From an uncultured Gemmatimonadaceae bacterium (GTDB lineage: Bacteria; Gemmatimonadota; Gemmatimonadetes; Gemmatimonadales; Gemmatimonadaceae), in contig CAWBOC010000005.1 of the NCBI GenBank assembly GCA_963790305.1, positions 768,001-832,000 on the forward strand: DNA of 64,000 bases, in the 5' to 3' direction. A program made the position numbers and the translations under genes. Numbering within the stretch: position 1 is the first letter of the stretch; each line of letters starts with the position of its first letter. Shown here in pieces: positions 1 to 64,000 of this stretch. The notes under the pieces are model-generated. The model did not search any database. It was not told the origin of the DNA and saw only the letters and a list, made by a program, of their open reading frames with translations.

Positions 1-1617
1 AACAAGGCGACCCGCGAGTTTCCGCCATCACTCGGGAAGCACTCTACCTCCCTCGCGGCGTGGGACTACCGCATTCAGTCCGGCCAGGCCGGGCGCGGAA
101 TGAGCAGCGCAGTCGACAACCTCGGACGGCAGCGTGCCCTGGCGATGTTCGCCGATTGGACCGACCGCATCGCGAAGGGCGAAGTACCGAGCACGGCGCC
201 GCGCCGGCCACAGGGCGTGGAGCGGAACGTCGTCATCACGCAGTGGGATTGGGCTGACCCGAAGTCCTATCTCCATGACGTCGTCTCGACCGATCGGCGG
301 AAGCCGACCGTGAACCCCAACGGCGCGCTCTATGGTGCGCTCGAGTTGAGCGCGGATTACCTCCCGGTGCTCGACCCGGTGCGTCACATCGCGTCCCGCG
401 TCCCGCTCACCGTTCGCGATCCGAGCACGCCGGCGACGAACCCATCGATGCCGCACCGTTCCCCGTATTGGGGCGATGAAGTGCTCTGGACCAGCAAGAA
501 CAACGTGCACAATCCGATGCTCGACGAGCGCGGTCGTGTCTGGATCACATCGGCGGTGCGCGCTCCCGACAACCCGCCGTTCTGCACGGCAGGATCGACC
601 CATCCGTCGGCGAAGCTCTTTCCGGTCGCGCGCGCAAGTCGCCATCTGGCGGTCTACGATCCGAAAACGAAAGAGCTCAAGCACATCAGCACCTGCTTCG
701 GCACGCACCATCTGATGTTCGCCGAGGATGCGAACAACACGCTGTGGACGAGCGGAGGCGGGCCGGTCGTCGGCTGGTTGAACACGAAGCTCTACGACGA
801 AACGGGAGATGAGGAGCGCTCGCAGGGCTGGACGGCGCTCGTCATCGACGCCAACGGCAACGGCAGGCGCGACGAGTACGTCGAGCCGGATGCGCCGCTC
901 GATCCGACCAAGGACAAGCGCATCGCCGCCGGCCTCTATGCGGTGGCGCCGGCGTCCGATGGGTCGGTGTGGGGATCGTCGTTAGGCTTCCCCGGCTCGA
1001 TCATTCGCTTGAATCCCGGCGCGAACCCGCCGGCAACGGCGCTCGCCGAGATCTATGAGCTGCCGTGGAACAACCCTAAGGCCACCGTTCAAGGCTTCTC
1101 CCCGCGCGGGATGGACATCGACCGCAACGGCGTCGTCTGGGCAGCGCTCGCGAGCGGGCACCTTGCCAGCTTCGATCGGCGCAAGTGCACGGGACCGTTG
1201 AACGGTCCGACCGCGACAGGGCAGCACTGCCCGGAAGGATGGACGTTCTACAGGGAGCCGTTGCCGCAGATGCAAGGCGTAACTGATCCCGGGAGCGCCG
1301 AGGCGAGCTATTACACCTGGGTCGATCAGTTCAACACGTTCGGGTTAGGCGCGAACATCCCGATTAACACCGGCAATCTGTCAGAAGGGCTGCTGGTACT
1401 GAAGGACGGGCAATGGATCATTCTGCGCGTTCCGTATCCACTCGGCTTTTTCACCAAGTGGCTGGATGGGCGCATCGACAATCCGGCCACGGGGTGGAAG
1501 GGTCGTGGGCTGTGGGCGACCATCAGCACGCGCGCACCGTTCCATATGGAGGGTGGCAAGGGAACGACGAGTAAGGTCATGAAGTTCCAGCTGCGACCTG
1601 ATCCGCTCGCCAGGTAG
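1..1617 (+). CDS. 5'-truncated beta-propeller (Vgb/NHL-like) protein of the carboxypeptidase-regulatory-domain-containing family
   Basis: Frame is open from base 1 (NKATREFP...), so the start lies upstream of the window. Repeated W/D-rich propeller strands (DERGRVW, DGSVW, DRNGVVW); ends FQLRPDPLAR. Confidence 0.6.
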   Translation, partial: NKATREFPPSLGKHSTSLAAWDYRIQSGQAGRGMSSAVDNLGRQRALAMFADWTDRIAKGEVPSTAPRRPQGVERNVVITQWDWADPKSYLHDVVSTDRRKPTVNPNGALYGALELSADYLPVLDPVRHIASRVPLTVRDPSTPATNPSMPHRSPYWGDEVLWTSKNNVHNPMLDERGRVWITSAVRAPDNPPFCTAGSTHPSAKLFPVARASRHLAVYDPKTKELKHISTCFGTHHLMFAEDANNTLWTSGGGPVVGWLNTKLYDETGDEERSQGWTALVIDANGNGRRDEYVEPDAPLDPTKDKRIAAGLYAVAPASDGSVWGSSLGFPGSIIRLNPGANPPATALAEIYELPWNNPKATVQGFSPRGMDIDRNGVVWAALASGHLASFDRRKCTGPLNGPTATGQHCPEGWTFYREPLPQMQGVTDPGSAEASYYTWVDQFNTFGLGANIPINTGNLSEGLLVLKDGQWIILRVPYPLGFFTKWLDGRIDNPATGWKGRGLWATISTRAPFHMEGGKGTTSKVMKFQLRPDPLAR

Positions 1618-1632
1618 GGCACCGCGCGACGC

Positions 1633-2277
1633 GTGCCCCATCCCCGGTCACAGCTCGCCGAGGAGTTCGGCGAGATCGACATCTATCTGTTCGACCAGCT
1701 CCTGCGCGCCCGGATCATACCGGGGATGACGGTGCTGGACGCGGGCTGCGGCCACGGTCGTAACCTCGTCTATCTGATGAGGAACGGGTACGAGGTGATG
1801 GGAGTCGACGAGGACCGCGCCGCGATCGACGCGGTGCGACGTCACGCCGCGGAGTTGGCTCCGCATCTACCGCCGCAGAACTTCCGCGTCGAGCCGATCG
1901 AGCACATGAGCTTGGCCGATGCGGTCGTCGACGTCGTCATTGGCAACGCCGTGCTTCACTTTGCGCGCGATGAACCGCACTTCGCTGCCATGCTCAACGA
2001 GATGTGGCGTGTCCTGCGGCCCGGTGGAATGCTGTTCTGCCGCCTTGCGTCGACGATTGGCATGGAAGGCCGCTTCCGTCACATATCCGGCCGCCGGTTT
2101 CAGCTTCTGGACGGCTCGGAGCGCTTTCTCGTCGACGAACCAATGCTCATGGACGCGACCGTGCGCCTTGGAGGTGACCTGCTCGATCCGCTGAAGACGA
2201 CCGTCGTGCAGAATCTGCGCTGCATGACGACGTGGGTCGCGCGAAAACGGCCCACCGCGAAGAGAGCGGGGGCGTGA
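1633..2277 (+). CDS. class I SAM-dependent methyltransferase
   Basis: Motif I VLDAGCGHG and later RVLRPGG. Confidence 0.85.
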   Translation: MPHPRSQLAEEFGEIDIYLFDQLLRARIIPGMTVLDAGCGHGRNLVYLMRNGYEVMGVDEDRAAIDAVRRHAAELAPHLPPQNFRVEPIEHMSLADAVVDVVIGNAVLHFARDEPHFAAMLNEMWRVLRPGGMLFCRLASTIGMEGRFRHISGRRFQLLDGSERFLVDEPMLMDATVRLGGDLLDPLKTTVVQNLRCMTTWVARKRPTAKRAGA

Positions 2278-2287
2278 CCGTATCTTC

Positions 2288-3346
2288 GTGACACTCCTGA
2301 TCTACGGCTCCACCGGCTACACCGGGCGCCTCATCGTTGCGGAAGCGCTCGCGCGCGGGCTACGCCCGATACTTGCCGGCCGCAACGCCGAGACCGTGCG
2401 AGTCCACGCCCAGTCGCTGGGCCTGGAGTGGCACGCGGCGAGGATCGATGATCCCACTGCGCTGGATGCCGCCCTCACGAACGCCGCCGTCGTGCTGCAT
2501 TGCGCGGGGCCCTTTGCGCACACCTGGCGCGCGATGTCCGATGCCTGCCTGCGCCGGCGTGCACATTATCTCGACATCACCGGAGAGATCGCGGTATTCG
2601 AGGGACTTGCCCGACGCGACGCCGAGGCGCGAGCGGCCGGAATCATGCTACTCCCCGGTGTGGGCTTCGATGTGGTGCCTTCAGACTGTCTGGCAGCGCA
2701 TCTCGCCCGCCGATTGCCTAACGCCGAGAGGCTCTCCCTCGCGTTTCGCGCGGTCGGTGGGGCTTCACGTGGAACCCTCACCACGATGGTCGAGAACCTC
2801 GGATCACCAGGCGCGATACGACGCGACGGGAAGATCGTCGCGGTACCACAGGCGTGGCGTACGCGCCGGATCGACTTCGGTGACGGCAAGCTACGAGACG
2901 CGACCACGATCCCGTGGGGCGACGTGTCCACGGCGTTTCACAGCACGGGCATTCCCGCCATCGAGGTATACGTCAGCATGCGGCCAGCGCTCCGCCGCGC
3001 CGCCATCGCCTCGCGCTGGCTCGGCCCCGTGCTCCGCAGTGGCATCGTCCGTCGCGTGCTCACCGCGTGGGTGCGCCGCGGCGCACCAGGCCCGAGCGAT
3101 GGAGACCGCCAGCGGGGTGCGAGTCTACTCTGGGGAGAAGCGACGGCGGCGACCGGTGAACGTGTGCAATCCAGGCTCCGCGGAGCGAGCGGTTACGTCC
3201 TGACCGCGCAAGCCGCCGTGCACCTCGCGGCGAAAGCGCTGGCAGGAGAAGCTCCTTCGGGATTTCAGACGCCTTCTCGAGCGTATGGGCCGGATGTGAT
3301 CCTGGAGATACCCGGCGTCACGCGCACCGACGTCACGCCCGCCTAA
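2288..3346 (+). CDS. saccharopine dehydrogenase-like NAD(P)-binding oxidoreductase
   Basis: Rossmann YGSTGYTG; HCAGPF, YLDITGE and GVGFDVVPSD family motifs. Confidence 0.85.
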   Translation: MTLLIYGSTGYTGRLIVAEALARGLRPILAGRNAETVRVHAQSLGLEWHAARIDDPTALDAALTNAAVVLHCAGPFAHTWRAMSDACLRRRAHYLDITGEIAVFEGLARRDAEARAAGIMLLPGVGFDVVPSDCLAAHLARRLPNAERLSLAFRAVGGASRGTLTTMVENLGSPGAIRRDGKIVAVPQAWRTRRIDFGDGKLRDATTIPWGDVSTAFHSTGIPAIEVYVSMRPALRRAAIASRWLGPVLRSGIVRRVLTAWVRRGAPGPSDGDRQRGASLLWGEATAATGERVQSRLRGASGYVLTAQAAVHLAAKALAGEAPSGFQTPSRAYGPDVILEIPGVTRTDVTPA

Positions 3347-3725
3347 CGTCGGCTTCGTCCCCGGAAGCTGCGGGCGGGTGCCCGAGGGCGGTTCCGAGCA
3401 GGGTCGCCGCGTATGCCGCGGCGACTAGGAGCGCGAGCAAACCCACGTTGCGATGCGGAGGCAGCGCCGCGTACGCGTGGAATACGATTGCGGCGACGGC
3501 TGCGCCGACGGCGAGCCGACGTGCGCTCCGGTGCTGGCGCCAGAGGGAGAGAGCTGCCAGCGCGATGAGCAGGCTCACCGTCGTGCCAACCAGGCCAATG
3601 ATCAGTGGCTGGACTTCTCCGCCGCGAATGCCGCGAACGAGAAGCTCATCTACCGCGCCGAAGCCGAGGAAAATCGCCACGAGAATGCCGAGGGCGACGA
3701 CCGCGCCGCGCAACATGACCGTCAT
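3333..3725 (-). CDS. hypothetical membrane protein (about 4 TM)
   Basis: ATG at 3725 preceded by GGAGG; four hydrophobic segments. Confidence 0.6.
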   Translation of the reverse strand: MTVMLRGAVVALGILVAIFLGFGAVDELLVRGIRGGEVQPLIIGLVGTTVSLLIALAALSLWRQHRSARRLAVGAAVAAIVFHAYAALPPHRNVGLLALLVAAAYAATLLGTALGHPPAASGDEADVRRA

Positions 3726-3876
3726 TTGCGCCTCCAGAGTGAGCGTGTGCAGTATGGACAAGGCGATGGAGCTGTGACCATAGCGAGCAGTGGCCGCGCG
3801 CGCATGAAAGAAGCGTGAGTGCGGCGTGAAGATTCCATTACAGCCGGACGTCATCTACTTACGCGGTGGCAAAACG

Positions 3877-5200
3877 ATGGCGAAGGAAGAGCCAGCCGAG
3901 GTCCTGTCGATCGAGGGTCACGACGTCCGGATAACCAATCCGGACAAGCCGTACTTCACGCGAGCGGTCAAGCTCTCGAAGCTGGAGCTGGTGCAGTACT
4001 ATCTCTCGGTCGCCCCGGGTGCGGTCGCCGGCATCCGCGATCGCCCCCTCGTGCTCAAGCGCTATGTGAATGGCGCCGAACGCGAGCCGTTCTACCAGAA
4101 GCGAGCGCCTGAGAGCCGGCCGGCATGGCTGAAGACGGTCACACTCTCGTTTCCTTCCGGGCGCACCGCCGAGGAGATCGTCGTCGACAATGCCGCGGGT
4201 CTCGCGTGGGTCGTGAATCTGGGATGCATCGAGCTGCACCCGCACGCTGTACGGGCGACCGATCTCGATCACCCCAATGAGCTGCGCATCGACCTCGATC
4301 CGGGCCCGGGCGTCGAGTGGAACGACGTGCGGCGCGTCGCGATCGAGGCGAAGACGCTCCTGGAGGAAGTGGGACTGCGTGGGTGGCCCAAGACGAGCGG
4401 CTCGCGGGGGATGCACATCAACGTCCGCATCCATCAACGGTGGACGTTTACCGAAGTCCGCCGTGCCGCGCTGGCGTTCTCACGGGAGATCGAGCGACGT
4501 GCTCCGGCGCTGGCGACGTCGAAATGGTGGAAGGAGGAGCGCCGGGGCGTCTTTCTCGATTACAACCAGAACGCCAAGGATCGGACGACCTGCTCCGCGT
4601 ACTCCGTGCGTCCGCTTCCCGATACGCGCGTCTCGGCGCCGCTGCACTGGGAAGAGGTCCCGGAGTGTGAGCCCGCCGACTTCACGGTGCTCACGATGCC
4701 CGCGCGCCTAACCGCGATGGGGGACCCGCATAGCGCGATGGACGAGCATCCCGGATCGCTCGAGGGGTTGCTCGAGCTGGCGGAGCGCGACGAGGCCGCC
4801 GGCCTGGGTGACGCGCCCTGGCCGCCGCATTTCCGCAAGAATGGAAGGAGAAGGGGCGCGTGTTGCCCCCTCTCGCGCAAAGGGCGCGCGCAAGGCAGCG
4901 AAGAAAACGCCGGCCAAGCCGCGAGCGAAAATGCCGTTGATCGTCGTCGCGAATTCCACGGACAAGGAAGCCGCGCTGGCCGGGCTCGAGCGATGGAAGG
5001 CCAAGCATCCCGAGGCCGCATCTCACCTGGCGACCGATGATGTGTTGGTCGATTCCATGAGAGGACGGTCGTCGACGTGGACGCGCATTCGGGTGAACCT
5101 GCGCCACGTTCCGGAGGAGATCAGGCCGGCGCAGGAGACGCCTGACCCGGACGACGACCCGACGCGCGCGTGGAGGGAGGCGCGTCGTCCCCGCTCATGA
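3877..5200 (+). CDS. stand-alone LigD-type primase-polymerase (PolD/Prim-Pol family); one frameshift near 4840
   Basis: RIDLDP, KTSGSRGMH, DYNQN and YSVR motifs. Reading continues in another frame (PPHFRK-MEGEGARVAPSRA...VDSMRGRSSTWTRIRVNL). Confidence 0.85.
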
Positions 5201-5206
5201 CGGCCC

Positions 5207-5353
5207 GCAACGGCAACGGCAACAGCTTTCTTAACGCAGAGGTCGCAGAGGATGCAGAGGAGATTCAACTGCTAAGGCTTTTCCAAAAAGCCTTGTGTTG
5301 AAGTTCCTCTGCGTCCTCTGCGTCCTCTGCGTTCAAAAAGCCGTTGCCGTTGC
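5207..5353. repeat. long imperfect palindrome with (CGCAGAGGN)3 arms between convergent genes
   Basis: Left arm GCAACGGCAAC...AACGCAGAGGTCGCAGAGGATGCAGAGG; right arm CCTCTGCGTCCTCTGCGTCCTCTGCGTT...GCCGTTGCCGTTGC. Confidence 0.85.
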
Positions 5354-5363
5354 ACCGGTTCCA

Positions 5364-6449
5364 TTACCTCGGCGCAAAGATCTCGGACAGCTCGTGCGGC
5401 GGCACGACCTCCAGCTGCTCGTACGTGCAGTCGGTAGGCTTCTTGTCTGTCCGCCATCGCCGAAACTGCGCGGTGTGTCGGAAACGGTCGCCTTGCATGT
5501 GGTCGTACGCGACCTGAACGACCAGCTCCGGCCGCAGCGGCTCCCATGACAAATCCTTCCCCTGACTCCAACGGCTCGTCGCCCCCGGCCGCCGGTGCAT
5601 CTCGGCTTCCTCGGGAGACTGATGCTCCGCCCACCCGCGCCACGGATGATTCTCGAGGGCATTTTCGCGGAATGGCTCGAGAAACTGCACCAGCTCGAGA
5701 CGCTTCGCATCGGTGAAGCTCGCGCACACGCCGACATGCTCGAGACTGCCAGTGTCACTGTAGAGACCCAGCAACAACGACCCGACCGAGGTCTTCTGGC
5801 CGCGCTTGTGCCACCGAAACCCGGCGACGACGCAGTCGCATTCCCGCTCATGCTTCACCTTCAGCATGACACGCTTGTTCGGTTCGTAGAGCCCGGTCTG
5901 GAGCTTCGCGATCACCCCGTCGAGGCCCGCGCCCTCGAACCGCCGAAACCAGTCTGCAGCGATCCCACGATCGCGCGTCGCCGGCGTGAGATGAATCGGC
6001 GGCGCGGCGTCACCGAGCAGTGACTCGAGCCGGGTGCGTCGCTCGACGAACGGAGTGCTCCGCAGATCGCGGTCGCCTTCGCAGAGCAGATCGAAGAACA
6101 CGACCGACGCGGGGATCTCACAGGAGAGCAGCTTCACTCGCGATGCCGCGGGATGCAGTCGCAGCTGCAGCGAATCGAAGTCGAGACCGCCGTCGCGCGC
6201 GATGACGAGCTCGCCATCGAGCGCGCACTGCGTCGGTAGGTGCGCCTTCAGCGGATCGACGAGCTCAGGGAAATAACGATTGAGCGGCTTCTCATCGCGA
6301 CTCTGGATGAAGACCTCGTCGCCATCGCGGAAGATGAGCGTCCGGAAGCCGTCCCACTTGGGCTCGAAGATCCATCCTTCGCCGGGCGGTAGCTCGCTGA
6401 CACGCTTGGCGAGCATGGGCAGAACCGGCGGATTGACCGGAAGCTGCAT
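5364..6449 (-). CDS. ligC: ATP-dependent DNA ligase, LigC type
   Basis: EPKWDGFR adenylation motif, LDGE, DGVIAK, MLKVKH, RFRH; starts MQLPVNPPVLPMLAK; no polymerase or nuclease domain. Confidence 0.85.
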   Translation of the reverse strand: MQLPVNPPVLPMLAKRVSELPPGEGWIFEPKWDGFRTLIFRDGDEVFIQSRDEKPLNRYFPELVDPLKAHLPTQCALDGELVIARDGGLDFDSLQLRLHPAASRVKLLSCEIPASVVFFDLLCEGDRDLRSTPFVERRTRLESLLGDAAPPIHLTPATRDRGIAADWFRRFEGAGLDGVIAKLQTGLYEPNKRVMLKVKHERECDCVVAGFRWHKRGQKTSVGSLLLGLYSDTGSLEHVGVCASFTDAKRLELVQFLEPFRENALENHPWRGWAEHQSPEEAEMHRRPGATSRWSQGKDLSWEPLRPELVVQVAYDHMQGDRFRHTAQFRRWRTDKKPTDCTYEQLEVVPPHELSEIFAPR

Positions 6450-6451
6450 GC

Positions 6452-6944
6452 CTACCGCAGCAACTTTTCGTAGCGCCAGATCTCCAGCGGAAATGCGCCG
6501 CTCGATGCTTCCGCCTGGTAGGCCTCGGCTCCTGCGCGCCGCCACCCGCGCTTTTCGTAGAATCGCGCGGCTCGCTCGTTTCCAATCGCGCACGCGAGCC
6601 ACGCGGTCTCGACGCCAGACGCGGCCAGCTGTTCTTCGGCATCGTCAATCAGAACCGCCGCTGCACCCGAGCCCCGTGAGCGCGCCGCCACGTAGAGCTG
6701 ATAGAGCTCATCGCCCTTGATCATGGAGAAACCCACCGGCCCTGCATCATCGCGAATGACACGCACAGTCGGGAGCGCCGATCGAATCCTCTCTCGGAAG
6801 CTCTCCAGGGTACGCTGTCGAGCAAGCTCGGCTGGCAGAATGGGTGCGTGCGCGTCATGCCAGCCCTCATGCCAGATGCTGGCGAGCCGATCGAATGTCC
6901 GCTTCCACGGCATCGCTCACACTCATACTGTCGGTCACACTCAT
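6452..6944 (-). CDS. GNAT family N-acetyltransferase (probable frameshift near 6895)
   Basis: QLYVAARSRGSGAA and NERAARFYEKRGW motifs; ATG overlaps the upstream stop (ATGA at 6944-6941). Confidence 0.8.
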
Positions 6945-8281
6945 ACGGTCGGTGTCCAGTTAGGCGCGTAGTCCCGCTGCCAGTGCTTCATCGCGGCCTG
7001 GTCACCGACGATACGTCCGGACTTCGGGTCCGTCTGCAACTTGCGGCCGGTGTACTGCGCAATGTTTCCCAGATGGCAGAGCAGAATACTCTTCGCGACC
7101 TCAGAGACGGGCGATCGTAGCACTTCTCCCGTTCGCACGGCGGCGGCGAAGTTCTCAATGTGCGCGCTCGTCTGCGCATCGTTGCCGGCGAAGTCGAGAC
7201 CGTCAGTGATCACCGCCTCGTGCACCTCGCGAACAACCGACCCCTTTACGTCATACTGGACGTAGCCGGCACGGTCGAGCACGATCGATCCCTCCGTTCC
7301 GAGCACCTGCGTCCCGCGCCCGCGGCCGAGGGTCTGAGAGCCGTTACAGCTCTGCCCCTGCCAGGTGATGGTCCTTCCATCGTCGAACTCGAACACCGCT
7401 TCCTGCGTATCGGTGAACTCCCAGTCATCATCGAAGTGAAAGCGACCGCCGGCTGACGCGACCCGCGTCGGATAGTCGACGCCCAGCGCCCACCGAGCGA
7501 CGTCGATCTCATGCGTGCCGTTGTTACAGATCTCGCCCGTACCCCAGCGCCGGAACCAGTGCCAGTTGTAATGCACGACGTTGTCGCGGTAGGGCGTCCG
7601 CGGCGCCGGGCCCTGCCACAGCTCATAGTCCAGGTGGGACGGCTTCGGCACCGCTTTGCCGCGCCCAATGGTGCCGCGCGTGTTGGCATACCACGCACGC
7701 GCGAGATACGGACGGCCAATGACCCCGTCACGAATCGCCTGAATGGCCTCGATCGATCGCACGCCGGAGCGCTGCTGGTTGCCGACCTGTACGACTCGCG
7801 AGTACTTCCGCTGAGCGGCAACCAGTAGCTCCAGCTCGCGCGCGTTGTGACTGGCGGGCTTCTCGACGTAGACGTGCTTTCCCGCCTTGAGCGCCAGAAT
7901 CGCCGCTGGGGCGTGCCAGTGATCGGGGACGGCGATCACGAGCGCGTCGACATTCGTGTCGTCGAGCGCGCGTCGGAAATCGCTGATGGCCTTGGGTGAC
8001 CTGGCAGCATCCTGCTGGAGCTCGCCCTGCGCCTTGGCGAGGACGACGGCGTCGACATCGCAGAGGTAGGCGACCTCGGTGTTCTGCGAGCGCATGAAGT
8101 TGCGCGCGAGCACCATCCCTCGCCCATTCAGCCCCATGACCGCGACGACCACCTTCTCGCTCGGCGATCCTCGGAAGTAGAGTGCCGGCGATGGAACGTG
8201 AGTCGCGGTCACCAGGCCGAGTCCCGCGAGCGATGTGTCGCGGAGGAACTCTCGGCGATCGAGGGTCGGCTTCCTGGTCAT
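6941..8281 (-). CDS. Tat-exported Gfo/Idh/MocA family oxidoreductase
   Basis: DRREFL twin-arginine signal; GLNGRG, PDHWH, HVYVEKP, HEID motifs. Confidence 0.9.
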   Translation of the reverse strand: MTRKPTLDRREFLRDTSLAGLGLVTATHVPSPALYFRGSPSEKVVVAVMGLNGRGMVLARNFMRSQNTEVAYLCDVDAVVLAKAQGELQQDAARSPKAISDFRRALDDTNVDALVIAVPDHWHAPAAILALKAGKHVYVEKPASHNARELELLVAAQRKYSRVVQVGNQQRSGVRSIEAIQAIRDGVIGRPYLARAWYANTRGTIGRGKAVPKPSHLDYELWQGPAPRTPYRDNVVHYNWHWFRRWGTGEICNNGTHEIDVARWALGVDYPTRVASAGGRFHFDDDWEFTDTQEAVFEFDDGRTITWQGQSCNGSQTLGRGRGTQVLGTEGSIVLDRAGYVQYDVKGSVVREVHEAVITDGLDFAGNDAQTSAHIENFAAAVRTGEVLRSPVSEVAKSILLCHLGNIAQYTGRKLQTDPKSGRIVGDQAAMKHWQRDYAPNWTPTV

Positions 8282-8304
8282 GCGGTGTGCCTCCTCGTTG
8301 TGCG

Positions 8305-9078
8305 CTAGCGCGAGGCGTCGTTCAGCTCGCGAATCCTGATGCGTCGAAAATGGACCTCGTCGCCGTGGTCCTGGAGGACGATGTGGCCACGACGACGCTC
8401 GGCGAATGCGGGAATCGGTTTGTACTTGCTCTTGTGAAGCAGCGAGTCCAGTCGAGGCGTGCCGAGGTCGAACTCCACGATCTTCACGCCGTTGAGCCAA
8501 TGCTCGCCGTGATTCCCGCGGAGGAGAATGCGGGCGCTGTTCCACTCGCCCACCGGATGCAGTCGCTTCGCTGCGCCTGGCTCGATGACGTCGTACAGCG
8601 AGCCCGACCGGTGGCTCGCGATCTTGTTGTCAGGATGCAAGACATCATCGAGCACCTGGTACTCGAAGCCGAGGGCGGCGTGATTCGACGCGTGCTTCAA
8701 CGACAGCTCCTCTGAGACGTTGTATTTCACGCCGCTGTTCGCTCCGGGCGTCACGCGCCACTCGAACGCGAGCTCGAAGTCGCGAAAGGATTCAATCGTC
8801 ATCAGGTCGCCACCCGCTGCCGGCTGCCCGTCAGCTTGCCGCTGCACTGTGGCGGTCGGAGTCTTCACGATCGCCCCGTCAATGACGCGCCAATGTGCGC
8901 TCGGCACGCTGTCGTAGCCGAGGCCGCGCCATCCATTCAGCGACGTCCCATCGAAGAGAAGCCGCCAGCCTGCCGCGCGTTCGGCCGCGGTGAGCTCGTT
9001 GGAACTCTGCGCCGCGGCCAGTCCAACGATTGTGTAGCTGGCTGCCGCGAGCGCGATACGAGCGAGACAGATACGCAT
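8305..9078 (-). CDS. DUF1080 / 3-keto-glycoside hydrolase family secreted protein
   Basis: Signal peptide; LLFDG..L.GW, NSGVKY, EYQVLD, LQDHG..V.FRRI. Confidence 0.85.
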   Translation of the reverse strand: MRICLARIALAAASYTIVGLAAAQSSNELTAAERAAGWRLLFDGTSLNGWRGLGYDSVPSAHWRVIDGAIVKTPTATVQRQADGQPAAGGDLMTIESFRDFELAFEWRVTPGANSGVKYNVSEELSLKHASNHAALGFEYQVLDDVLHPDNKIASHRSGSLYDVIEPGAAKRLHPVGEWNSARILLRGNHGEHWLNGVKIVEFDLGTPRLDSLLHKSKYKPIPAFAERRRGHIVLQDHGDEVHFRRIRIRELNDASR

Positions 9079-9209
9079 AGTCGGATTCTACTACTTGCGC
9101 CGTTTTGTCGCGAGAACTCCCTGGATGCCCGCCGCGAGGGAAGCAGACAGTGGCGCAATCGTGCCAGCCGCGGTACATGTAGGCAGTCCATTTCCTGTCC
9201 GGTCACGAG

Positions 9210-10826
9210 ATGAAAGTGCTCACAGTTGCCGCCCTGATTGCGGCAATGCTGTTTCCCGCGAGCGACGCGCGCGCACAGCCCACGCAGCAACACGATTTGG
9301 GAACGGTCGAGTTCGCCGTCTCCTGCTCGCCCGGGGCGCAAACGCAGTTCAATCGCGCCGTCGCGCTGCTGCACCACATGACGTACCCGCAGGCGCGCGA
9401 GGCCTTTCAGCAGGTAACCAAGGTCGATCCAACATGTGCGATGGCGCATTGGGGCATCGCCATGACGCTCTTTCAGCCGCTCTGGCCCACGCGGCCAGGT
9501 CCCGCCGAGCTTCAGCGTGGATGGCAAGAGGTTCAGGCCGCCGCGAAACTCGGACCTCCCACGGAGCGAGAGCGCCTGTTCGTGGAGAGCGCGGCGGCCT
9601 TCTTCCAAACCGGCTCGCTCGACTATTGGCAGCGGATTCGCCAATGGGAAGAAGCGATGGCGAAGGCATATCGTGCGTTCCCGCAGGATCCCAATGCGAC
9701 CGCGTTCTATGCGCTGGCGCACCTGGCCGCGGCCCCCGCCGACGCAGGTGCTCGCGCCCACTACGATCGCGCCGCGGAGCTGTTGCTCCCCGTCCACGAG
9801 AGGAACCCGGATCATCCGGGCGCGATGCACTACCTGGTTCATGCGAATGATGCCGTCGGGCGCGAGCGGGAATCACCTGCCATCGTGCGCAAGTACGACG
9901 CGTCGGCTCCGCAGAATCCCCACGCGCTCCACATGCCGACGCACATCTTCGTCCGCCTCGGCGACTGGGACGGCGTGATTCGCGGCAACCTCCGGGCGGC
10001 GGAGGCCGCGCTCGCGCATCCGGCCGGAGACGAAGGGCAATTCGTGTGGGACGAGTTTCCTCATGCAATCGAATACGCCGTATACGCGTATCTCCAGCAG
10101 GGCGCCAATGAGCTCGCCGCCACGCAGGTGAAGCGACTGGTCACAACAGCCCGCCTCGAGCCGACGTTCAAGACGGCGTTCCATCTCGCGTCCACCCAGG
10201 CTCGGTACGCGCTCGAGCGGCATGCCTGGCGCGAGGCGGTGTCGTTGCAGCCGCGAGAGCCCGCGGCATTGAGCTGGGATCGCTTCAAGTGGCCGGAGGC
10301 AGTGACCTGGTTTGCGCGCGGTCTCGGGGCGGTCCATCTCCGTGAGAGTGCCGTCGCGCAAACGGCCGCTCAGCGCCTGACAGAGCTCGAGACGACCGCC
10401 GGCACGAGCGGCGAGGTCCTGTTCGCCCGGCACATCCGCGTCCTTCGTCTGGCGGTGGACGCGTGGCGCGCCCACGCCGTGCAGCAGCGCGATTCGAGCG
10501 TGAAGCTGATGCGCGAGGCCGTGGCCCTCGAGGAGTCGACGCCAAAGCACGCCGTCACTCCGGGTCCGACGTTGCCGGCATCCGAGCTGCTCGGAGATCT
10601 TCTGCTGGCGCAGGCGCGCCCAGCGGAGGCCCTCGTTGCCTACCAGCGTTCGTTGAGCCTCTATCCGCGACGGTTCAACAGCCTGCTCGGCGTCGCGCGA
10701 GCCGCGCGTGCGTCAGGGAACCGAGCGCTCGCCCGGACTGCCTACGAGGAGCTGCTCGTCGTCGCCGGGAAAAGCACGCGGCACGCCGCGCTCCAGGAGG
10801 CGCGCGCGTTCGTCAGGGCGCGTTGA
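9210..10826 (+). CDS. secreted TPR-repeat protein
   Basis: Signal peptide; helical repeats; HPGAMHY..H and HALHMPTHIF motifs. Confidence 0.7.
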   Translation: MKVLTVAALIAAMLFPASDARAQPTQQHDLGTVEFAVSCSPGAQTQFNRAVALLHHMTYPQAREAFQQVTKVDPTCAMAHWGIAMTLFQPLWPTRPGPAELQRGWQEVQAAAKLGPPTERERLFVESAAAFFQTGSLDYWQRIRQWEEAMAKAYRAFPQDPNATAFYALAHLAAAPADAGARAHYDRAAELLLPVHERNPDHPGAMHYLVHANDAVGRERESPAIVRKYDASAPQNPHALHMPTHIFVRLGDWDGVIRGNLRAAEAALAHPAGDEGQFVWDEFPHAIEYAVYAYLQQGANELAATQVKRLVTTARLEPTFKTAFHLASTQARYALERHAWREAVSLQPREPAALSWDRFKWPEAVTWFARGLGAVHLRESAVAQTAAQRLTELETTAGTSGEVLFARHIRVLRLAVDAWRAHAVQQRDSSVKLMREAVALEESTPKHAVTPGPTLPASELLGDLLLAQARPAEALVAYQRSLSLYPRRFNSLLGVARAARASGNRALARTAYEELLVVAGKSTRHAALQEARAFVRAR

Positions 10827-10834
10827 GACCTGCC

Positions 10835-11420
10835 TTACGAGTCGCGCTGTCGCCACAGCCTCGGAATCAGCCGGCCGGTGCGCGCTTCGTAGGCCTCGTA
10901 CGGTGCGCCGAACTTGGCGCGGAGCATCGCCTCTTCCTCCGGCAACCCCTTCGATGATTCCTGCGACGAGCAAGGGCCATAGCGCGAGCAGGATCCAATT
11001 CAGCGTGCCAAGCGCCGCGCCAAGCCAGAGGGCCAACGCCCCCGAGTACATCGGGTGGCGCATCCACTGAAACGGACCGTGGGTGATCAACACGTGGTCC
11101 GGCAGGATCGCCAGTCCGGGAATGAGCTGGCGACCGAGGGTTCGTACCGTCCACGCCACGACGCTCACCGCATAGAGGCTTAGCGCGACTCCGAGCACGC
11201 GAAGAATCGGTTGCTCGATCGCCATTCTGCCGATCCCGGACAGAATGATCAGCGGGGGAACCAGCCACGCAACGAGGGCCCCGACTTCCGGGAGCGGCCC
11301 AATCTGCCGCTCGAACGCCGGTCGCTCACGACGAATGCGCGCGACGGTGCTCAAGAAGCCCACAATGTCGAGCGCATAGAGGGCGAGGAACCACAGGCGG
11401 AGCGCGCGATCCACTGTCAT
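10835..11420 (-). CDS. isoprenylcysteine carboxyl methyltransferase / PEMT family membrane protein (frameshift near 10950)
   Basis: LITHGPFQWMRHPMY; the shifted frame gives EEAMLRAKFGAPYEAYEARTGRLIP then stop. Confidence 0.8.
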
Positions 11421-11471
11421 AGACCTCTGCTTTGGCCTAACGGCCGGTCACCTGTTCGCGTGACATCGCGT

Positions 11472-12170
11472 TCAACTCACTCGGGCTGAGAACAGCGCGG
11501 CGCAGCCCACGACCGTGATGGAGACGTCCCGAAAGCGCTGAGTCAGCGCGTGGTGTAACCCTTCGAAATCATCGTGCTCGTTGGAGAAAATACCTCGCTT
11601 GTTGTAAACACCCATCAAGCGCGTCGCCAACCAGGTTCGGGAAACACCGCCCTGCAGCAATGTCGCCCCGAACAGAACGCCATTCGAATTCAGGAGCGGC
11701 CTGAGATGATCGAACGCGACGGCCTTTGACTCGATGGAGCCTGGAAGGCAGTGAAGCAGATAATTGATTCCGACAGAATCGAATCGCGCGGAGGTCAGGG
11801 AAATGGGCTCGAGGACGTTCCGCCGATAGGTCTCGGGTTGGTATCGCGCGATTCGTCGAGACGCATACTCCAGCGCGTTGGGATTGAGGTCCATCAACGC
11901 GATGCGCGGCGTGGACAATGGAAAACGGACGCGATCGAGGAAGTACCCGGTGCCTACCCCGACGTCCAGATGATTCGCCGTGATGTGGCTGTCGTAATGC
12001 GCTTCGAGGTGCCGAGTTGGACATTTCCAGACAAAGCGATTCGAGATGCGCAGCACCAGGAAATCGTAGAGCGCAAGCAACCGTGTCGAATAGATCGCCT
12101 GTCCCGCGACGACCTGCTCCGCATGTGAGCGCGCGGGGGCGCGACCCCGGCGGCCGGCACGTACCGTCAT
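11472..12170 (-). CDS. class I SAM-dependent methyltransferase
   Basis: HLDVGVGTG, LMDLN, YLLHCLPG motifs; start uncertain. Confidence 0.8.
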   Translation of the reverse strand: MTVRAGRRGRAPARSHAEQVVAGQAIYSTRLLALYDFLVLRISNRFVWKCPTRHLEAHYDSHITANHLDVGVGTGYFLDRVRFPLSTPRIALMDLNPNALEYASRRIARYQPETYRRNVLEPISLTSARFDSVGINYLLHCLPGSIESKAVAFDHLRPLLNSNGVLFGATLLQGGVSRTWLATRLMGVYNKRGIFSNEHDDFEGLHHALTQRFRDVSITVVGCAALFSARVS

Positions 12171-12383
12171 CGATGAATCGTCGGGTCTACGCATAACGCC
12201 CATGCGCCGTTAGGCCAAGCGGCAGTGCGACATGTCGTGGGAATGTCGTGATGCGGTGGCCCACGCGCAACTGAACCTCCGGCCGCTGCCACGGGTCAAT
12301 CCGGGCCCCGAAACTTCTGAAGTGGCCTCGTCGTAAAGGGCGGGGCCATACCCGGCCCTCGGATTTCACCCCTTCCGTCTGTC

Positions 12384-13325
12384 ATGCGTACGAGAACCTA
12401 TCCGGACGAGACACCGCGCCCGCGCGCTCCTGCTCTGCTCCTCCTCATGATGGCCGGCATGGCGCTCGCCGGATGTCACCCCGGAAACGCGGACGCAAAA
12501 CAGCTCCGCGGCGCCTGCGATGAGGGAGATGTCGCGGCATGCAACCAGTTCGCGGTCAAGCTCCAGAAGGGAGAGTACGTCCTCCAGGACGACAAGCGAG
12601 CCGCCGAGCTGTTCGAGAAGGCCTGCGCGGGCGGCGTCGGGGACGGGTGCGCCAGCGTCGGAGTCTCCTACCTGCGCGGCCAGGGCGTCAAACGCGATTC
12701 AGCGCGTGCCCTCACGTTCTTTCAACAGGGCTGCGATCGCGGAGGGATGGATGGCTGCGCTCGCCTCGGCCTCGAGTACCAGCGGGGCGCAGGGGTCACC
12801 AAGGATCCCGTACGTGCGGCCACGCTCTTTCAAAAGGCATGCGATGGCGGAAACGTCACTGGATGCGCCCGCCTCGGCACCCTCTACGCCAGCGGCGAAG
12901 GCGTTAGGCAGGACTTCGCCAGGGCCGCAGACCTCCTGACGCGATCGTGTAACGCTGACGTAGCCGTCGGGTGTCTTGGGCTCGGCCGCTTGCATGCGAC
13001 GGGTGGCGGTGTCGCCCGAAACGACTCCGCCGCCGCGGCCCTGTTCGACGAAGCATGCAAGGGCAGGGAGGTCGACGGCTGCTTCGCGCGAGCGGTCGTG
13101 TTGCAGGCTGGCCTCGGCGTCAAGCAGAACCTCGAGGAGGCCGCGGATCTATACCGCGAGGCCTGCGAGGACCGACACGGCGAGGCGTGCTTCCGTCTCG
13201 CCGGGATGTACGACACCGGCGCCGGCGTGTACCGCCAGCCTGAGCGCGCCACACGCTTGCGTGGTCGCGCCTGCGATCACGGCTACACGGCGGCGTGCGA
13301 GAAGCCGAAGGCGGCGGCGAGCTGA
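12384..13325 (+). CDS. Cys-rich Sel1-repeat (Hcp-like) lipoprotein
   Basis: Lipobox LAGC; about 7 repeats of A..LF.KAC.GG...GC..LG..Y..G.GV. Confidence 0.85.
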   Translation: MRTRTYPDETPRPRAPALLLLMMAGMALAGCHPGNADAKQLRGACDEGDVAACNQFAVKLQKGEYVLQDDKRAAELFEKACAGGVGDGCASVGVSYLRGQGVKRDSARALTFFQQGCDRGGMDGCARLGLEYQRGAGVTKDPVRAATLFQKACDGGNVTGCARLGTLYASGEGVRQDFARAADLLTRSCNADVAVGCLGLGRLHATGGGVARNDSAAAALFDEACKGREVDGCFARAVVLQAGLGVKQNLEEAADLYREACEDRHGEACFRLAGMYDTGAGVYRQPERATRLRGRACDHGYTAACEKPKAAAS

Positions 13326-14263
13326 TGGCGACCGGAGAAGCGCTGCTCGCCGTCGAGCGCCTGACGAAGCATTACGGCAACGTCGTCGCGCTCAACGACG
13401 TCAGCTTCACCATCACCGACGGCATCACCGGCATCCTCGGCGAGAACGGCGCGGGGAAGAGCACGGCCATCAAGATCTTCCTCGGGCTGCTGCGGCCGAC
13501 GTCGGGTACCGCGACCGTGCTCGGCCAGAACGCGTCGCGAGAGCATCGCGCGTGCGCGCGCGGCTCGGCTACATGCCCGAGCACGACTGTCTGCCGAGCC
13601 AGGTGAGCGCCGCCGAGTTCCTGACTCACATGGCGGAGGTGAGCGGCCTGCCGCCGGCCATGGCGCGAACGCGCGCCGCCGACACGCTGCGCCACGTCGG
13701 GCTGTTCGAGGAGCGGTACCGCGCGATCGGCGGCTACTCGACCGGCATGAAGCAGCGCGTCAAGCTCGGCCAGGCGCTGGTGCACGATCCCGCGTTCGTC
13801 TTCCTCGACGAGCCGACCGCGGGACTCGACCCTGCCGGCCGCGAGGAGATGCTGACGCTGATCCGGAAGACGCACCGCGAGTTCGGCATCAGCGTCCTGT
13901 TCTCCTCGCACCTGATGGCCGACGTCGAGCGCACCTGCGACCGCATCATCGTCCTGCAGGGCGGCCGGCTGGTGCAGTCGGGCGAGGTCGGACAGTTCAC
14001 GAAGGAGACCGAGACGGTCTTCATCGAGGTCGACACCAACCGTGAGGGGCTCGTGGCCGCGCTCGAAGCGGCGCGGCGTCGTGGTGACCGTCGACGGCAG
14101 CGGCCTGACGATCGAAGGTCCCGACGAATCGGTCTACGACCACGTGCGGGACGCGCTGGTCGAGGCCGAGGCGCCGCTGCGGCGGATGGCGCCGCGCCGG
14201 CGCGCGCTGACCGAGCTGTTCGAGCGCGAGTCCGACACCGCATACACGAACGGAGCTGCATGA
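13325..14263 (+). CDS. ABC transporter ATP-binding protein (frameshifts near 13545 and 14070)
   Basis: Walker A GENGAGKS, signature YSTGMKQR, Walker B FLDEP, SSH switch across frames; TGATG overlap with the Sel1 gene. Confidence 0.85.
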
Positions 14264-15209
14264 CAGCCGAAGCGACTGCACAGGCGGAGGTCCACTCGAC
14301 GCAGTCCGCGAGCGGCACCGTCTTCGACATCGGATACCAGAGCTACACCGGCGCGCGCGAAGGCCGGGGCCGATCGCGGCGCGCGGTCTTCAAGGACGGA
14401 GTTCGCACCGCGCTGGGGTTCGGCCGCGGCGCGCGCGCCAAGATCCTTCCCTGGTTCTTCATCGGCGTGCTGGCGGCGATCGCCCTCGTCATGGCGATCA
14501 TTGCGGGCGCCGCCGAGCGGCTGGGCGGACCGGGCACGGCGGAGCGGCTGAACCTGCCGTCGCATTCCGACTTCTACGGGATCGCGTCGATCATCCTGTT
14601 CGTGTTCGCGGCGGTCGTTGGGCCGGAGCTGCTGTGCCGCGACCGGCGCGAGGGCGTGATCAACCTGTATCTCGTGCGGCCGCTCACCGGCTCCGACTAC
14701 ATCGTCGTCGCGGTGGGCGGCGTTCCTCGTCGTGATGCTGGCGGCGGCATGGCTTCCGCAGATCATTCTCTTCCTCGGCCTCTCGATGGGCGACCCGGTG
14801 CCGATGGCAGTATCTGCGCAAGCACTGGCTCGACGTCCCGAGGTTTCTCGCCGCCGGCGTCGGCGATGGCGGCGTACGCGACGACGCTGGCGCTGCTCAC
14901 CGCCTCGTTCACGACGCGGCGCGCGTACGCGTCGGTGTTCCTCGTCGGACTGTTCGTGATCACGGCGCCGTTCACGATCGGCCTCGCGCAGGAGATCGGC
15001 GGCAAGGCCGGGCAATGGATCTCGATGTTCAACCTCACGAACATTCCCGGTGCACGTGAACGACGTGATCTTCGGCGAGGTCAGCGAGATCACCGAGGAC
15101 GCGCCGGCCCGCGCGCTTCGGGTCGGCGGTGCTGGTGAGCTGGTACTTCATCTGGACGCTCGTGCCGGCCGCCATTCTGTGGTGGCGCTACCGGAGGCTG
15201 ACGCCATGA
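14260..15209 (+). CDS. ABC-2 type transporter permease (several frameshifts)
   Basis: Multiple TM segments; DRREGVINLYLVRPL; ATGA overlaps at both ends. Confidence 0.75.
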
Positions 15210-16142
15210 TCGCGACGCCATCCGCCGTCATCCGGGTCGACGGCGTCTCCCGCTGGTTCGGGAGCGTCGTCGCCGTGAGCGACGTGTCGCTTCGACGTGA
15301 TGCCCGGCATCACCGGGCTGCTCGGGCCTAACGGCGCCGGGCAAGACGACGCTGCTCCGCATGATGACCGGCCTCGCCGCCACCTCGACGCGGAACGGTC
15401 ACCGTGTTCGGCGAGCCGGTGCGCGACAACCCGCCGCTCTACCGGCGAATCGGCGTCATGTCGGAGCACGAGACGGTCTACGGCTTCATGAAGGGCCGCG
15501 AGTTCGTGCGCATGATGGGGCGGCTGCGCGGCGTCGACGACCTGGAGCGCGCGGTGGACCGCGCGATCGCGCTCGTCGACCTCGCCGATGCGCAGCACCG
15601 CGCCGATGGACACCTACTCGCGCGGCATGCGGCAGCGGATGCGGCTCGCCGCGACGCTGGTGCACGATCCGGAGATCCTCATTCTCGACGAGCCGCTCAA
15701 CGGCGCCGACCCGCGACAGCGCGTGCACTTCAAGCAGCTGCTCCAGCAGCTCGCCGCGGAGGGCCGGACGATCGTGCTCTCCTCGCACATCCTGGAGGAG
15801 GTCGAGCAGCTGGCGGACACCGTGCTGCTCATCGTGAACGGCAAGCTGGCGGCGTCCGGCGGCTTCCGCGCCATCCGCGCCGCGCTCAACCAGCGGCCGT
15901 ACCACGTGCGCGTGATCTGCGACGCGCCGCGCACGGCTGGCCGCGGCGGTCGTCAGGCTCCGACTCGGTCGATGCGGTGCACGTCGACCCCGACGGCGCG
16001 GTGCGTCGTCCTGAGCCGGAACGTGCTCGATCTCCAGATCGAGCTGCCCCGGCTCGCGCAGTCGGCGTGGATCAGCCTCCGCCGGGTGGAGCCGCTGGAC
16101 GACTCGCTGGAGAGCGTCTTCGGCTACCTGGTGGAGCGCTAG
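15206..16142 (+). CDS. ABC transporter ATP-binding protein (several frameshifts)
   Basis: GPNGAG(KT), YSRGMRQR, ILDEP and SSH motifs across frames. Confidence 0.85.
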
Positions 16143-16144
16143 CG

Positions 16145-16873
16145 ATGGGCTCCGTCTATCGCCTGACGCTGCGCCAGCTGTCCGGCCGCTGGCGCCTCGT
16201 CGATCATGACGGTGCTGGCGGCGATGCCGGTGATCATCGCCGTGCTGATGCTGCGGTCCGACAGCGCGCCCTCGGTCGGGGAGTTCGAGACCGTGGTCCT
16301 GAGCGCGATGCTGGCCGGCTCGATCGCGCCGCTCGTCGTGCTCGCGATCGCGGCCGCCGCGTTCGCCAACGAGATCGAGGACCGGACGCTGGCCAATCTG
16401 ACGCTCTCGCCGATTCCGCGGTGGCAGATCGCGGTGCCCAAGCTCCTGGCGGCGATCACGATCGCGGCGCCGTTCATCGCGGTGAGCGCGCTTCCTGACC
16501 AGCCACGTGGCGTTCCTCGGCGACGCGAGGGCGACCGTCGCCGTCACCGTCTCGGCCGTCGTCGGCGTCGCGCTGTACGCGTCGGCCTTCGTGTGGCTCG
16601 GCCTCGTCACCACGCAGGCGATCGGCATCGGGCTGCTCTACATCGTGCTCTGGGAGGGATTCTTCTCCGGGTTCGTGTCGGGCGTGCGGCTGCTGAGCAT
16701 CCGCCACTATGCGATCGCGCTGATGCACGGACTGGACGAGCGCCGGTTCGCCGCGGGCAATCACCTGAGCCTCAGCGTCGCGATCATCATGTCGGTGCTG
16801 GTGTTCGGCGGGTTCCTGCTGCTCGTCGATTCGGCGGCTGCGCCGGATGGACGTGCCGTTAGGGCGAAGGTGA
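16145..16873 (+). CDS. ABC-2 type transporter permease (several frameshifts; exact end uncertain)
   Basis: EIEDRTL..L...PIPR motif; TM segments; ends near RRLRRMDVP. Confidence 0.7.
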
Positions 16874-18300
16874 TCGAGGTCGTCAGGATGCTCGAGGTGC
16901 TCGAGGAGAGGCACGGCGTTGCCCTCGAGCACCTCGAGCACCTGGACCTCGACCACTGCAACCTCCCACCGCAGCCGTCGACCGAACTCGCGGCGCAAAA
17001 ACCACATCGCCAGCGTGAGCTGCACCAGCACTGTCGCTACGGACAGATACCAGATCCATCGCAGCTGAAAGTCGGGCAGTCGCGCGAGCATCAGCGCGAA
17101 GAGCGACAGCAGTCCAATACGCACGCCCGACGCGACCAGCGAAGGAATGGTGTTCCCCATCGCCTGGAACATGCTCGACGCGACGAAGATCAAACCGGAC
17201 GCGACGAAGTTCCACGAGATGATACGGAGATACTCGGAGCCCACGGCGATCACGGCGGGATCCGTCGAGAACGCCGCCACCATGGACGCGGAAGCGATCT
17301 GGCACGCGATGGCAAAGAGTACCATGGCACCCGCCGCCATCGACGCTGCGTCGCGGAAGGTGCGCGTCACGCGGTCGGCGTGTCGCGCTCCGAAGTTCTG
17401 TCCTGCCACAGGTGCAACGGAGAATCCCAACGCGACGACCGGCATGAATCCAGCCTGGATGATTCGCATCCCGATGCCGAATCCGGCTTGCGCCGCGGCG
17501 CCGAACGGACGCGAAATGGAGTACACGATCGCCAGGTAGACGGCGGTGATGCCGAACTCGAAGCCTGCCGGAAGTCCGATCCCGAGCATCCGCTTCCACA
17601 GGTCGAGTCGCGGGCGCCAATCACGAAGCTCGAACCGCAGGTAGGCGTCGCGAGGAAGGAAGTACGTCGCCAGCCATACGATGCCGACCACGATGGCGAT
17701 GAGCGAAGAGATCGCGGCGCCCGCGACGCCGAGTGGGCGACCCGTTCCCCAGCCGAAGATGAGGAAGGGGGCCAGAATCATGTTGAGAACCACGGTGGCG
17801 CTGGAAACCACCATCCCCGGCTTGAAGTTCCCCACCGCGCGAAGCGCCGACCCCATCGCGACGAGCGCGAACTGAAGCGCCATCGCCGGGATGAACCAGA
17901 GCAGGTACTCGGCGGCGAGCGCGGCAGTCGTCGCGTCGGCGCTCATCGCTCGCGCGTACGGCCACCGCACCGCCATCCCGACGATGAGGAACGCAACCCC
18001 GGTGACCATCGCCAGCACCTGCGACTGGTTGAACAGGAGAAGCGCCTGCTCGTGATCCTTGCGACCGGTTGCATGCGACACGACTGCCGTGGTGCCGACG
18101 CCGAGCATCTGCGTCAACGCGAGGACGATGAAGGTGAGGTTGCCGGCGATACCGACCCCGGCCACCGCCTCCGTCCCCAAACGGCCAACCCAGTACAGGT
18201 CGATCAGGAAGTAGAGCGTCTGAAAGACCATGGTCACGAGCATGAAGCTCGTGGCCTTCAGCAAGTGGCGCGTGATGGGGCCGGTGGTGAGATCCTGCAT
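16474..18300 (-). CDS. MATE family efflux transporter; recognisable protein ends near 16960 and the ORF reads on through a repeat
   Basis: MQDLTTGPI start, D..WVGRLG, GQNFGA, FQAMGNT; about 12 TM. Confidence 0.85.
   Translation of the reverse strand: MQDLTTGPITRHLLKATSFMLVTMVFQTLYFLIDLYWVGRLGTEAVAGVGIAGNLTFIVLALTQMLGVGTTAVVSHATGRKDHEQALLLFNQSQVLAMVTGVAFLIVGMAVRWPYARAMSADATTAALAAEYLLWFIPAMALQFALVAMGSALRAVGNFKPGMVVSSATVVLNMILAPFLIFGWGTGRPLGVAGAAISSLIAIVVGIVWLATYFLPRDAYLRFELRDWRPRLDLWKRMLGIGLPAGFEFGITAVYLAIVYSISRPFGAAAQAGFGIGMRIIQAGFMPVVALGFSVAPVAGQNFGARHADRVTRTFRDAASMAAGAMVLFAIACQIASASMVAAFSTDPAVIAVGSEYLRIISWNFVASGLIFVASSMFQAMGNTIPSLVASGVRIGLLSLFALMLARLPDFQLRWIWYLSVATVLVQLTLAMWFLRREFGRRLRWEVAVVEVQVLEVLEGNAVPLLEHLEHPDDLDHLRPNGTSIRRSRRIDEQQEPAEHQHRHDDRDAEAQVIARGEPALVQSVHQRDRIVADAQQPHARHEPGEESLPEHDVEQPDADRLRGDEAEPHEGRRVQRDADDGRDGDGDGRPRVAEERHVAGQEARSPR
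16866..16964. repeat. palindromic repeat, family A (9-mer TCGAGGT units)
   Basis: GATCGAGGTCGTCAGGATGCTCGAGGTGCTCGAGG ... CCTCGAGCACCTCGAGCACCTGGACCTCGACC. Confidence 0.75.
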
Positions 18301-18309
18301 GGAGGTCGG

Positions 18310-19728
18310 CTAAGAGAGTCGCGGAGGGTTCGGGAGTATCGTCTCATCGACGCCGAACGGCCATCGCTGCGTTTTCCACGACCAGATCAGGAAGACGGCG
18401 CACCCCAGGCCGAGAACGCCCAGACCGAACACGATGACCCTGAGCTGCGTCGTGACGAAAAGGAAGAGCCAGCCGACCAACGCGACCAGAGCGGGCAGCG
18501 GATAGAGCCACATTCGGTACGGGCGCGGCATGTCGGGCGCGCGACGCCGCAGCAGGATCAACCCGAACACCTGTCCCATGAACTGCACGAGAATGCGAGT
18601 GACGATCAGCGCGTCGATGACCGTGCCTAACGAAAAGAACCCGGCGACGATCGAAAGCGCTCCCAGCACCAGCAGCGAGACGTACGGGAACGCCTTTGTC
18701 GGATGCAGCTTGCCGAACGGTCGGAAGAAGTAGCCGCTCTTCGCCGCCGCGAAGGGGATGCGCGAGTACCCCAGGAGCAGCGCGAACACCGACCCGAAGG
18801 CGGTCCACAGGATCAGCAGCGTGAAGATCGTCGCCACACGGTTGCCATAGATCCTCTCCATGAAGACCGAGACGATGAAATTCGACTCCGGGTGCGCGGA
18901 CGCCGGCACGAATTCGCGCCACGGAATCACCCCGATGATCGAGAGATTGATGCCGATGTAGATCGCCGCGACGGCCGCGGTGCTGATGAGAATCGATCGG
19001 GGGATGACGCGGCCCGGGTCGCGCACCTCGTCACCGATGTAGCACACATCGTAGTAACCGAGGTAGTCGTAGATGCCGACGCGTGCCGCCGCGCCGAGTC
19101 CGAGAAAGAAGCCCAGCGAGAAGTTGAACGCGCCCGGCGGGAAGTCGAACGCGATGCGTGGATTGAAGTTCATGGCGCCGGTAACGATCACCGCGAGTAC
19201 GGTGATCAGCGTGCCGACCCACAGCGAGATCGTAATCTTGGCGATCGAGTGAATCTGCCGGTACAGCAGGGCGATGTTCACCAATCCGACCGCGACGATG
19301 AGCACGATTCCTTCGGTACGCGTGAGTCCCTTCCACAGATACGTCGCGTACGAGGCGAAGCCAATGTACCCGGACGCGATCTCCAGCGGGCCGCTGAGCA
19401 GGAACTGCCAGACGAAGAGGAACGCCATCAGCCGGCCGAACCGCGCCGGGCCGAACGCCTCGCGCAGATAGTGGAAGGATCCCCCCGATCCGGGCATCGC
19501 TGCACCCAGCTCGCTCCACACCATCCCGTCGCAGATCACGATGACCAGCGCGACGATCCACCCGAGCAGGGCCTGCGGACCGCCGAGCGCCGACATGAGC
19601 AGCGGAATCGTGATAAAAGGCCCCGCGCCGAGCATGTTCGTCATGTTCAGCGCCGTCGCCGGCAGGAGGCTGAACCGGCGGTGGAGCTGTGGCTGGTCGA
19701 CTGGGGCTTTCGTAGGTTCCATTACCAT
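18310..19728 (-). CDS. APC family amino acid permease
   Basis: MLGAGPF, ELGAAMPGSGG, GDEVRDP; about 12 TM. Confidence 0.88.
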   Translation of the reverse strand: MVMEPTKAPVDQPQLHRRFSLLPATALNMTNMLGAGPFITIPLLMSALGGPQALLGWIVALVIVICDGMVWSELGAAMPGSGGSFHYLREAFGPARFGRLMAFLFVWQFLLSGPLEIASGYIGFASYATYLWKGLTRTEGIVLIVAVGLVNIALLYRQIHSIAKITISLWVGTLITVLAVIVTGAMNFNPRIAFDFPPGAFNFSLGFFLGLGAAARVGIYDYLGYYDVCYIGDEVRDPGRVIPRSILISTAAVAAIYIGINLSIIGVIPWREFVPASAHPESNFIVSVFMERIYGNRVATIFTLLILWTAFGSVFALLLGYSRIPFAAAKSGYFFRPFGKLHPTKAFPYVSLLVLGALSIVAGFFSLGTVIDALIVTRILVQFMGQVFGLILLRRRAPDMPRPYRMWLYPLPALVALVGWLFLFVTTQLRVIVFGLGVLGLGCAVFLIWSWKTQRWPFGVDETILPNPPRLS

Positions 19729-19750
19729 TTCCCCCTCATCGTCCGAGTCT

Positions 19751-20531
19751 ATGCGCGCATTCCTTCACCGACCTGTCGCAGCAGCTGCGCTACTTCTCGT
19801 TTCGAGCGCTGCATGGGGTCAATCCAGTCGTCCGCTGTTGGCGGTGTTCGCTCATCCCGACGACGAGCGTGTCATCGGCCCGCTGTTGTCGCGCCTGTCG
19901 CGAGAAGGACGCGAGGTCCATCTCGTCATTGCCACCGATGGCTCCAAGGGCGTTCGCGATCATGCCGGCATTCCCGCCGGCCCGGCGCTGGCTGCTGCCC
20001 GGAAGCTGGAGGCAGAATGTGCAGCGAAACGGCTGGGTGTGCGACAGCTACACCTGCTCGGCCTGGAGGATGGGGGGCTCGCTTCGTTCGCCAACCTGGC
20101 GCGGCTACGCACTGAGCTGGAGAAGATCATCGGGGGCGTTCAGCCGGAGGCGATCTTCACCTTTGGGCCTGAAGGAGGTACCGGCCATCCCGGATCACCG
20201 TCTCGTGGGGAACGTCGTGACGCAGATCGTGCAGAGCGACGATCGTCACCGAACGGTAGATCTGCTGTATGCGTCCCTTCCCACGGAGCGCCTTCGCAGC
20301 GCACCCCCGTCGTCGCCCGGCGTCAACGGGGTCGCCGAAGATCTATTGACCGTTCGCGTGCCGGTGGAGAATCGGGATGTTGTCGCTGGGCAGGAATCGT
20401 TCGCCTGTCACCGGACGCAGTACACGTCGCCGGAGATGGCCGCGATCAACCGAACGTTGGCGCACGTGTGGAATGGAGTCGCCTACCTTCGCCCGTGGAA
20501 CGGGACTAAGCCGCGGGCAACGATACCGTAA
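19751..20531 (+). CDS. secreted PIG-L/LmbE family deacetylase (frameshift near 20190)
   Basis: AHPDDE, ATDG, GH(P)DH and H.TQ motifs; signal peptide. Confidence 0.8.
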
Positions 20532-21630
20532 AGATCGAGCCTTCGGCGACGACGCTGTGAACGGCAATGTCACCACCCATCGCGCGCGCCAGCTCGCGGC
20601 TGATGGCCAATCCCAGCCCCATCCCCTTTTGCTTTCTAGCGTCGATCTCGCGATTCACCTGCACGAACGGCTCGAAGATCTGTGACAACAGCTCGGCCGG
20701 AATACCACGTCCGGTGTCGGCAATGGCGATGAGAACGCGCTGACCGTCCGTCGACCAGCGCACCGAGACCTTGCCACCCAATGGTGTGAATTTCGACGCG
20801 TTGCCGAGCAGGTTGAGCAGAATCTGCTGCAGCCGGTCGGGATCCGCGCACACCGCCAGCCCCGCCGGCCCCGGCTCTCGCATGTACGCGATATCGGCGT
20901 TCTGGAACTGCGGTGCGACAATCGCTTCGGCACGCGAGAGCACGCTTTCGATCGTCACGTTCTCGCGCGACACCGTGAGAGCGCCCGCCTCGGCCCTCGC
21001 GAACGTGAGGATGTCGTCCAGCAAACCGAGCAGGAAATGGCTCACTTCCTTGATGCGCCGGAGATCCTGCGCCTGAACGTCGTTGACCTCGCCACGCACG
21101 CCGAGCAGCAGGAGATCCGCGTACCCTGAAATGGCGCCAAGCGGCGTGCGCAAGTCGTGGGACACCATGGAGAGGAAACGCATCTTGGCCGCATTGGCGC
21201 CCTCGGCTGCTTTCTTCGCGAGCAACAGCTCCTGCTCGTACTTCTGGCGCTCGTGAATGCGGAGCATCACGCAATCAATGCGCACCGTCCCGTCCACTTC
21301 GGTGCGAGCCGCATTCGCGAGGACGTGAACCGCGGCTCCGGATTGGGCTCGCAGAGTGAAATAGATCTCCTCGGCGCGTCCGTGCAGCTTGATCAGCGGG
21401 AAGAAATGTGTCTGATAGAAGATGCGGGCCGGGATGGTGAGGATCTTCTCGAATGATTGCCCGACGAGCTCGCGCGCATCGAGGCCGAGCAAATGCCCCA
21501 GCCTCGCGTTGGCGTAGACGATGATGCCGTCGTCGCCGAAGGACACGAAGCTGGCCGGCGCCCGGTCGAGCAGGTCCGACGTGACCGTGTGCGGGACACC
21601 AGCTTCGTCAAGCAGCGCGGGCTTTCCCAC
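20506..21630 (-). CDS. PAS-domain sensor histidine kinase (cytoplasmic)
   Basis: N-terminal PAS (FYQTHFFPL); H-box [28 protein letters not shown]. Confidence 0.9.
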
Positions 21631-22423
21631 TCAGGTATTCCTTCATTTCGCGGATCGTTTCCTCGGGATGGCTCATGTGCGGACAGTGGCCGGTGGCGCT
21701 CATCACGCGCAAGGTACTGAGGGGTAAATGGCGATGGAGGTACTCGCCTACCTCGGGCGGAGCGATGATATCCGCCGAGCACTGAAGGATCAGCGAGGGA
21801 ATGGTGACGTCGACGAGGTCCTGGCGATTGTCGGAGAGGAACGTCACCTCGGCGAATCGACGCGCGATGACCGGGTCGGTCGAACAGAAGCTCTCCGCCA
21901 GCTCACCCGCCAGCTCGGGGCGATCGGGGTTTGCCATGATGGCTGGCGCGAGATAGTTCGCCCACCCAATGTAATTCTTCTCCATCGTCTCGAGAAGCCC
22001 GTCAATGTCGGCGCGGTCGAATCCGCCGACGTAATCGGCATCATTGATGTAGCGCGGTGACGGCCCAATGAGGACGAGCTGTGCGAAGCGATTCGGCTCA
22101 CGCTTGGCCGCGAGCACCGCAACAATGCCACTGACCGAATGGCCGACGACGATCGCATCTCGCAAGTCGAGAGCGCGACACACGTCGAGCAAGTCGTCGG
22201 CATATCCGCCGAGCGTGCCGTATCGCGTACGGTCGTACGCGCGCAGGTCGGAATGGCCTGAGCCGACGTAATCGAACAGCACGATGCGGTAGTCGTTCTC
22301 GAATGCGGGCGTGATGAATCGCCACATGTTCTGATCGCACCCGAAGCCGTGGGCAAAGACCATGGGCTGGCTTCCTCGCCCGAAGACCTTCACGTTGTTG
22401 CGTCGCAGTACATCGACAGCCAT
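21608..22423 (-). CDS. rsbQ: RsbQ/KAI2/D14-family alpha/beta hydrolase
   Basis: [24 protein letters not shown] nucleophile, SPRYIND, GHCPH. Confidence 0.85.
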
Positions 22424-22589
22424 GTGCACCTTGTTGTGCGGGTCAAGTGTGGGGTTGGTAGAGGAGCATGGACTGGACCACTGGTCGTGCTCCTGGCGCC
22501 CCAGGGGGCAGCCAAGTGCGGTCGAGCCTCTCGCGCGCGGCGTCCCGCCTGTATGTTGGGGCCGTCTCCTCCGGGAGGCGATTCATCGA

Positions 22590-24009
22590 ATGCGGTTCTG
22601 GGCGTTAGTGTGGGTGGTGGTGATGGTTGGCATGGCTGGGGCGCAGGCACCGGACGGCTCGGGCCACCGTGAGCGGGGTGGTCTATGACAGCATTGCGCG
22701 AGCCCCGCTCGCCGGCGCGGTGGTGCAGCTGGTCGCCGCCGAAACCCGCACGCCGGTTCAGCGGCACGGCGCTCTCCGACTCGCTAGGCAGTTTTACGAT
22801 CGGCGACGTCCCCGCCGGGCGATACATGCTGGGGTTCTTGCACCCGCATGCTCGACTCGCTCGGCATGGAGCCGCGTGCTGCGTGAGGTGAACATTGTCG
22901 GGCTCGTTCCGGTGCGCGCCGATCTCGCCATCCCGTCGCCAGCTCGCCTACGCGCCGCGATCTGCGGTCCACGATCGGTCGCGGATTCCGGAGCAATGGT
23001 CATCGGTCTGGTTCGCGATGCGCGGGACCACGCCGCGGCCGCCAAAGTTGGGGTGACCGGCATGTGGGTCGAGTTTGCCCTCACGGGCGGTCGACTCGAG
23101 CGTCGAGATGCCCACGGCTCGTCGCCACGACGGCAGCGAACGGCTGGTTTGCCATGTGCAACTTACCTGGTGCGGGGACGATTGCGCTCATGGCGAGTCG
23201 TGGCGCGGACAGCACGGACTTGATCGAGGTGGAAGTGCCGCCGGAGCGGTTGTTGAGACGCGACCTGTACATTGGGCCCGCGCGCATCGTCGGCGACACG
23301 CAGCCAACCGACACGATCGCACGAGTCGGTCGTCGGCGTGTCGGAGACGGGCGTCTCTCCGGCGTCGTCGTCACCGCCATCGGTGGCAGACCGCTTGCGG
23401 AAGCGCAGGTGAGGATTCGCGACGGGCCGGAGACACGCGCAAACGAGCGGGGTGAATGGACACTCGCCGGCGCGCCGATCGGAACGCGGATGCTCGAGGT
23501 TCGGGCGGTCGGCTATTACCCGGAGTATCGACCGGTGGATGTCGTGACAGGAGCAGCGCCGGTCCGCAGTGCGCTTTCCACAGATGAAAGCGGTGCTCGA
23601 CACGGTGCGGGTCATGGCGGAGCGCATGAGCAACCGGAACATGGTCGAGTTCAACGAGCGGCGGCGTGGCGGTCTCGGCCGATACCTGACAGCCGAGGAC
23701 GTCGAGCGCCGGCAGCCGATCGTCACGTCGGATCTCTTCCGTAACATGGCGGGCCTTCGACTCGAGCGGAGCGACATCGGCGACACCCAGCTGCTGATGC
23801 GCGGCACCTTCGAGGAAACGTGCGTGCCAAGCGTGTACATCGATGGGCGCTTCATGAGGGATCTCAGCGCCGACGACATCGACAGCTGGGTGAAGCCCCG
23901 CGAGATCGCGGGCATGGAGATTTACGTGGGGCCTCACGTGCCTGCGCAATTCAACACGGGCCTCGCCGGCGGTAGGTGCTGCCGGTGGGCAGAGCTGCGG
24001 CGCATGTGA
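22590..24009 (+). CDS. secreted carboxypeptidase-regulatory-like domain protein with C-terminal plug-like region (multiple frameshifts)
   Basis: Signal peptide; VSGVVYDS...PLAGAVV and LSGVV...GRPL..AQV domains; C.P.VYIDG...IAGMEIY. Confidence 0.65.
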
Positions 24010-24025
24010 TCTGGTCGAAAGCCAC

Positions 24026-24554
24026 CTACGGGCGATCACCCGCCAGTTGACGCCCCGACTGGACCTCGATCCATCGGCCGTTGGCAAGGACAACCGACGT
24101 CTCGATCTGCCGCGCGGGGATCGACCAGTAGGTGCGGAGCAGGCGATCCTTGTCGTCGCTCGCGACGACGGTGAATCCATTTCGACGATAGAACTCGATC
24201 GCCCACGAAGCGGCCGCCCACGTCCCGATCAGAAGCGGCTTGTCGACGAGGCTCTCCACGTATCGCAGCAGGTGCGTTCCGACGCCGCTGCGCTGAGTGG
24301 TCGGTGCGACGTATGCGTGGCGGATCAAGGCGACATCGCCCTTGTCCTGGACCCCCATGACGCCTAACAAGCGTCCGTCTTGCTCCGCGACCCAGAAGAC
24401 GACGCCCGCAGCCATCTCGTCGCATCAGCTCATCGGGCGACATGTAGGGCTCGTGCCACCGGTCGGCCGGTATCACTCCGCGGTAGGCATGCGCCGCGTC
24501 GTTGATGATCGCCAGAATCGCGGAGAAGTCGGCTTCTTCGCCTTGTCGAATCAC
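24026..24554 (-). CDS. GNAT family N-acetyltransferase (frameshift near 24420)
   Basis: AYRGVIPADRWHEPYM, QRSGVG and FYRRNGF motifs. Confidence 0.8.
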
Positions 24555-24567
24555 TATCTCGTACTGT

Positions 24568-24861
24568 CTAGTGCGGGGTGATCACCCGCTCCTGCCGCCC
24601 GGGTAGATTCGCCGCCGCCCCACGCTCGGCCATCAGCTTCGCGATGAAGCGATTCGCTTCCGACATGCGCTCTACTTCGAGGGCCGTCGATTCGACCGTC
24701 GCCTCAATGCGCTCGAGGCGCTCCTGCAGCGCTTCGAGCGCGATGGGAACGCGTCGTTCGTGCCTGAGCTCGAGAAGCCGGCGGAGGAACCGCAGGGAGC
24801 TGACGAAGGCGATCGTGCCGAACAAGAGCATCCAGACCTGAAGGAACACGCTGTCAGACAT
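24568..24861 (-). CDS. small single-TM coiled-coil hypothetical protein
   Basis: N-terminal TM followed by RLERIEATVESTALEVERMSEANRF. Confidence 0.65.
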   Translation of the reverse strand: MSDSVFLQVWMLLFGTIAFVSSLRFLRRLLELRHERRVPIALEALQERLERIEATVESTALEVERMSEANRFIAKLMAERGAAANLPGRQERVITPH

Positions 24862-24951
24862 GCGGGTCTCCGCGAAGATGGCGATGAGCGTCCCTGTCAC
24901 CACTCGTACGCGACGACGGGCGTGAAGTTTCGGGGAGGGGGGGGGGTCGAC

Positions 24952-25630
24952 CTAACGCTTTAACGGTGGGACCGATGACGAAGGCAACACCGGGAGCGCG
25001 CGCCGCGACGAGCGGCGCAAGCGTGCCACCCTGGCTATGGCCATGCAGCCGATGCGTCGAGCGTCGATGCGTGGCTCACTACGCAGTCGCGCAACCGCGG
25101 CGGCGCCGTCGGCAGCGAGGTCCTCGAGCGCGGCCCTGCGCCAGTCTCCAGTCGAACCGCCGACGCCACGCTGTCGAAGATCAACGCCGCGAGCCGCGAC
25201 GCGAGCTGAGCCGCGAGAAAGCGTGACGCCCACCGGCCCCGCACCGGAGCCGTGCAGGAACACGACGGCCGGAACCGAGCTCCCTGTTCGGGGAAGAACG
25301 AGGGTGCCCGCCAGCGTCACGGGGCCGTGGCGACAGCGACGTCGCGCTCCTCGAACGTCGAGCCTCGGGTCGACGTGCGGGAAAGGCGAATCGCCCACCC
25401 GGTGCTCTCCTTCAGCGCGCCCGTAGGGAATCACCCGAGCCTGCCGGTGATACGGCCGCGTCCGGTCACCGCGGAGCGCCACGCACGTCGCAGCAACCGC
25501 GGAGCTGCACGTCGTTGAACGGAATCCCACTGACCCGCAAACGATCGGCGCCGAACGTGGCGGCATGGCGGCCAGTGCTCGCGTCGTACTTCACGTCGAG
25601 CGTGACGAGCAGGAGCGGCTAACAGCAACC
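24952..25630 (-). pseudogene. fragmented, C-terminally truncated alpha/beta hydrolase
   Basis: LAGTLVLP...VVFLHGSG, RGVGGSTGD and GHSQGG lie in different frames. Homology stops about 20 codons after the nucleophile, next to a G-run at 24932-24946. Confidence 0.6.
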
Positions 25631-25661
25631 ATGCCAGCTGGGGGGCCGCATTGGCTCCCTG

Positions 25662-26618
25662 CTAAAGGGCCTTCCGAGCGAGCTCGTGCGCCGTCGTCAG
25701 CGCGGCGTCGGCTGCAACCGAGACATCGGGCTTCACGCCTACGCGCTCCCAGTTGGTCTTCGTGACTGGATTGATGGCACGGCCCGTGGGGACGAAGATG
25801 GTCAGCCCGTGCGGCAGCGGCGCTGGCCCGCCGGGATTTGCTCCGCCCCCCGTCGTCTCGCCGACGATCGTAGCGCGCTTTCGCGTCTGCAGGTTGTACG
25901 CGAACTCCTCAGCGCCGGAGAACGTTCGCGCGCTGGTCAGCACGTAGACCGGCTTGTCCGGGCCAAATTTCCTCCCCTCGACGCGCGGGTCCGTGTAGAA
26001 GTGGTCGGTGCGGTCGGCGGGTCGGAAGTAGAGCGAGTTGAGGTGCACCGGCTCCTCGCCGAACAGGTAGCTCGTGACGAGAGCGACCATGTGAGGCGAG
26101 CCGCCGCCGTTCGCTCGAATATCCACGATCAACGCCTTCGCATTCGCCGCCGCGCTCATGATGTTGGCGGTCTCCTCGCGCACGGCGTCGGGCGGGAATC
26201 CAAAGCTCAGGATCTCGATGTAGGCGACATCGCCTTCGAGGCGCTCGGCGCGGCCGAAGGCAGATCCCTCTCGCCGCGAAGGGCCAGTGGGACCATCCGG
26301 ACGGCCTTGGGCGCCGACCCGCACCCGCAGGTGCTTATCGTGGCTGATGGCCTGAAGCTGCCGCGTCAGCATTTCGGCGAAAGACGCGGGGTCAGTCACC
26401 GTGTCGTACTCGGCGCGGCCGGCTCGTGCACGCAGGTCCGTGTTCATCTGTGCCGCGACGTCGGGGAAGACGTAGCGACGGTCGAGCAGACTCGCGATCG
26501 CTTCGAGGATTGTCGCGCGCTTCTCCGCGTTCAACGTCGCACCACCCTGCTGCGCGGCGGCGCCGGTCGTCGCGGCGAATAAAAGGACAAGCGCAGAAAT
26601 GAGTGCTCGACATGCCAT
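25662..26618 (-). CDS. S41 family peptidase (IRBP/tricorn-like)
   Basis: DKHL, DIRANGGG, TFSGAEEF, GETTGGGA, GVKPD; signal peptide. Confidence 0.9.
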   Translation of the reverse strand: MACRALISALVLLFAATTGAAAQQGGATLNAEKRATILEAIASLLDRRYVFPDVAAQMNTDLRARAGRAEYDTVTDPASFAEMLTRQLQAISHDKHLRVRVGAQGRPDGPTGPSRREGSAFGRAERLEGDVAYIEILSFGFPPDAVREETANIMSAAANAKALIVDIRANGGGSPHMVALVTSYLFGEEPVHLNSLYFRPADRTDHFYTDPRVEGRKFGPDKPVYVLTSARTFSGAEEFAYNLQTRKRATIVGETTGGGANPGGPAPLPHGLTIFVPTGRAINPVTKTNWERVGVKPDVSVAADAALTTAHELARKAL

Positions 26619-26711
26619 TGGCGACGATCTCCATGGGACAGTTCGGATTGGCGTTGTGCCATAGTAATTGGATGCACGACCCGCCGCGGAAGGTTGCAGG
26701 ACAGGTCCAAA

Positions 26712-27995
26712 TCACGGCACACTCGTGGCGCCATCTGGACCCGTATCGGCCTCTCCGCTCCCTCGCGGGACGAAGAGCACGGTCACGAACGCGAGCGCCG
26801 TGTAGCCCGCCATGAGAAGAAAGAGAGCACGGTAGCCGTCGAAAAGATCGAAGATGCGTCCGTTCAGCGGATCGCCGATCGCGCCGCCAAGCGCCATGCA
26901 GAGCAGGAAGAGCGACGCGAGGACGCCTCGACAATGTCGCGGGACGGGCTCGACGAAGAGCGGATATGCGTTCACCATCGGGAACGTCCAACTGGCGGAC
27001 GCCAGCGCCAGCAGCGGGACGGCCTGCGTGATGCGCGTGACGCGGTCGAGCGCGAGCAGACAGACGGCCATCAACACGAAGCCGACGAGCATGGCGCTGC
27101 GCCGTCCGATACGGACGCCGATCACACCGGCTGGCAGGGCGCCGATCACACCACCGACGGCCCATGCGATGAAGCCGATGGTGACGTCCTCCGGCCGAAC
27201 GCCGAAGCGCTCGGTGCCGTGCAGCGCGAACCACGTCGTGAAGGTCTGGAAGGTGAGCTGCAGCAGAAGCGCAGCGAGAAAGATCGGCCGCATCCCGGGC
27301 CATGCGCCGCGAACGGCCGACCACACCGCCTCGGCGAGCGAATGAAACGTCACGTCCGCCGAGCGCGAATTCGAAGACGCCCGTTCGCGTACCCCAAGTG
27401 CGAACAGAATGCCGATGCCGAGAATGGTGGCGGCGGCGACCAGGAACGCCGTACGCATGCCGAGCATCCGGCCCAGCATGAGAAATACAATGGCACCGAC
27501 GCACATCTGAAACGTGACGGAGCCGGTCGCCAACGAGCGATACCGGGACGGCACGAGATCGGCGACGAGCGCCTGAAACGGTGGGCGCTGCAGATTGATC
27601 CCGGTGTGCAGAAGGACGAGTGCACCGATCAGGACGGGAAGGCCTAACGCGGCAGACGCGGGCAGCACGGCCATCCCGAGCGCCGAGAGCAGGAAGGCGA
27701 TGAGGACGAGCGGCAACCGTCCACGTCCGCGCGCGGCCGCGCGATCGGAGGCGGGGCCTGCCAACGGCACGAGGAGGAGCAGGAGCACGTTGTCGATGGC
27801 CATGATCGCGCCGATCAGGGTGCGCTGGTCGCCGAGCGCGTCGCGGACGAGTGGGGGAATGAACGTGCTGAGCAGCGGTCCGGTGACACCGAAGAACAGG
27901 CCGCCGAGGCCGATGAGGGCGAGTGCGCCGTAGGGCGCGCGCGCAGTTCGACGAACGCCTATCGCCTGTGCGGTCGGGGCATCAAGTCCAGTCAT
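26712..27995 (-). CDS. MFS transporter
   Basis: 12 TM; GPASDR...GR and G.RIGRR loop motifs. Confidence 0.85.
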   Translation of the reverse strand: MTGLDAPTAQAIGVRRTARAPYGALALIGLGGLFFGVTGPLLSTFIPPLVRDALGDQRTLIGAIMAIDNVLLLLLVPLAGPASDRAAARGRGRLPLVLIAFLLSALGMAVLPASAALGLPVLIGALVLLHTGINLQRPPFQALVADLVPSRYRSLATGSVTFQMCVGAIVFLMLGRMLGMRTAFLVAAATILGIGILFALGVRERASSNSRSADVTFHSLAEAVWSAVRGAWPGMRPIFLAALLLQLTFQTFTTWFALHGTERFGVRPEDVTIGFIAWAVGGVIGALPAGVIGVRIGRRSAMLVGFVLMAVCLLALDRVTRITQAVPLLALASASWTFPMVNAYPLFVEPVPRHCRGVLASLFLLCMALGGAIGDPLNGRIFDLFDGYRALFLLMAGYTALAFVTVLFVPRGSGEADTGPDGATSVP

Positions 27996-28039
27996 CTATC
28001 TTTTCGCTCTTGTTACTTCAGGAAGGCCCTCATCGGCCG

Positions 28040-29471
28040 CTATTGTGCGTACCGGAGGATGTCGTACACGTACTTCACTCCGAACCCAATGTTCTCCACG
28101 CTCACGCGCTCGTCATTCCCGTGCACGCCACGCTGGCTGTCCGCGGACTCCACCTTGAACGGATCCAGCCCGTACGTGATGATGCCTAACTTCCGATACG
28201 TCGGCCGGTCGGTCGCGCCCGTCAGCATGTAGGTCGTCACCAGCGCGCTGGGATCGCGCTCCCGGGACGCGCGCTCGATCGCCCGGAACAGCTCCGTGTC
28301 GACCGGATTCTCCAGCGGCGTCTTCGGCGCCAGCAGCGTCTGCCAGTGCACCGAGGTGTCGTTCACCACCGCCTTCAGCACCCGCAGCACCGAATCGGGA
28401 TTCTGATCGGGCAGGAGCCGAATGTCGACGTCCGCCGTCGCCTCGGCCGGAATCACGTTCGTCTTGTTCGACCCCTGTATCACCGTCAGCGAGATCGTGT
28501 TGCGCAGGATCGCGTTCCAGTACACGTCATTCAGCAGCCATGCGCGGGCACGCGGAATCGTGATCGCTCGCCGCACGTTGGCCAGCCAGGTTCGCTGCTC
28601 GCCGGTGTATGCGCGGGAGATGTCGCGAAAGTACTTGTCGACCCCTGGCGTGACGTGCAGCGGCGTTTCGTACGTCCCGAGCTTGTTGAGCGCGCGGATG
28701 AGCTTGGGCACGGGATTGTGCTTCGTCGGCCGCGAGCCATGCGATGGAATGCCACGGACCGTTAGGCGTTGCCAGAAGGTGCGCTTCTCCGCCACGCTCA
28801 CGCCGTAGTACTGGAGCTTCCCATCGACGATCGGGTTGTCACCGCCTTCGGTGATGACGTACTCCACGTCGCGCAGCAGGTCCGGATGATTGTCGACGAA
28901 GGCGATCGCGCCCGTGGAGCCGAGCTCTTCATCCGGGTTCGCGATGAAGACAATGTCGCGCGTGAGCGGCACGCCGCTGCGCTTGAGCGCAATCATCGCC
29001 ATGAGAATGCGCGATTCCCTCGCCCTTCATGTCGAGCGCGCCACGCCCGTACAGGAAACCATCCTTGATCTCGCCGCTGTACGGGGGGACGGTCCAATAG
29101 CGCTCGTCGGCCGGAACGACGTCGATGTGATGCACCAGCGCGATCGCCTTCTTTCCGCCGGTTCCCTTGAGGCGGGTGTACAGATTGGGGCGACGGGGGC
29201 CAAGCGAGTTGGCAGCCGTGTCGAAGAGCTGAACCTCGAACCCTTCCCGCTCGAGGATCGCCTTGAGAAAGAGCGCGCCCTCGACCTCGTTTCCCGGCGG
29301 ATTGGCGGTATTCAGCTTCATGTAGTCAGCCAGGATGCGCACCGTCTCGTCGCGGATCGTGTTCCAGTCGACGGGACGCACGGGCTCGGGGGCTGCCGCC
29401 TGCGCGAGCGGGGCGGAGCCGGGGGCGAGCACGAAAAGAAGCGCAGTAAGCGCGCGAATGAGCCGGTTCAT
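28040..29471 (-). CDS. secreted M20/M25/M40 metallopeptidase (frameshift near 29005)
   Basis: HIDVVP, GRGALDMKG, DEE, EGG and HGNDE motifs; signal peptide. Confidence 0.88.
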
Positions 29472-29609
29472 GGGTCCAGGTGTCCAGGAGGGGGAGATTT
29501 CGCTTGGAATCGACTGGGAGGGGTGAACCAATGCAAGGGAAGGGGACTCGTGAAACCGGTCCTGGGGGAGGGGCGTAGGCTCCCATAGCCCTCTCTTCAG
29601 TCGGTCACC

Positions 29610-31949
29610 ATGCTTCACGCCCTCCCGTTCGCTCTCGCGGCTGCGCTCAGCTTCCAGCAGGTCGAGACGCAGACCGCCTCATCCCGCGACTCCGCGGAAG
29701 CGGTGCGCGATTCCGTTCGCCAGGTTCGGCGCGAGCGACGCAAGCAGGAAGGGTCGAGCGTCCTTCGCGCCCGCAAGTCGCGGATCCCGCTCACCGCGGA
29801 GCTGCTCGCCAACGCGTATCGCGACGCGAGCGCTCGCGACATTGTCTCGCGCGCGCGCTTTGCGCGGCTGGAGCAGGACTCGTCGCTCATCGCCTACGAC
29901 GCGCGCACGCTCCAGCGCATCTCCGCCAAGCTCGGCCTCCGTGCCATGGGCCGCGAGCGCCTCGTCTTCCGCACCGAGAGCGCCACGCGCGTTCGCTGGC
30001 ATCGCGAGAGCGGCGCGTGGATCGATGTCGAAGGGACGCGCACCGCGATTCCCGTCGCATTCCCGGGTGCGAAGGCCATGGCGGGGATGCTCGAGATGAG
30101 TCCCGTTCCCTACTTCCCTGGACGCGAAGGGCTGTTGCGATTCACGGGCATGGAGAACGTGACCGACGATGAGGGGCTGTTCGTCCACCCGCTCGCCGAG
30201 GGCGCCGAGTCGTACTACCGCTACGAGACTGGCGACACCATCTCGTACTCTCTGCCCGGCGGTCGAACCATTCGCATCGTCGAGATCAACGTCCGCGCGC
30301 GCGAGCCCGCCTTCGACCTGATTCTCGGCTCTCTCTGGTTCGACATCGGCACCTCGCAGATCGTGCGCGCCGCGTATCGGCCCGCGGCTCCTTTCGACAT
30401 CAAGCGGTTCGTGGAAGAAGAGGAAGGGAAAGAGGAGTTCGACGATGTCCCGCGCGCGATCCGTCCGCTGATCTTCCCGATGGTCGCCACCCTCGAGGCG
30501 TTCACCATCGAGTACGGATTGCATCAGGGGCGCTGGTGGCTGCCGCGACTTCAGTCGGTCACCGGCCGTGTGCAGGTGGGCGTGATGCGCTCCCCGTTCG
30601 AAATCCTCGAAACGTTCAGCTACGCCAGCGTCAATGGCGCCGAGCGAATGCCGCTCGTCGTGGTCGATACGATGGAGCCGCGCCCGAAGACCGACGTCCA
30701 GATCAACGTCGGCCCCGGAGAGAAGCACGATCACGTCGACAACGGCTTTGGTGACTGTGCCCCAGGTGATACGCTCACGCGCACCGAGCTGCGCTACAAC
30801 AAGACGGTGCCGGTCGCCATTCGCATCCCGTGCGATACGGTGGCCCTCGCGGCATCGCCAGCGCTCCCTCGTTCGATCTTCGATCCTTCGGATGAGCTAT
30901 TCGGCGCGAACGAGCGCAAGGAGCTCGAGGGCGAGCTCACCTGGGATCTGCAGCCCGAATGGTCACCGCGTGAAATCGGCTTCAGCATCCTCGAGCGTGG
31001 AATGCTGCGGTACAACCGCGTCGAGGGATTGTCCGCCGGCGGATCCATCTCGCAGGAGCTGGGCGCTGGAATGTCGTGGCAGGCGACTGGGCGCATCGGG
31101 CACGCTGATCTCGAGCCGAACGCCGACCTTCGCATCACGCGCGGGGACGCGGTCCGCGGCATCTCGCTCGGCGCCTATCGACGCCTGGCGGTGGTCGACG
31201 ACTGGGGCGCCCCGTTAGGCCTCGGCAACTCCGTCAACGCGCTGCTCTTTGGCCGCGACGAAGGCTTCTATTACCGCACCGCCGGACTCGAGCTCACCGG
31301 TGTGAACGGCCCGTTCGAGTGGCGGCTCTTCGGCGAGCGACAGCGCAACGCCCCGGTGGAGACGCAATTCTCGCTGCCGCACGCGATCAACGGTCTGCGC
31401 TTTCGCGAGAATGTCGTCGCGACGCGGGCCGACCTCGCCGGCGCGAGTGTGCGCGTTCCCTTCTCGTTCGGGCTCGATCCCCAGGCGCTGCGCCTCAGCG
31501 GCGCTGTGCGCGTCGAGGGCGCCACGGGTGATCTGGAGTTTGGGCGCGGCGCGGTGGACCTGACAATGACGCGTGCACTGCCCGGGCGCCTGGCGGGCGC
31601 GCTCACGATGAGCGGAGGGACGACGGCTGGCGACGTGCCCCCGCAGCGGCTCTGGTACCTCGGCGGCACGCACACGGTGCGGGGGCACTCGATCGGAACG
31701 AGCGCAGGCGACGCCTTCTGGCTCGGCCGCGCCGAGGTGTCGACCGATCGCCTGACCTTCCGCCCGGTGGTCTTTTTCGATGCGGGATGGGCTGGCTCGC
31801 GCGACGACTGGGCCCACCCCGGCAAGCCGATGCTCGGCGCCGGACTCGGCTGGTCGGTCCTCGAGGGTCTGGTTCGATTCGACTTGGCGAAGGGGATCAG
31901 GCCGAATAGAGGGCTGAGGGCGTCGTTCTATCTGGACGCCAATTTCTAA
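29610..31949 (+). CDS. large exported protein with probable C-terminal outer-membrane beta-barrel
   Basis: Signal peptide; RYNRVEG; LGG..TVRG (Omp85-like); amphipathic strands ending in Phe (YLDANF). Confidence 0.6.
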   Translation: MLHALPFALAAALSFQQVETQTASSRDSAEAVRDSVRQVRRERRKQEGSSVLRARKSRIPLTAELLANAYRDASARDIVSRARFARLEQDSSLIAYDARTLQRISAKLGLRAMGRERLVFRTESATRVRWHRESGAWIDVEGTRTAIPVAFPGAKAMAGMLEMSPVPYFPGREGLLRFTGMENVTDDEGLFVHPLAEGAESYYRYETGDTISYSLPGGRTIRIVEINVRAREPAFDLILGSLWFDIGTSQIVRAAYRPAAPFDIKRFVEEEEGKEEFDDVPRAIRPLIFPMVATLEAFTIEYGLHQGRWWLPRLQSVTGRVQVGVMRSPFEILETFSYASVNGAERMPLVVVDTMEPRPKTDVQINVGPGEKHDHVDNGFGDCAPGDTLTRTELRYNKTVPVAIRIPCDTVALAASPALPRSIFDPSDELFGANERKELEGELTWDLQPEWSPREIGFSILERGMLRYNRVEGLSAGGSISQELGAGMSWQATGRIGHADLEPNADLRITRGDAVRGISLGAYRRLAVVDDWGAPLGLGNSVNALLFGRDEGFYYRTAGLELTGVNGPFEWRLFGERQRNAPVETQFSLPHAINGLRFRENVVATRADLAGASVRVPFSFGLDPQALRLSGAVRVEGATGDLEFGRGAVDLTMTRALPGRLAGALTMSGGTTAGDVPPQRLWYLGGTHTVRGHSIGTSAGDAFWLGRAEVSTDRLTFRPVVFFDAGWAGSRDDWAHPGKPMLGAGLGWSVLEGLVRFDLAKGIRPNRGLRASFYLDANF

Positions 31950-32034
31950 GGGTGTCGAGGTCGTCGAGGTAGTCCAGGTGATCGAGGTGAAGTCGCCTCG
32001 ATCACCTCGACATCCTTGACGACCTCGACAACCT
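31950..32034. repeat. palindromic repeat, family A
   Basis: GTCGAGGTCGTCGAGGTAGTCCAGGTGATCGAGGTG ... CGCCTCGATCACCTCGACATCCTTGACGACCTCGAC. Confidence 0.8.
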
Positions 32035-32081
32035 TTCGCGAAGAACACACCTTGAGCACTTCCAGAAATCCCGAGGCGTTC

Positions 32082-32471
32082 ATGTGGCGTGAGTTCAAGC
32101 AGTTCCTGGTGAAGGAAAATGTGCTGGCTCTCGCGATCGCGGTCGTGATCGGCGCCGCAATGGGAAAGCTGGTCACGGCGCTCGTGAACGACTTCATCAT
32201 GCCGATCGTGTCCGCGGTCACGCCGGCGGGGAACTGGCGGGAGTACACGCTCGATGTCGGACCAGTGAGCTTCCTCATCGGCGATTTCATCGGGGCGCTG
32301 ATCGACTTCACCATCGTCGCGTTCGTCGTATGGCGGATCAGCAAGGCATTGATCCGTCCCGCCCCGGCTTCCGAGAAGCCTGCCACCCGAGAGTGTCCGC
32401 ATTGCCGCTCGACGATCGACGCTCGTGCAACGCGTTGCGCGCACTGTACGGCGACGCTGGTGGCGGCGTAA
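32082..32471 (+). CDS. mscL: large-conductance mechanosensitive channel with C-terminal zinc ribbon
   Basis: EFKQFL...NVLALAIAVVIGAA, DFIMP, F.IVAF; CPHC...RCAHC tail. Confidence 0.9.
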   Translation: MWREFKQFLVKENVLALAIAVVIGAAMGKLVTALVNDFIMPIVSAVTPAGNWREYTLDVGPVSFLIGDFIGALIDFTIVAFVVWRISKALIRPAPASEKPATRECPHCRSTIDARATRCAHCTATLVAA

Positions 32472-32475
32472 GGCG

Positions 32476-32529
32476 ATGCGGAATACGGAATGCGGATTCA
32501 GGGATCCGCATTCCGTATTCCGCATTCTT
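32476..32529. repeat. palindromic repeat, family C (GAATGCG heptamers)
   Basis: ATGCGGAATACGGAATGCGGAT ... ATCCGCATTCCGTATTCCGCAT between convergent stops. Confidence 0.85.
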
Positions 32530-32909
32530 CATAGCCCCAATTTCACATTGATATCGACGAGCACCACCCGAGGCGCGTCGATGAAGACCACGCGCTCCGG
32601 CTCGCGACGCACCACGATTTTTTGCAGACGGCCCCGTCCCCGACCGCGTCCGCGGTTGCCGACGCGATAGTAGATGACGCGGGTGTCCTCGATGACGTCG
32701 ATGCGGACGACTTCGTAGCCGTGCTTCACGAGCATTTCGCGCGCGACGGTCACGGCCTCGGTGGTCGAGGGGACCTTGACCTTCTTCTTGTTCCCGGCGC
32801 CCGGCGGGGCTTTCCAGTCTCCGCTTCCTTGAGCCGCGGCGGCGCCGCCCGTCAACCAGAGTCCGGCGGCCACTGAGGCGATAAGAGCAATTCGCACGTA
32901 GCGAGTCAT
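32529..32909 (-). CDS. secreted basic hypothetical protein
   Basis: Signal peptide MTRYVRIALIASVAAG...AAAQ; appears fused to the upstream GNAT only because of a frameshift. Confidence 0.6.
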   Translation of the reverse strand: MTRYVRIALIASVAAGLWLTGGAAAAQGSGDWKAPPGAGNKKKVKVPSTTEAVTVAREMLVKHGYEVVRIDVIEDTRVIYYRVGNRGRGRGRGRLQKIVVRREPERVVFIDAPRVVLVDINVKLGL

Positions 32910-32928
32910 GAGTCTCTCCGTGAAGGAT

Positions 32929-33401
32929 CTACTCATCACGACGCCCCTGGCCCCTGGCGGGCAACGACTCGTTGCCGAGTGCCTTGAGGAGATGAAACTG
33001 CCGATAGCCGGGCGGGTATCCTTCGAGCACGCCGAACTGGACGTATCCCAGCTTCTCATAGAAGGGGAGCGCCTGGTACTCGAAGGTGTCGAGGTAATGC
33101 CGAGGCAGTCGTGTCGTCGCGCGTACTCTTCGACCGTGCGCATGACGCGCGAGCCGACGCCGTGGCCTCGCAGCTCGTCAGGCAGCCATAGCTTCGCGAC
33201 GTACACCCACCTCCACTTGACGTGACCGAGGAGGCCGCCGACCACGCGGCCGCTCTCGTCGCGCACGAAGACGCCGAGCTGGACTTCGTTGGGGTCACCG
33301 ATGACGGCGCGGTTGAACTCCCGCAGCCCGTCGGTGACGACGCGCGCGTCGTCCGCGCGGGGGCGCTCGTCGAGCTCGACGCGAAGGTCTCTCGGCGTCA
33401 C
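32929..33401 (-). CDS. GNAT family N-acetyltransferase (frameshift near 33095)
   Basis: RGHGVG; the shifted frame gives LDTFEYQALPFYEKLGY...GYPPG then stop at 32929. Confidence 0.8.
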
Positions 33402-33440
33402 CAGTTCCTGTGCCGTCTTCCGCGGTTGAAACGGAGCGCG

Positions 33441-34248
33441 CTAGAAGCAATGCTCGAATATCACGAGCTGCGCGCTTCCGTCCGGCGCGGAACGCACGCC
33501 GAGGAAGAACTTGTCGATCTTGTTGCCGGGATGCGTGTGGTGGTATTGCTCGATCTTCCGGCCGGTGAGTATCCCGACGAAGGAGCCGAGCACCAGGTCG
33601 CTCATCCAGTGTCTTCGAAGATACAGCCGGCTCGCTGTCGGAAGCGCCGCTACGGTGTAGAGCACCGGTGGCACCCACCTCATGCGATCCGGCCACCGTC
33701 GCTTCATCTCACTCGACACCACGGCCGCGACCGCGAAGTTCGCCGACGCGTGAATCGAAGGGAAGGATCGATACTCGAACTGCTTGAAGCCCTGAAAGGC
33801 GTCGAAGTTGACCGGGTCGTCAGGGGTCACGTACGGACGCGTGCGACCGACGCTTCCGCGAACCAGCGTGAGCAACGTCGACGACACGAACACGGCCTCG
33901 GTCGCGTGAAAGGCAATGTCGGCGAGGTGTCGCTTCTTGGTCAGCCGGCCGGTGAGATACAGGATGCCGCCGGCGAGCATCACGCGGTCGTCGGTCGCGA
34001 GGTTCGCGTTTCGCGACATGCGACCGAATGAATCGGTTCCCCTGGACGTCATCGCCGCGCACCCACTCGTCGACGCGCTCATCCACCTGGAACAACAGGA
34101 TCGACGCGACGAGGAAAGCGCCTCCCCACACCGCGTCCCGACGCGTGAACAACGGCTCCGTAGAAACGCCGGCCGTATCGCTCGGCTGAGCGAGAAGGGA
34201 CGTTGCGAGGGTGAGCGTCAGCAGCAAGCCGGAAATGGCGCGTATCAC
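33441..34248 (-). CDS. PAP2 family phosphatase (frameshift near 34025)
   Basis: R.....RTRP, SFPSIH and SR.....HW.SD motifs; signal peptide in the upstream frame. Confidence 0.8.
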
Positions 34249-34331
34249 GAGGCTGTCCTTGTCGGTCGCGCCGGTCTCTAGTGCAACCGCCGTTCCTCTC
34301 CCAGGCCATGAGGAGCTTCACTACCTCTCGC

Positions 34332-34384
34332 AACGGCAAAGAGGACAGAGTTCCGAATTTCTGAACTCTGTCCTCTTTGCCGTT
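34332..34384. repeat. perfect 22-bp inverted repeat (possible terminator or REP-like element)
   Basis: AACGGCAAAGAGGACAGAGTTC / GAACTCTGTCCTCTTTGCCGTT; outer ends resemble the 5207-5353 element. Confidence 0.8.
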
Positions 34385-34395
34385 CAGGAACGAGT

Positions 34396-34539
34396 CTAAT
34401 CCCGAGCCTCGGTGCCGGCCTCGGCGGCGCCCACGTGCTCCTCGTGCTCAGGTGGCGCGTCGCCGCGCTCCACGTTGCCACCTAACGAGCCGATCTCCTG
34501 CGACGACTCCTGGCGAGGATTCTTCATCTGGTCGCTCAC
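34396..34539 (-). CDS. putative 47-aa acidic small protein (not in the ORF track)
   Basis: GTG overlaps the yciF-like stop (GTGA); MSDQMKNPRQESSQEIGSLGGNVERGDAPPEHEEHVGAAEAGTEARD. Confidence 0.45.
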   Translation of the reverse strand: MSDQMKNPRQESSQEIGSLGGNVERGDAPPEHEEHVGAAEAGTEARD

Positions 34540-35189
34540 CGTGCCGTTGATTCCTCTTTGGCGCGACCACCACTGCGGCCGCGGCTGCCGCCGCGCGCGC
34601 TCCCGCGACCACCTTCGACGGCGGTGCGCCGGGATACTTCCCGCTCGGAACGTCCGCGCGCTCCGCGCGTCGTCTCTTCCTCTTCCTCATCGCCGTCCGC
34701 CGTCGCCGCCTCGATGTTGATCGAGCTCTCGGCGAGCTGCGTCAGGAGCTTGTTGGTGTCGCCTTCCTCATCGAGCGTCTGCTGGAGCAGCTGCGCCTGA
34801 CGATCGGCGCCGAGGAGCTGGGCGTAGGTCCGCACGGTCCCGTACCCAGCGATCTCGTAGTGCTCGATGTGCTGCGCCTTCGAGATGAGCCCGGCATCGA
34901 GAACGTCAGGGTCAGGGCGCTCCTTGATGAGCTCCTGGCCTTCCTCGATGAGACCCTCCATTCCGACGCACTTCTTGCCACGCGGGCTTTCGCCGAGGTC
35001 TTCGAAGACCTGCTCGAGGCGCTTGACCTGCTGCTCCGTCTGGCGCAGGTGCGTCATGAATGCCTTCGAGAGCTCCGGATCATTGGCGGCCTTCGCCATT
35101 TTCGGGAGCGCCTTCACCAGCTGCTTCTCAGCGCTCCACAGATCCTTGAGCTCGTCAATGTAGAGGTCCCGCAGCGTGTTCAGTTCCAT
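34536..35189 (-). CDS. YciE/YciF (DUF892) ferritin-like protein with Arg/Gly-rich tail
   Basis: ELKDLWSAEKQ, HL.QT, EHYEIAGYG, TLDEE; GGAGGAG RBS. Confidence 0.88.
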   Translation of the reverse strand: MELNTLRDLYIDELKDLWSAEKQLVKALPKMAKAANDPELSKAFMTHLRQTEQQVKRLEQVFEDLGESPRGKKCVGMEGLIEEGQELIKERPDPDVLDAGLISKAQHIEHYEIAGYGTVRTYAQLLGADRQAQLLQQTLDEEGDTNKLLTQLAESSINIEAATADGDEEEEETTRGARGRSEREVSRRTAVEGGRGSARGGSRGRSGGRAKEESTAR

Positions 35190-35244
35190 GATCTCCTCCG
35201 CCTCCCAAGGTCGGTTCGTTGTCGTGCAGTCACCGGTCTTCTCG

Positions 35245-35260
35245 GGCAAGTTCAGCGCCG
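35245..35260 (-). promoter_or_regulatory. candidate sigma54 -24/-12 promoter
   Basis: CGGCGC-TGAAC-TTGCC (GG-N10-GC), about 56 nt upstream of the yciF-like ATG. Confidence 0.45.
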
Positions 35261-35311
35261 GACGTGGGTACCCGCGACCGATTGGTCACATCGCGGCACT
35301 AACTGCGCACC

Positions 35312-35767
35312 TCACCCACGCCTCCCGTGCTTGGGAACCACCGTGACGTGGCCATTCTTCTCGAGCACCGCGTAGTCAATGTCATCCAGGGTCGACACCC
35401 CCTGCAGCTCACGTGCTGCTTCCAGAACGTCCGCCTCGTCCACGCGTTCTCGCTGGAGCCGATCGGAGTGGACTTTCCCTCGCTCGATGAGAACCAGCGG
35501 CGTGCCATCGAGGAGCCGTTCGATGCGGCCCGAGCGCTGCTTCAACACCGACATGATGACGTTCAACCCTACGAGTGTGATCACGAGCAGAAAGGCATTG
35601 GTCATCGAGTGGTCATTGTCGACGAGAGCCGACTGAACTGCTTCGCTGATGATCAGAATGAGCACGAAGTCGAACGTCGTGATCCCGGCGAGTGTGCGCG
35701 AGCCGGCCAGCCGAAGAATCAGAAGCAGGACGATGTAGGTAGCCAGGGCGCGAAGTATGGAATCCAC
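35312..35767 (-). CDS. DUF421 (YetF) family membrane protein
   Basis: G.RTL..ITTFDFV, G.P.VLI..G, LEKNG.VTV motifs. Confidence 0.85.
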   Translation of the reverse strand: MDSILRALATYIVLLLILRLAGSRTLAGITTFDFVLILIISEAVQSALVDNDHSMTNAFLLVITLVGLNVIMSVLKQRSGRIERLLDGTPLVLIERGKVHSDRLQRERVDEADVLEAARELQGVSTLDDIDYAVLEKNGHVTVVPKHGRRG

Positions 35768-35776
35768 GGCGCACCT

Positions 35777-36283
35777 CTATGGGTAGATGAATTGGCGGAA
35801 GGAGACACCCTCCCCCCCGGCGATTCCGGCTCGGGCGTGCTCGGACCAGTATTCATCCGGACGCAGGTTGAAGGTGATGCGCGCTGGCTGCGACCGCTCC
35901 GCCGTCATGAACGTGAACAGGACGAGGTCGCCGCGGGTGACGACGCGCGCCGGCTCCGGGATGACGCTTTCGATCTCGATACCCTCGAGGTACTCGCGTG
36001 TCATCCAGAGCGTCAGCGTGTCACCGCGCAGGGCGCGCGGCTCGATCTCGGCCCTGAGGGAGCTCGTGGCTCCGTGACGTGCGAATCGATCGTAGTCCAG
36101 CGTTAGCCCTTCCGCCCGCGCCTGTCCATCGGCGAGCGGCCCGTGGCCGAATAGGCCGAGTGAGGCGCCAATCACGATGAGGAGCATCACTACCCAACCA
36201 ACTCGCTGCACTCGCCACAACGAGCGTGCGTGATCGAGGTCCTGATCGACCTCTATCAAACCGACACGATGTGGTTCGCCCAC
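35777..36283 (-). CDS. hypothetical membrane-anchored protein co-oriented with DUF421
   Basis: GTG preceded by AAGGAGG; WRVQRVGW + TM + GLFG.GPL; ends FRQFIYP. Confidence 0.7.
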   Translation of the reverse strand: MGEPHRVGLIEVDQDLDHARSLWRVQRVGWVVMLLIVIGASLGLFGHGPLADGQARAEGLTLDYDRFARHGATSSLRAEIEPRALRGDTLTLWMTREYLEGIEIESVIPEPARVVTRGDLVLFTFMTAERSQPARITFNLRPDEYWSEHARAGIAGGEGVSFRQFIYP

Positions 36284-36319
36284 AAACGCCTCCTTTGAAT
36301 GGTGATGTCGGGCCGTCGA

Positions 36320-36335
36320 GGCATTGCCTGTGCCA
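36320..36335 (-). promoter_or_regulatory. candidate sigma54 -24/-12 promoter
   Basis: TGGCAC-AGGCA-ATGCC (GG-N10-GC), 37 nt upstream of the start. Confidence 0.55.
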
Positions 36336-36430
36336 TTCTGGCTAGGAAAGTGACGCCGCGGCGTGCAGCCGTCGGCGTCGACGTGCATAACGGGCGGAAA
36401 TGATGAGCAGCGCACACTTCAGCGCAGTCA

Positions 36431-36446
36431 TGGCACAGGTACTGTA
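36431..36446 (+). promoter_or_regulatory. candidate sigma54-like promoter (variant -12)
   Basis: TGGCAC-AGGTA-CTGTA; shares ATGGCACAGG with the divergent site. Confidence 0.4.
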
Positions 36447-36493
36447 AGAGTGCGTGGTCTCGCTCGACGACCGCTCACTCGGAGGATGGTACG

Positions 36494-36778
36494 ATGACGT
36501 ACAAAGTTATTCGTCGCGACATTGCTGGAATGTTGCTCGCGGCACTGTTGATCCTGGTATCGGCACCAGCGCAGGGGTACGCCCAGACCACTGGGGATAC
36601 GGGACAGACCATGAGACAGAGTGGCGGCCAGGTTGCTGCCGTCGACGATGACGACGACGGGATGGATCTGGGATGGATCGGCCTTCTCGGCCTTGCAGGG
36701 CTGCTCGGCCTGCGGCGCCGCGAACCTGACCACGTTCACCGCGTCGACACCCCACCGCGCACGACGACGCGGCCCTAA
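36494..36778 (+). CDS. small secreted WGxxGxxG-CTERM family protein
   Basis: Signal peptide; DDDDDGMDLGWIGLLGLAGLLGLRRR; GGAGG RBS. Confidence 0.8.
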   Translation: MTYKVIRRDIAGMLLAALLILVSAPAQGYAQTTGDTGQTMRQSGGQVAAVDDDDDGMDLGWIGLLGLAGLLGLRRREPDHVHRVDTPPRTTTRP

Positions 36779-36794
36779 GTAGTAAGAGGACGGC

Positions 36795-36821
36795 CTGGGC
36801 TGATCGACTCGGTCAGCCCAG
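36795..36821. terminator. stem-loop between convergent genes
   Basis: CTGGGCTGATCGA / TCGGTCAGCCCAG; no clear U-tract. Confidence 0.55.
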
Positions 36822-36912
36822 TTCCATCTCTCTGCTCAACGTCTCGTGATTCGCGTCCGCAGCTGGGGGTGCCTGGCGAGCATCGTCCTGTCGGTGCTCG
36901 CGACGGTCGTGC

Positions 36913-37839
36913 TCAATCTTCTCCTGCGCGCGTGCTCATGACGCCCGTTCCCTTGACGGAGGGCGTCTCGTCGCCGTCCCGCCGCAAGAGGATCTCCAGC
37001 TCTCGCTCGCGCAGGTCGAACGGATATCCGGCGCCGACGATGCCGACCCGGAGATAGCTCAGCGTCAGCGGCGCACCCTTTTGCGCCTCCTCCGCATTGT
37101 CGAACCGGACGCCACGACCGTCCACGAAGTAGACGGAGCCGTTGCCGACGACCTCTCCGAGGTGCCCACGCACGACGAGAGCGGTGTCTTCGTCGATGCC
37201 GAGGCCCATGAGCTCGGGATTCTCGGCCACGCGGCGGAACAGGCGCTGGAGCCGTCCTCGCTTCGAGAAGTGCGTATCGATGAGCGCGGAGAAGCCTAAC
37301 AAGCCGAAGCCGGGACCAAGGTAGAGCGGCACTTCCTGTCCTTCCTCATCGATCTCTCCGCCGGCGAGCATCGTCTCGGACAGCGCCGCGGCACCCGCGC
37401 TCGTTCCACAGACGATGGCCCCGTTGGCGAACGCTTCCTTGATGGCGCGACCGACGCGGGAACCGCTCAGAGTGGCCACCAGGTGCACCTGATCACCGCC
37501 GCCCAGGAAAATGCCTTGCGCATCGAGGACCATTTGCGCGATGCGTGCGTCCTGCGCGCGCGAGCGTCGGTCGATGATCGGGAGCTCCACGTTGGTCGCG
37601 CCCGCCTCGGCGAACGCATCCTTCCAGGCGATGGCGGAGCCGACGGGGTCGGTCGACGCAGTGGTGAAGCCGACGATCTTGCCCCCTTCACGGGCGTTGC
37701 AGCCCTGAAGAAAGACGTCCATCGCCGGCCCCTTGGGGTCGAGCGCTCCGCCGATGAGGATCAGCGTCCCCGCTTTACGATCGTCGTGGCGCGAGGCGGG
37801 CTGTTGCGCGCGCTCCTGCGGAAGACGTGCGGTCGTCAT
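36913..37839 (-). CDS. cphB: cyanophycinase
   Basis: LILIGG, GGGDQ, catalytic GTSAG, IDTHF..RGR..RL, GIDEDT. Confidence 0.9.
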   Translation of the reverse strand: MTTARLPQERAQQPASRHDDRKAGTLILIGGALDPKGPAMDVFLQGCNAREGGKIVGFTTASTDPVGSAIAWKDAFAEAGATNVELPIIDRRSRAQDARIAQMVLDAQGIFLGGGDQVHLVATLSGSRVGRAIKEAFANGAIVCGTSAGAAALSETMLAGGEIDEEGQEVPLYLGPGFGLLGFSALIDTHFSKRGRLQRLFRRVAENPELMGLGIDEDTALVVRGHLGEVVGNGSVYFVDGRGVRFDNAEEAQKGAPLTLSYLRVGIVGAGYPFDLRERELEILLRRDGDETPSVKGTGVMSTRAGED

Positions 37840-38901
37840 GCCGTCGCGACCTGCGTGCTCTCGCGATTCAGCTCCTCGGTCGCGAACATGGCCAGTGCGC
37901 CCGCGACCTGTGCCGCGATCGCGACATCATCGCGAACTACGCCACCGTCCACGGTTCGCTCGTAGGTCTGCAGGGCGATGCGCCCATCGCGCACGAGCGC
38001 GACCGCGCACGCTACGCGCTGATCGCGCACGGTGACGTCATCATCCGTCGCGAAGATCGCGACGCGGCAGCTCTGCTCGCGCGCGTAGTCCTGAATCTCC
38101 CATTCCTTCGCCGGCACGATGACGACCCCGTCCCGACGCACACAATCGGCGAGCACGCCCACGAGCCGCTGGGCACGATCGGCATCGCGATACCGGTCGG
38201 GCACATCGGTGAGCTCGGCGTCGAGGATGATCGCCATTCTCGGAGCGGGCGTAGGGAAGCCCCGCCTCGAGGAGATACGAGGGCGAGATGTCGACCACGA
38301 GCTCGGCGTCACTCAGCCCGCGGCGAAGCATCTCTTCACGCGTCTCGTGACGCGGACCGCCTCCGGTGATGCCGCAGAGCACGCGCTGTCGAAGCGCCGG
38401 GGCGTCGGGCGTGTCGAGAAGGGCGCTCAGCTCGCGCACGGCGTACTCCACGCCATTGAGAGTGCCGCCAAACGCTCGCTGCACGATCTCCAGCGCCAGG
38501 GCGCCAGCGCGAAGCCCCGCCTGCTCGTGCCAATGCTCGAACACCACCGTGTATTCGCCGGGCACGTCGCCACCGCGCGTCTTCCCATATCCCACGTCGA
38601 GTCCGGCCATGACCTGCAGCTCGAGCGCGACGTGCTCGATGACATGGGGAGCGTAGGTCCCGCGCGCGAGCCGTTGAAGGAAGCCGCCCCGCTGGCCAAT
38701 GCTGCAGCGATGCTCGATCAGCCCTGGCATCGCGTTGCGCAGTGACTCGAGTACGCCGGGGACGTGCGCCGATGAGATTTCGTCGTACCGTCCCACGACG
38801 AGATCCAGACGCGTCACCGGGCGCTGCGACCAAAAATTCGCTCCGCGGAGCGAGTGGAGGCCCGTGAGCTGGATCTCCGTCGCGGGGACGAGCTCGCTCA
38901 T
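37836..38901 (-). CDS. CphA N-domain protein with degenerate Mur-ligase-like remnant and no ATP-grasp (frameshift near 38235)
   Basis: LRGANFWS and HRC-x19-HVIEHVALELQ as in the CphA N domain; CGITGGGPRHET in place of AVTGTNGKTT; ATGA overlaps on both sides. Confidence 0.75.
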
Positions 38902-41569
38902 GAGGCCTTCGAGCCTCCCAGCCCACGCACATGCTCGAGGACGCCCCTCACATCGTCCGCCAGTATTACCGCCAGATCGTTCGTGTCGAGGAGCGCGACG
39001 GCACGCTCGACGGCCTCGATCTCGGAATGGACGACCTCGACGCGCTCCTCGGGCAAGCCAGCCTCGAGCAGGCCCTCGATGAGCAGAGCCGCAACCTCAC
39101 CGCGCCGGCGCCCGCGTCGGTCGTCGTCTTCCTTCACGACGACATGGTCGAGCGATCCAGCGAGACGGCCCACGGCGCGAATGTCCTCGTCTCTCCGGTC
39201 GCCGGGAGCGGCGAGCACGCCAATGCGCCGGCGCGCCGGGAGCTGCTGCACCAGCTCCATCAGCCCCTGCACGGCCGCCGCGTTGTGCGCGTAGTCAATG
39301 AGCAAGCGGGCGCCATTCATCCGAATCAGGTTCAGGCGGCCGGGTGTCATCGACGGCGACGGGAAGAACGAAAGAAGCCCCGCTCGAATGTCGTCGTACC
39401 GAACACCCTGGACGTAGGCGGTGGCGATTGCCGCCAGCACGTTCCCGCGCTGGAATCGTGCGGCCCCTCCCATCATGAGTGGCACATCGCGCACGGCGGC
39501 GATCGGAATGCGCAGCCGTCCGCGGCGAATGACGAAGGTGTCGTTCTCGATCAACGTCGCGATGCCGTTGCGGCCGATGTGATCGGCGACGGCCGGGTTC
39601 GCGCCTTCGTCGTCGGTCGAAAAGAGAACGACATCACCCGGCGACCGGTCGCGCATCGCGTAGACGAGCGGATCATCGGCGTTGAGCACCGCGTGGCCTT
39701 CACGCTTCACGACGGCGGCGATGACGCTCTTCACCTCTGCCAGCTGCTCCAGCGTATGAATGCCGCGCAGGCCGAGGTGATCCGCGCTGACGTTGAGGAC
39801 CACGCCGACGTCGCACTCGTCGAACCCGAGCCCCGCCCGCAGAATGCCGCCGCGCGCCGTCTCGAGCACCGCGACGTCGACCGCCGCGTTCGACAGGATG
39901 ATGTTGGCGGAGAACGGGCCGGTCATGTCCCCTTCCATGACGAGCCGGTTGTTCAGGTACACGCCGTCGGTGGTCGTTAGGCCCACCGCGCGGTCGGTGT
40001 GGCGAAAGAGATGCGCGATGAGCCGCACCGTGGTCGTCTTGCCGTTCGTCCCGGTGACCGCGATGACGGGAATGGTGCAGTCGCTCCCCGGCGGGTAGAG
40101 CATGTCGAGGATCGGCGCCGCCACATTGCGCGCCTGCCCCTCCGCCGGGTGCGTGTGCATGCGAATGCCCGGGGCCGCGTTGACCTCGATGATGACGGCG
40201 CCGTTGTCGCGGAAGGGCACGGAGATGTCCGCCGTCATGACGTCGATGCCCGCGACGTCGAGCCCCACTGCTCCGGCCGCCATCTCGCACGCGGTGGCGT
40301 TGTCGGGATGAATCTCTTCAGTGCGATCGATCGCCGTTCCGCCGGTCGACAGGTTGGCGGTCGGTCGCAACGCGACGACTTCTCCCTTCGGCGGCACCGA
40401 GTCGAAGGTGTACTCGCGCTCGGCCAGGTACGACGCGGTGAGCTCATCGAGCGGCAACCGCGTGAGAATCTTCGTGTGCCCGAAGCCGCGCCGTGGATCG
40501 CGATTCTCGATCTCGATGAGCTCGCCGGATCGTATGTGTCCCATCTCCGATCACGCGCGCTGGAACGCGCTCCGCGACCGCCACGACCTTCCCGTTCACC
40601 ACCAGCACCCGATGGTCGGTGCCGTCCACGTAGCGCTCGACGACCACGGCGTCGGAGACGGCGTGCGGTTGCCGCCACGACGCGCGCACCGCCTCCTCAT
40701 CATCGAGGCGAGGTGGAGATGCCACGCCCGTGACTGGCATCGAGCGGCTTGAGGATCACCGGATACCCGATGCGCATCGCGATGTCCACCGCTTCCTCGA
40801 CATCGTCGGCCACGTCGCCCACCGGCACCGGCAAGCCGATCGACTCGAGAACGCGCTTGGTCTCATCCTTGTTCTGGGCGATCTCGACCGCGATCGAGCT
40901 CGTGCTGTCCGCCATCGTCGCTTGAATGCGCCGCAAGTTCTTGCCCAGGCCGAGCTGGACCAGCGAGCGCGAATTGAGACGCCTAACGGGGATCCCGCGG
41001 CGGCGCGCCTCCTCGACGATGGCACCCGTGGACGGGCCCAGCCGAACCTGCTGCCAGAGCGCCTGCAGGTCGGGGACGAGGCGGTCCATGTCGGCCGTCT
41101 CACCCGCGATGCATGCCTTGACCAGTCGCACGGCCTCGCGCACGGCACGAAGACCGACTTCCTCCTCCTCGTAGGCGACCATGACCCACCACACGCCCGC
41201 GTCCCCGGACGGCACCACACGCCCGAAGCCGACGTCGCTACCGGCGAGGACCTGCAGCTCGAGCGCGACGTGCTCGAGGATGTGCGGCAGGTGCGTGCCC
41301 TCGCGCAGCCGCTCGACGAACCCACCCGCGACGCCTCGAGAGCATTCGTGCTCGCGCAGGGAAGGGAGCAGGGTCGTCAGGCGCTCGGTGAAGTCGGGCA
41401 GGTCGGCCGAGGAGACGTGCTCCAGGCCGCCGAGGGCGACGTCGCAGGCGATCACGGGAGCGAGACGCCAGTAATTCGGTCCGCGAAGGGCACGAATGCG
41501 AGTAACGCGAAGGTCGTCGGGGCGAAGGTCCGGCGCGAGGTTGGTCGCGCCAGAGAGCGGCTCGGACAT
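38898..41569 (-). CDS. cphA: cyanophycin synthetase CphA1 (frameshifts near 40710 and 40530)
   Basis: LRGPNYW, HEC-x19-HILEH, LGPST, KPLDASHGRG, ANLSTGG, EVNAAPG.RMH, VTGTNGKTT, ETARGG, DYAHN. Confidence 0.92.
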
Positions 41570-41880
41570 CGAGGGTTAGCTGCAGGTCAGCGGGCGCGAC
41601 GTCTAAGTCGCAGGGATTCTTGCTGTTCAGCGATAGTCACACCGCGCAAAAGCGCAGAAAGCAGGCCACCCCGCGGCGGCCCCGCGCGCGCAAAAAAAAC
41701 CTCGGCGGCGCGCGAAACATCCGGAGAACCGGCACGAGTTTACAACGCGTTGCGCTGCAAAGTCTTGGGCGTCTTTCCAGTGGCACGATTTCGTACGTCC
41801 GCACGCCGTGCACCTTCGTTGCGCCTCGACCTCCGGATGTCATCCGCGATGTCGAGCGCGTTCTCATTCGCTGCTCCTGG

Positions 41881-43240
41881 ATGTCGAAGACGCCGACACC
41901 CACTGCACTGCGCGCCATGCCGCGCGCCGTCAGCCAATCAGCCCCACGCATTCCGCACCTGACGCCCGTCGCGTCGAGGCAGATTGAGCGTGTCACGGCC
42001 GAGGAGCAGGCGAACGGAGAGATTCTGCTCTGGCAGAGCACCATCCGGCTGGCGCTGCTCGGACTCGCCCAGGCGGTGGCGGTCGGCATCCAGGTGCTCA
42101 CGGTGTCCCCGGTCCCGCTCGGCAACCTCGCCGTGCTCGCGGCCTTGTACGCGATCGTGGTGCTGGCCGTCAGCGCAGTCGTCAGGCAGCGCGGGGGAGC
42201 GCGTGATTGGGTCATCGGCGCGGTGGTCGCGGCCGACATTCTCTTCCTTTTCGGCGCCGTATTCCTTGCCGTCCCGCCCCATCACTACGCGCGAACGCTG
42301 CTCGTCGCGTTGATCATCCTGCACCTCACCGAATTCCACTTCGGTCGCCGGCTCGCGGTGAGCGCGCTGGTGCTGATGTCGGTGCTGTATCTCGCGATGG
42401 TGATGTTCGCGCTCGATCAGGGTGCCGAGCTCGAGTGGGTTCACGAGATGTCGTCGCTGGCGGTGTTCATCCTCGCCGCGGGCTCCTTCGTCTTCCAGTA
42501 CGGCACGTTCAAGAGCCGTCTCGCGCGTCTCGCGCGCCTGTTCGAGAACGCGGAAGAGGGCGACTTCGCCGCCACCTATGACGTCGAGGCCGATCGCCGC
42601 CCCGACAGCATCACGCACCTCGGCCGCTCGTACAACCGGCTACGCACGCAGCTCGCGCAGATGGTGCTGACCGATCCGCTCAGCGGTTGCGCCAACCGGC
42701 GCGGGTTCGAGCAGCAGTTCAAGCGCGAGATCGCGCGTGCGGCTCGGCAGGGAACGAGCATCGCGCTCATCGCCGTCGATGTCGACATGTTCAAGGAGAT
42801 CAACGACTCCTATGGGCATCTCGGCCGGGGATGGCGTCGTGCGCGATCTGGGATCGCTGCTTCGCGAAGTGGCGCGTACCGGGGATCTCGTTGCGCGCAC
42901 GGGGGGTGACGAGTTCGCGATCCTGCTGCCCGACACGGAATCGGATGGCGCCTTCCATCTCGCCATGCGCGTCCGCGATGTGGTCGCGTCGCACCGGTTC
43001 CCCTCGGTCCGTGGGCGGCATTGCATTACGGTAAGTCTCGGCGTGGTGGCCGATCGCGCTCCCGATGCGAACATCGCGCACGATCTTCACTCCCGCGCGG
43101 ACGAGGCGCTGTACGCGGCGAAGGATGCCGGCCGGGACCGAGTGTGCTTATGGACGTCGGACCTGCGCGCGGTGGCGGTCACGGCGGCGCATCACCGGGT
43201 GACGCAGCCGTTGCGGACGGGGGAGCACAAGGTCGAATAG
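41881..43240 (+). CDS. membrane-bound diguanylate cyclase (GGDEF; frameshift near 42825)
   Basis: About 6 TM; TDPLSG..NRR, FKEINDSYGH, RTGD I-site five residues before GGDEF, ADEALY.AK..GR; start uncertain. Confidence 0.85.
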
Positions 43241-43369
43241 GGGTGAGGAGTCAGGAGTCAGGAGTCAGGGGGTGTCAGGGGAGATGTGCAGGGGAACTGC
43301 ACGCAGTTCCCTCCTGCAACCTCTCCCCTGACACCCCCTGATCCCTGACTCCTGACTCCTGACCCCTTA
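43241..43369. repeat. palindromic repeat, family B (GGAGTCA heptamers)
   Basis: GGAGTCAGGAGTCAGGAGTCAGGGGGTGTCAGGGGAGA ... TCTCCCCTGACACCCCCTGATCCCTGACTCCTGACTCCTGAC between convergent stops. Confidence 0.9.
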
Positions 43370-43370
43370 C

Positions 43371-45113
43371 CTACTCCTCCGCCAGGAACGGATACGTGAA
43401 CTCCGTCGGCGGCGAGAACGTCTCCTTGATCGTCCTCGCGCTCACCCAGCGCACGAGGTTGAGCTTCGAGCCCGCCTTGTCGTTGGTGCCGGACGCTCTC
43501 GCACCACCGAAGGGCTGCTGGCCGACCACCGCTCCAGTCGGCTTGTCGTTGATGTAGAAGTTGCCCGCCGCGTTGCGCAGCGCGACCGAGGCCTGCCGGA
43601 CGGCCGCGCGGTCACGCGAGAAAATCGCGCCCGTGAGCGCATATGGCGACGTGCGGTCCACCGTGCGCAACGTGTCCTCCCACTTCGCATCCGCGTAGAC
43701 GTACGCGGTCACGACCGGGCCGAAGATCTCCTCGCACAGCAGCCGATAGCCCGGATCCTTCGTCTCGATGAGCGTCGGCTCGATGAAGTACCCTTCGTCG
43801 CCCCGGGTCACGCCGCCCTGTACCACCGTCGCGTTGCGCTTCGCGTCGTCGAGATACTCGCCGATCTTCGTGAAGGCTTTCTGGTCGATCACCGCGCCCA
43901 TGAAATTTCGGAAATCCCGCACATCGCCGACGCGCATCTCGCGCATCATCGCGACGGTTCGCTCCTTCACCTCCGGCCACAGCGACTCCGGAACGTAGAT
44001 GCGGCTGGCCGCTGAGCACTTCTGCCCCTGGTATTCGTACGCACCGCGGGCGATGGCGACGGAGAGCGCACGAGCATCCGCCGACGGATGCGCGACGATG
44101 AAATCCTTGCCTCCGGTTTCGCCGACAATGCGGGGATACGTCTTGTAGTTGCCGATGTTCTGCCCGATCGTGCGCCAGATGCTGTTGAAGACGCCCGTAC
44201 TGCCGGTGAAGTGCACGCCCGCGAGCTCGGGGCTGGCGAGCACGGCGTCGGTGATCGGCGCGGGATCGCCCGGCAGGAAGTTGATGACGCCCGGTGGAAG
44301 TCCCGCCTCCTCGAGGAGGCGCATGATGTAGTACGCGCTCAGCATCGCGCTGCTCGCCGGCTTCCAGAGCACCGTATTGCCCATCAGCGCAGCGGAGGTG
44401 GGCAGATTGCCGCCGATCGCGGTGAAGTTGAACGGCGTCACCGCGTAGACGAAGCCTTCCAGCGCGCGATAGTCGAGCTGATTCCACATGCTTCTGTCAC
44501 TGATCGGCTGCTCGTCGTACAGCTCCTGTGCGAAGTGCGCGTTGAAGCGCCAGAAGTCGATCAGCTCGCAGGCGGCGTCGATCTCCGCCTGGTGCGCGGT
44601 CTTCGACTGCCCGAGCATGGTCGCGGCGTTGACCGTCGAGCGCCACGTCGTTGCCAGGAGCTCCGCCGCCTTGAGCAGCACGGCCGCGCGATCCTCCCAC
44701 GGCCAGTTCGACCACTCGCGCCACGCCTCGCGTGCCGCGGCAATCGCCATCTCGGCGTGCTTGGGCGTTGCCTTGTGATACTCGGCCAACACGTGCTTAT
44801 GCGCGTGTGGCATCACCGAGCGACCGAGGTCGCCGGTGCGAATCTCCTTGCCGCCGATGATGATGGGAATCTCGACGCGCTCCGACGCCATCTTCGAGAG
44901 CCGCGCCTTGAGCTCCGTGCGCTCGGGCGATCCCGGCGCGTACATGCGTACGGGTTCGTTGACGGGCTTGGGAACGCGACGGTTTCCGCTGAAGCCGACC
45001 AGTCCCGCGCCAGCGGGTGTGATCGGCTGCGACGGCGTTGCTGGAACAGGCGCCTGCTGCTCGCGAGCGGCGGCGGGCTGGGATTTGGGCGGGTTGGCCA
45101 CGGGTGCAGACAT
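43371..45113 (-). CDS. pruA: 1-pyrroline-5-carboxylate (glutamate semialdehyde) dehydrogenase
   Basis: QAEIDAACELIDFWRFN, PFNFTAI, FTGS, ETGGK, GQKCSA, EEIFGP, GARASGTNDKAG. Confidence 0.93.
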   Translation of the reverse strand: MSAPVANPPKSQPAAAREQQAPVPATPSQPITPAGAGLVGFSGNRRVPKPVNEPVRMYAPGSPERTELKARLSKMASERVEIPIIIGGKEIRTGDLGRSVMPHAHKHVLAEYHKATPKHAEMAIAAAREAWREWSNWPWEDRAAVLLKAAELLATTWRSTVNAATMLGQSKTAHQAEIDAACELIDFWRFNAHFAQELYDEQPISDRSMWNQLDYRALEGFVYAVTPFNFTAIGGNLPTSAALMGNTVLWKPASSAMLSAYYIMRLLEEAGLPPGVINFLPGDPAPITDAVLASPELAGVHFTGSTGVFNSIWRTIGQNIGNYKTYPRIVGETGGKDFIVAHPSADARALSVAIARGAYEYQGQKCSAASRIYVPESLWPEVKERTVAMMREMRVGDVRDFRNFMGAVIDQKAFTKIGEYLDDAKRNATVVQGGVTRGDEGYFIEPTLIETKDPGYRLLCEEIFGPVVTAYVYADAKWEDTLRTVDRTSPYALTGAIFSRDRAAVRQASVALRNAAGNFYINDKPTGAVVGQQPFGGARASGTNDKAGSKLNLVRWVSARTIKETFSPPTEFTYPFLAEE

Positions 45114-45290
45114 TGACGAGACCTCTCGACGATCGGCGTTGTGTGCCGCCCCTGGCGGCCCGTTTCAAGATACAGGACCCCGCGAGTCGAGCCAACCGCG
45201 CTCCCGTTCTCCCCATGCCAGTGAGAGATTTCGCCGCGCAATGACTCCGGCGCTCGACTCCATTCTCAGCGTACGCGTAGCCAAGGAACC

Positions 45291-46100
45291 TTGGGAACCT
45301 CCTCTCGCCGGTACGTCGGATCTTTTGTGCTCTTCGTGACGGCATGCGCCAAGGAGCCGATCGAGTGGCAGCCGCCGCGCGATCTCAGCGGCACGATTGG
45401 CGCGACCACGCGCCTCGTCCTGGACGAGAGGGGCACTCCCCATCTTGTCGATCAGCCAATGCCCACCGTGGTCTTGCCGGCGGCGGCCTGTTCGACGTCC
45501 GTGGTCACAGCCCGTGCGCGCGGAGACGAGTGGTACGCCGCCTGGTTCCTCGCACGGTTCGACAGCAGCGTCGTGCTCATGGTCAGCCGGTCGACCAACG
45601 GCGGCTCGGCGTGGAGTACTCCTGTGGTCGCCGACGGACGCGATCGCGGCGGTCGTGGATGCTCGCGTCCGCGTCCCGCACTCACGGCAGACACGGCGAG
45701 CGCGTACGTCCACGCCGCCTATTTCATCGAGCCGATCGAAGGGACGGGAGTCTGGTACACGCACTCCATGGAGCAGGGCACGATCTGGCATCAGACCATT
45801 GGGGTGCTCTATGGCGACGAGCCGGTCACGGCCAGCATCGCCAGCGCCGGCGATACCGTGCTCGTGGCCTATGAGCATCCCGGCTCCGGAGGCTCGCGCC
45901 TGGGCGTCGCGATCTCTCGTGAGGCAGGACATACCTTCGCGGAGCGACTTCGCGTGGTGCGAGTGAGCGGCACGGTCCGCGAGCCCAGGATCGCGCTCGA
46001 GGACGGGCGCGTCGCGCTGGCGTGGCTCGAGCAGGCACGGGCCGTCGGCGTCGGGATGCCAGCCGTTCGAGCGCGCGTACAGCTCGGAGCGTGGCGTTAG
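45291..46100 (+). CDS. lipoprotein with Asp-box (sialidase/BNR-like) repeats
   Basis: Lipobox VTAC; STNGGSAW, SMEQGTIW, SREAGHTF. Confidence 0.6.
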   Translation: MGTSSRRYVGSFVLFVTACAKEPIEWQPPRDLSGTIGATTRLVLDERGTPHLVDQPMPTVVLPAAACSTSVVTARARGDEWYAAWFLARFDSSVVLMVSRSTNGGSAWSTPVVADGRDRGGRGCSRPRPALTADTASAYVHAAYFIEPIEGTGVWYTHSMEQGTIWHQTIGVLYGDEPVTASIASAGDTVLVAYEHPGSGGSRLGVAISREAGHTFAERLRVVRVSGTVREPRIALEDGRVALAWLEQARAVGVGMPAVRARVQLGAWR

Positions 46101-46238
46101 GTATGGCGCCGGGGGGAATGCATCAGCGCTGGACCAATTCAGAATTCTGCTTGCCGCGTTGGAACGGTCCCTGCGCAGGCAGTTTCCGAACTCTGAATTC
46201 TGACATTTGACGTCTTAGCCGTTGAGCCAAGGAGTCGC

Positions 46239-47126
46239 ATGCCATACCTCGGCGCCCACACGATCGACAAAGGCGGCATCCACATGGCCGTCGCCCGCGC
46301 GGAGAAGGCGGGGATGACGGCGCTCCAGGTCTTCACGGCGAAGCCGCGATTCATCAACGACCGTATCTCCATGCGACCCGAGCGCGCCAAGGGGTTTCGC
46401 GACGCGCTCGCGAAGACGAAGATCGATCCCCGTCATGTCCTCGTGCACGCGCCCTACTCGCTCAGCGTCGCCAATGCCGACGAGGCGAAGTGGGCGCGCG
46501 CGAGCGCCGGACTCACCAAGGAGCTGGAGCGCTCGACGCAGATCGGGGTTGGCGCGGCCTGCTTTCATCCCGGCAACGCCGGCGACGGCGATCGCGAGGC
46601 CGCGGCCAAGCGCGTCGCGAAGGCCATCGTCGCCGCCTTGCGTGCAGTCGACACCGATACCAGGCTGCTCGTCGAGAACACCGCTGGAGCCGGCCAGCAG
46701 ATCGGTCGTACCGCGGCCGAAGTCGGCGCCATTCTCGAGCACGTGCCCGACGACCTGCGCCCGAGAACTGGCTACGGGCTCGACACCTGCCACCTCTTCG
46801 TCTCGGGCTACGACATCAGCGCATCGCGCACAGCGCTGGCCGGCGTGCTCGACGAGTTCGAGGAAGCCTGCGGCGAACCGCCGGCCTTCTTTCACCTGAA
46901 CGACAGCGCTGGAGAGCTCGGCTCGAATCTCGATCGCCACGTTCTCATCGGCGAAGGCGCCCTCGGCAAGGAGCCGTTCCGGTGGCTGCTACAGGACAAG
47001 CGCGCTGCGAAGGTGCCGCTCATTCTCGAGACGCCGCAGAAAAACTACGAGGTGGGCGACGACGATCCGACTCCCGACCCGTGGGATGTGAAAATGCTCA
47101 AGCTGCTGCGGGGAATGGCGAAGTAG
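46239..47126 (+). CDS. nfo: endonuclease IV
   Basis: LGAH, HAPY, HPG, ENTAG, DTCH, HLNDS, DRH..IG.G, ILETP. Confidence 0.92.
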   Translation: MPYLGAHTIDKGGIHMAVARAEKAGMTALQVFTAKPRFINDRISMRPERAKGFRDALAKTKIDPRHVLVHAPYSLSVANADEAKWARASAGLTKELERSTQIGVGAACFHPGNAGDGDREAAAKRVAKAIVAALRAVDTDTRLLVENTAGAGQQIGRTAAEVGAILEHVPDDLRPRTGYGLDTCHLFVSGYDISASRTALAGVLDEFEEACGEPPAFFHLNDSAGELGSNLDRHVLIGEGALGKEPFRWLLQDKRAAKVPLILETPQKNYEVGDDDPTPDPWDVKMLKLLRGMAK

Positions 47127-47333
47127 GCACGGTGATCGAGGGTGTCGAGGTCACCTCTGCTGCGAAGAGACCCACGTCACAGACTGGAATCGAGCGCCTT
47201 TCCCTATGAGCGCGCACAGCGCACGAGAGAGTTTTCACCCTTGCGTCTCCTGCAAGCCTCTTTACTTTGAGGCGCGATGGAGTCCGTGGTCGTCGGGGAG
47301 AACGGATCCCTCAACCTCTCGGGAGAGATATCG

Positions 47334-47711
47334 ATGCCCGCAAAGAAGAAAGGCGCGAGAAAAGGCGCGAGGAAGGGCGGCGCGCGTCGGAAGGGCGCGG
47401 CGCGGAAGAAGTCGGCCGGTCGTCGGAAGAGCGCGAAGAGGAAGTCGAGCGGTCGCAAGCGCGCACCGAATCCGGCATTCATGAAGCCCATGCAGCCTGA
47501 CGCTGCGCTCGCCGCCGTAGTGGGCGATCGTCCAATGCCACGCACCGAGATCACGAAGAAGCTGTGGCAATACATCAAGCGCAACGGGCTTCAGGACGCG
47601 AAGGAGCGTCGCATGATCAACGCCGATGACCGGCTCCGCACCGTCTTCGGGGGCAAGAAGCAGGTGTCGATGTTCGAGATGACGAAGCTGGTCAATCGTC
47701 ACATGGGCTGA
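47334..47711 (+). CDS. SWIB/MDM2-domain protein with Lys/Arg-rich histone-H1-like N-terminus
   Basis: MPAKKKGARKGARKGG... then AFMKP, RTEITKKLWQYIK...LQD, INADD.L, VSMFEM. Confidence 0.88.
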   Translation: MPAKKKGARKGARKGGARRKGAARKKSAGRRKSAKRKSSGRKRAPNPAFMKPMQPDAALAAVVGDRPMPRTEITKKLWQYIKRNGLQDAKERRMINADDRLRTVFGGKKQVSMFEMTKLVNRHMG

Positions 47712-47734
47712 GCGGTTCGCCGTCAGCTCTACAA

Positions 47735-47766
47735 CGGGGGGCGTGCCGTGCGCGGTGCGCCCCCCG
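47735..47766 (+). terminator. GC-rich hairpin downstream of the SWIB gene
   Basis: CGGGGGGCGTGCCG-TGCG-CGGTGCGCCCCCCG followed by CTCTT. Confidence 0.6.
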
Positions 47767-47837
47767 CTCTTGTGCTTCACCGTTCGCGAGCGAGTATTTC
47801 GCGTGACGCTCGACTCCCACCTCACTCACGCGGCATA

Positions 47838-48590
47838 ATGGCAGTGGCGGCACAAAAGGCGCGCGCCGAGCGCGCACGCACTCCCGAGAGCACGCCTCCC
47901 GGAGTGAAAAAGAAACGGGGCGGCTGGCGCCACCTCCTCAAGGAGCTGGCGATCGCCGCGGCGATCTTCTTCACGATCAAGATCTTTCTCCTCGAGGCGT
48001 TCCGTATTCCCTCGGGGAGCATGGAGCCGACGCTGCTCGTCGGCGACTTCCTCTTCGTGAACAAGCTGGTGTACGGTCCGCACCTGCCGCTGATCGACGT
48101 CAACCTCCCCGGATACGCCGAGCCGACGCGGGCGGAAATCGCGGTGTACAAGTCGCCCGATGTCCGCGACGGGAATCCCACCGTCGTGAAGCGCATCCTC
48201 GGTTTGCCGAGCGACACCCTCTACATGCGTGGCGGGCTGCTCTACGTGAACGGGACGCCGGAGGGCGGCACCTACGTCAACACGACGCCGGGTCGCCCCG
48301 GTGGCGACGAGGCGCATCCCGATTTCGTCTGGCAACGGCGCTTCGAGGTGCGGGGCACGCGCTTCGGCGAGCCTCCGGCGGGCCCGACGCACGACAACTG
48401 GGGCCCGATCGTCGTTCCCGCGGAACATTTCTTCTCCCTCGGCGACAACCGGTACAACTCGAAGGATGCACGCTACTACGGCTTCGTGCCGTACGAGAAC
48501 CTGCGCGGCCGGCCGCTGATCATCTACCTCTCGGTGGACTTCGCTGCCTGGCGAATCCGCTGGGGGCGTTTTGGCATGCGGGTGCGATAG
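47838..48590 (+). CDS. lepB: signal peptidase I
   Basis: IPSGSMEPTL..GD, VKR, GDNRYNSKDARY.G. Confidence 0.92.
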   Translation: MAVAAQKARAERARTPESTPPGVKKKRGGWRHLLKELAIAAAIFFTIKIFLLEAFRIPSGSMEPTLLVGDFLFVNKLVYGPHLPLIDVNLPGYAEPTRAEIAVYKSPDVRDGNPTVVKRILGLPSDTLYMRGGLLYVNGTPEGGTYVNTTPGRPGGDEAHPDFVWQRRFEVRGTRFGEPPAGPTHDNWGPIVVPAEHFFSLGDNRYNSKDARYYGFVPYENLRGRPLIIYLSVDFAAWRIRWGRFGMRVR

Positions 48591-48593
48591 CGC

Positions 48594-49908
48594 GTGACCT
48601 CGCCCTCGCGCGGAACGTGGGTGCGAGGGCTGTCCCTCCTCGGTGCGGTCGCCCTCATCGTCGGCAACATGGTGGGGACGTCCGTCTACACGCTCCCCGC
48701 TCTCCTCGCTGCCGAGCTCGGCCCACTTGGAATTCTCGCCTGGGTCGTCACCGCCGCCGGGTATCTCTTCGTCGCGCTCGTCTACGCCTCGCTCGGCACG
48801 CGGTATCCGGAGACGGGCGGCCCCTATGTGTTCGCGCGCGAAGCGTTGGGCGAATTCGCCGGCTTCCAGTCAGTCTGGGCCTACTGGTTCAGCGCGGTGG
48901 TGGGGAACGCGGCGATCGTCACCGGTGTCGTCGGCTACGTCGAAGGGTTCTCGCCTGCGCTCGCCGCCAGTGAGACGTATCGCTTCATCCTGGCGCAGGC
49001 GCTGCTGTGGACGCTGTGCCTCATCAACGTGCTCGGGATCAAGGTGAGCGCGCGCATCCAGATCTCGGTGCTGTTCTTGAACGTCGTTCCGCTGCTGCTC
49101 TTTTCGATCATCGCGCTTTTCTATTTCGACCCGGCGAACCTCACGCCCTTCGCGCCGAAGGGATGGGGCAGCCTCGTGACTGGAGTGGCGTTGATCGTGT
49201 GGGCGTATTCGGGAATCGAATCGGCCACCGTTCCCGCCGAGGAGGTTCGCGGTTCGTCGCACACGATCGGGCGAGCGACGCTGATCGGCTACGCGGTGGG
49301 CACGGCGGCGTTTCTGCTTGCGGCGGTGGCTGTCGCGGGCGTGGTGCCGAACACCGAGCTCGCGACCTCCGCGCGTCCGATCGCGCTCGCGGCGGAGCGC
49401 ACGGTAGGGCCGTGGGCGGCGACGATCATCGCCTTCGCGGCGATCATCGCCGGGCTGGGCACGCTCAACGGCTGGATCCTCATGGCGGGCCGCATCCCCG
49501 TCTCGGCGGCGCGCGACGGCATCTTCTTCCCCGCGTTGGCGCGACTGCATCCGCGCTATGGCACGCCGCACGTGAGTCTGATCGTCGCGACGATGATCGG
49601 CAGCCTCTCGCTGGGACTGTTTTTCACCGACACGACGCTCGGCGTCTTCGACACGATCGTGCAGCTCTCGGTGCTGACGACACTGCTCCCACACCTCTAC
49701 ACGGCGGCTGCCGAGTGGATGCTCCGCCGTCGTGGTGCGTTGGCGGAGGGAGCAGGCAATGGCTGGCGAACGCAGGTGGTGGCGATCGTCGCCTTCGCGT
49801 TCGTGCTCTGGTCGATGTACGGCATCGGAGCGACGATCACGCGCTGGGCGTTTCTGGTCATCCTGGCCGGGATCCCGTCTGTATATCTGGTTCAAGACGC
49901 GTCGCTGA
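48594..49908 (+). CDS. APC family amino acid permease (probable frameshift near 49878)
   Basis: NMVGTSVY, PETGG, GIES...AEE; removing one base restores GIPLYIWFKTRR then stop at 49908. Confidence 0.85.
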
Positions 49909-49913
49909 GGGAT

Positions 49914-49998
49914 GAATGCGGAATGCGGAATGCGGATTGCGTGTAAGAACGCGGCCGTCACGCTGTCATCCAAATCCGCATTCCGCATTCCGCATTCT
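49914..49998. repeat. palindromic repeat, family C
   Basis: GAATGCGGAATGCGGAATGCGGATT ... AATCCGCATTCCGCATTCCGCATTC. Confidence 0.9.
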
Positions 49999-50006
49999 CC
50001 TCAAAA

Positions 50007-50453
50007 ATGCGCAACACACTGTACCTCCTCGCCGCCCTCGCCATGCTCGCCTGTGGCTCGCGCCGCCCGGCTTCGCGGCCGCTGACGGAGTTCCTGACGC
50101 CGTACGGGGCGCCTACGCGACCGTTCTCGCCGGCGGTGCGCGTCGGCAACCTGCTGATTCTGTCAGGAGCGATTGGGACGACGGCGACCGGGGCGCTCGT
50201 TCCGGGGGGAATCGGCCCGGAAACACGGCAGGCGCTCGACAACATTCGCGACGTGCTGCAGCGGACCGGCTCCTCGATGGAGCGCGTGGTCAAGTGCACG
50301 GTGATGCTCGCCGACATGCGTGAGTGGGACTCGATGAATGTCGTCTACGCCTCGTACTTTCCCGGGAACAAGCCTGCCCGGTCGTCGTTTGGCGTGACCG
50401 GGCTGGCGCTGGGTGCGCGCGTGGAGATCGAATGTTGGGCCACGGTCGACTGA
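50007..50453 (+). CDS. RidA/YjgF family protein with lipoprotein signal peptide
   Basis: PFSPAVRVG, LSGAIG, PARS (conserved Arg), VEIE; N-terminal LAALAMLAC. Confidence 0.85.
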   Translation: MRNTLYLLAALAMLACGSRRPASRPLTEFLTPYGAPTRPFSPAVRVGNLLILSGAIGTTATGALVPGGIGPETRQALDNIRDVLQRTGSSMERVVKCTVMLADMREWDSMNVVYASYFPGNKPARSSFGVTGLALGARVEIECWATVD

Positions 50454-51064
50454 TCGCCCTCGCGGGCGCGCTCATGTGCCTGGCATCGGCCTGCCAACGC
50501 GAGGCTGACAGCGACCGGGCGGGCCAGCGTCCCACCGACACGTCCGGTCGCGCACCGGTCGCCGATGCCTGCGCGCCTAACGGGCGCGTGCCGGCGGTGA
50601 CGTCGGGTGGCATCGGGGTGGCACGCATCGGCGCCGCGGTGCGGGATGTCGGGCAATCGTGCACCACTCGCGACACCACATTTTCGCTCGGCGAGGGCAT
50701 TCAGGAGCAGGGCGCGGTCATCGAGTTCGCCGGCCACCGCGTGCTCGCCCTCGTCGCGAATGGCGCCATCTCACGCCTGATCGTCGCCGACTCGGCGTTT
50801 CGCACCGAGCGCGGGCTGGGCGTCGGCAGCAGCGTGGCGCAGCTGCGTCAGTCCTATGGTCGCCTGTGCGGAGCCGTTGGAGAGGGAACGGTCGCGGTGT
50901 GGCTCGCCGGACTTCCCAACGTCTCGTTCGGACTCGACACGCGTCTGTCGGATCTCGGCAGCGCCAGCACTCGCGTGAGCGATGACCCCTCGGTGATTCC
51001 GGACACCGCGCGAGTCACGAGCCTCTGGGTGATAACGGAAGGCGTGGCGTGCGGAGGATCGTAA
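50432..51064 (+). CDS. hypothetical lipoprotein
   Basis: Signal ending LASAC; FRTERGLGVGSS...L...YG motif. Confidence 0.6.
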   Translation: MLGHGRLIALAGALMCLASACQREADSDRAGQRPTDTSGRAPVADACAPNGRVPAVTSGGIGVARIGAAVRDVGQSCTTRDTTFSLGEGIQEQGAVIEFAGHRVLALVANGAISRLIVADSAFRTERGLGVGSSVAQLRQSYGRLCGAVGEGTVAVWLAGLPNVSFGLDTRLSDLGSASTRVSDDPSVIPDTARVTSLWVITEGVACGGS

Positions 51065-51067
51065 CTG

Positions 51068-51179
51068 CCGAGGTAGTCGAGGTGGTCCAGGTCGTCGAGG
51101 AGATCGAAGGCGACACCGTGATGACCTGACCTCGATCACCTCGCCCACCTTGATGCACCTTGATGACCTCGACGACCTC
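51068..51179. repeat. palindromic repeat, family A, abutting the OsmC start codon
   Basis: GAGGTAGTCGAGGTGGTCCAGGTCGTCGAGG ... CCTTGATGCACCTTGATGACCTCGACGACCTC. Confidence 0.75.
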
Positions 51180-51641
51180 ATGTCTCTCTACGACTCCATA
51201 GTCACCGTCCAGAAAGTTCAAGGCACGCATCGGCGGGCGACGCTGCCGACGGGCCAGACGATCGATTTCGGCGTGCACGGCGCGATCGCGGCTCACTTCC
51301 GCCTTCAGGAGCAGCCGATGCCGCTGCCCGTGGATTACATCGTGGCATCGACCGCGGGGTGAATGCTCGGAACTCTCAATGGCGCGCTGGAGGCGCGTGG
51401 GATCAAGCTCGCTCCTGATGACATCTCGGCGTCAGCCACTGGCGTGAACGACCTGGTCGACGGAATCGTGAGGCTCACCTCGATCACCATCAGCTACCGC
51501 CTGCGCATCCCGAGCGGCTCGCGCGATGCCGTGGACCGCGCGCTCTCCCGCCACCAGGAGAAATGCCCGACCGCGGTGTCGCTCGCTGCCGCCATCGCCA
51601 TCGCCTGGACGGCCGACATCACCGAGCAGGCTGCCGCGTGA
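51180..51641 (+). CDS. OsmC family protein with in-frame TGA at 51360-51362; probable selenoprotein
   Basis: Two ORF-track halves are in the same frame: PVDYIVASTAG-TGA-MLGTL...HQEKCPTAVSL. The TGA sits at the first OsmC Cys position. Confidence 0.82.
51374..51402 (+). promoter_or_regulatory. candidate bacterial SECIS hairpin
   Basis: Stem GCGCGC (51382-87) / GCGCGT (51393-98), loop TGGAG starting 25 nt after the TGA; possible lower stem TCTC/GGGA. Confidence 0.6.
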
Positions 51642-52846
51642 CCTGGAGACCGCTGGCGCTGGCCGCCAGCCTCATGGCCGTCCCCGTCGTGGCGCACACC
51701 GCGCGGGGCCAGGTGCGACCGGACAGCCTGTTCTCGCACGCGTTAGGCGTCCAGAAGCGGCTGCTCGTGTACCTGCCGCACTCGTACCACCGCGAGACGG
51801 CACGGCGATATCCGGTCGCGTACTATCTGCATGGTGCCTGGGGCACTGAGGACAACTGGGTCAGCCTCGGCCGCATCGATCGCACGATGGACTCGCTGGT
51901 CGCGGCGGGGCTTCCCGAGATGATCCTCGTGCTCCCCGATGGCGATGATGGCTGGTACACCACGTGGAATGCCCTCAATAACACCGCCACCTGTCGTGCG
52001 GACACGGCACGACGCGAGCCTGCCAACAGCTACTGCGTGACGTGGCCCAAGTACGATGAGTACCTCGCACGGGAGCTCATCGCGCACGTCGATTCGACGT
52101 ACCGCACTCGGGCGGAACGTGCCCGTCGCGGGATCGCGGGGCTGAGCATGGGCGGGTACGGCGCCATTTCGCTCGCGCTGCGCTATCCCGATCTGTTCGC
52201 GGCGGCCGCCAGCCACTCGGGGGTGCTGTCCCCTCGTTATGCGGGACCAACCCCCTATACGTCCCCGACGCGGTACGCCGCGACGGTCGACACCATTCAA
52301 CGCCGCTACTCGCCGGGCCTCTGGGCCCTCATGCGGCCGGTATTCGGTGGCGACACGATTGGCTGGCGCGCGCGCGATCCCGCGGTGTATGCCCGCCAGC
52401 TCGTCGCGAGACGCGCTCAGGTGCCCGCACTGTTCGTCGACATCGGTCGCGACGATCCGTTCCTCCAGCAGAACCGCGCCTTTCGCGCCGACATCACCGC
52501 GCTCGGTATCCCGGTGAAATACGCCGAATGGCCCGGCAAGCATGACTGGGTGTATTGGCGGTTGCATGCCGTCGAGAGTCTTACCTGGATGGCGGGGGTC
52601 ATCGCGAAACAGGAATTAGGAGTCAGGGGTCAGGGGTCAGGGGGTTTCAGGGGGATGGGTCGCAGGAGAGAACGGCAATGCATCGCCTACAACGCTTCAC
52701 CCAGCCCCCTGATCCCTGACCCCTGCCTCCTAACTCCTACTTGGCCCCGACTCGACGCGGCTACATACTATCGACCGTGGCCCGCTACTTCCCCCGCGAC
52801 AATGTCGCGTGGCACCTCGAGGAGCCGAGGATACTCCGCAAGCTGA
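51638..52846 (+). CDS. secreted esterase (Fes/FrmB-like alpha/beta hydrolase); homology ends near 52610 and the ORF reads through a repeat
   Basis: VYLP, YYLHG, GLSMGG, G.DD, GKHDW; GTGA overlap with the OsmC stop. Confidence 0.82.
   Translation: MTWRPLALAASLMAVPVVAHTARGQVRPDSLFSHALGVQKRLLVYLPHSYHRETARRYPVAYYLHGAWGTEDNWVSLGRIDRTMDSLVAAGLPEMILVLPDGDDGWYTTWNALNNTATCRADTARREPANSYCVTWPKYDEYLARELIAHVDSTYRTRAERARRGIAGLSMGGYGAISLALRYPDLFAAAASHSGVLSPRYAGPTPYTSPTRYAATVDTIQRRYSPGLWALMRPVFGGDTIGWRARDPAVYARQLVARRAQVPALFVDIGRDDPFLQQNRAFRADITALGIPVKYAEWPGKHDWVYWRLHAVESLTWMAGVIAKQELGVRGQGSGGFRGMGRRRERQCIAYNASPSPLIPDPCLLTPTWPRLDAATYYRPWPATSPATMSRGTSRSRGYSAS
52609..52741. repeat. palindromic repeat, family B
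   Basis: AGGAATTAGGAGTCAGGGGTCAGGGGTCAGGGGG ... CCCCCTGATCCCTGACCCCTGCCTCCTAACTCCT. Confidence 0.85.
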
Positions 52847-53358
52847 CGTTGAGCTTGCCGGCGATGGCAGTGATCGCCGGACTCCTCGTCAGGCTCATTC
52901 GGGTCGGCGTCAGCGAGATCACCGTCAGCTGGTGGGGGGTCTTCGGGGCGATCGCGCTCGGGTTGGTGGTGCTGCTCACGACCGCGACGGCGCACCTCGG
53001 AAACTATCCGGTGAAGCAGTGGCTGTGGCGCGCACCGCTCTTCGGGCTCGCCGAGGGCGCCGCCGAGTCCGGCGTGAGCGCGCTGCTCACCCTCATCGGC
53101 GTCGAGCGACTCGGCAGCACGCAGGCCCACCTCAGCGACTGGCCGTCGATGGCGACGGACACGATTATCGGGACGCCGGGGCTGGCCTTTCTCGACGGGC
53201 GCATCGTGATGGTGTCGCTGTTCGCGCTCGTGTTGGCCGGCGTCGTCCAGGTGGTGCGCTATCTCCTCCTGCGCAGCGAGAACCGCGACCACACCGCGGT
53301 CGCGATTCATGAGGAGCACGAGCGACAGGAGCAGGCGGCTTCGCATCAAGCAGATTGA
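52777..53358 (+). CDS. hypothetical membrane protein
   Basis: About 4 TM; GTG start preceded by TACTAT. Confidence 0.65.
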   Translation: MARYFPRDNVAWHLEEPRILRKLTLSLPAMAVIAGLLVRLIRVGVSEITVSWWGVFGAIALGLVVLLTTATAHLGNYPVKQWLWRAPLFGLAEGAAESGVSALLTLIGVERLGSTQAHLSDWPSMATDTIIGTPGLAFLDGRIVMVSLFALVLAGVVQVVRYLLLRSENRDHTAVAIHEEHERQEQAASHQAD

Positions 53359-53391
53359 TCGTTTCGGCCCTTCACATGTGTAGGCGATGAT

Positions 53392-54771
53392 ATGCGAATG
53401 AGAGCGGCGCGCATCGGTGTCGCGCTCGCGGGCGCGCTCATGTTCCCCGCGCACGCCAGCGCTCAGGGCTCCCCTCCGCTGCGGCCGTTCGGCACGCTGC
53501 GCGAGCAAGCGGCGGTGCGACAGCAGTGGCTGCAACAGCGCATGGAGACCGTGCTGCCCGGGCTCATGCGACAGTACGGCGTCGACATGTGGATCATCCC
53601 GATGCGGGAGTACAACGAGGATCCCGTCTTCTCTTCGATCGTCGCGCCGACGACGTTCGCCGCTCGTCGCCGAACGATCTACGTACTCTTCGACCGCGGG
53701 CCGGAGGCGGGCGTTGAGCGTCTGGCACTGGGCGGCTCGTCACAAGGCGGTGTCTACACTGCCGTGCGATCACAGCGGGCGGTGTCGGGAAGCTGGCTCG
53801 CCGCGAACCGGGCCGAGATCGGCGACGACGAGCAATGGCTCGTGCTCAGAGATCTGATCGAGCAGCGAAAGCCGGCGCGGATTGCCATCAACGTCTCGCG
53901 CGGGTGGGCCTTCGCCGACGGATTGTCAGCCGGTGAGTACGAAACCATGCGTGAGGCGCTGGGGGAGCCGTGGACCAGCCGGTTCGTGCGCGTGGAAGGG
54001 ATGGCGGTCGACTTCATCGCCTCCCGCCTGCCGGATGAAGCGCGGGCCTACGAGGGTCTGCAGCGGCTCGTGTGGGCGCTCATCGACACCGCATTCTCGA
54101 ATCGCGTGATTACGCCGGGCGAGACCCGCACCAGCGACGTCGTGTGGTGGTTCCGTCAGCGCGTGAACGACCTGGGCCTCACGGCCTGGTTCCATCCGTC
54201 AGTGACCGTGCAGCGTCGCGGCGCGACGGCCCAGCAACTCGGCGAGGACCCGATCATTCAACGTGGCGACGTGCTTCACTGTGACGTCGGCCTCGTGGCG
54301 CTCGGCCTCGCCACCGACACGCAGCACATGGGCTACGTCCTGCTCACCGGCGAGACAGCGCCGCCGGCGGGATTGCAGCAGGTCTTGTTGGCGTCGAACC
54401 GGCTGCAGGATATCGTTATGCAGGAGCTTCGCGTCGGCCGGACGGGCAACGAGATCCTCAAGACTTCGCTCGAGCAGATGCGCCGCGCAGGTATCGAAGG
54501 CAGCGTATACACCCACCCGATTGGCGTTCACGGTCATGGGGCGGGCCCGCTCATCGGTCGGTGGGACAGTCAGGACGGTGTGCCCGGTCGCGGCGACCAC
54601 AAGGTGATCCCTGGCATGTGGTTCTCGATCGAGCTCCAGGCGACGTCGGCCGTGGCCGAGTGGGGCGGACAGCGGGTGTGGTCGGCGCAGGAGGAAGATG
54701 CAATCATCTCGCAGGATGGAAAAATCCGGTGGGCACTGCGGAGACAAACTGGATTTCACCTCGTCAGATAA
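53392..54771 (+). CDS. secreted M24 (Xaa-Pro aminopeptidase-like) metallopeptidase
   Basis: GDVLHCDVG, TDTQ, HPIG.HGH, SIE, EED metal-ligand motifs. Confidence 0.85.
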   Translation: MRMRAARIGVALAGALMFPAHASAQGSPPLRPFGTLREQAAVRQQWLQQRMETVLPGLMRQYGVDMWIIPMREYNEDPVFSSIVAPTTFAARRRTIYVLFDRGPEAGVERLALGGSSQGGVYTAVRSQRAVSGSWLAANRAEIGDDEQWLVLRDLIEQRKPARIAINVSRGWAFADGLSAGEYETMREALGEPWTSRFVRVEGMAVDFIASRLPDEARAYEGLQRLVWALIDTAFSNRVITPGETRTSDVVWWFRQRVNDLGLTAWFHPSVTVQRRGATAQQLGEDPIIQRGDVLHCDVGLVALGLATDTQHMGYVLLTGETAPPAGLQQVLLASNRLQDIVMQELRVGRTGNEILKTSLEQMRRAGIEGSVYTHPIGVHGHGAGPLIGRWDSQDGVPGRGDHKVIPGMWFSIELQATSAVAEWGGQRVWSAQEEDAIISQDGKIRWALRRQTGFHLVR

Positions 54772-54833
54772 CGAGGCTAGCTTCCGAAGACGTCTTCGGA
54801 AGTTGATCGTTTCGCGATGGCGGGAGGTTCGGG

Positions 54834-55211
54834 ATGCGGAAAAAGGACAAGAAGCTCATCGTCGTCGGCGATCGCGTTCTGATCGCGATCGAGGAGGGTG
54901 AAGAGCGGACGAAGGTCGGCCTCTATCTCCCTCCGTCGGCGGTCGACAACCAGGCGGTGCAGGGCGGCCGGATCGTCGCTACCGGGCCGGGACTTCCGAT
55001 GCCCGATCCTGGGGAAACGTCCGACGAGCCCTGGCGGACGGCCGCGCGGGAGACGCGCTTCGTGCCAATGCAGGCGAGGGTTGGCGACTACGCGCTCTTC
55101 TTCCGGCGGGCCGCGGTCGAGATCACGTTCGAGAGCGACCGGTATCTGGTGGTACCGCAGACGGCGATTCTCGCGCTCGTCCGAGAAGGCGCCGTCCGCG
55201 AGGAGGACTGA
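54834..55211 (+). CDS. GroES/Cpn10 family co-chaperonin (no adjacent groEL)
   Basis: GDRVLI, TKVGLYLP, G.IVATGPG, VGD..LF, ILA. Confidence 0.82.
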   Translation: MRKKDKKLIVVGDRVLIAIEEGEERTKVGLYLPPSAVDNQAVQGGRIVATGPGLPMPDPGETSDEPWRTAARETRFVPMQARVGDYALFFRRAAVEITFESDRYLVVPQTAILALVREGAVREED

Positions 55212-55230
55212 CGACACTCATGGAGATGTG

Positions 55231-55656
55231 ATGCGAATCCAGATGTATGATGAGCGCTTCGTCACACCAATGCGCGAAGAGCTCACGCAGCTCGGCGTTC
55301 GCGAGATGCGCACGCCTCAGGAGGTCGATGATGTCCTGCGCGAGGCGAGTGGCACCACGCTGGTCGTCGTCAACTCCATCTGCGGCTGCGCTGCGCGCAA
55401 CGCGCGTCCCGCGGTGGCGCGTGCCCTGGAGAGCGCGAAGCGGCCCGACCGCCTGACGACGGTCTTCGCTGGTCAGGATGCCGAAGCGACGGCGCGTGCA
55501 CGGGAGTACTTCACGCCCTATCCCCCGTCGTCGCCACAGATCGCGCTACTGAAGGACGGCGAGGTTGCGTTCATGCTCGAGCGCAGACAGATCGAGGGCC
55601 GCGATGCCGAGCAGATCGCGAAGGATCTGGTGGAGGCATTCGAGCGCCACTGTTAG
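55231..55656 (+). CDS. BrxA/BrxB (YphP/YqiW) bacilliredoxin
   Basis: PMREEL, NSICGCAA..ARP, TVFAGQD.EAT..AR, PPSSP, IEG. Confidence 0.9.
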   Translation: MRIQMYDERFVTPMREELTQLGVREMRTPQEVDDVLREASGTTLVVVNSICGCAARNARPAVARALESAKRPDRLTTVFAGQDAEATARAREYFTPYPPSSPQIALLKDGEVAFMLERRQIEGRDAEQIAKDLVEAFERHC

Positions 55657-55662
55657 AGGGGT

Positions 55663-55717
55663 GAATGCGGAGTGCGGAATGCGGATCACACAATTCCGCC
55701 TTCCGTGCTCCGCATTC
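55663..55717. repeat. palindromic repeat, family C (degenerate)
   Basis: GAATGCGGAGTGCGGAATGCGGAT ... TTCCGCCTTCCGTGCTCCGCATTC. Confidence 0.8.
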
Positions 55718-55723
55718 GCCGTT

Positions 55724-55739
55724 TGGCATAGCCTCTGCA
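55724..55739 (+). promoter_or_regulatory. candidate sigma54 -24/-12 promoter
   Basis: TGGCAT-AGCCT-CTGCA (GG-N10-GC), about 50 nt upstream of the ElaB-like gene. Confidence 0.55.
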
Positions 55740-55791
55740 CTCACGTCACTCGCTTCTGAGACGCAGCACACTAGCCGAGGGGGGAGTGGAT

Positions 55792-56331
55792 ATGGAACGC
55801 AACTACAATGACACGTTCGGTGGCAGCAACGACACGCCAAGCGTCGGGGGCTCCAGCGGACAGAGTGGTGCGGGCACTGGCGACACCGGCTTCGGGTCGG
55901 GCGCGCAGCGCGCCGACACATCCTTCTCCGGTGCGCCCGGATCGATGGGCGCGGGCACATCGACGGAAAGCGTCGGCGGGAAGGTCAGCAAGGCGAAGGA
56001 AAAGATCGGCGAGCGCGCCAGTGAGCTGAAGTCGTCGCTCGCGGATCGGCTCGAGCAGGGCGCCGAAAAGCTTCGGCAGCGCGCGCACAGCGGTGGCCAG
56101 TATGCGGGCGCGACCGGCGAGAGCACCGTCGGCGTCTCCGAAAACGACAAGATGACACAGGTCGCCGACAAGGTCGCCGGCGGAATGCAGAGCACCGCGA
56201 ACTGGGTGCGCAACGCCGATCTCGAGACGGTCAAGGGTGACATCGAGCGCCAGGTGAAGGAACACCCCGCTCGCACGCTCCTCGTCGCAGTCGGGCTCGG
56301 GTACGTGCTGGGCAAGGCGTTCCGCCGCTAG
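55792..56331 (+). CDS. ElaB/YqjD/DUF883-like tail-anchored protein with Gly/Ser-rich N-terminus
   Basis: C-terminal VKEHP..TLLVAVGLGYVLG.AFRR. Confidence 0.7.
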   Translation: MERNYNDTFGGSNDTPSVGGSSGQSGAGTGDTGFGSGAQRADTSFSGAPGSMGAGTSTESVGGKVSKAKEKIGERASELKSSLADRLEQGAEKLRQRAHSGGQYAGATGESTVGVSENDKMTQVADKVAGGMQSTANWVRNADLETVKGDIERQVKEHPARTLLVAVGLGYVLGKAFRR

Positions 56332-56339
56332 GAGGACCT

Positions 56340-56762
56340 ATGGCGACCGGACGCGACAACGGACGCGGGATCGGCGTGCTGTTACGCGATCTCGCGGACG
56401 GCGGCGCCGCGCTGCTCCGTCAGGAGCTGCGGCTCGCGCGCGTCGAGCTGGGCGGCATCGCCAGCGCGGTGGGCGTCGGCACGGCGCTCACCGCCAGCGG
56501 CGCCGTGCTCGCCATGCTCGGAACGTTCACGGTCTTGATCGGCATCATCCTGCTCGCCGGTGACCAGTGGCTTCGGGACCGGTATTGGCTTGCGGCACTC
56601 ATTGGCGCTGTGATCGCCGGCGGGATCGCCGCGTGGATGGCACGCCGCGGGGCCGCGCATCTCTCGCCTCGCCGTCTCATGCCTGACGAAACGGTGCAGA
56701 CGCTCAAGGAGGACAAGGAATGGCTGAAACGACAGCTGAAGTCCGGCGCGACATCGAGGTGA
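56340..56762 (+). CDS. YqjE/DUF1469 (phage holin family) membrane protein
   Basis: LLRQELRLARVE, 2 TM, PDETVQTLKED.EW. Confidence 0.8.
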   Translation: MATGRDNGRGIGVLLRDLADGGAALLRQELRLARVELGGIASAVGVGTALTASGAVLAMLGTFTVLIGIILLAGDQWLRDRYWLAALIGAVIAGGIAAWMARRGAAHLSPRRLMPDETVQTLKEDKEWLKRQLKSGATSR

Positions 56763-57187
56763 CTCGGGAGCGCATGTCGGACACGCTCGCGCAGCTCGAG
56801 CACAAGCTGAACGTCATGGAGATCGTTCGCGATCACCCGTGGCCAGCACTCGCCGTCGCCGCGGGGGCGGGGTTCGCGCTCGCCAACTCGCGCGCCAATG
56901 TGAAGGCGGCAGCGGCGGCCGTGAAGGCCACCAATGGTGCCGGCAGCAAGGTCGGCGCACTGCTCGACGATCTTGCCGCCACCCTCATCGGTGGAGTGAG
57001 TACCGCGCTTTCGCAGCGGGTCGACGGTCTCGTCGGTGAGCTCAAGAGCGCCTTGGGGGCTCCCACGAGCACGCACGCGGCGTCGCGATCGACGTCGGAG
57101 CGTCAGCTGGTCGGTTACGGCGAGACGCCGGGCGGATCGCGCTCGAGCGTCGCCCCTTCGGGCGCTCTCGGCGCACGCGCGGACTGA
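56720..57187 (+). CDS. DUF3618 domain protein
   Basis: EVRRDIEVTRERMSDTL..L..KL followed by HPW + TM. Confidence 0.78.
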   Translation: MAETTAEVRRDIEVTRERMSDTLAQLEHKLNVMEIVRDHPWPALAVAAGAGFALANSRANVKAAAAAVKATNGAGSKVGALLDDLAATLIGGVSTALSQRVDGLVGELKSALGAPTSTHAASRSTSERQLVGYGETPGGSRSSVAPSGALGARAD

Positions 57188-57190
57188 ACG

Positions 57191-57330
57191 GCAGGAGCTA
57201 GGAATCAGGGGTCAGGGATGAGGGGGTGTTAGGGTGAAGGTGTCAGGGGATGCCCAAGCAGTACGCGTTTCTCCCCTCCAACCCGCTCCCTAACACCCCC
57301 TGATCCCTGACTCCTGACTCCTGACTCCCA
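57191..57330. repeat. palindromic repeat, family B
   Basis: GGAGCTAGGAATCAGGGGTCAGGGATGAGGGGGTGTTAGGG ... CCCTAACACCCCCTGATCCCTGACTCCTGACTCCTGACTCC. Confidence 0.85.
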
Positions 57331-57333
57331 ACC

Positions 57334-57738
57334 ATGGGCGACGGACTCGGAACCCTCCTTCCCATCCTCGGCGGCATACAGTGGATCGCCGGGCTCGTGC
57401 TCTCGGTCGCCGCCCTGAGGCGGGCCCGAGGCTTTGACCGGCGCGGTGGCTTCCTCGCCCGCGTCAGCGCGCGAGTCGCCATCGCACTTTTCATTACTGC
57501 CGCCCTCGACCTCATCCTGCGGGCATCGGGGGCAAGCGTCTACCTCGCGAACTGGCTCCCACCCGATTTCAACCGGGACACCTGGCACCTCCGCGCGCTA
57601 CTGATCCTCTGCGGTGCCGCTTGGCTGATGCTGCTGATAGCGGCATCGGTGAACGCGAGCCTGGGCGTCGGTGAACGCCGGCGGTCAGCGGCGGAGGAAC
57701 TTCGGCGGCGGATGGGGGGTCGAAGGACACCCTACTGA
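57334..57738 (+). CDS. hypothetical membrane protein (3 TM)
   Basis: Three hydrophobic segments; fills the gap after the repeat. Confidence 0.55.
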   Translation: MGDGLGTLLPILGGIQWIAGLVLSVAALRRARGFDRRGGFLARVSARVAIALFITAALDLILRASGASVYLANWLPPDFNRDTWHLRALLILCGAAWLMLLIAASVNASLGVGERRRSAAEELRRRMGGRRTPY

Positions 57739-58211
57739 CGGGGTGAATCTGCCCCTGGTGTAGCGCGCCCTCGCCGGACCCTGATGGCTCGCATCATCAC
57801 CTGTGGTGCAAGCGCGACACACCAATACTCAGTCAACGGGGGGCGGGAGCAGGGCCGGTGCATACAGAGGCTCGGCGCACTCGTCGCCGTGCGGTGGCGT
57901 GCGTGGGTCGGACCAGGCTCCGCCCGATGTCGTCAAGTCGTTGTCCATCTTGCCGTAACGGAGCTGGTGGCAGACGACATCACGCGGCTTGAACAGCCGT
58001 TCGAGCACCGTGTATTCGAGCACCGGAGCAGGGCTGACTTTGCGAGCAAAGCCGGGCGTCTGGTGGGTGCTCTCCTTGCAACGGCCTTTGCCGCCCGAGA
58101 TGGCTACCCGGTTGTGTGACGTTCGTCGCTGCGACTGGAGCTCGGCTTGTTTACGCCTTGCCGTCTCACCCGCATTGCTAGTCCCACTTCTCTTCCTTCC
58201 AGGAGTCTCGC

Positions 58212-58427
58212 ATGAACCGCTTGATGCAAGGCGTTCGTCGCTTCCTTCGCGACGAAGACGGCGCCGCGATCGCCGAGTACGGGCTGCTCCTCGCCATCGT
58301 TGCAGTTGGCCTGATCGCAATTCTGACTGCGTTCCGAGATGACATCTCGCTGTGGTGGAACAACATGCGCGATGACATCGTCGCGACGCCGAGCGCCAAT
58401 CCGCACGCGCCAGCCGCCGCGCCCTGA
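58212..58427 (+). CDS. flp: Flp type IVb pilin
   Basis: RFLRDEDG|AAIAEYGLL Flp motif; AGGAG RBS. Confidence 0.92.
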   Translation: MNRLMQGVRRFLRDEDGAAIAEYGLLLAIVAVGLIAILTAFRDDISLWWNNMRDDIVATPSANPHAPAAAP

Positions 58428-58445
58428 CCATTCGGGGTTAGTGGC

Positions 58446-58985
58446 GTGAATGCGTTCAGCGGGCCCTCGCCCGTCGTAGCAGGCGCAGCGTTCACGCTAC
58501 TGCTCGTGGGTGCCTGCGTGACCGACCTTCGGTCACGGCGCATCCCGAACGGCTTGGTGCTCGCGCTGGTGTTGGGTGGTATCGGGTACTCGATGGCGAC
58601 GATGGCACCGCTTGCCGGGCTAGGGTACGCACTCGGCGGTGGTGCAGTTGGGCTTGCTCTGTGGCTCCCGTTCTGGTTGATGCGCGTTCTCGGGGCTGGG
58701 GATGTGAAGCTCGCTGCCGCATCGGGTACCTGGCTTGGCATCGCGGGGATCCTGGAGGCGTCGCTTCTCGGCGCCTTCGCCGGTGGGTTGCTTGCCGTGT
58801 GGGCGCTTTCGCGGCAGGGCGGCTTATCGGCAGCAGTAACCCGTTTCGGCGGGTGGATGCTCGCCTCGCGAGCGACCGGTGCCATCGCGCCGGAAGTGAC
58901 ACCGAAGGAACGTCGTATTCCGTACGGCCTGGCCATCGCCGCGGGCTCCGCGGCGGCGGCCTGGGTTCCTGGACTGATCTGGTAG
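58446..58985 (+). CDS. cpaA: A24 prepilin peptidase (CpaA/TadV)
   Basis: DLRSRRIPN, GAGDVKL, IPYGLAI. Confidence 0.9.
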   Translation: MNAFSGPSPVVAGAAFTLLLVGACVTDLRSRRIPNGLVLALVLGGIGYSMATMAPLAGLGYALGGGAVGLALWLPFWLMRVLGAGDVKLAAASGTWLGIAGILEASLLGAFAGGLLAVWALSRQGGLSAAVTRFGGWMLASRATGAIAPEVTPKERRIPYGLAIAAGSAAAAWVPGLIW

Positions 58986-58993
58986 AGGACGTC

Positions 58994-59413
58994 ATGCGCT
59001 CACGAACGTTGATTCGGGAAGACGATGGAGCCGCAGTGGTCGAGTTCGCGCTCGTTATGCCGATCCTCGCGCTCATCATCTTCGGCATCATCGACTTCGG
59101 GCGCGCGTTCTATACGGTCAACAACATCATTTCAGCTGTTCGTGAGGGCTCGCGGTACGGGGCCATTCTGGCCGCACCAATGAGCACGTTGGGGCAAAGC
59201 GAGATTCGCACACGGGTTCGAGGGGTCTCGAAGCCGTTCGGCGGTGATACGCTCCGCAATGAGCACATCGAGATCGAGTTCGACGGAGAGTTGATCACCG
59301 TGCGTGTCGACAGCTTTCCCTTCCAACCCCTCACGCCAATCGCAGGCGCACTGGGAGTCGGAACCTGGCCGATCACACGACAGGCCACCTTCCGCTGGGA
59401 GCGCGGCACCTAA
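58994..59413 (+). CDS. tadE: TadE-like pseudopilin
   Basis: G|AAVVEFALVMP...FGIIDFG...AVREGSR. Confidence 0.88.
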   Translation: MRSRTLIREDDGAAVVEFALVMPILALIIFGIIDFGRAFYTVNNIISAVREGSRYGAILAAPMSTLGQSEIRTRVRGVSKPFGGDTLRNEHIEIEFDGELITVRVDSFPFQPLTPIAGALGVGTWPITRQATFRWERGT

Positions 59414-59464
59414 CGCGAAACATCGGGCGCCGGCTGGAGCCGTGCGCCCTCGGAGCAACGACTC

Positions 59465-60397
59465 ATGGCTCAGAGACGGTACACCATTGTCTTCTACGCC
59501 GCGGTTTTCATTGCGGCGATCGCGACCTACGGCGTCTATCGCGTACTGCAGGCGGCCAAGATGAGCGCTCGCGTCGCGACCAAGGCGGTCGTCGTCGCGG
59601 CGAAGGACATCCCTGCCGGCGCCGCCCTCGACAAGCCAGCACTCGAGGTGAAGCAGTGGCCTGCCGTCGCGGTCCCCAAGGAAGCAATGTCGAGCCTCAA
59701 TGTGGCCGCGGGTCGCGTTGCGCGAGTTCCGATCTTTGCGGGAGAGGCGATCGTTGCGGGACGGCTCGCGCGCGCGGGCACGGCGCCGGGTCTGGAGGCG
59801 CGTATCGCCCCGGGGATGCGGGCGATGTCGGTCCGGATCAATGACGTGGCCGGCATGAGCGGCCTCGTTCAGCCGAACAGCCGGGTCAATGTGCTCGTGT
59901 CGTTGCGTGAGTCGAACAACAGCGCCACCGAGGAAGTCTCCAAGCTGTTCCTGGAGAACATGCGGGTGCTCTCAATGGGCTCGCGCACCACCCGTGACGA
60001 CACCGGCGAGCCGACTCCCGCCACGACGGCTACGCTCGAGGTGACACCGACGCAGGCGGAAAAGCTCGCTGTCGCAATGCGCCAGGGGACGATTCAGCTC
60101 GTCCTGCGCGGCTTCGACGATGGCGACACGACGGAGACGAAGGGATCGACCTCGTCCGAGGTGCTGGCGCAACTCCGTGCGGCCAAGCCGGCCCCTGTGG
60201 TCGCGCAAGCTCCGACACGTCCCGCTCGCTCGACGCCGAGGCGGCAGCCCGAGGTCGAGCGCCCGATTCCGCCGGCCGTCGCCGTGGCCCCACCGGTTGC
60301 GAAGCCGGACTCACTGACGGTTCGAGTTTATCGCGGCAATCAGGTCAGCCAGCAGAAATTCCAGGTCGACACAGCCAACGGTAACGGGACGCCATGA
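59465..60397 (+). CDS. cpaB: Flp pilus assembly protein CpaB/RcpC
   Basis: SAF domain VVVAAKDIPAG; GMRAMSV, G.VQP..RV.V, TLEVTP.QAEKL. Confidence 0.9.
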   Translation: MAQRRYTIVFYAAVFIAAIATYGVYRVLQAAKMSARVATKAVVVAAKDIPAGAALDKPALEVKQWPAVAVPKEAMSSLNVAAGRVARVPIFAGEAIVAGRLARAGTAPGLEARIAPGMRAMSVRINDVAGMSGLVQPNSRVNVLVSLRESNNSATEEVSKLFLENMRVLSMGSRTTRDDTGEPTPATTATLEVTPTQAEKLAVAMRQGTIQLVLRGFDDGDTTETKGSTSSEVLAQLRAAKPAPVVAQAPTRPARSTPRRQPEVERPIPPAVAVAPPVAKPDSLTVRVYRGNQVSQQKFQVDTANGNGTP

Positions 60398-60434
60398 GCG
60401 TCTGCCGCGCCTCATTCGTACGCCAGGAGCTCTC

Positions 60435-61580
60435 TTGAACCGCCTCACCGCGATGTCCACGCGCGTTGTGCTCGCCGCCATGATCACGTTCACGGCGACG
60501 ACCGCCGCGGCACAGGCGCTTCAGGTCACGCGCATCGATCTCCCGATCGGCCGCTCATATCCGATCTCGACCACGGTGCCCATCTCTCGTGTGTCGATCG
60601 CCGCGCCGGGAGTAGCCGACGTGATCGTCATTGGGGAGCGGGAGGTCGTGATCAATGCGCTCACCGCTGGTGAGACCGACGCGATCATTTGGCAGGCAAA
60701 TGGCACCCGCCAGCACTATCGCGTCTCGGTGCACTCGCCCGCCGACCGCATGCAGATCGCCCTTCACATCAAGTTCGCGGAAGTGCGGCGCGATGCCTTA
60801 CGCGAGCTGAGCGTGTCCGGCGCGATATACGACAAGAACGTCAACGCGAGCTCCGGGCTCATCGACCCACGGAGCATCTTTCCCGCCGACAGTCTGATCA
60901 TCACCGCCACGCGCCGCTTCCTCTCGATCTTCACGGACTTCGGCACGGACAGGCTCGTCAGCTGGATCGAGGCGCAGGAGCAGGCCGGCCGGGCGAAGGT
61001 GCTCGCCGAGCCGACGATCCTCGCCGCGAACAAGGAGGAGGCGAACTTCCTCGCCGGCGGTGAGCTCCCTGTGCCGGTGGTCCAGGCGGGCGCCGGCGAC
61101 GCATCCGGGTCGCGCGTCACCATCGAGTACCGTGAGTTCGGCGTCCGGCTGAACTTCATGGGCGAGATCATCAGTGATTCGCTCGTGAAGCTGCGCGTTC
61201 GTCCCGAGGTCTCGAGCCTCGATTTCGTGAACGCCGTGCTCGTCTCCGGATTCCGGGTACCCGCCTTCCGCACGCGCCGCATCGAGAGCACGGTCGACGT
61301 CCGACGCGACCGCAGTCTCATCATCTCCGGAATGTTCAACACCGAGGAAGAGCGCGTGAAGACGGGGATTCCCCTGCTCATGCACATCCCGATTCTCGGA
61401 CAGCTCTTCTCGAGCACCCGGTTTCAGAAGAACGAGTCGGAGCTCGTCGTCATTGTCACGCCGGTGATCATCGACCCGATGCGGCCGCCGCCGGAGCACA
61501 CGATTCAGCTGGTTCCCGACACGACGCTTCCGGCCCGTGAGGCGCTGGAGAAGCGGTTGCCGCCGGGTGCACGGCCCTAG
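60435..61580 (+). CDS. cpaC: Tad secretin CpaC/RcpA
   Basis: LAEP, FLAGGELP, EFGVRL, PEVS.LD, IP.L..IPILG.LF, ELVVIVTP. Confidence 0.9.
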   Translation: MNRLTAMSTRVVLAAMITFTATTAAAQALQVTRIDLPIGRSYPISTTVPISRVSIAAPGVADVIVIGEREVVINALTAGETDAIIWQANGTRQHYRVSVHSPADRMQIALHIKFAEVRRDALRELSVSGAIYDKNVNASSGLIDPRSIFPADSLIITATRRFLSIFTDFGTDRLVSWIEAQEQAGRAKVLAEPTILAANKEEANFLAGGELPVPVVQAGAGDASGSRVTIEYREFGVRLNFMGEIISDSLVKLRVRPEVSSLDFVNAVLVSGFRVPAFRTRRIESTVDVRRDRSLIISGMFNTEEERVKTGIPLLMHIPILGQLFSSTRFQKNESELVVIVTPVIIDPMRPPPEHTIQLVPDTTLPAREALEKRLPPGARP

Positions 61581-61587
61581 CGTGTCG

Positions 61588-62778
61588 ATGCTACGCAAGG
61601 CGCTCATCGTCGCCGGCGCGGCCGGCCCGACGGATGCGGCGAAAGCCGTATTGGCGCGCTTCGGCTTCGCTGAGCCGAGCGCGTCGATTGACGTCAGCAC
61701 GGCGTTGTCGGAGCTGCAGAATCAGACCTACGATCTGCTGTTGCTTCCGCTCCAGGAGCTCGACTCCCTCCAGCTGGCGGCGGTCGAGCGCGCGCTTCGC
61801 GCAGGACGCGTGTCGTTTACGATTGGCACCGCACCGCGCGCCGAGCCGGACCTGATCCTTCGCGCGATGCGCTCGGGGATCCAGGAGTTCCTCGTCTACC
61901 CGCCCGATCCGAAGGATCTGGCGACGGCGATCGACCGGCTCATGCGCCGCGCGAACGCGAATGGCCAGCGCGGAGCCGTCTACGCCCTGTACAGCGGCAA
62001 GGGTGGAGTCGGCACGACCTCGATCGCCGCGAATCTCGCCCACGCCCTGGCAAAGGGACAGAAGGACTCGCGCGTCGCGATCGCCGATCTCGTCGTCACC
62101 GACGGCGACATCCGGGTCTTCCTGAACCTCAAGCCGGCGTACGACCTCGGCGATCTGGTGAAGAAGCTCGATCGCGTGGATGCCGAGCTCCTCTACTCGC
62201 TCATGACGCCGTACCGCGAGGGCATCTGGGCGCTGCCGGGTCCGGACAATCCCGAGCTCGACGATCTGCTCGATGGCGCGACGATCAGTACCATCGTCGA
62301 GCAGCTGCGCAGCCACTTCGCGTTCACGGTGCTCGACTGCGAGCATCACATGAGCGAGCGCACATTGGCGGCGATGGACATCGCCGACCGCATTCTGCTC
62401 GTCACGCAGCTGAACGTCCCAGCGCTGCGGAGCACGCAGCGGAGCCTCGCGATCTGCCGCCGGCTCGGGTACCCCAACGACAAGATGTGCGTCGTCGTGA
62501 ACCGCTATCAGTCCGGCGAAGTGTTGTCGCTCACCGACGCGACCGACGTTCTGAAGTGCGACGTGTTCTGGAAGCTTCCGAACGACTATCGCACCTCGGC
62601 GGGCGCGCTCATGAAGGGAATTCCCGTGGCGGAATTCGACTCCAGCTCCAAGCTGGCGTGGAGCTATGGACAGCTCGCGGCCAAGCTCGCGGGCGTGGGA
62701 GAGGTTGCTCGAAATGGTGCTCATCGTGGCGGCGTTCGGTCGCTGCGCGCCCTCCTCGGCATGAAAAAGAGAGCCTAA
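61588..62778 (+). CDS. cpaE: CpaE/TadZ (pseudo-receiver + ParA/MinD-like)
   Basis: AMRSG..EFL..P, KGGVGTTSIAANLA, VVNR. Confidence 0.88.
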   Translation: MLRKALIVAGAAGPTDAAKAVLARFGFAEPSASIDVSTALSELQNQTYDLLLLPLQELDSLQLAAVERALRAGRVSFTIGTAPRAEPDLILRAMRSGIQEFLVYPPDPKDLATAIDRLMRRANANGQRGAVYALYSGKGGVGTTSIAANLAHALAKGQKDSRVAIADLVVTDGDIRVFLNLKPAYDLGDLVKKLDRVDAELLYSLMTPYREGIWALPGPDNPELDDLLDGATISTIVEQLRSHFAFTVLDCEHHMSERTLAAMDIADRILLVTQLNVPALRSTQRSLAICRRLGYPNDKMCVVVNRYQSGEVLSLTDATDVLKCDVFWKLPNDYRTSAGALMKGIPVAEFDSSSKLAWSYGQLAAKLAGVGEVARNGAHRGGVRSLRALLGMKKRA

Positions 62779-62781
62779 CGA

Positions 62782-64000
62782 ATGTCGCTGCGCGAACGTC
62801 TCATGGGCGTCAAGTCGAACGGCGGTAACCGGACAGCGGCCCCGCCGCCGCCGACCCGTCCTGCGGCCGCCGAACCCGTGACCTACGGCGAGTACGCCCC
62901 CCCACCGCGGCCCAAGGAGCGTGCGTCCGGGATGTACACCGGCGGGCGCGGCCGCGAGCAGCCCACGCTGAGCGCCGTCGAGCAGCTCAAGGTCGACCTG
63001 CATCGCCGCCTGATCGAGCGCCTCGACCTCGAGGCGCTGGAGCAGGTGAAGGATGAAGCGGAGCTGTCGCGGCAGATCCGCGCCGCCGTCGTCGAGTTCC
63101 TGCGCGCCGAGCAGACGCCGCTGAGCCAGAACGAGCGCGAGGAAGTCGTCGAGCAGATCGTGTACGAGATCATCGGACTCGGCCCCATCGAGCCGCTGTT
63201 CCGCGACCCGACGATCAGCGACATCCTCGTCAACGGCGCGCACGAGATCTACATCGAGCGCTACGGCAAGCTCGTGCGCGTGCCGGCGTCGTTCCGTAAC
63301 GATGCGCATCTGCTGTCCGTCATCGATCGCATCGTGAGCAAGGTCGGCCGTCGTGTCGACGAGTCGTCACCGATGGTGGACGCCCGCTTGCCCGATGGAT
63401 CACGCGTCAACGCGATCATCCCGCCGCTGGCGCTCGACGGGCCGGTGCTCTCGATCCGGCGCTTCGAGGCTGATCTCGCCGTTCAGCAGCTGATTCAGAA
63501 TGGCACGCTCACCGAGAGCATGATTCGTCTGCTCGCGGGCTGCGTGCATGCACGGCTCAACATCGTGATCTCGGGCGGTACGGGCTCCGGCAAGACGACG
63601 CTGCTCAACGCGCTCAGCTCCTTCGTGCCTGCCGACGAGCGCATCATCACGATCGAGGATGCCGCCGAATTGCGGCTCAATCAGGAGCACGTCGTGCGCC
63701 TGGAGACGCGGCCGCCGAACGCGGAAGGCCGCGGTGAAGTGATCTCACGTGACCTGGTGAAGAACGCGCTTCGTATGCGTCCCGACCGTATCATCGTTGG
63801 TGAGGTGCGGTCCGCCGAAGCGCTGGACATGCTGCAGGCGATGAACACCGGCCACGAGGGCTCGCTGACGACGATTCACGCCAACACACCGCGTGACGCG
63901 TTGGCCCGTCTCGAGACGATGATTCTCATGGCGGGAACAGCGCTGCCCACGCGCGCGATGCGCGAGCAGATCTCGTCGGCCGTCGATGTGATGATCCAGA
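62782..64000 (+). CDS. cpaF: CpaF/TadA assembly ATPase (3'-truncated by the window end)
   Basis: Read directly: [64 protein letters not shown]. Confidence 0.93.

Follow-up and report, generated by a model that had tools for sequence, protein, structure and literature searches.

A recurrent non-palindromic word in a Gemmatimonadaceae genome, its relatives, other soil microbes and phages: a possible DNA self tag

Introduction

Few self words that extend through whole genomes have been described (DUS, USS, HIP1 and Chi), and each of these belongs to a single lineage. A 64-kb window of a Gemmatimonadaceae genome (the whole stretch of DNA analyzed here) raises the question of why a non-palindromic heptamer, GTTAGGC, recurs on both strands of its coding sequence. 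The first-pass annotation of this window offered four options, namely a HIP1-like signal, a DNA-uptake sequence, a nucleoid-protein site and a methylation-linked motif; among these, an uptake sequence and a protein-binding site fit the present results best, whereas the methylation link received no support. No published description of the word was found in a literature search that reached few subscription journals. The word reshapes codon usage, matches the end of an integron site, and is found again in phages and in a second lineage. Its presence in the bacterium, its relatives, other soil microbes and phages suggests a self tag that is read by a candidate protein. If the word is an uptake sequence, it would constitute a third natural system, with the congeners G234 and G290 versus G286 available for a receptor search and an exclusion length that can be measured to test the drive model; as an intracellular licence, it would represent an undescribed self/non-self system already answered by phages. 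Either reading bears on the introduction of DNA into Gemmatimonadota.

Results

Occurrence of the word in the window

Recounting on the window recovered all 22 copies of GTTAGGC/GCCTAAC at the positions previously listed, 9 on the plus and 13 on the minus strand, against a mean of 2.09 and a maximum of 5 in 100 dinucleotide shuffles. The earlier expectation of about 7 heptamers, calculated for 68% GC, was too generous, as the GC content of the window is 65.9%. The reported extension of 16 of the 22 sites to CGTTAGGC (shuffle mean 1.02) was reproduced, as was the location of most sites in genes: according to our own gene calls and one ORF with an NCBIfam match, 17 sites lie inside genes, 2 form TAA stops and 3 are intergenic.

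Nine of the genic sites supply a TTA codon: TCGTTAGGC at 981..987 (+, within Ser-Leu-Gly) and 18625..18633 (-); CGTTAGGC at 27642..27649 (-, MFS transporter gene), 31213..31220 (+) and 51741..51748 (+, esterase-like ORF 51563-52846); GTTAGGC at 1344..1350 (+) and 28184..28190 (-, M20 peptidase gene); and the TTGTTAGGC variant at 24362..24368 (-) and 37294..37300 (-, cyanophycinase gene). Three supply CTA, namely GTTAGGC at 4706..4712 (-, LigD-polymerase-like gene), CGTTAGGC at 28760..28767 (+, the same M20 peptidase gene) and TCGTTAGGC at 39975..39982 (+, 3' part of the cyanophycin synthetase gene). Another three are read as CCT AAC (CGTTAGGC at 2716..2723 and 50575..50582, both -, and GTTAGGC at 6959..6965, +, in an oxidoreductase gene), and two as GTT AGG (CGTTAGGC at 12902..12909, +, and at 40981..40988, -, in the 5' part of the cyanophycin synthetase gene). 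The TAA stop of ORF 2288-3346 is given by CGTTAGGC at 3341..3348 (-), and a further TAA stop by TCGTTAGGC at 62773..62781 (-). The sites that our gene calls place between genes are CGTTAGGC at 11435..11442 (-), 12208..12215 (+) and 15326..15333 (-).

The number of additional GTTAGG-core variants, previously put at about 8, is exactly 8 (16858..59414; starts 16858+, 24951-, 34481-, 46096+, 52729-, 57228+, 57289- and 59409-). The variant at 52729 lies within a palindromic repeat and may be no site. The window also holds 17 compensated variants such as TCGTCAGGC, absent from the first-pass annotation, that carry T at position -1 (TCGT[ACG]AGGC, TCGTTATGC and TCGATAGGC; 10832..59060), some of which are chance occurrences; they start at 10832-, 13359-, 14103-, 15950+, 31173-, 33175+, 34795-, 41374+, 42179+, 45917+, 51466+, 52234+, 52886+, 54413+, 55451-, 56681- and 59052+.

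Enrichment, conservation and tolerated variants

In the whole assembly of this genome (G000; 13 contigs, 94% complete), GTTAGGC is the top 7-mer, with 1,105 copies versus 87 under an order-2 Markov model. Coding DNA contains 889 copies versus 69-96 in five synonymous shuffles, so that the roughly tenfold enrichment survives the codon-shuffled null proposed with the original observation, and 589 of the 1,075 TTA codons lie within GTTAGG. The proposed conservation check was likewise passed: in a congener, 34 of 50 sites are identical, compared with 20% of matched controls, and TTA is kept in 30 of 39 cases inside the word versus 2 of 33 outside. The word is thus conserved at silent positions, and it has been written mostly by silent changes. 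Amino-acid identity to the word-poor genome G010 is 0.78 under 11 sites, the background being 0.70. A codon or amino-acid artefact was rejected, since codon-aware nulls were passed and peptides encoded by the motif show no excess relative to G010; a repeat family or attC remnants were rejected for want of fixed flanks and paired cores.

The signal in this genome is best described as TCGTTAGGC(R) with compensation, as one-mismatch variants are enriched only where another position offsets the loss. Thus, TCGTCAGGC is enriched 7.9x, but [ACG]CGTCAGGC only 0.8-1.4x; per 400 kb, the former occurs 51.5 times in G000 and once in word-poor G010, and the latter 25 and 21 times, respectively. The restriction of enrichment to compensated variants is the behavior expected of a protein-binding threshold. 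Only 1 new site was found near 52 lost sites, too few to demonstrate compensatory turnover, and no clear helical phasing was seen at the helical periods checked in G000.

Spacing, strand and acquired DNA

Neighboring sites are mutually exclusive within about 340 bp (fit, 336 bp) regardless of orientation: among pairs closer than 400 bp, 26 direct, 12 convergent and 11 divergent pairs were observed versus 63, 31 and 31 expected, and five control words show no such short-range depletion. Intergenic inverted pairs account for only about 4 of the 23 pairs closer than 120 bp. Replichore skew is absent from both G000 (602 vs 579) and G297 (137 vs 128; hand count), genomes in which GGGNAGGG, unlike the GTTAGGC word, is polar. 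The word is sparser in acquired DNA of G000, with 5 versus 21.7 in the C13 island and 8 versus 15.9 in the integron array. Uptake sequences are likewise described as under-represented in recently gained segments, with fairly even spacing under drive (PMC7811141). Just 32% of the G000 sequence falls within 340 bp of a site, and one gap extends over 30 kb.

Distribution among relatives, other lineages and phages

The word is patchy within genera and families, having been gained or lost repeatedly within one order; for instance, G234 and G290 are rich and their congener G286 is poor. Among word-rich genomes its density spans about 35-fold, the densest one sampled having about one core every 490 bp. 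No alternative "dialect" word was seen in 480 kb of G010 or in about 55 kb each of the poor genomes G020 and G029. The identical 9-mer is dense in metagenome contigs of another lineage, the proteins of which have a median identity of 25-50% to those of G000.

Dense dispersed copies also occur in phage records, which were found by scans that select for the word: 28 GTTAGG in 25 kb (G317), 48 YGTTAGGY in 41 kb (G321), 36 in 28.5 kb (G322) and 25 in 57 kb (G331). The complete myophage G318 carries 36 GTTAGG in 57.8 kb, 35 of them on one strand irrespective of gene direction, and employs the word in its strongest form, T[CT]GTTAGGC (29 in genes versus about 3 expected). It encodes anti-restriction and deazaguanine genes and a lambda-like terminase, and no integrase was seen among the 44 of 69 called genes scanned; in addition, it carries another multi-copy word, distinct from GTTAGG. 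The family of G318 is again patchy for GTTAGG, 4 of 54 close terminase relatives being dense (one doubtfully), and one-strand polarity is limited to G318 and its nearest relative, whereas G331 and G332 show mixed orientation. The viral scans mostly yielded cassette arrays or chance matches; candidates set aside include G327 and G328 as further polar phages (only modestly enriched), L710 (A-rich context), L781 (tandem repeat), and L760 and L771 (paired arrays).

Search for a reader protein

The search yielded no reader: word-rich and word-poor genomes alike have IntI, ComEA, a FimT-like pilin and an order-wide methyltransferase. The HhH/ComEA family is represented in all 49 genomes, including word-poor kin, the matches in G000 being weak or cut by a contig end. 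ComEC, DprA, the FimT-like pilin and further pilin genes are present, ComEC and DprA in 5 of 5 genomes including poor kin; the equal occurrence of competence genes in word-poor kin makes them non-discriminating. The FimT-like pilin, the only pilin aligned, shows about 30% identity across genera, with no ortholog common to the rich lineages. A profile search for the PF12705 nuclease gave no match in G000 or four congeners, and AddAB was rejected as the reader because searches did not recover it from G000 or most of the rich genomes. A UvrD-DEDD exonuclease fusion was noted in G000 (C2).

Discussion

The reading that we favor, tentatively and with slightly less belief than doubt, is that the word is an uptake-sequence-like tag spread by transformation drive. 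A protein specific for double-stranded DNA would bind TCGTTAGGC(R), and the bound word would confer a local, saturable and orientation-blind advantage with a reach of about 340 bp. The candidate protein would most likely serve the DNA-uptake machinery of natural transformation as a receptor: fragments a few hundred bases in length that carry one above-threshold site would be taken up and recombined more often, and site-creating alleles would then spread by molecular drive, mostly via silent changes. As a second site within one fragment length would add nothing, an exclusion zone would result, and the exclusion length would correspond to fragment size. The roughly 35-fold density range, the limited coverage of the chromosome and the 30-kb gap fit graded drive but not an essential coat. 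Against this, the strand bias of G318 is at odds with orientation-blind drive, which predicts none; known uptake sequences are family-specific, whereas this word recurs in contigs so distant in protein identity; and few intergenic inverted pairs, the lack of an extended flank and the sharing of competence genes with word-poor kin also count against uptake. Uptake drive predicts a step between TCGTCAGGC and GCGTCAGGC, no further benefit of a second site less than about 300 bp away, and similar decay lengths at different word densities.

The main rival, which we regard as somewhat unlikely, is an intracellular self-licence or protective tag, in which a host protein at the word would shield DNA from a nuclease or silencing, and phages and plasmids of putative word-rich hosts would gain the word to pass as self. 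The dense phage records (G317, G318, G321, G322 and G331) argue for it, particularly G318 with its complete genome, lack of a visible integrase, anti-restriction genes and strongest word form, as does the patchiness within the G318 family. On the other hand, the phage hosts are only putative, the scans favor word-bearing records, proviruses could gain the word by drive, G318 bears its own second word, and its polarity is shared by its nearest relative only. The 340-bp reach leaves two thirds of the G000 chromosome uncovered, and stretches of 9-30 kb persist without a site. A clear AddAB-like pair is present in 2 of 22 rich versus 15 of 27 poor genomes (hand count; p 0.0008, uncorrected for kinship), as if replaced by another system, but this contrast vanishes with a single-protein query (1/18 vs 45/283, p 0.33); the AddAB loci of G286 and G010 lack synteny with G000 and therefore reveal no replacement gene.

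An unlikely but broader possibility is a cross-phylum DNA passport, that is, one horizontally shared candidate reader of TCGTTAGGC in unrelated soil bacteria. The word is the most frequent right end among integron cassettes in soil, so the reader might allow cells to capture cassettes or might license DNA; a cell that has the reader would come to fill its chromosome with the word, which host phages would copy, one lineage in strictly polar fashion.

It is improbable that the word is, like HIP1, a methyltransferase target that methyl-directed repair creates or maintains. The candidate enzyme is an order-wide Type IIG-like adenine methyltransferase with intact motifs, adjoined by a SNF2-like helicase; it is the only DNA methyltransferase that three family searches found in G000 and is retained by 42 of the 43 genomes searched, and a reach that extends a few hundred bases whatever the orientation would suit a repair signal. 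However, the enzyme follows kinship in rich and poor genomes alike, no column separates 19 rich from 19 poor sequences in an alignment (best difference 0.53), and the word is not palindromic. Type IIG-like methyltransferases have sharp specificity, unlike the graded compensation of the word.

Still less probable is an integron origin, with IntI or a derived protein reading or writing a word that equals the right end of the order's attC. The attC sites of G019, G021, G067, G145 and others do end in (T/C)CGTTAGGC, and G000 has IntI and a cassette array. Yet IntI occurs in 25 of 31 kin whatever their word load, and none was found in the rich genomes G005 and G012, which speaks against it as the reader; genomic sites lack an inverse-core partner or hairpin 50-140 bp upstream (2 pattern matches in G000); GTTAGAC, common in attC, is not enriched; and the attC sites of G000 itself carry GCATAAC/GCAGAAC in 27 of 29 inverse-core-like matches. 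Moreover, substitutions in the word are tolerated best at the last base of the GTT triplet, a base that integron cores keep invariant. If IntI read the word, TCGTTAGGC and TCGTCAGGC would be preferred over TCGTTAGAC in duplex DNA. The notion that attC sites of rich genomes avoid the word holds in the G000 array and a few G297 sites and was dropped as not general (G166, 30 vs 24; G212, 14 vs 5, overlapping poor genomes).

A polar Chi- or KOPS-like signal for an end-loading helicase-nuclease or FtsK, suggested by the lambda-like terminase and 35:1 polarity of G318, is highly improbable and for G000 largely refuted, since, as the first-pass annotation had argued from the lack of polarity, neither of two hosts shows replichore skew and exclusion ignores orientation, while AddAB was not found in G000 or most rich kin, PF12705 is without a match in G000 and four congeners, and not all relatives of G318 are polar.

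Comparison with known systems

The closest systems to the uptake tag proposed here are the DUS of Neisseriaceae, with the receptor ComP, and the USS of Pasteurellaceae. Like these, the word is non-palindromic, present in hundreds to thousands of copies on both strands, accommodated in genes via silent changes, conserved, spaced more evenly than by chance and sparse in acquired DNA. Unlike them, it is shorter, lacks extended flanks and forms few inverted terminator pairs, frequent inverted pairs in terminators being a feature of DUS and USS; its occurrence is also uneven inside genera and families, although phages and an unrelated lineage carry the identical word, and it equals an attC end. For USS, the receptor is predicted to be ComN/PpdA (10.1101/2025.06.16.659825).

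HIP1 (GCGATCGC) of cyanobacteria resembles the word in being highly iterated and conserved at silent sites, with one-mismatch variants under selection and a function that was long open, but it is palindromic, holds methyltransferase sites and has a 10-90 kb periodicity (PMC5861425, PMC13756078, PMC4390886). The present word is asymmetric and also differs in having no matching methyltransferase signal and an exclusion at 0.3 kb.

Chi (RecBCD/AddAB) and KOPS (FtsK) are asymmetric, octamer-sized polar words. The present word shares asymmetry and size with them and is one-stranded in a phage with a lambda-like terminase, but differs in its hosts without replichore skew, its orientation-blind exclusion and the failure to find AddAB in G000 and most rich genomes. 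Finally, integron attC cores follow the consensus GTTRRRY / RYYYAAC, and the word is letter-for-letter the right end of the order's attC, including the two bases before the core; unlike attC, it stands single and unpaired, in genes and in both orientations, tolerates changes that break the core triplet and rejects GTTAGAC.

Abundance, conservation and graded definition of the word

An exact count in the window bore out the first-pass annotation, which had listed 22 copies of the non-palindromic word GTTAGGC (9 on the + and 13 on the - strand), 16 octamers and 8 further variants of the GTTAGG core. Contig C5 of the uncultured Gemmatimonadaceae genome G000 (4.31 Mb, 66% GC) includes the window, and the nearest public relatives of a window protein carry the title Gemmatimonadaceae. 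Genome-wide, an order-2 Markov model predicts 87 GTTAGGC and 40 CGTTAGGC, whereas 1,105 and 855 are present. According to gene calls made for this analysis (4,076 genes, 86% coding), 145 of the 1,105 heptamers are intergenic, and coding DNA contains 889 versus 69-96 in synonymous shuffles, in agreement with the earlier claim of a signal imposed on coding sequence. Of the 1,075 TTA codons, 589 fall within the word, which also provides the context of 70 of 556 TAA and 70 of 1,039 TAG stops (TGA comparison, 4.5% and 0.8%). No fixed flanks were found around the G000 sites.

Codon alignments with the congener G004 (85.6% identical), covering 298 kb, showed CGTTAGGC to be identical at 34 of 50 sites, compared with 20% for frame-matched control 8-mers encoding identical residues, so that the conservation anticipated at orthologous sites is indeed observed; TTA was retained at 30 of 39 positions within the word and at 2 of 33 elsewhere. 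The word is real and under selection.

Under a codon-resampled null for G000, [ACG]CGTTAGGC is enriched 21-24-fold and TCGTTAGGC 11.5-fold, and the enrichment of variants mostly requires T at position -1: TCGTCAGGC reaches 7.9-fold with this T versus 0.8-1.4 without it, TCGTGAGGC 4.4 versus 0.5-1.1, TCGTTATGC 6.1 versus 1.3-2.4 and TCGTTAGGG 9.3 versus 0.4-1.3. Under the same null, neither outer G of the core tolerates any substitution. As an independent control, 400 kb of the word-poor genome G010 contained 1 CGTTAGGC, 1 TCGTCAGGC and 21 [ACG]CGTCAGGC; the numbers per 400 kb of G000 are 79, 51.5 and 25. Such additive compensation with a plateau would be expected from a binding threshold. Including compensated variants, ~2,290 G000 sites satisfy the graded definition.

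Spacing of the sites

The sites in G000 avoid one another, with 26 direct, 12 convergent and 11 divergent pairs closer than 400 bp against 63, 31 and 31 expected, and this avoidance fits 1-exp(-d/336 bp). The deficit spans gene borders and joins variant classes; five control words displayed no short-range deficit. The ribosomal block carries the word at normal density, the integron array and the C13 island at low density. The latter (C13:205000-245792), a 40-kb lower-GC region with sugar and trehalose-type genes and almost without the word, is either foreign DNA or a binning error.

Distribution among genomes, metagenomes and phages

At least 100 copies and at least 34 per Mb were found in 18 of 301 genomes of the phylum, 13 from family f1 (including G000) and 5 from a single genus of family f2, and in none of 102 outside the order. 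A separate count added seven more congeners, G012, G016 (6,360 copies) and G030 (family f3). The tallies take in the unpublished G015, G078, G117 and G197, all word-poor, and none of the conclusions depends on these four by themselves. Genus g38 is mixed (3,896 and 4,141 copies versus 66), and a tree of methyltransferases, standing in for kinship, interleaves rich and poor genomes, so that the word was gained or lost more than once. The word occupies all four replicons of the rich host G297. Of the opportunities to place the word in X-Pro-Asn and [SPTA]-Leu-Gly, G016 takes up 70% and 35%, and G000 22% and 10%.

A metagenome scan matched >123 loci, of which 80 were retrieved and 36 were long enough for examination. 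It yielded cassette arrays and also contigs (55-61% GC) whose proteins show 25-50% median identity to those of G000 and in which the word is dispersed and mostly on both strands. In twelve hand-picked contigs of the latter kind the core density is one per 760 bp, and 80% of the cores have T at -1, a base that the search pattern itself favours. Atlas matches of one contig protein to Verrucomicrobiota and of another to Acidobacteriota or Verrucomicrobiota may serve as leads only.

The 261 loci examined in five viral pattern scans were mostly arrays or chance matches, but also included dense dispersed records, namely a provirus with terminase, portal and holin (G317, strands 13/15) and three viral-collection records (G321, 27/21; G322, 23/13; G324, 9/9). 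In the complete myophage G318, 35 of 36 GTTAGG are on one strand (p 1e-9), mainly as T[CT]GTTAGGC, with 22 sense sites in + genes versus 0.8 expected and 7 antisense sites in - genes versus 2.4. Only 4 dense loci were found among 54 close terminase relatives (strands 5/0, 1/10, 5/5 and 9/6), 16 distant relatives contain a single copy between them, and the copy numbers of three complete relatives are 2, 12 and 25. Phages thus resemble hosts in the patchy occurrence of the word, with polarity limited to one lineage. A further repeated word of G318 (L391-L393), AAGCTTAT, is present on both strands in 27 copies, and the myophage also has genes for the deazaguanine pathway and one for anti-restriction. 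The viral-collection contigs L760 and L771 contain many CCTAACAA/TTGTTAGG pairs, 10 bp apart and spaced 400-1,000 bp, resembling arrays with very short sites.

Candidate readers and other features

No reader was identified: IntI, the ComEA family, ComEC, DprA, a FimT-like pilin and a Type IIG-like methyltransferase with helicase are present in rich and poor genomes alike. A family search recognised an AddAB-like pair clearly in 2 of 22 rich genomes and in 15 of 27 poor ones, several being unclear, and a less sensitive single query gave 1/18 rich and 45/283 poor. AddAB can therefore be discounted as the reader, and the inverse trend is suggestive only. No AddAB/RecB-type nuclease was found in genus g1 or many Gemmatimonadales.

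The Type IIG-like adenine methyltransferase of G000 with its SNF2/ResIII-like helicase (C7:233022-238370; L141:7022-12367) was recovered from 42 of the 43 Gemmatimonadales examined and follows kinship, which is unusual for such enzymes. Another G000 gene encodes a UvrD-like helicase into which a DEDD exonuclease domain is inserted (C2:120807-123752; L431:4807-7749). The window contains LigD-polymerase-like and LigC-like genes (3826-6449), Flp/Tad pilus assembly genes (59465-63309; CpaB match) and a cyanophycin synthetase in two ORFs adjoining cyanophycinase (38898-41569); several other core genes, including a Xer recombinase on C3 and ClpB on C6, are likewise split, which makes assembly errors likely. 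A ~130-bp palindromic intergenic repeat with units GGAGTCAG/GGGGTCAG (50 and 26 matches in G000, many in congeners) occurs at 43238-43367 and 52610-52740, folding at -119 and -82 kcal/mol; TCCGCATTC and GCCTCTAGC are further abundant intergenic repeat words.

Possible explanations and relation to known systems

The findings call for a local, saturable, orientation-blind benefit; coverage of the whole chromosome is unnecessary, because 32% of G000 falls within the ~340-bp reach of a site and density varies ~35-fold among rich genomes. Uptake-sequence drive (PMC7811141), to which we give a little less than an even chance, would provide this benefit directly, the decay length corresponding to fragment size. 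Possible, if doubtful, is a tag needed by incoming DNA as an intracellular licence; the phage data favour it, and word gaps of 9-30 kb speak against a strict licence.

An origin of the word in methylation repair is improbable, and its derivation from an integrase more so. The match to attC ends is genuine, and in word-poor kin most copies are such ends, (T/C)CGTTAGGC; the tolerance profile under the codon-resampled null contradicts an integrase core, and IntI presence does not track word load among kin. The chromosomal integron of G000 (C9:694912-726000) has IntI directly behind tsaD-lgt and a same-strand downstream array of ~30 attC of 130 bp with cores GCATAAC/GCAGAAC and GCGTTATGC/GCGTTCTGC; its cassettes hold small genes and toxin-antitoxin-like pairs. 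A Chi or KOPS role is hardly credible, and replichore skew is absent from both G000 (602 versus 579 relative to the local polarity of GGGNAGGG, which we take to be the KOPS motif) and the G297 chromosome (137 versus 128, hand count over 19 stretches).

The word is undescribed in the literature searched, which covered the word itself, uptake or iterated words in Gemmatimonadota and phage mimicry. It resembles uptake sequences in its genomic signature, but differs from them in the rarity of inverted pairs, and it belongs with the iterated self-words as a further variant.

Follow-up and report, generated by a model that had tools for sequence, protein, structure and literature searches.

An OsmC-fold gene carrying a UGA codon in mid-frame was identified in DNA of an uncultured Gemmatimonadaceae bacterium (GCA_963790305.1, CAWBOC010000005.1, positions 768,001-832,000 of the forward strand), and this UGA is almost certainly decoded as selenocysteine (Sec, U) at the catalytic site. 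The 64,000-nt stretch analysed is called the window below, and positions given without a contig are positions within it; the sequencing runs holding it were labelled as soil metagenomes. We hold with high confidence that 51180-51641 is a real selenoprotein gene, and consider it highly probable that the full explanation is correct, namely one gene with a SECIS-guided Sec at residue 61 (U61) of a reductase that would, by analogy, resemble OsmC and Ohr.

The locus appears as two forward-strand open reading frames (ORFs), 51150-51362 and 51363-51641, which the initial annotation had joined as one frame split by a TGA and translated into a 153-residue protein with an IVASTAG-X-MLGT motif and a later CP; the ORF coordinates and the translation bore out both points. 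The two ORFs share one frame, with the TGA at 51360-51362 as their sole separator (ACC GCG GGG TGA ATG). Translation from the ATG at 51180 with TGA read as U gave ...DYIVASTAG-U-MLGTLNGALEAR..., the TGA thus standing within ...IVASTAG-U-MLGT..., and later ...HQEKCPTA..., in which the cysteine of KCPT is C129. The features of the locus and the Sec genes found elsewhere in the genome are collected in Table 1.

Table 1. Positions of the selenoprotein gene, its parts and neighbours in the window, and of the Sec machinery elsewhere in the same genome (G000).
Feature	Position	Strand	Remarks
Long intergenic hairpin, dispersed repeat	51069..51179	.	Directly upstream of start codon; TRF, fold -54.5 kcal/mol, z -4.1
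OsmC-fold selenoprotein gene	51180..51641	+	ATG 51180, terminal stop TGA 51639-51641, 153 residues/codons
D52 codon (PLPVDY), putative catalytic acid by sequence comparison	51333..51335	+	Nine residues before U61, invariant
In-frame UGA, read as selenocysteine U61	51360..51362	+	First (peroxidatic) Cys position of OsmC
bSECIS-type hairpin in coding sequence	51382..51398	+	Stem 51382-51387 / 51393-51398, loop UGGAG 51388-51392
C129 codon (KCPT), second (resolving) active-site Cys	51564..51566	+	Invariant C129 P130, 82 sequences
Esterase gene, secreted-type, PF00756	51638..52846	+	Pfam 8.3e-37; GTG start overlaps selenoprotein stop (GTGA)
selD	G000:C6:~122260-123214		359 bits; own in-frame TGA, ...RCAG-U-AAKMGPGDL
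tRNA-Sec	~100 nt downstream of selD, region G000:C6 to 123401		73 bits; ARAGORN tRNA-SeC, anticodon TCA
selA	G000:C9:116494-117698		Two pieces, 264 and 233 bits
selB	G000:C6:48894-50730		261 bits, second piece in other frame

The read-through protein scored 46.8 bits with the Pfam family OsmC (PF02566; cut-off 27.5), in a match that runs from residue 48 to residue 143 and so crosses the TGA. Searched separately, the C-terminal 92 residues scored 29.2 bits and the N-terminal 60 residues matched nothing in Pfam. These N-terminal 60 residues were conserved in 82 aligned sequences, with G31, V32, H33, G34, L49, P50 and D52 invariant and H17, R18 and R19 nearly invariant. On the contig of a more divergent relative, 24 of the 26 listed differences were third-position changes in a single frame, before as well as after the TGA, and this pattern, together with the conserved TGA, indicated that the two halves evolve as one coding sequence. 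RNA evidence came from a single metatranscriptome contig, which may contain DNA; it covered 51085-51222 only and stopped short of the UGA, too short a stretch to show that the gene is transcribed or its UGA read through.

Public databases hold the gene mostly as fragments, with 115 of the 120 best matches listed being C-terminal halves of 88-92 residues named 'OsmC family protein' or 'hypothetical protein', in keeping with the earlier remark that Sec-containing OsmC-like genes are usually split by gene callers. The locus could accordingly be viewed as two small genes, a 60-residue peptide running to the TGA and a 92-residue OsmC fragment started by stop-start coupling, a view that draws on the hundreds of 92-residue database entries and on the ATG found immediately after the TGA here and in 110 of 143 sequences. 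We consider this very unlikely. The next codon was CTA in 20 and CTG in 13 of those 143 sequences, which would leave a quarter of the family without an adjacent start codon for the second half. The 92-residue piece would lack the first half of the fold, and its Pfam score rises from 29.2 to 46.8 bits on read-through; the catalytic column would be lost, full-length Cys homologues exist, and the AlphaFold2 (AF2) model of the read-through protein is a single domain with a pLDDT of 95.8.

As a single gene, the sequence kept its TGA at the same column in every set of relatives compared. A six-frame search of the organism's own genome and 60 relatives (61 genomes, tallies that include G015) found an orthologue in eight other genomes, seven of the same genus and one of another, at 64-88% identity, and each of the eight contained exactly one internal TGA, at the same column and within STAG*MLGT or AAAG*MLGT. 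Taking one genome per species, a further scan yielded 238 relatives; the best 80 of these were kept, and TGA stood at the column in all 80. By submitter titles, the best 80 of the 238 comprised 55 Gemmatimonadota (including Longimicrobiales and Palauibacter), 10 Acidobacteriota, 6 Eisenbacteria, 1 Multivoradales, 1 'Deltaproteobacteria' and 7 unlabelled genomes. When 301 genomes sampled evenly across the phylum were searched, 75 had a match at E <= 1e-25, and all 81 matched places contained the TGA, including paralogues at only 37-45% identity. Gene frequency in this sample ranged by family, with carriers making up 21 of 23 and 38 of 47 genomes in two families and 3 of 69 in the window's own family.

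When a Cys-form protein served as the seed of a metagenome scan, 64 loci were recovered, 63 with TGA and one with TGC (L166), and the full-length homologues in the protein database (five among the 120 best matches listed) all had Cys at the column (AATGGCMLGTL). The column, at which the initial annotation had placed a conserved catalytic cysteine, held TGA or Cys in the homologues and no variable residue. Exceptions to TGA among the more than 200 orthologous places examined were the one TGC locus and the five Cys proteins.

Some genomes of the phylum sample held two copies of the family. The more divergent paralogues, which share 37-45% identity with the window protein, had one in-frame TGA (e.g. 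G292:C8:39830-40279, G130:C30:3788-4234, G182:C1:1897855-1898298), and their sequences suggest that they may form a second Sec-containing sub-clade. Three loci considered as distant TGA-form relatives (L032, L034, L035) were rejected, each being a canonical Cys OsmC gene whose TGA is the terminal stop.

Independent short-read contigs from soil metagenomes also covered the site. One of them (X4 record 14; 51183-51407) bridged the TGA with no difference at 51360-51362 and one other letter different, and a second (X2 record 7; 51225-51492) bridged the site and was unchanged at 51360-51362. A further contig (X1 record 2; 51157-51382, 0 differences) reaches 20 letters past the TGA and was not counted as bridging. 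The TGA was therefore retained when the reading of 51360-51362 was checked against sequence assembled independently of the window. A nonsense mutation, a pseudogene or an assembly error at this codon would be in line with an error-prone assembly, but the errors of this assembly are indels and not substitutions, the independent contigs retain the TGA, and the codon is conserved at more than 200 orthologous places in several labelled phyla. Since the TGA is kept in the relatives, the phylum sample, the metagenomes and the independent contigs, we regard an assembly error or a private nonsense mutation as exceedingly unlikely.

A hairpin of the bacterial SECIS type follows the UGA within the coding sequence. 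Its loop begins 25 nt past the TGA and its stem has 6 bp (7 with a U.G pair), and these coordinates agree with the GC stem and UGGAG loop originally described at that distance. The 21-nt hairpin alone folded at -10.6 kcal/mol (z -2.4; 5 of 200 shuffles as good), and the folds of a 71-nt stretch (51355-51425; z -1.33, 18 of 200 shuffles as good) and a 43-nt stretch (51360-51402; z 0.0, 90 of 200 shuffles as good) were no better than chance. Because the fold of the single GC-rich sequence did not go beyond shuffles, the significance of the hairpin was taken from comparison across sequences. RNAalifold predicted the same hairpin on 81 sequences, and in 143 sequences (123 distinct) 99.3% of 738 cells were standard pairs. 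Compensatory changes were observed at three of the six pairs, 23-39 (GC 100, GU 20, CG 2), 26-36 (CG 116, UA 5, GU 1) and 27-35 (AU 87, GC 28, GU 5), with 0 of 500 shuffles reaching either the observed covariation score or the paired fraction. In a control in which the partner was slid by 1-3 columns, pairing fell to 5-67%. Several stem changes joined a synonymous change on one arm to an amino-acid change on the other (e.g. GCG->GCA with GCG(Ala)->GUG(Val)), and we read this matching as selection on the RNA.

The bacterial SECIS model set out in the Fig. 2 legend of a 2026 review has a loop of 3-9 nt, a stem of 4-16 bp and an MFE <= -7.5 kcal/mol (PMC13188914), and places the element 16-37 nt from the UGA with a G in the first two loop positions, N1-G-[G|U]-N-N2 (PMC13188914). 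The window hairpin lies inside the limits quoted there for loop, stem, G position, spacing and energy, and the suggestion of a SECIS element held up both on these published constraints and on the covariation of the stem. The loop started with UGG in 116 of the 123 distinct rows and was UCGCC in 7 of the 123, which fails the G rule. In the only Cys-form DNA recovered (L166, one sequence), the corresponding stretch reads GGCGGC-CUC-GCCGCC, self-complementary by eye and without a UGG loop.

Both halves would likewise be kept under selection if the UGA were read through as Trp, Cys or Gly by a near-cognate tRNA, or if the code were reassigned, with no selenium involved. The gene's own terminator, however, is TGA, which argues that TGA is not generally a sense codon here. 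Homologues have Cys at this position, as is the hallmark of Sec/Cys pairs, the hairpin that stands at the right distance covaries and has the geometry of a SECIS, and carriers of the gene possess Sec machinery, so that we find insertion of a residue other than Sec highly improbable.

The initial annotation had held that the gene implies Sec decoding in this organism. The machinery was all present in its own genome (G000; 13 contigs, 94% complete), where selA, selB, selD and tRNA-Sec were each found, and to this extent the implication stood; it is qualified by the state of selA, selB and selD, which are frameshifted in this assembly. The TGA of selD lies in the N-terminal glycine-rich segment, which we take to be where Sec-containing SelDs carry Sec. 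Among the 61 genomes (own and 60 relatives), selA was above the cut-off in 49, was found in 9 of the 9 genomes with the TGA form, and the TGA form was absent from every genome where selA was not found. In all five complete carrier chromosomes labelled as different phyla, selA was intact and a tRNA-Sec scored 67-80 bits.

Frameshifts in this assembly numbered two in selA, one in selB and one in selD, that is four in about 4.3 kb. We took 147 long ORFs in 20 regions of G008, which is the closest relative and a short-read assembly; 126 of the ORFs had an orthologue here, and we found 35 frame-change junctions in 25 of the 126 orthologous ORFs over 56,042 residues, or about 0.21 per kb, which is an undercount with short pieces missed. 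This agrees with the earlier remark that the lesions seen are indels rather than nonsense substitutions. The essential gene rpoC (C9:421854-425883) was split across two frames and rpoB was not split, and 7 junctions fell in four consecutive ORFs including selA, a sign of poor sequence in that region. The 35 junctions, the split rpoC and the 7 junctions in four ORFs mark the assembly as indel-rich, most so around selA, and apparent pseudogenes in this genome are to be viewed with caution given an assembly so rich in frameshifts.

The same lesions bear on whether the lineage has a genuine Sec gene but the Sec pathway is decaying in this strain, in which case the gene would end at the UGA and be non-functional here. 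Decay would fit the four frameshifts that selA, selB and selD carry within about 4.3 kb, against the mean of 0.21 per kb, and also the intact selA of six of eight same-genus genomes. However, the essential rpoC is likewise split in two frames, 25 of the 126 orthologous ORFs are frameshifted relative to the short-read relative, and the ORFs adjoining selA are equally damaged (7 junctions in four consecutive ORFs). The Sec gene, its SECIS and the Sec codon of selD are intact, and short-read contigs depart from the assembly at 51155-51160 as well, where they show single-base gaps. We consider decay in this strain unlikely, and read the frameshifts in selA, selB and selD as probable assembly artefacts, though their density exceeds the genome mean.

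The AF2 model of the read-through protein formed one compact domain (pTM 0.89). A Foldseek search against the PDB gave 63 matches at E <= 0.001, those listed being OsmC, Ohr or OsmC-like proteins. The top match was the OsmC-like protein Ta0195 (2onf_A; TM 0.80/0.86), and further matches included 6mjn, the M. pneumoniae OsmC-like protein (1lql), E. coli OsmC (1nye/1qwi), 1ml8, T. thermophilus OsmC (1ukk) and several Ohr. The sole solved relative found by sequence, in a search with the family profile, was 1ukk (E 4.9e-4), with AATGG[C] aligned to AAHAGC and EKCPTA aligned to EGCPVS. In the AF2 model U61 is in the middle of a long helix (residues 50-72) and C129 is where helix 115-128 breaks off before helix 130-135, positions which we take to be the sites of the peroxidatic and resolving cysteines in OsmC/Ohr. 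U/C61 and C129-P130, the two active-site positions of OsmC, were invariant in the 82 sequences. D52, nine residues before U61, occupies the site of the second Glu of NPEEL/PEEL in OsmC/Ohr (compare NPEELIAAAHAGC of canonical paralogues), and because its position matches that Glu in the sequence comparison it would be the catalytic acid.

With U61, C129 and D52 placed like the active site of OsmC/Ohr, a peroxidase-type mechanism appears most likely, with Sec and Cys as the two residues of a hydroperoxide reductase cycle like that of those families. The UGA at 51360 would be recoded by SelB and tRNA-Sec, guided by the hairpin GGCGCGC-UGGAG-GCGCGU 22 nt downstream within the coding sequence. On the model of OsmC and Ohr, the product would be a dimeric hydroperoxide reductase in which the U61 selenolate attacks ROOH to give a selenenic acid, C129 resolves the selenenic acid to a selenenylsulfide, and the selenenylsulfide is reduced by a dithiol donor, which may be a lipoyl protein or of thioredoxin type. 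The active-site acid and Arg would be supplied by D52 and the conserved H17-R18-R19. What we infer for this protein is selenium insertion, the peroxidase activity with its substrate and reductant, and the part played by D52 and by R18/R19. As its scores fall far below the curated OsmC and OsmC_like_Se cut-offs, ascribing peroxidase activity to it means extrapolating from one subfamily to another. The initial annotation had described a Sec/Cys peroxidase-like protein, of which the Sec/Cys column and the OsmC fold stood, and which lies outside the curated OsmC, Ohr and OsmC_like_Se cut-offs.

Upstream of the selenoprotein gene are genes for an amino-acid permease and a RidA-family protein, and a 246-residue ORF without family. 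Downstream, the esterase gene is probably co-transcribed with it, in this genus only, as its GTG start overlaps the stop of the selenoprotein gene, and this overlap with the esterase is limited to the genus; start-overlapping downstream ORFs were also observed at three other loci (L052, L055, L056). The nearest flanking ORFs of 80 loci, called with a crude GC3-based caller, showed lineage-specific synteny only, and no conserved partner pointing to a reductant or a regulator was found among them. Since the neighbours change with lineage, gene context adds nothing on function.

In the intergenic hairpin directly upstream of the start codon, each arm repeats a 9-nt unit, in inverted orientation to the other: (CGAGGTNGT)x3.6 and (TGACCTCGA)x5.8. 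In a blastn-short search the left arm had 42 further matches and the right arm 6, spread over 11 of the 13 contigs, and orthologous loci of the same genus had the same hairpin architecture with a different 9-mer. This hairpin (51069-51179) resembles a dispersed palindromic element of the REP-like kind and takes no part in the Sec mechanism. Short-read contigs break at it, and at 51155-51160 single bases of the window were absent from two independent contigs (X4, DNA; X8, RNA library), gaps that are due to indels of the assembly or else to a varying length of the upstream repeat array. A second intergenic palindrome was found between the permease and RidA genes (49914-49997), with perfect 25-nt inverted arms of tandem 7-nt units (GAATGCG) and 34 nt between the arms.

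On the gene evidence, this organism and many of its relatives would decode UGA as selenocysteine. A whole clade of OsmC-type antioxidant genes is stored publicly as 92-residue fragments, mis-split by annotation, and correction would alter selenoproteome counts for soil phyla. The family also provides a clean Sec-versus-Cys pair for asking why selenium persists at a peroxidatic site. We lean, with modest conviction, towards a distinct OsmC-fold subfamily in which Sec is nearly fixed across genomes labelled Gemmatimonadota, Acidobacteriota, Eisenbacteria and others. Were Sec nearly fixed in this way, the proteins would be among the commonest soil-bacterial selenoproteins missed by curated models and annotation pipelines, and the family would be a natural case of an enzyme rarely tolerating reversion to Cys. 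No new principle is involved, since OsmC-like selenoproteins were described in 2005.

Placement against curated models was made by score. The window protein reached 22.8 bits against the 95-bit cut-off of NCBIfam NF041052 (OsmC_like_Se, 'OsmC-related (seleno)protein'), and all 82 clade members matched this model weakly, with a best E of 1e-9 and none near 95 bits. True NF041052 members above the cut-off numbered 0 in 301 genomes of the phylum (a tally that includes G141). Against the OsmC peroxiredoxin model TIGR03562 the window protein scored 24.3 bits with a cut-off of 85.8, and it fell outside the Ohr peroxiredoxin model TIGR03561, which one of the 82 relatives matched (E 0.0091). The weak match to NF041052 and the scores below the OsmC and Ohr cut-offs set the clade apart as a separate Sec-containing branch of the OsmC superfamily.

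The OsmC-like selenoprotein family was described from the Sargasso Sea survey of Zhang, Fomenko and Gladyshev (2005), whose family entry gives 3 sequences, COG1765 and the motif UxxT (PMC1088965), and the corresponding entry of the 2026 review lists it as PF02566 with UxxT (PMC13188914). No description of the present OsmC-fold clade was found in a search by title and abstract, which turned up the marine surveys of 2005 and 2008 and reviews, and whose scope left aside subscription journals and supplementary tables. OsmC-like selenoproteins are thus known, and what is new, as judged from sequence comparison, is a separate clade that lies below the NF041052 cut-off and is truncated in public annotation. 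As far as the published family entries describe them, the marine OsmC-like selenoproteins (NF041052) resemble the window protein in their OsmC fold, in Sec at the active-site Cys and in a SECIS hairpin just downstream. They differ in motif, UxxT in the marine family entry (PMC1088965) against U-M-L-G-T in the window clade, and in source, the family as entered being marine whereas the window clade was found mainly in genomes labelled Gemmatimonadota, Acidobacteriota and Eisenbacteria. The organism's genome also contains a canonical all-Cys OsmC (G000:C10:59683-59988). With OsmC and Ohr the window protein shares the fold, the placing of the first Cys site in a central helix and of the second Cys in CP, and an acid nine positions before the first, and it differs from them in having Asp for Glu and Sec for Cys, with 11-19% identity to the solved chains.
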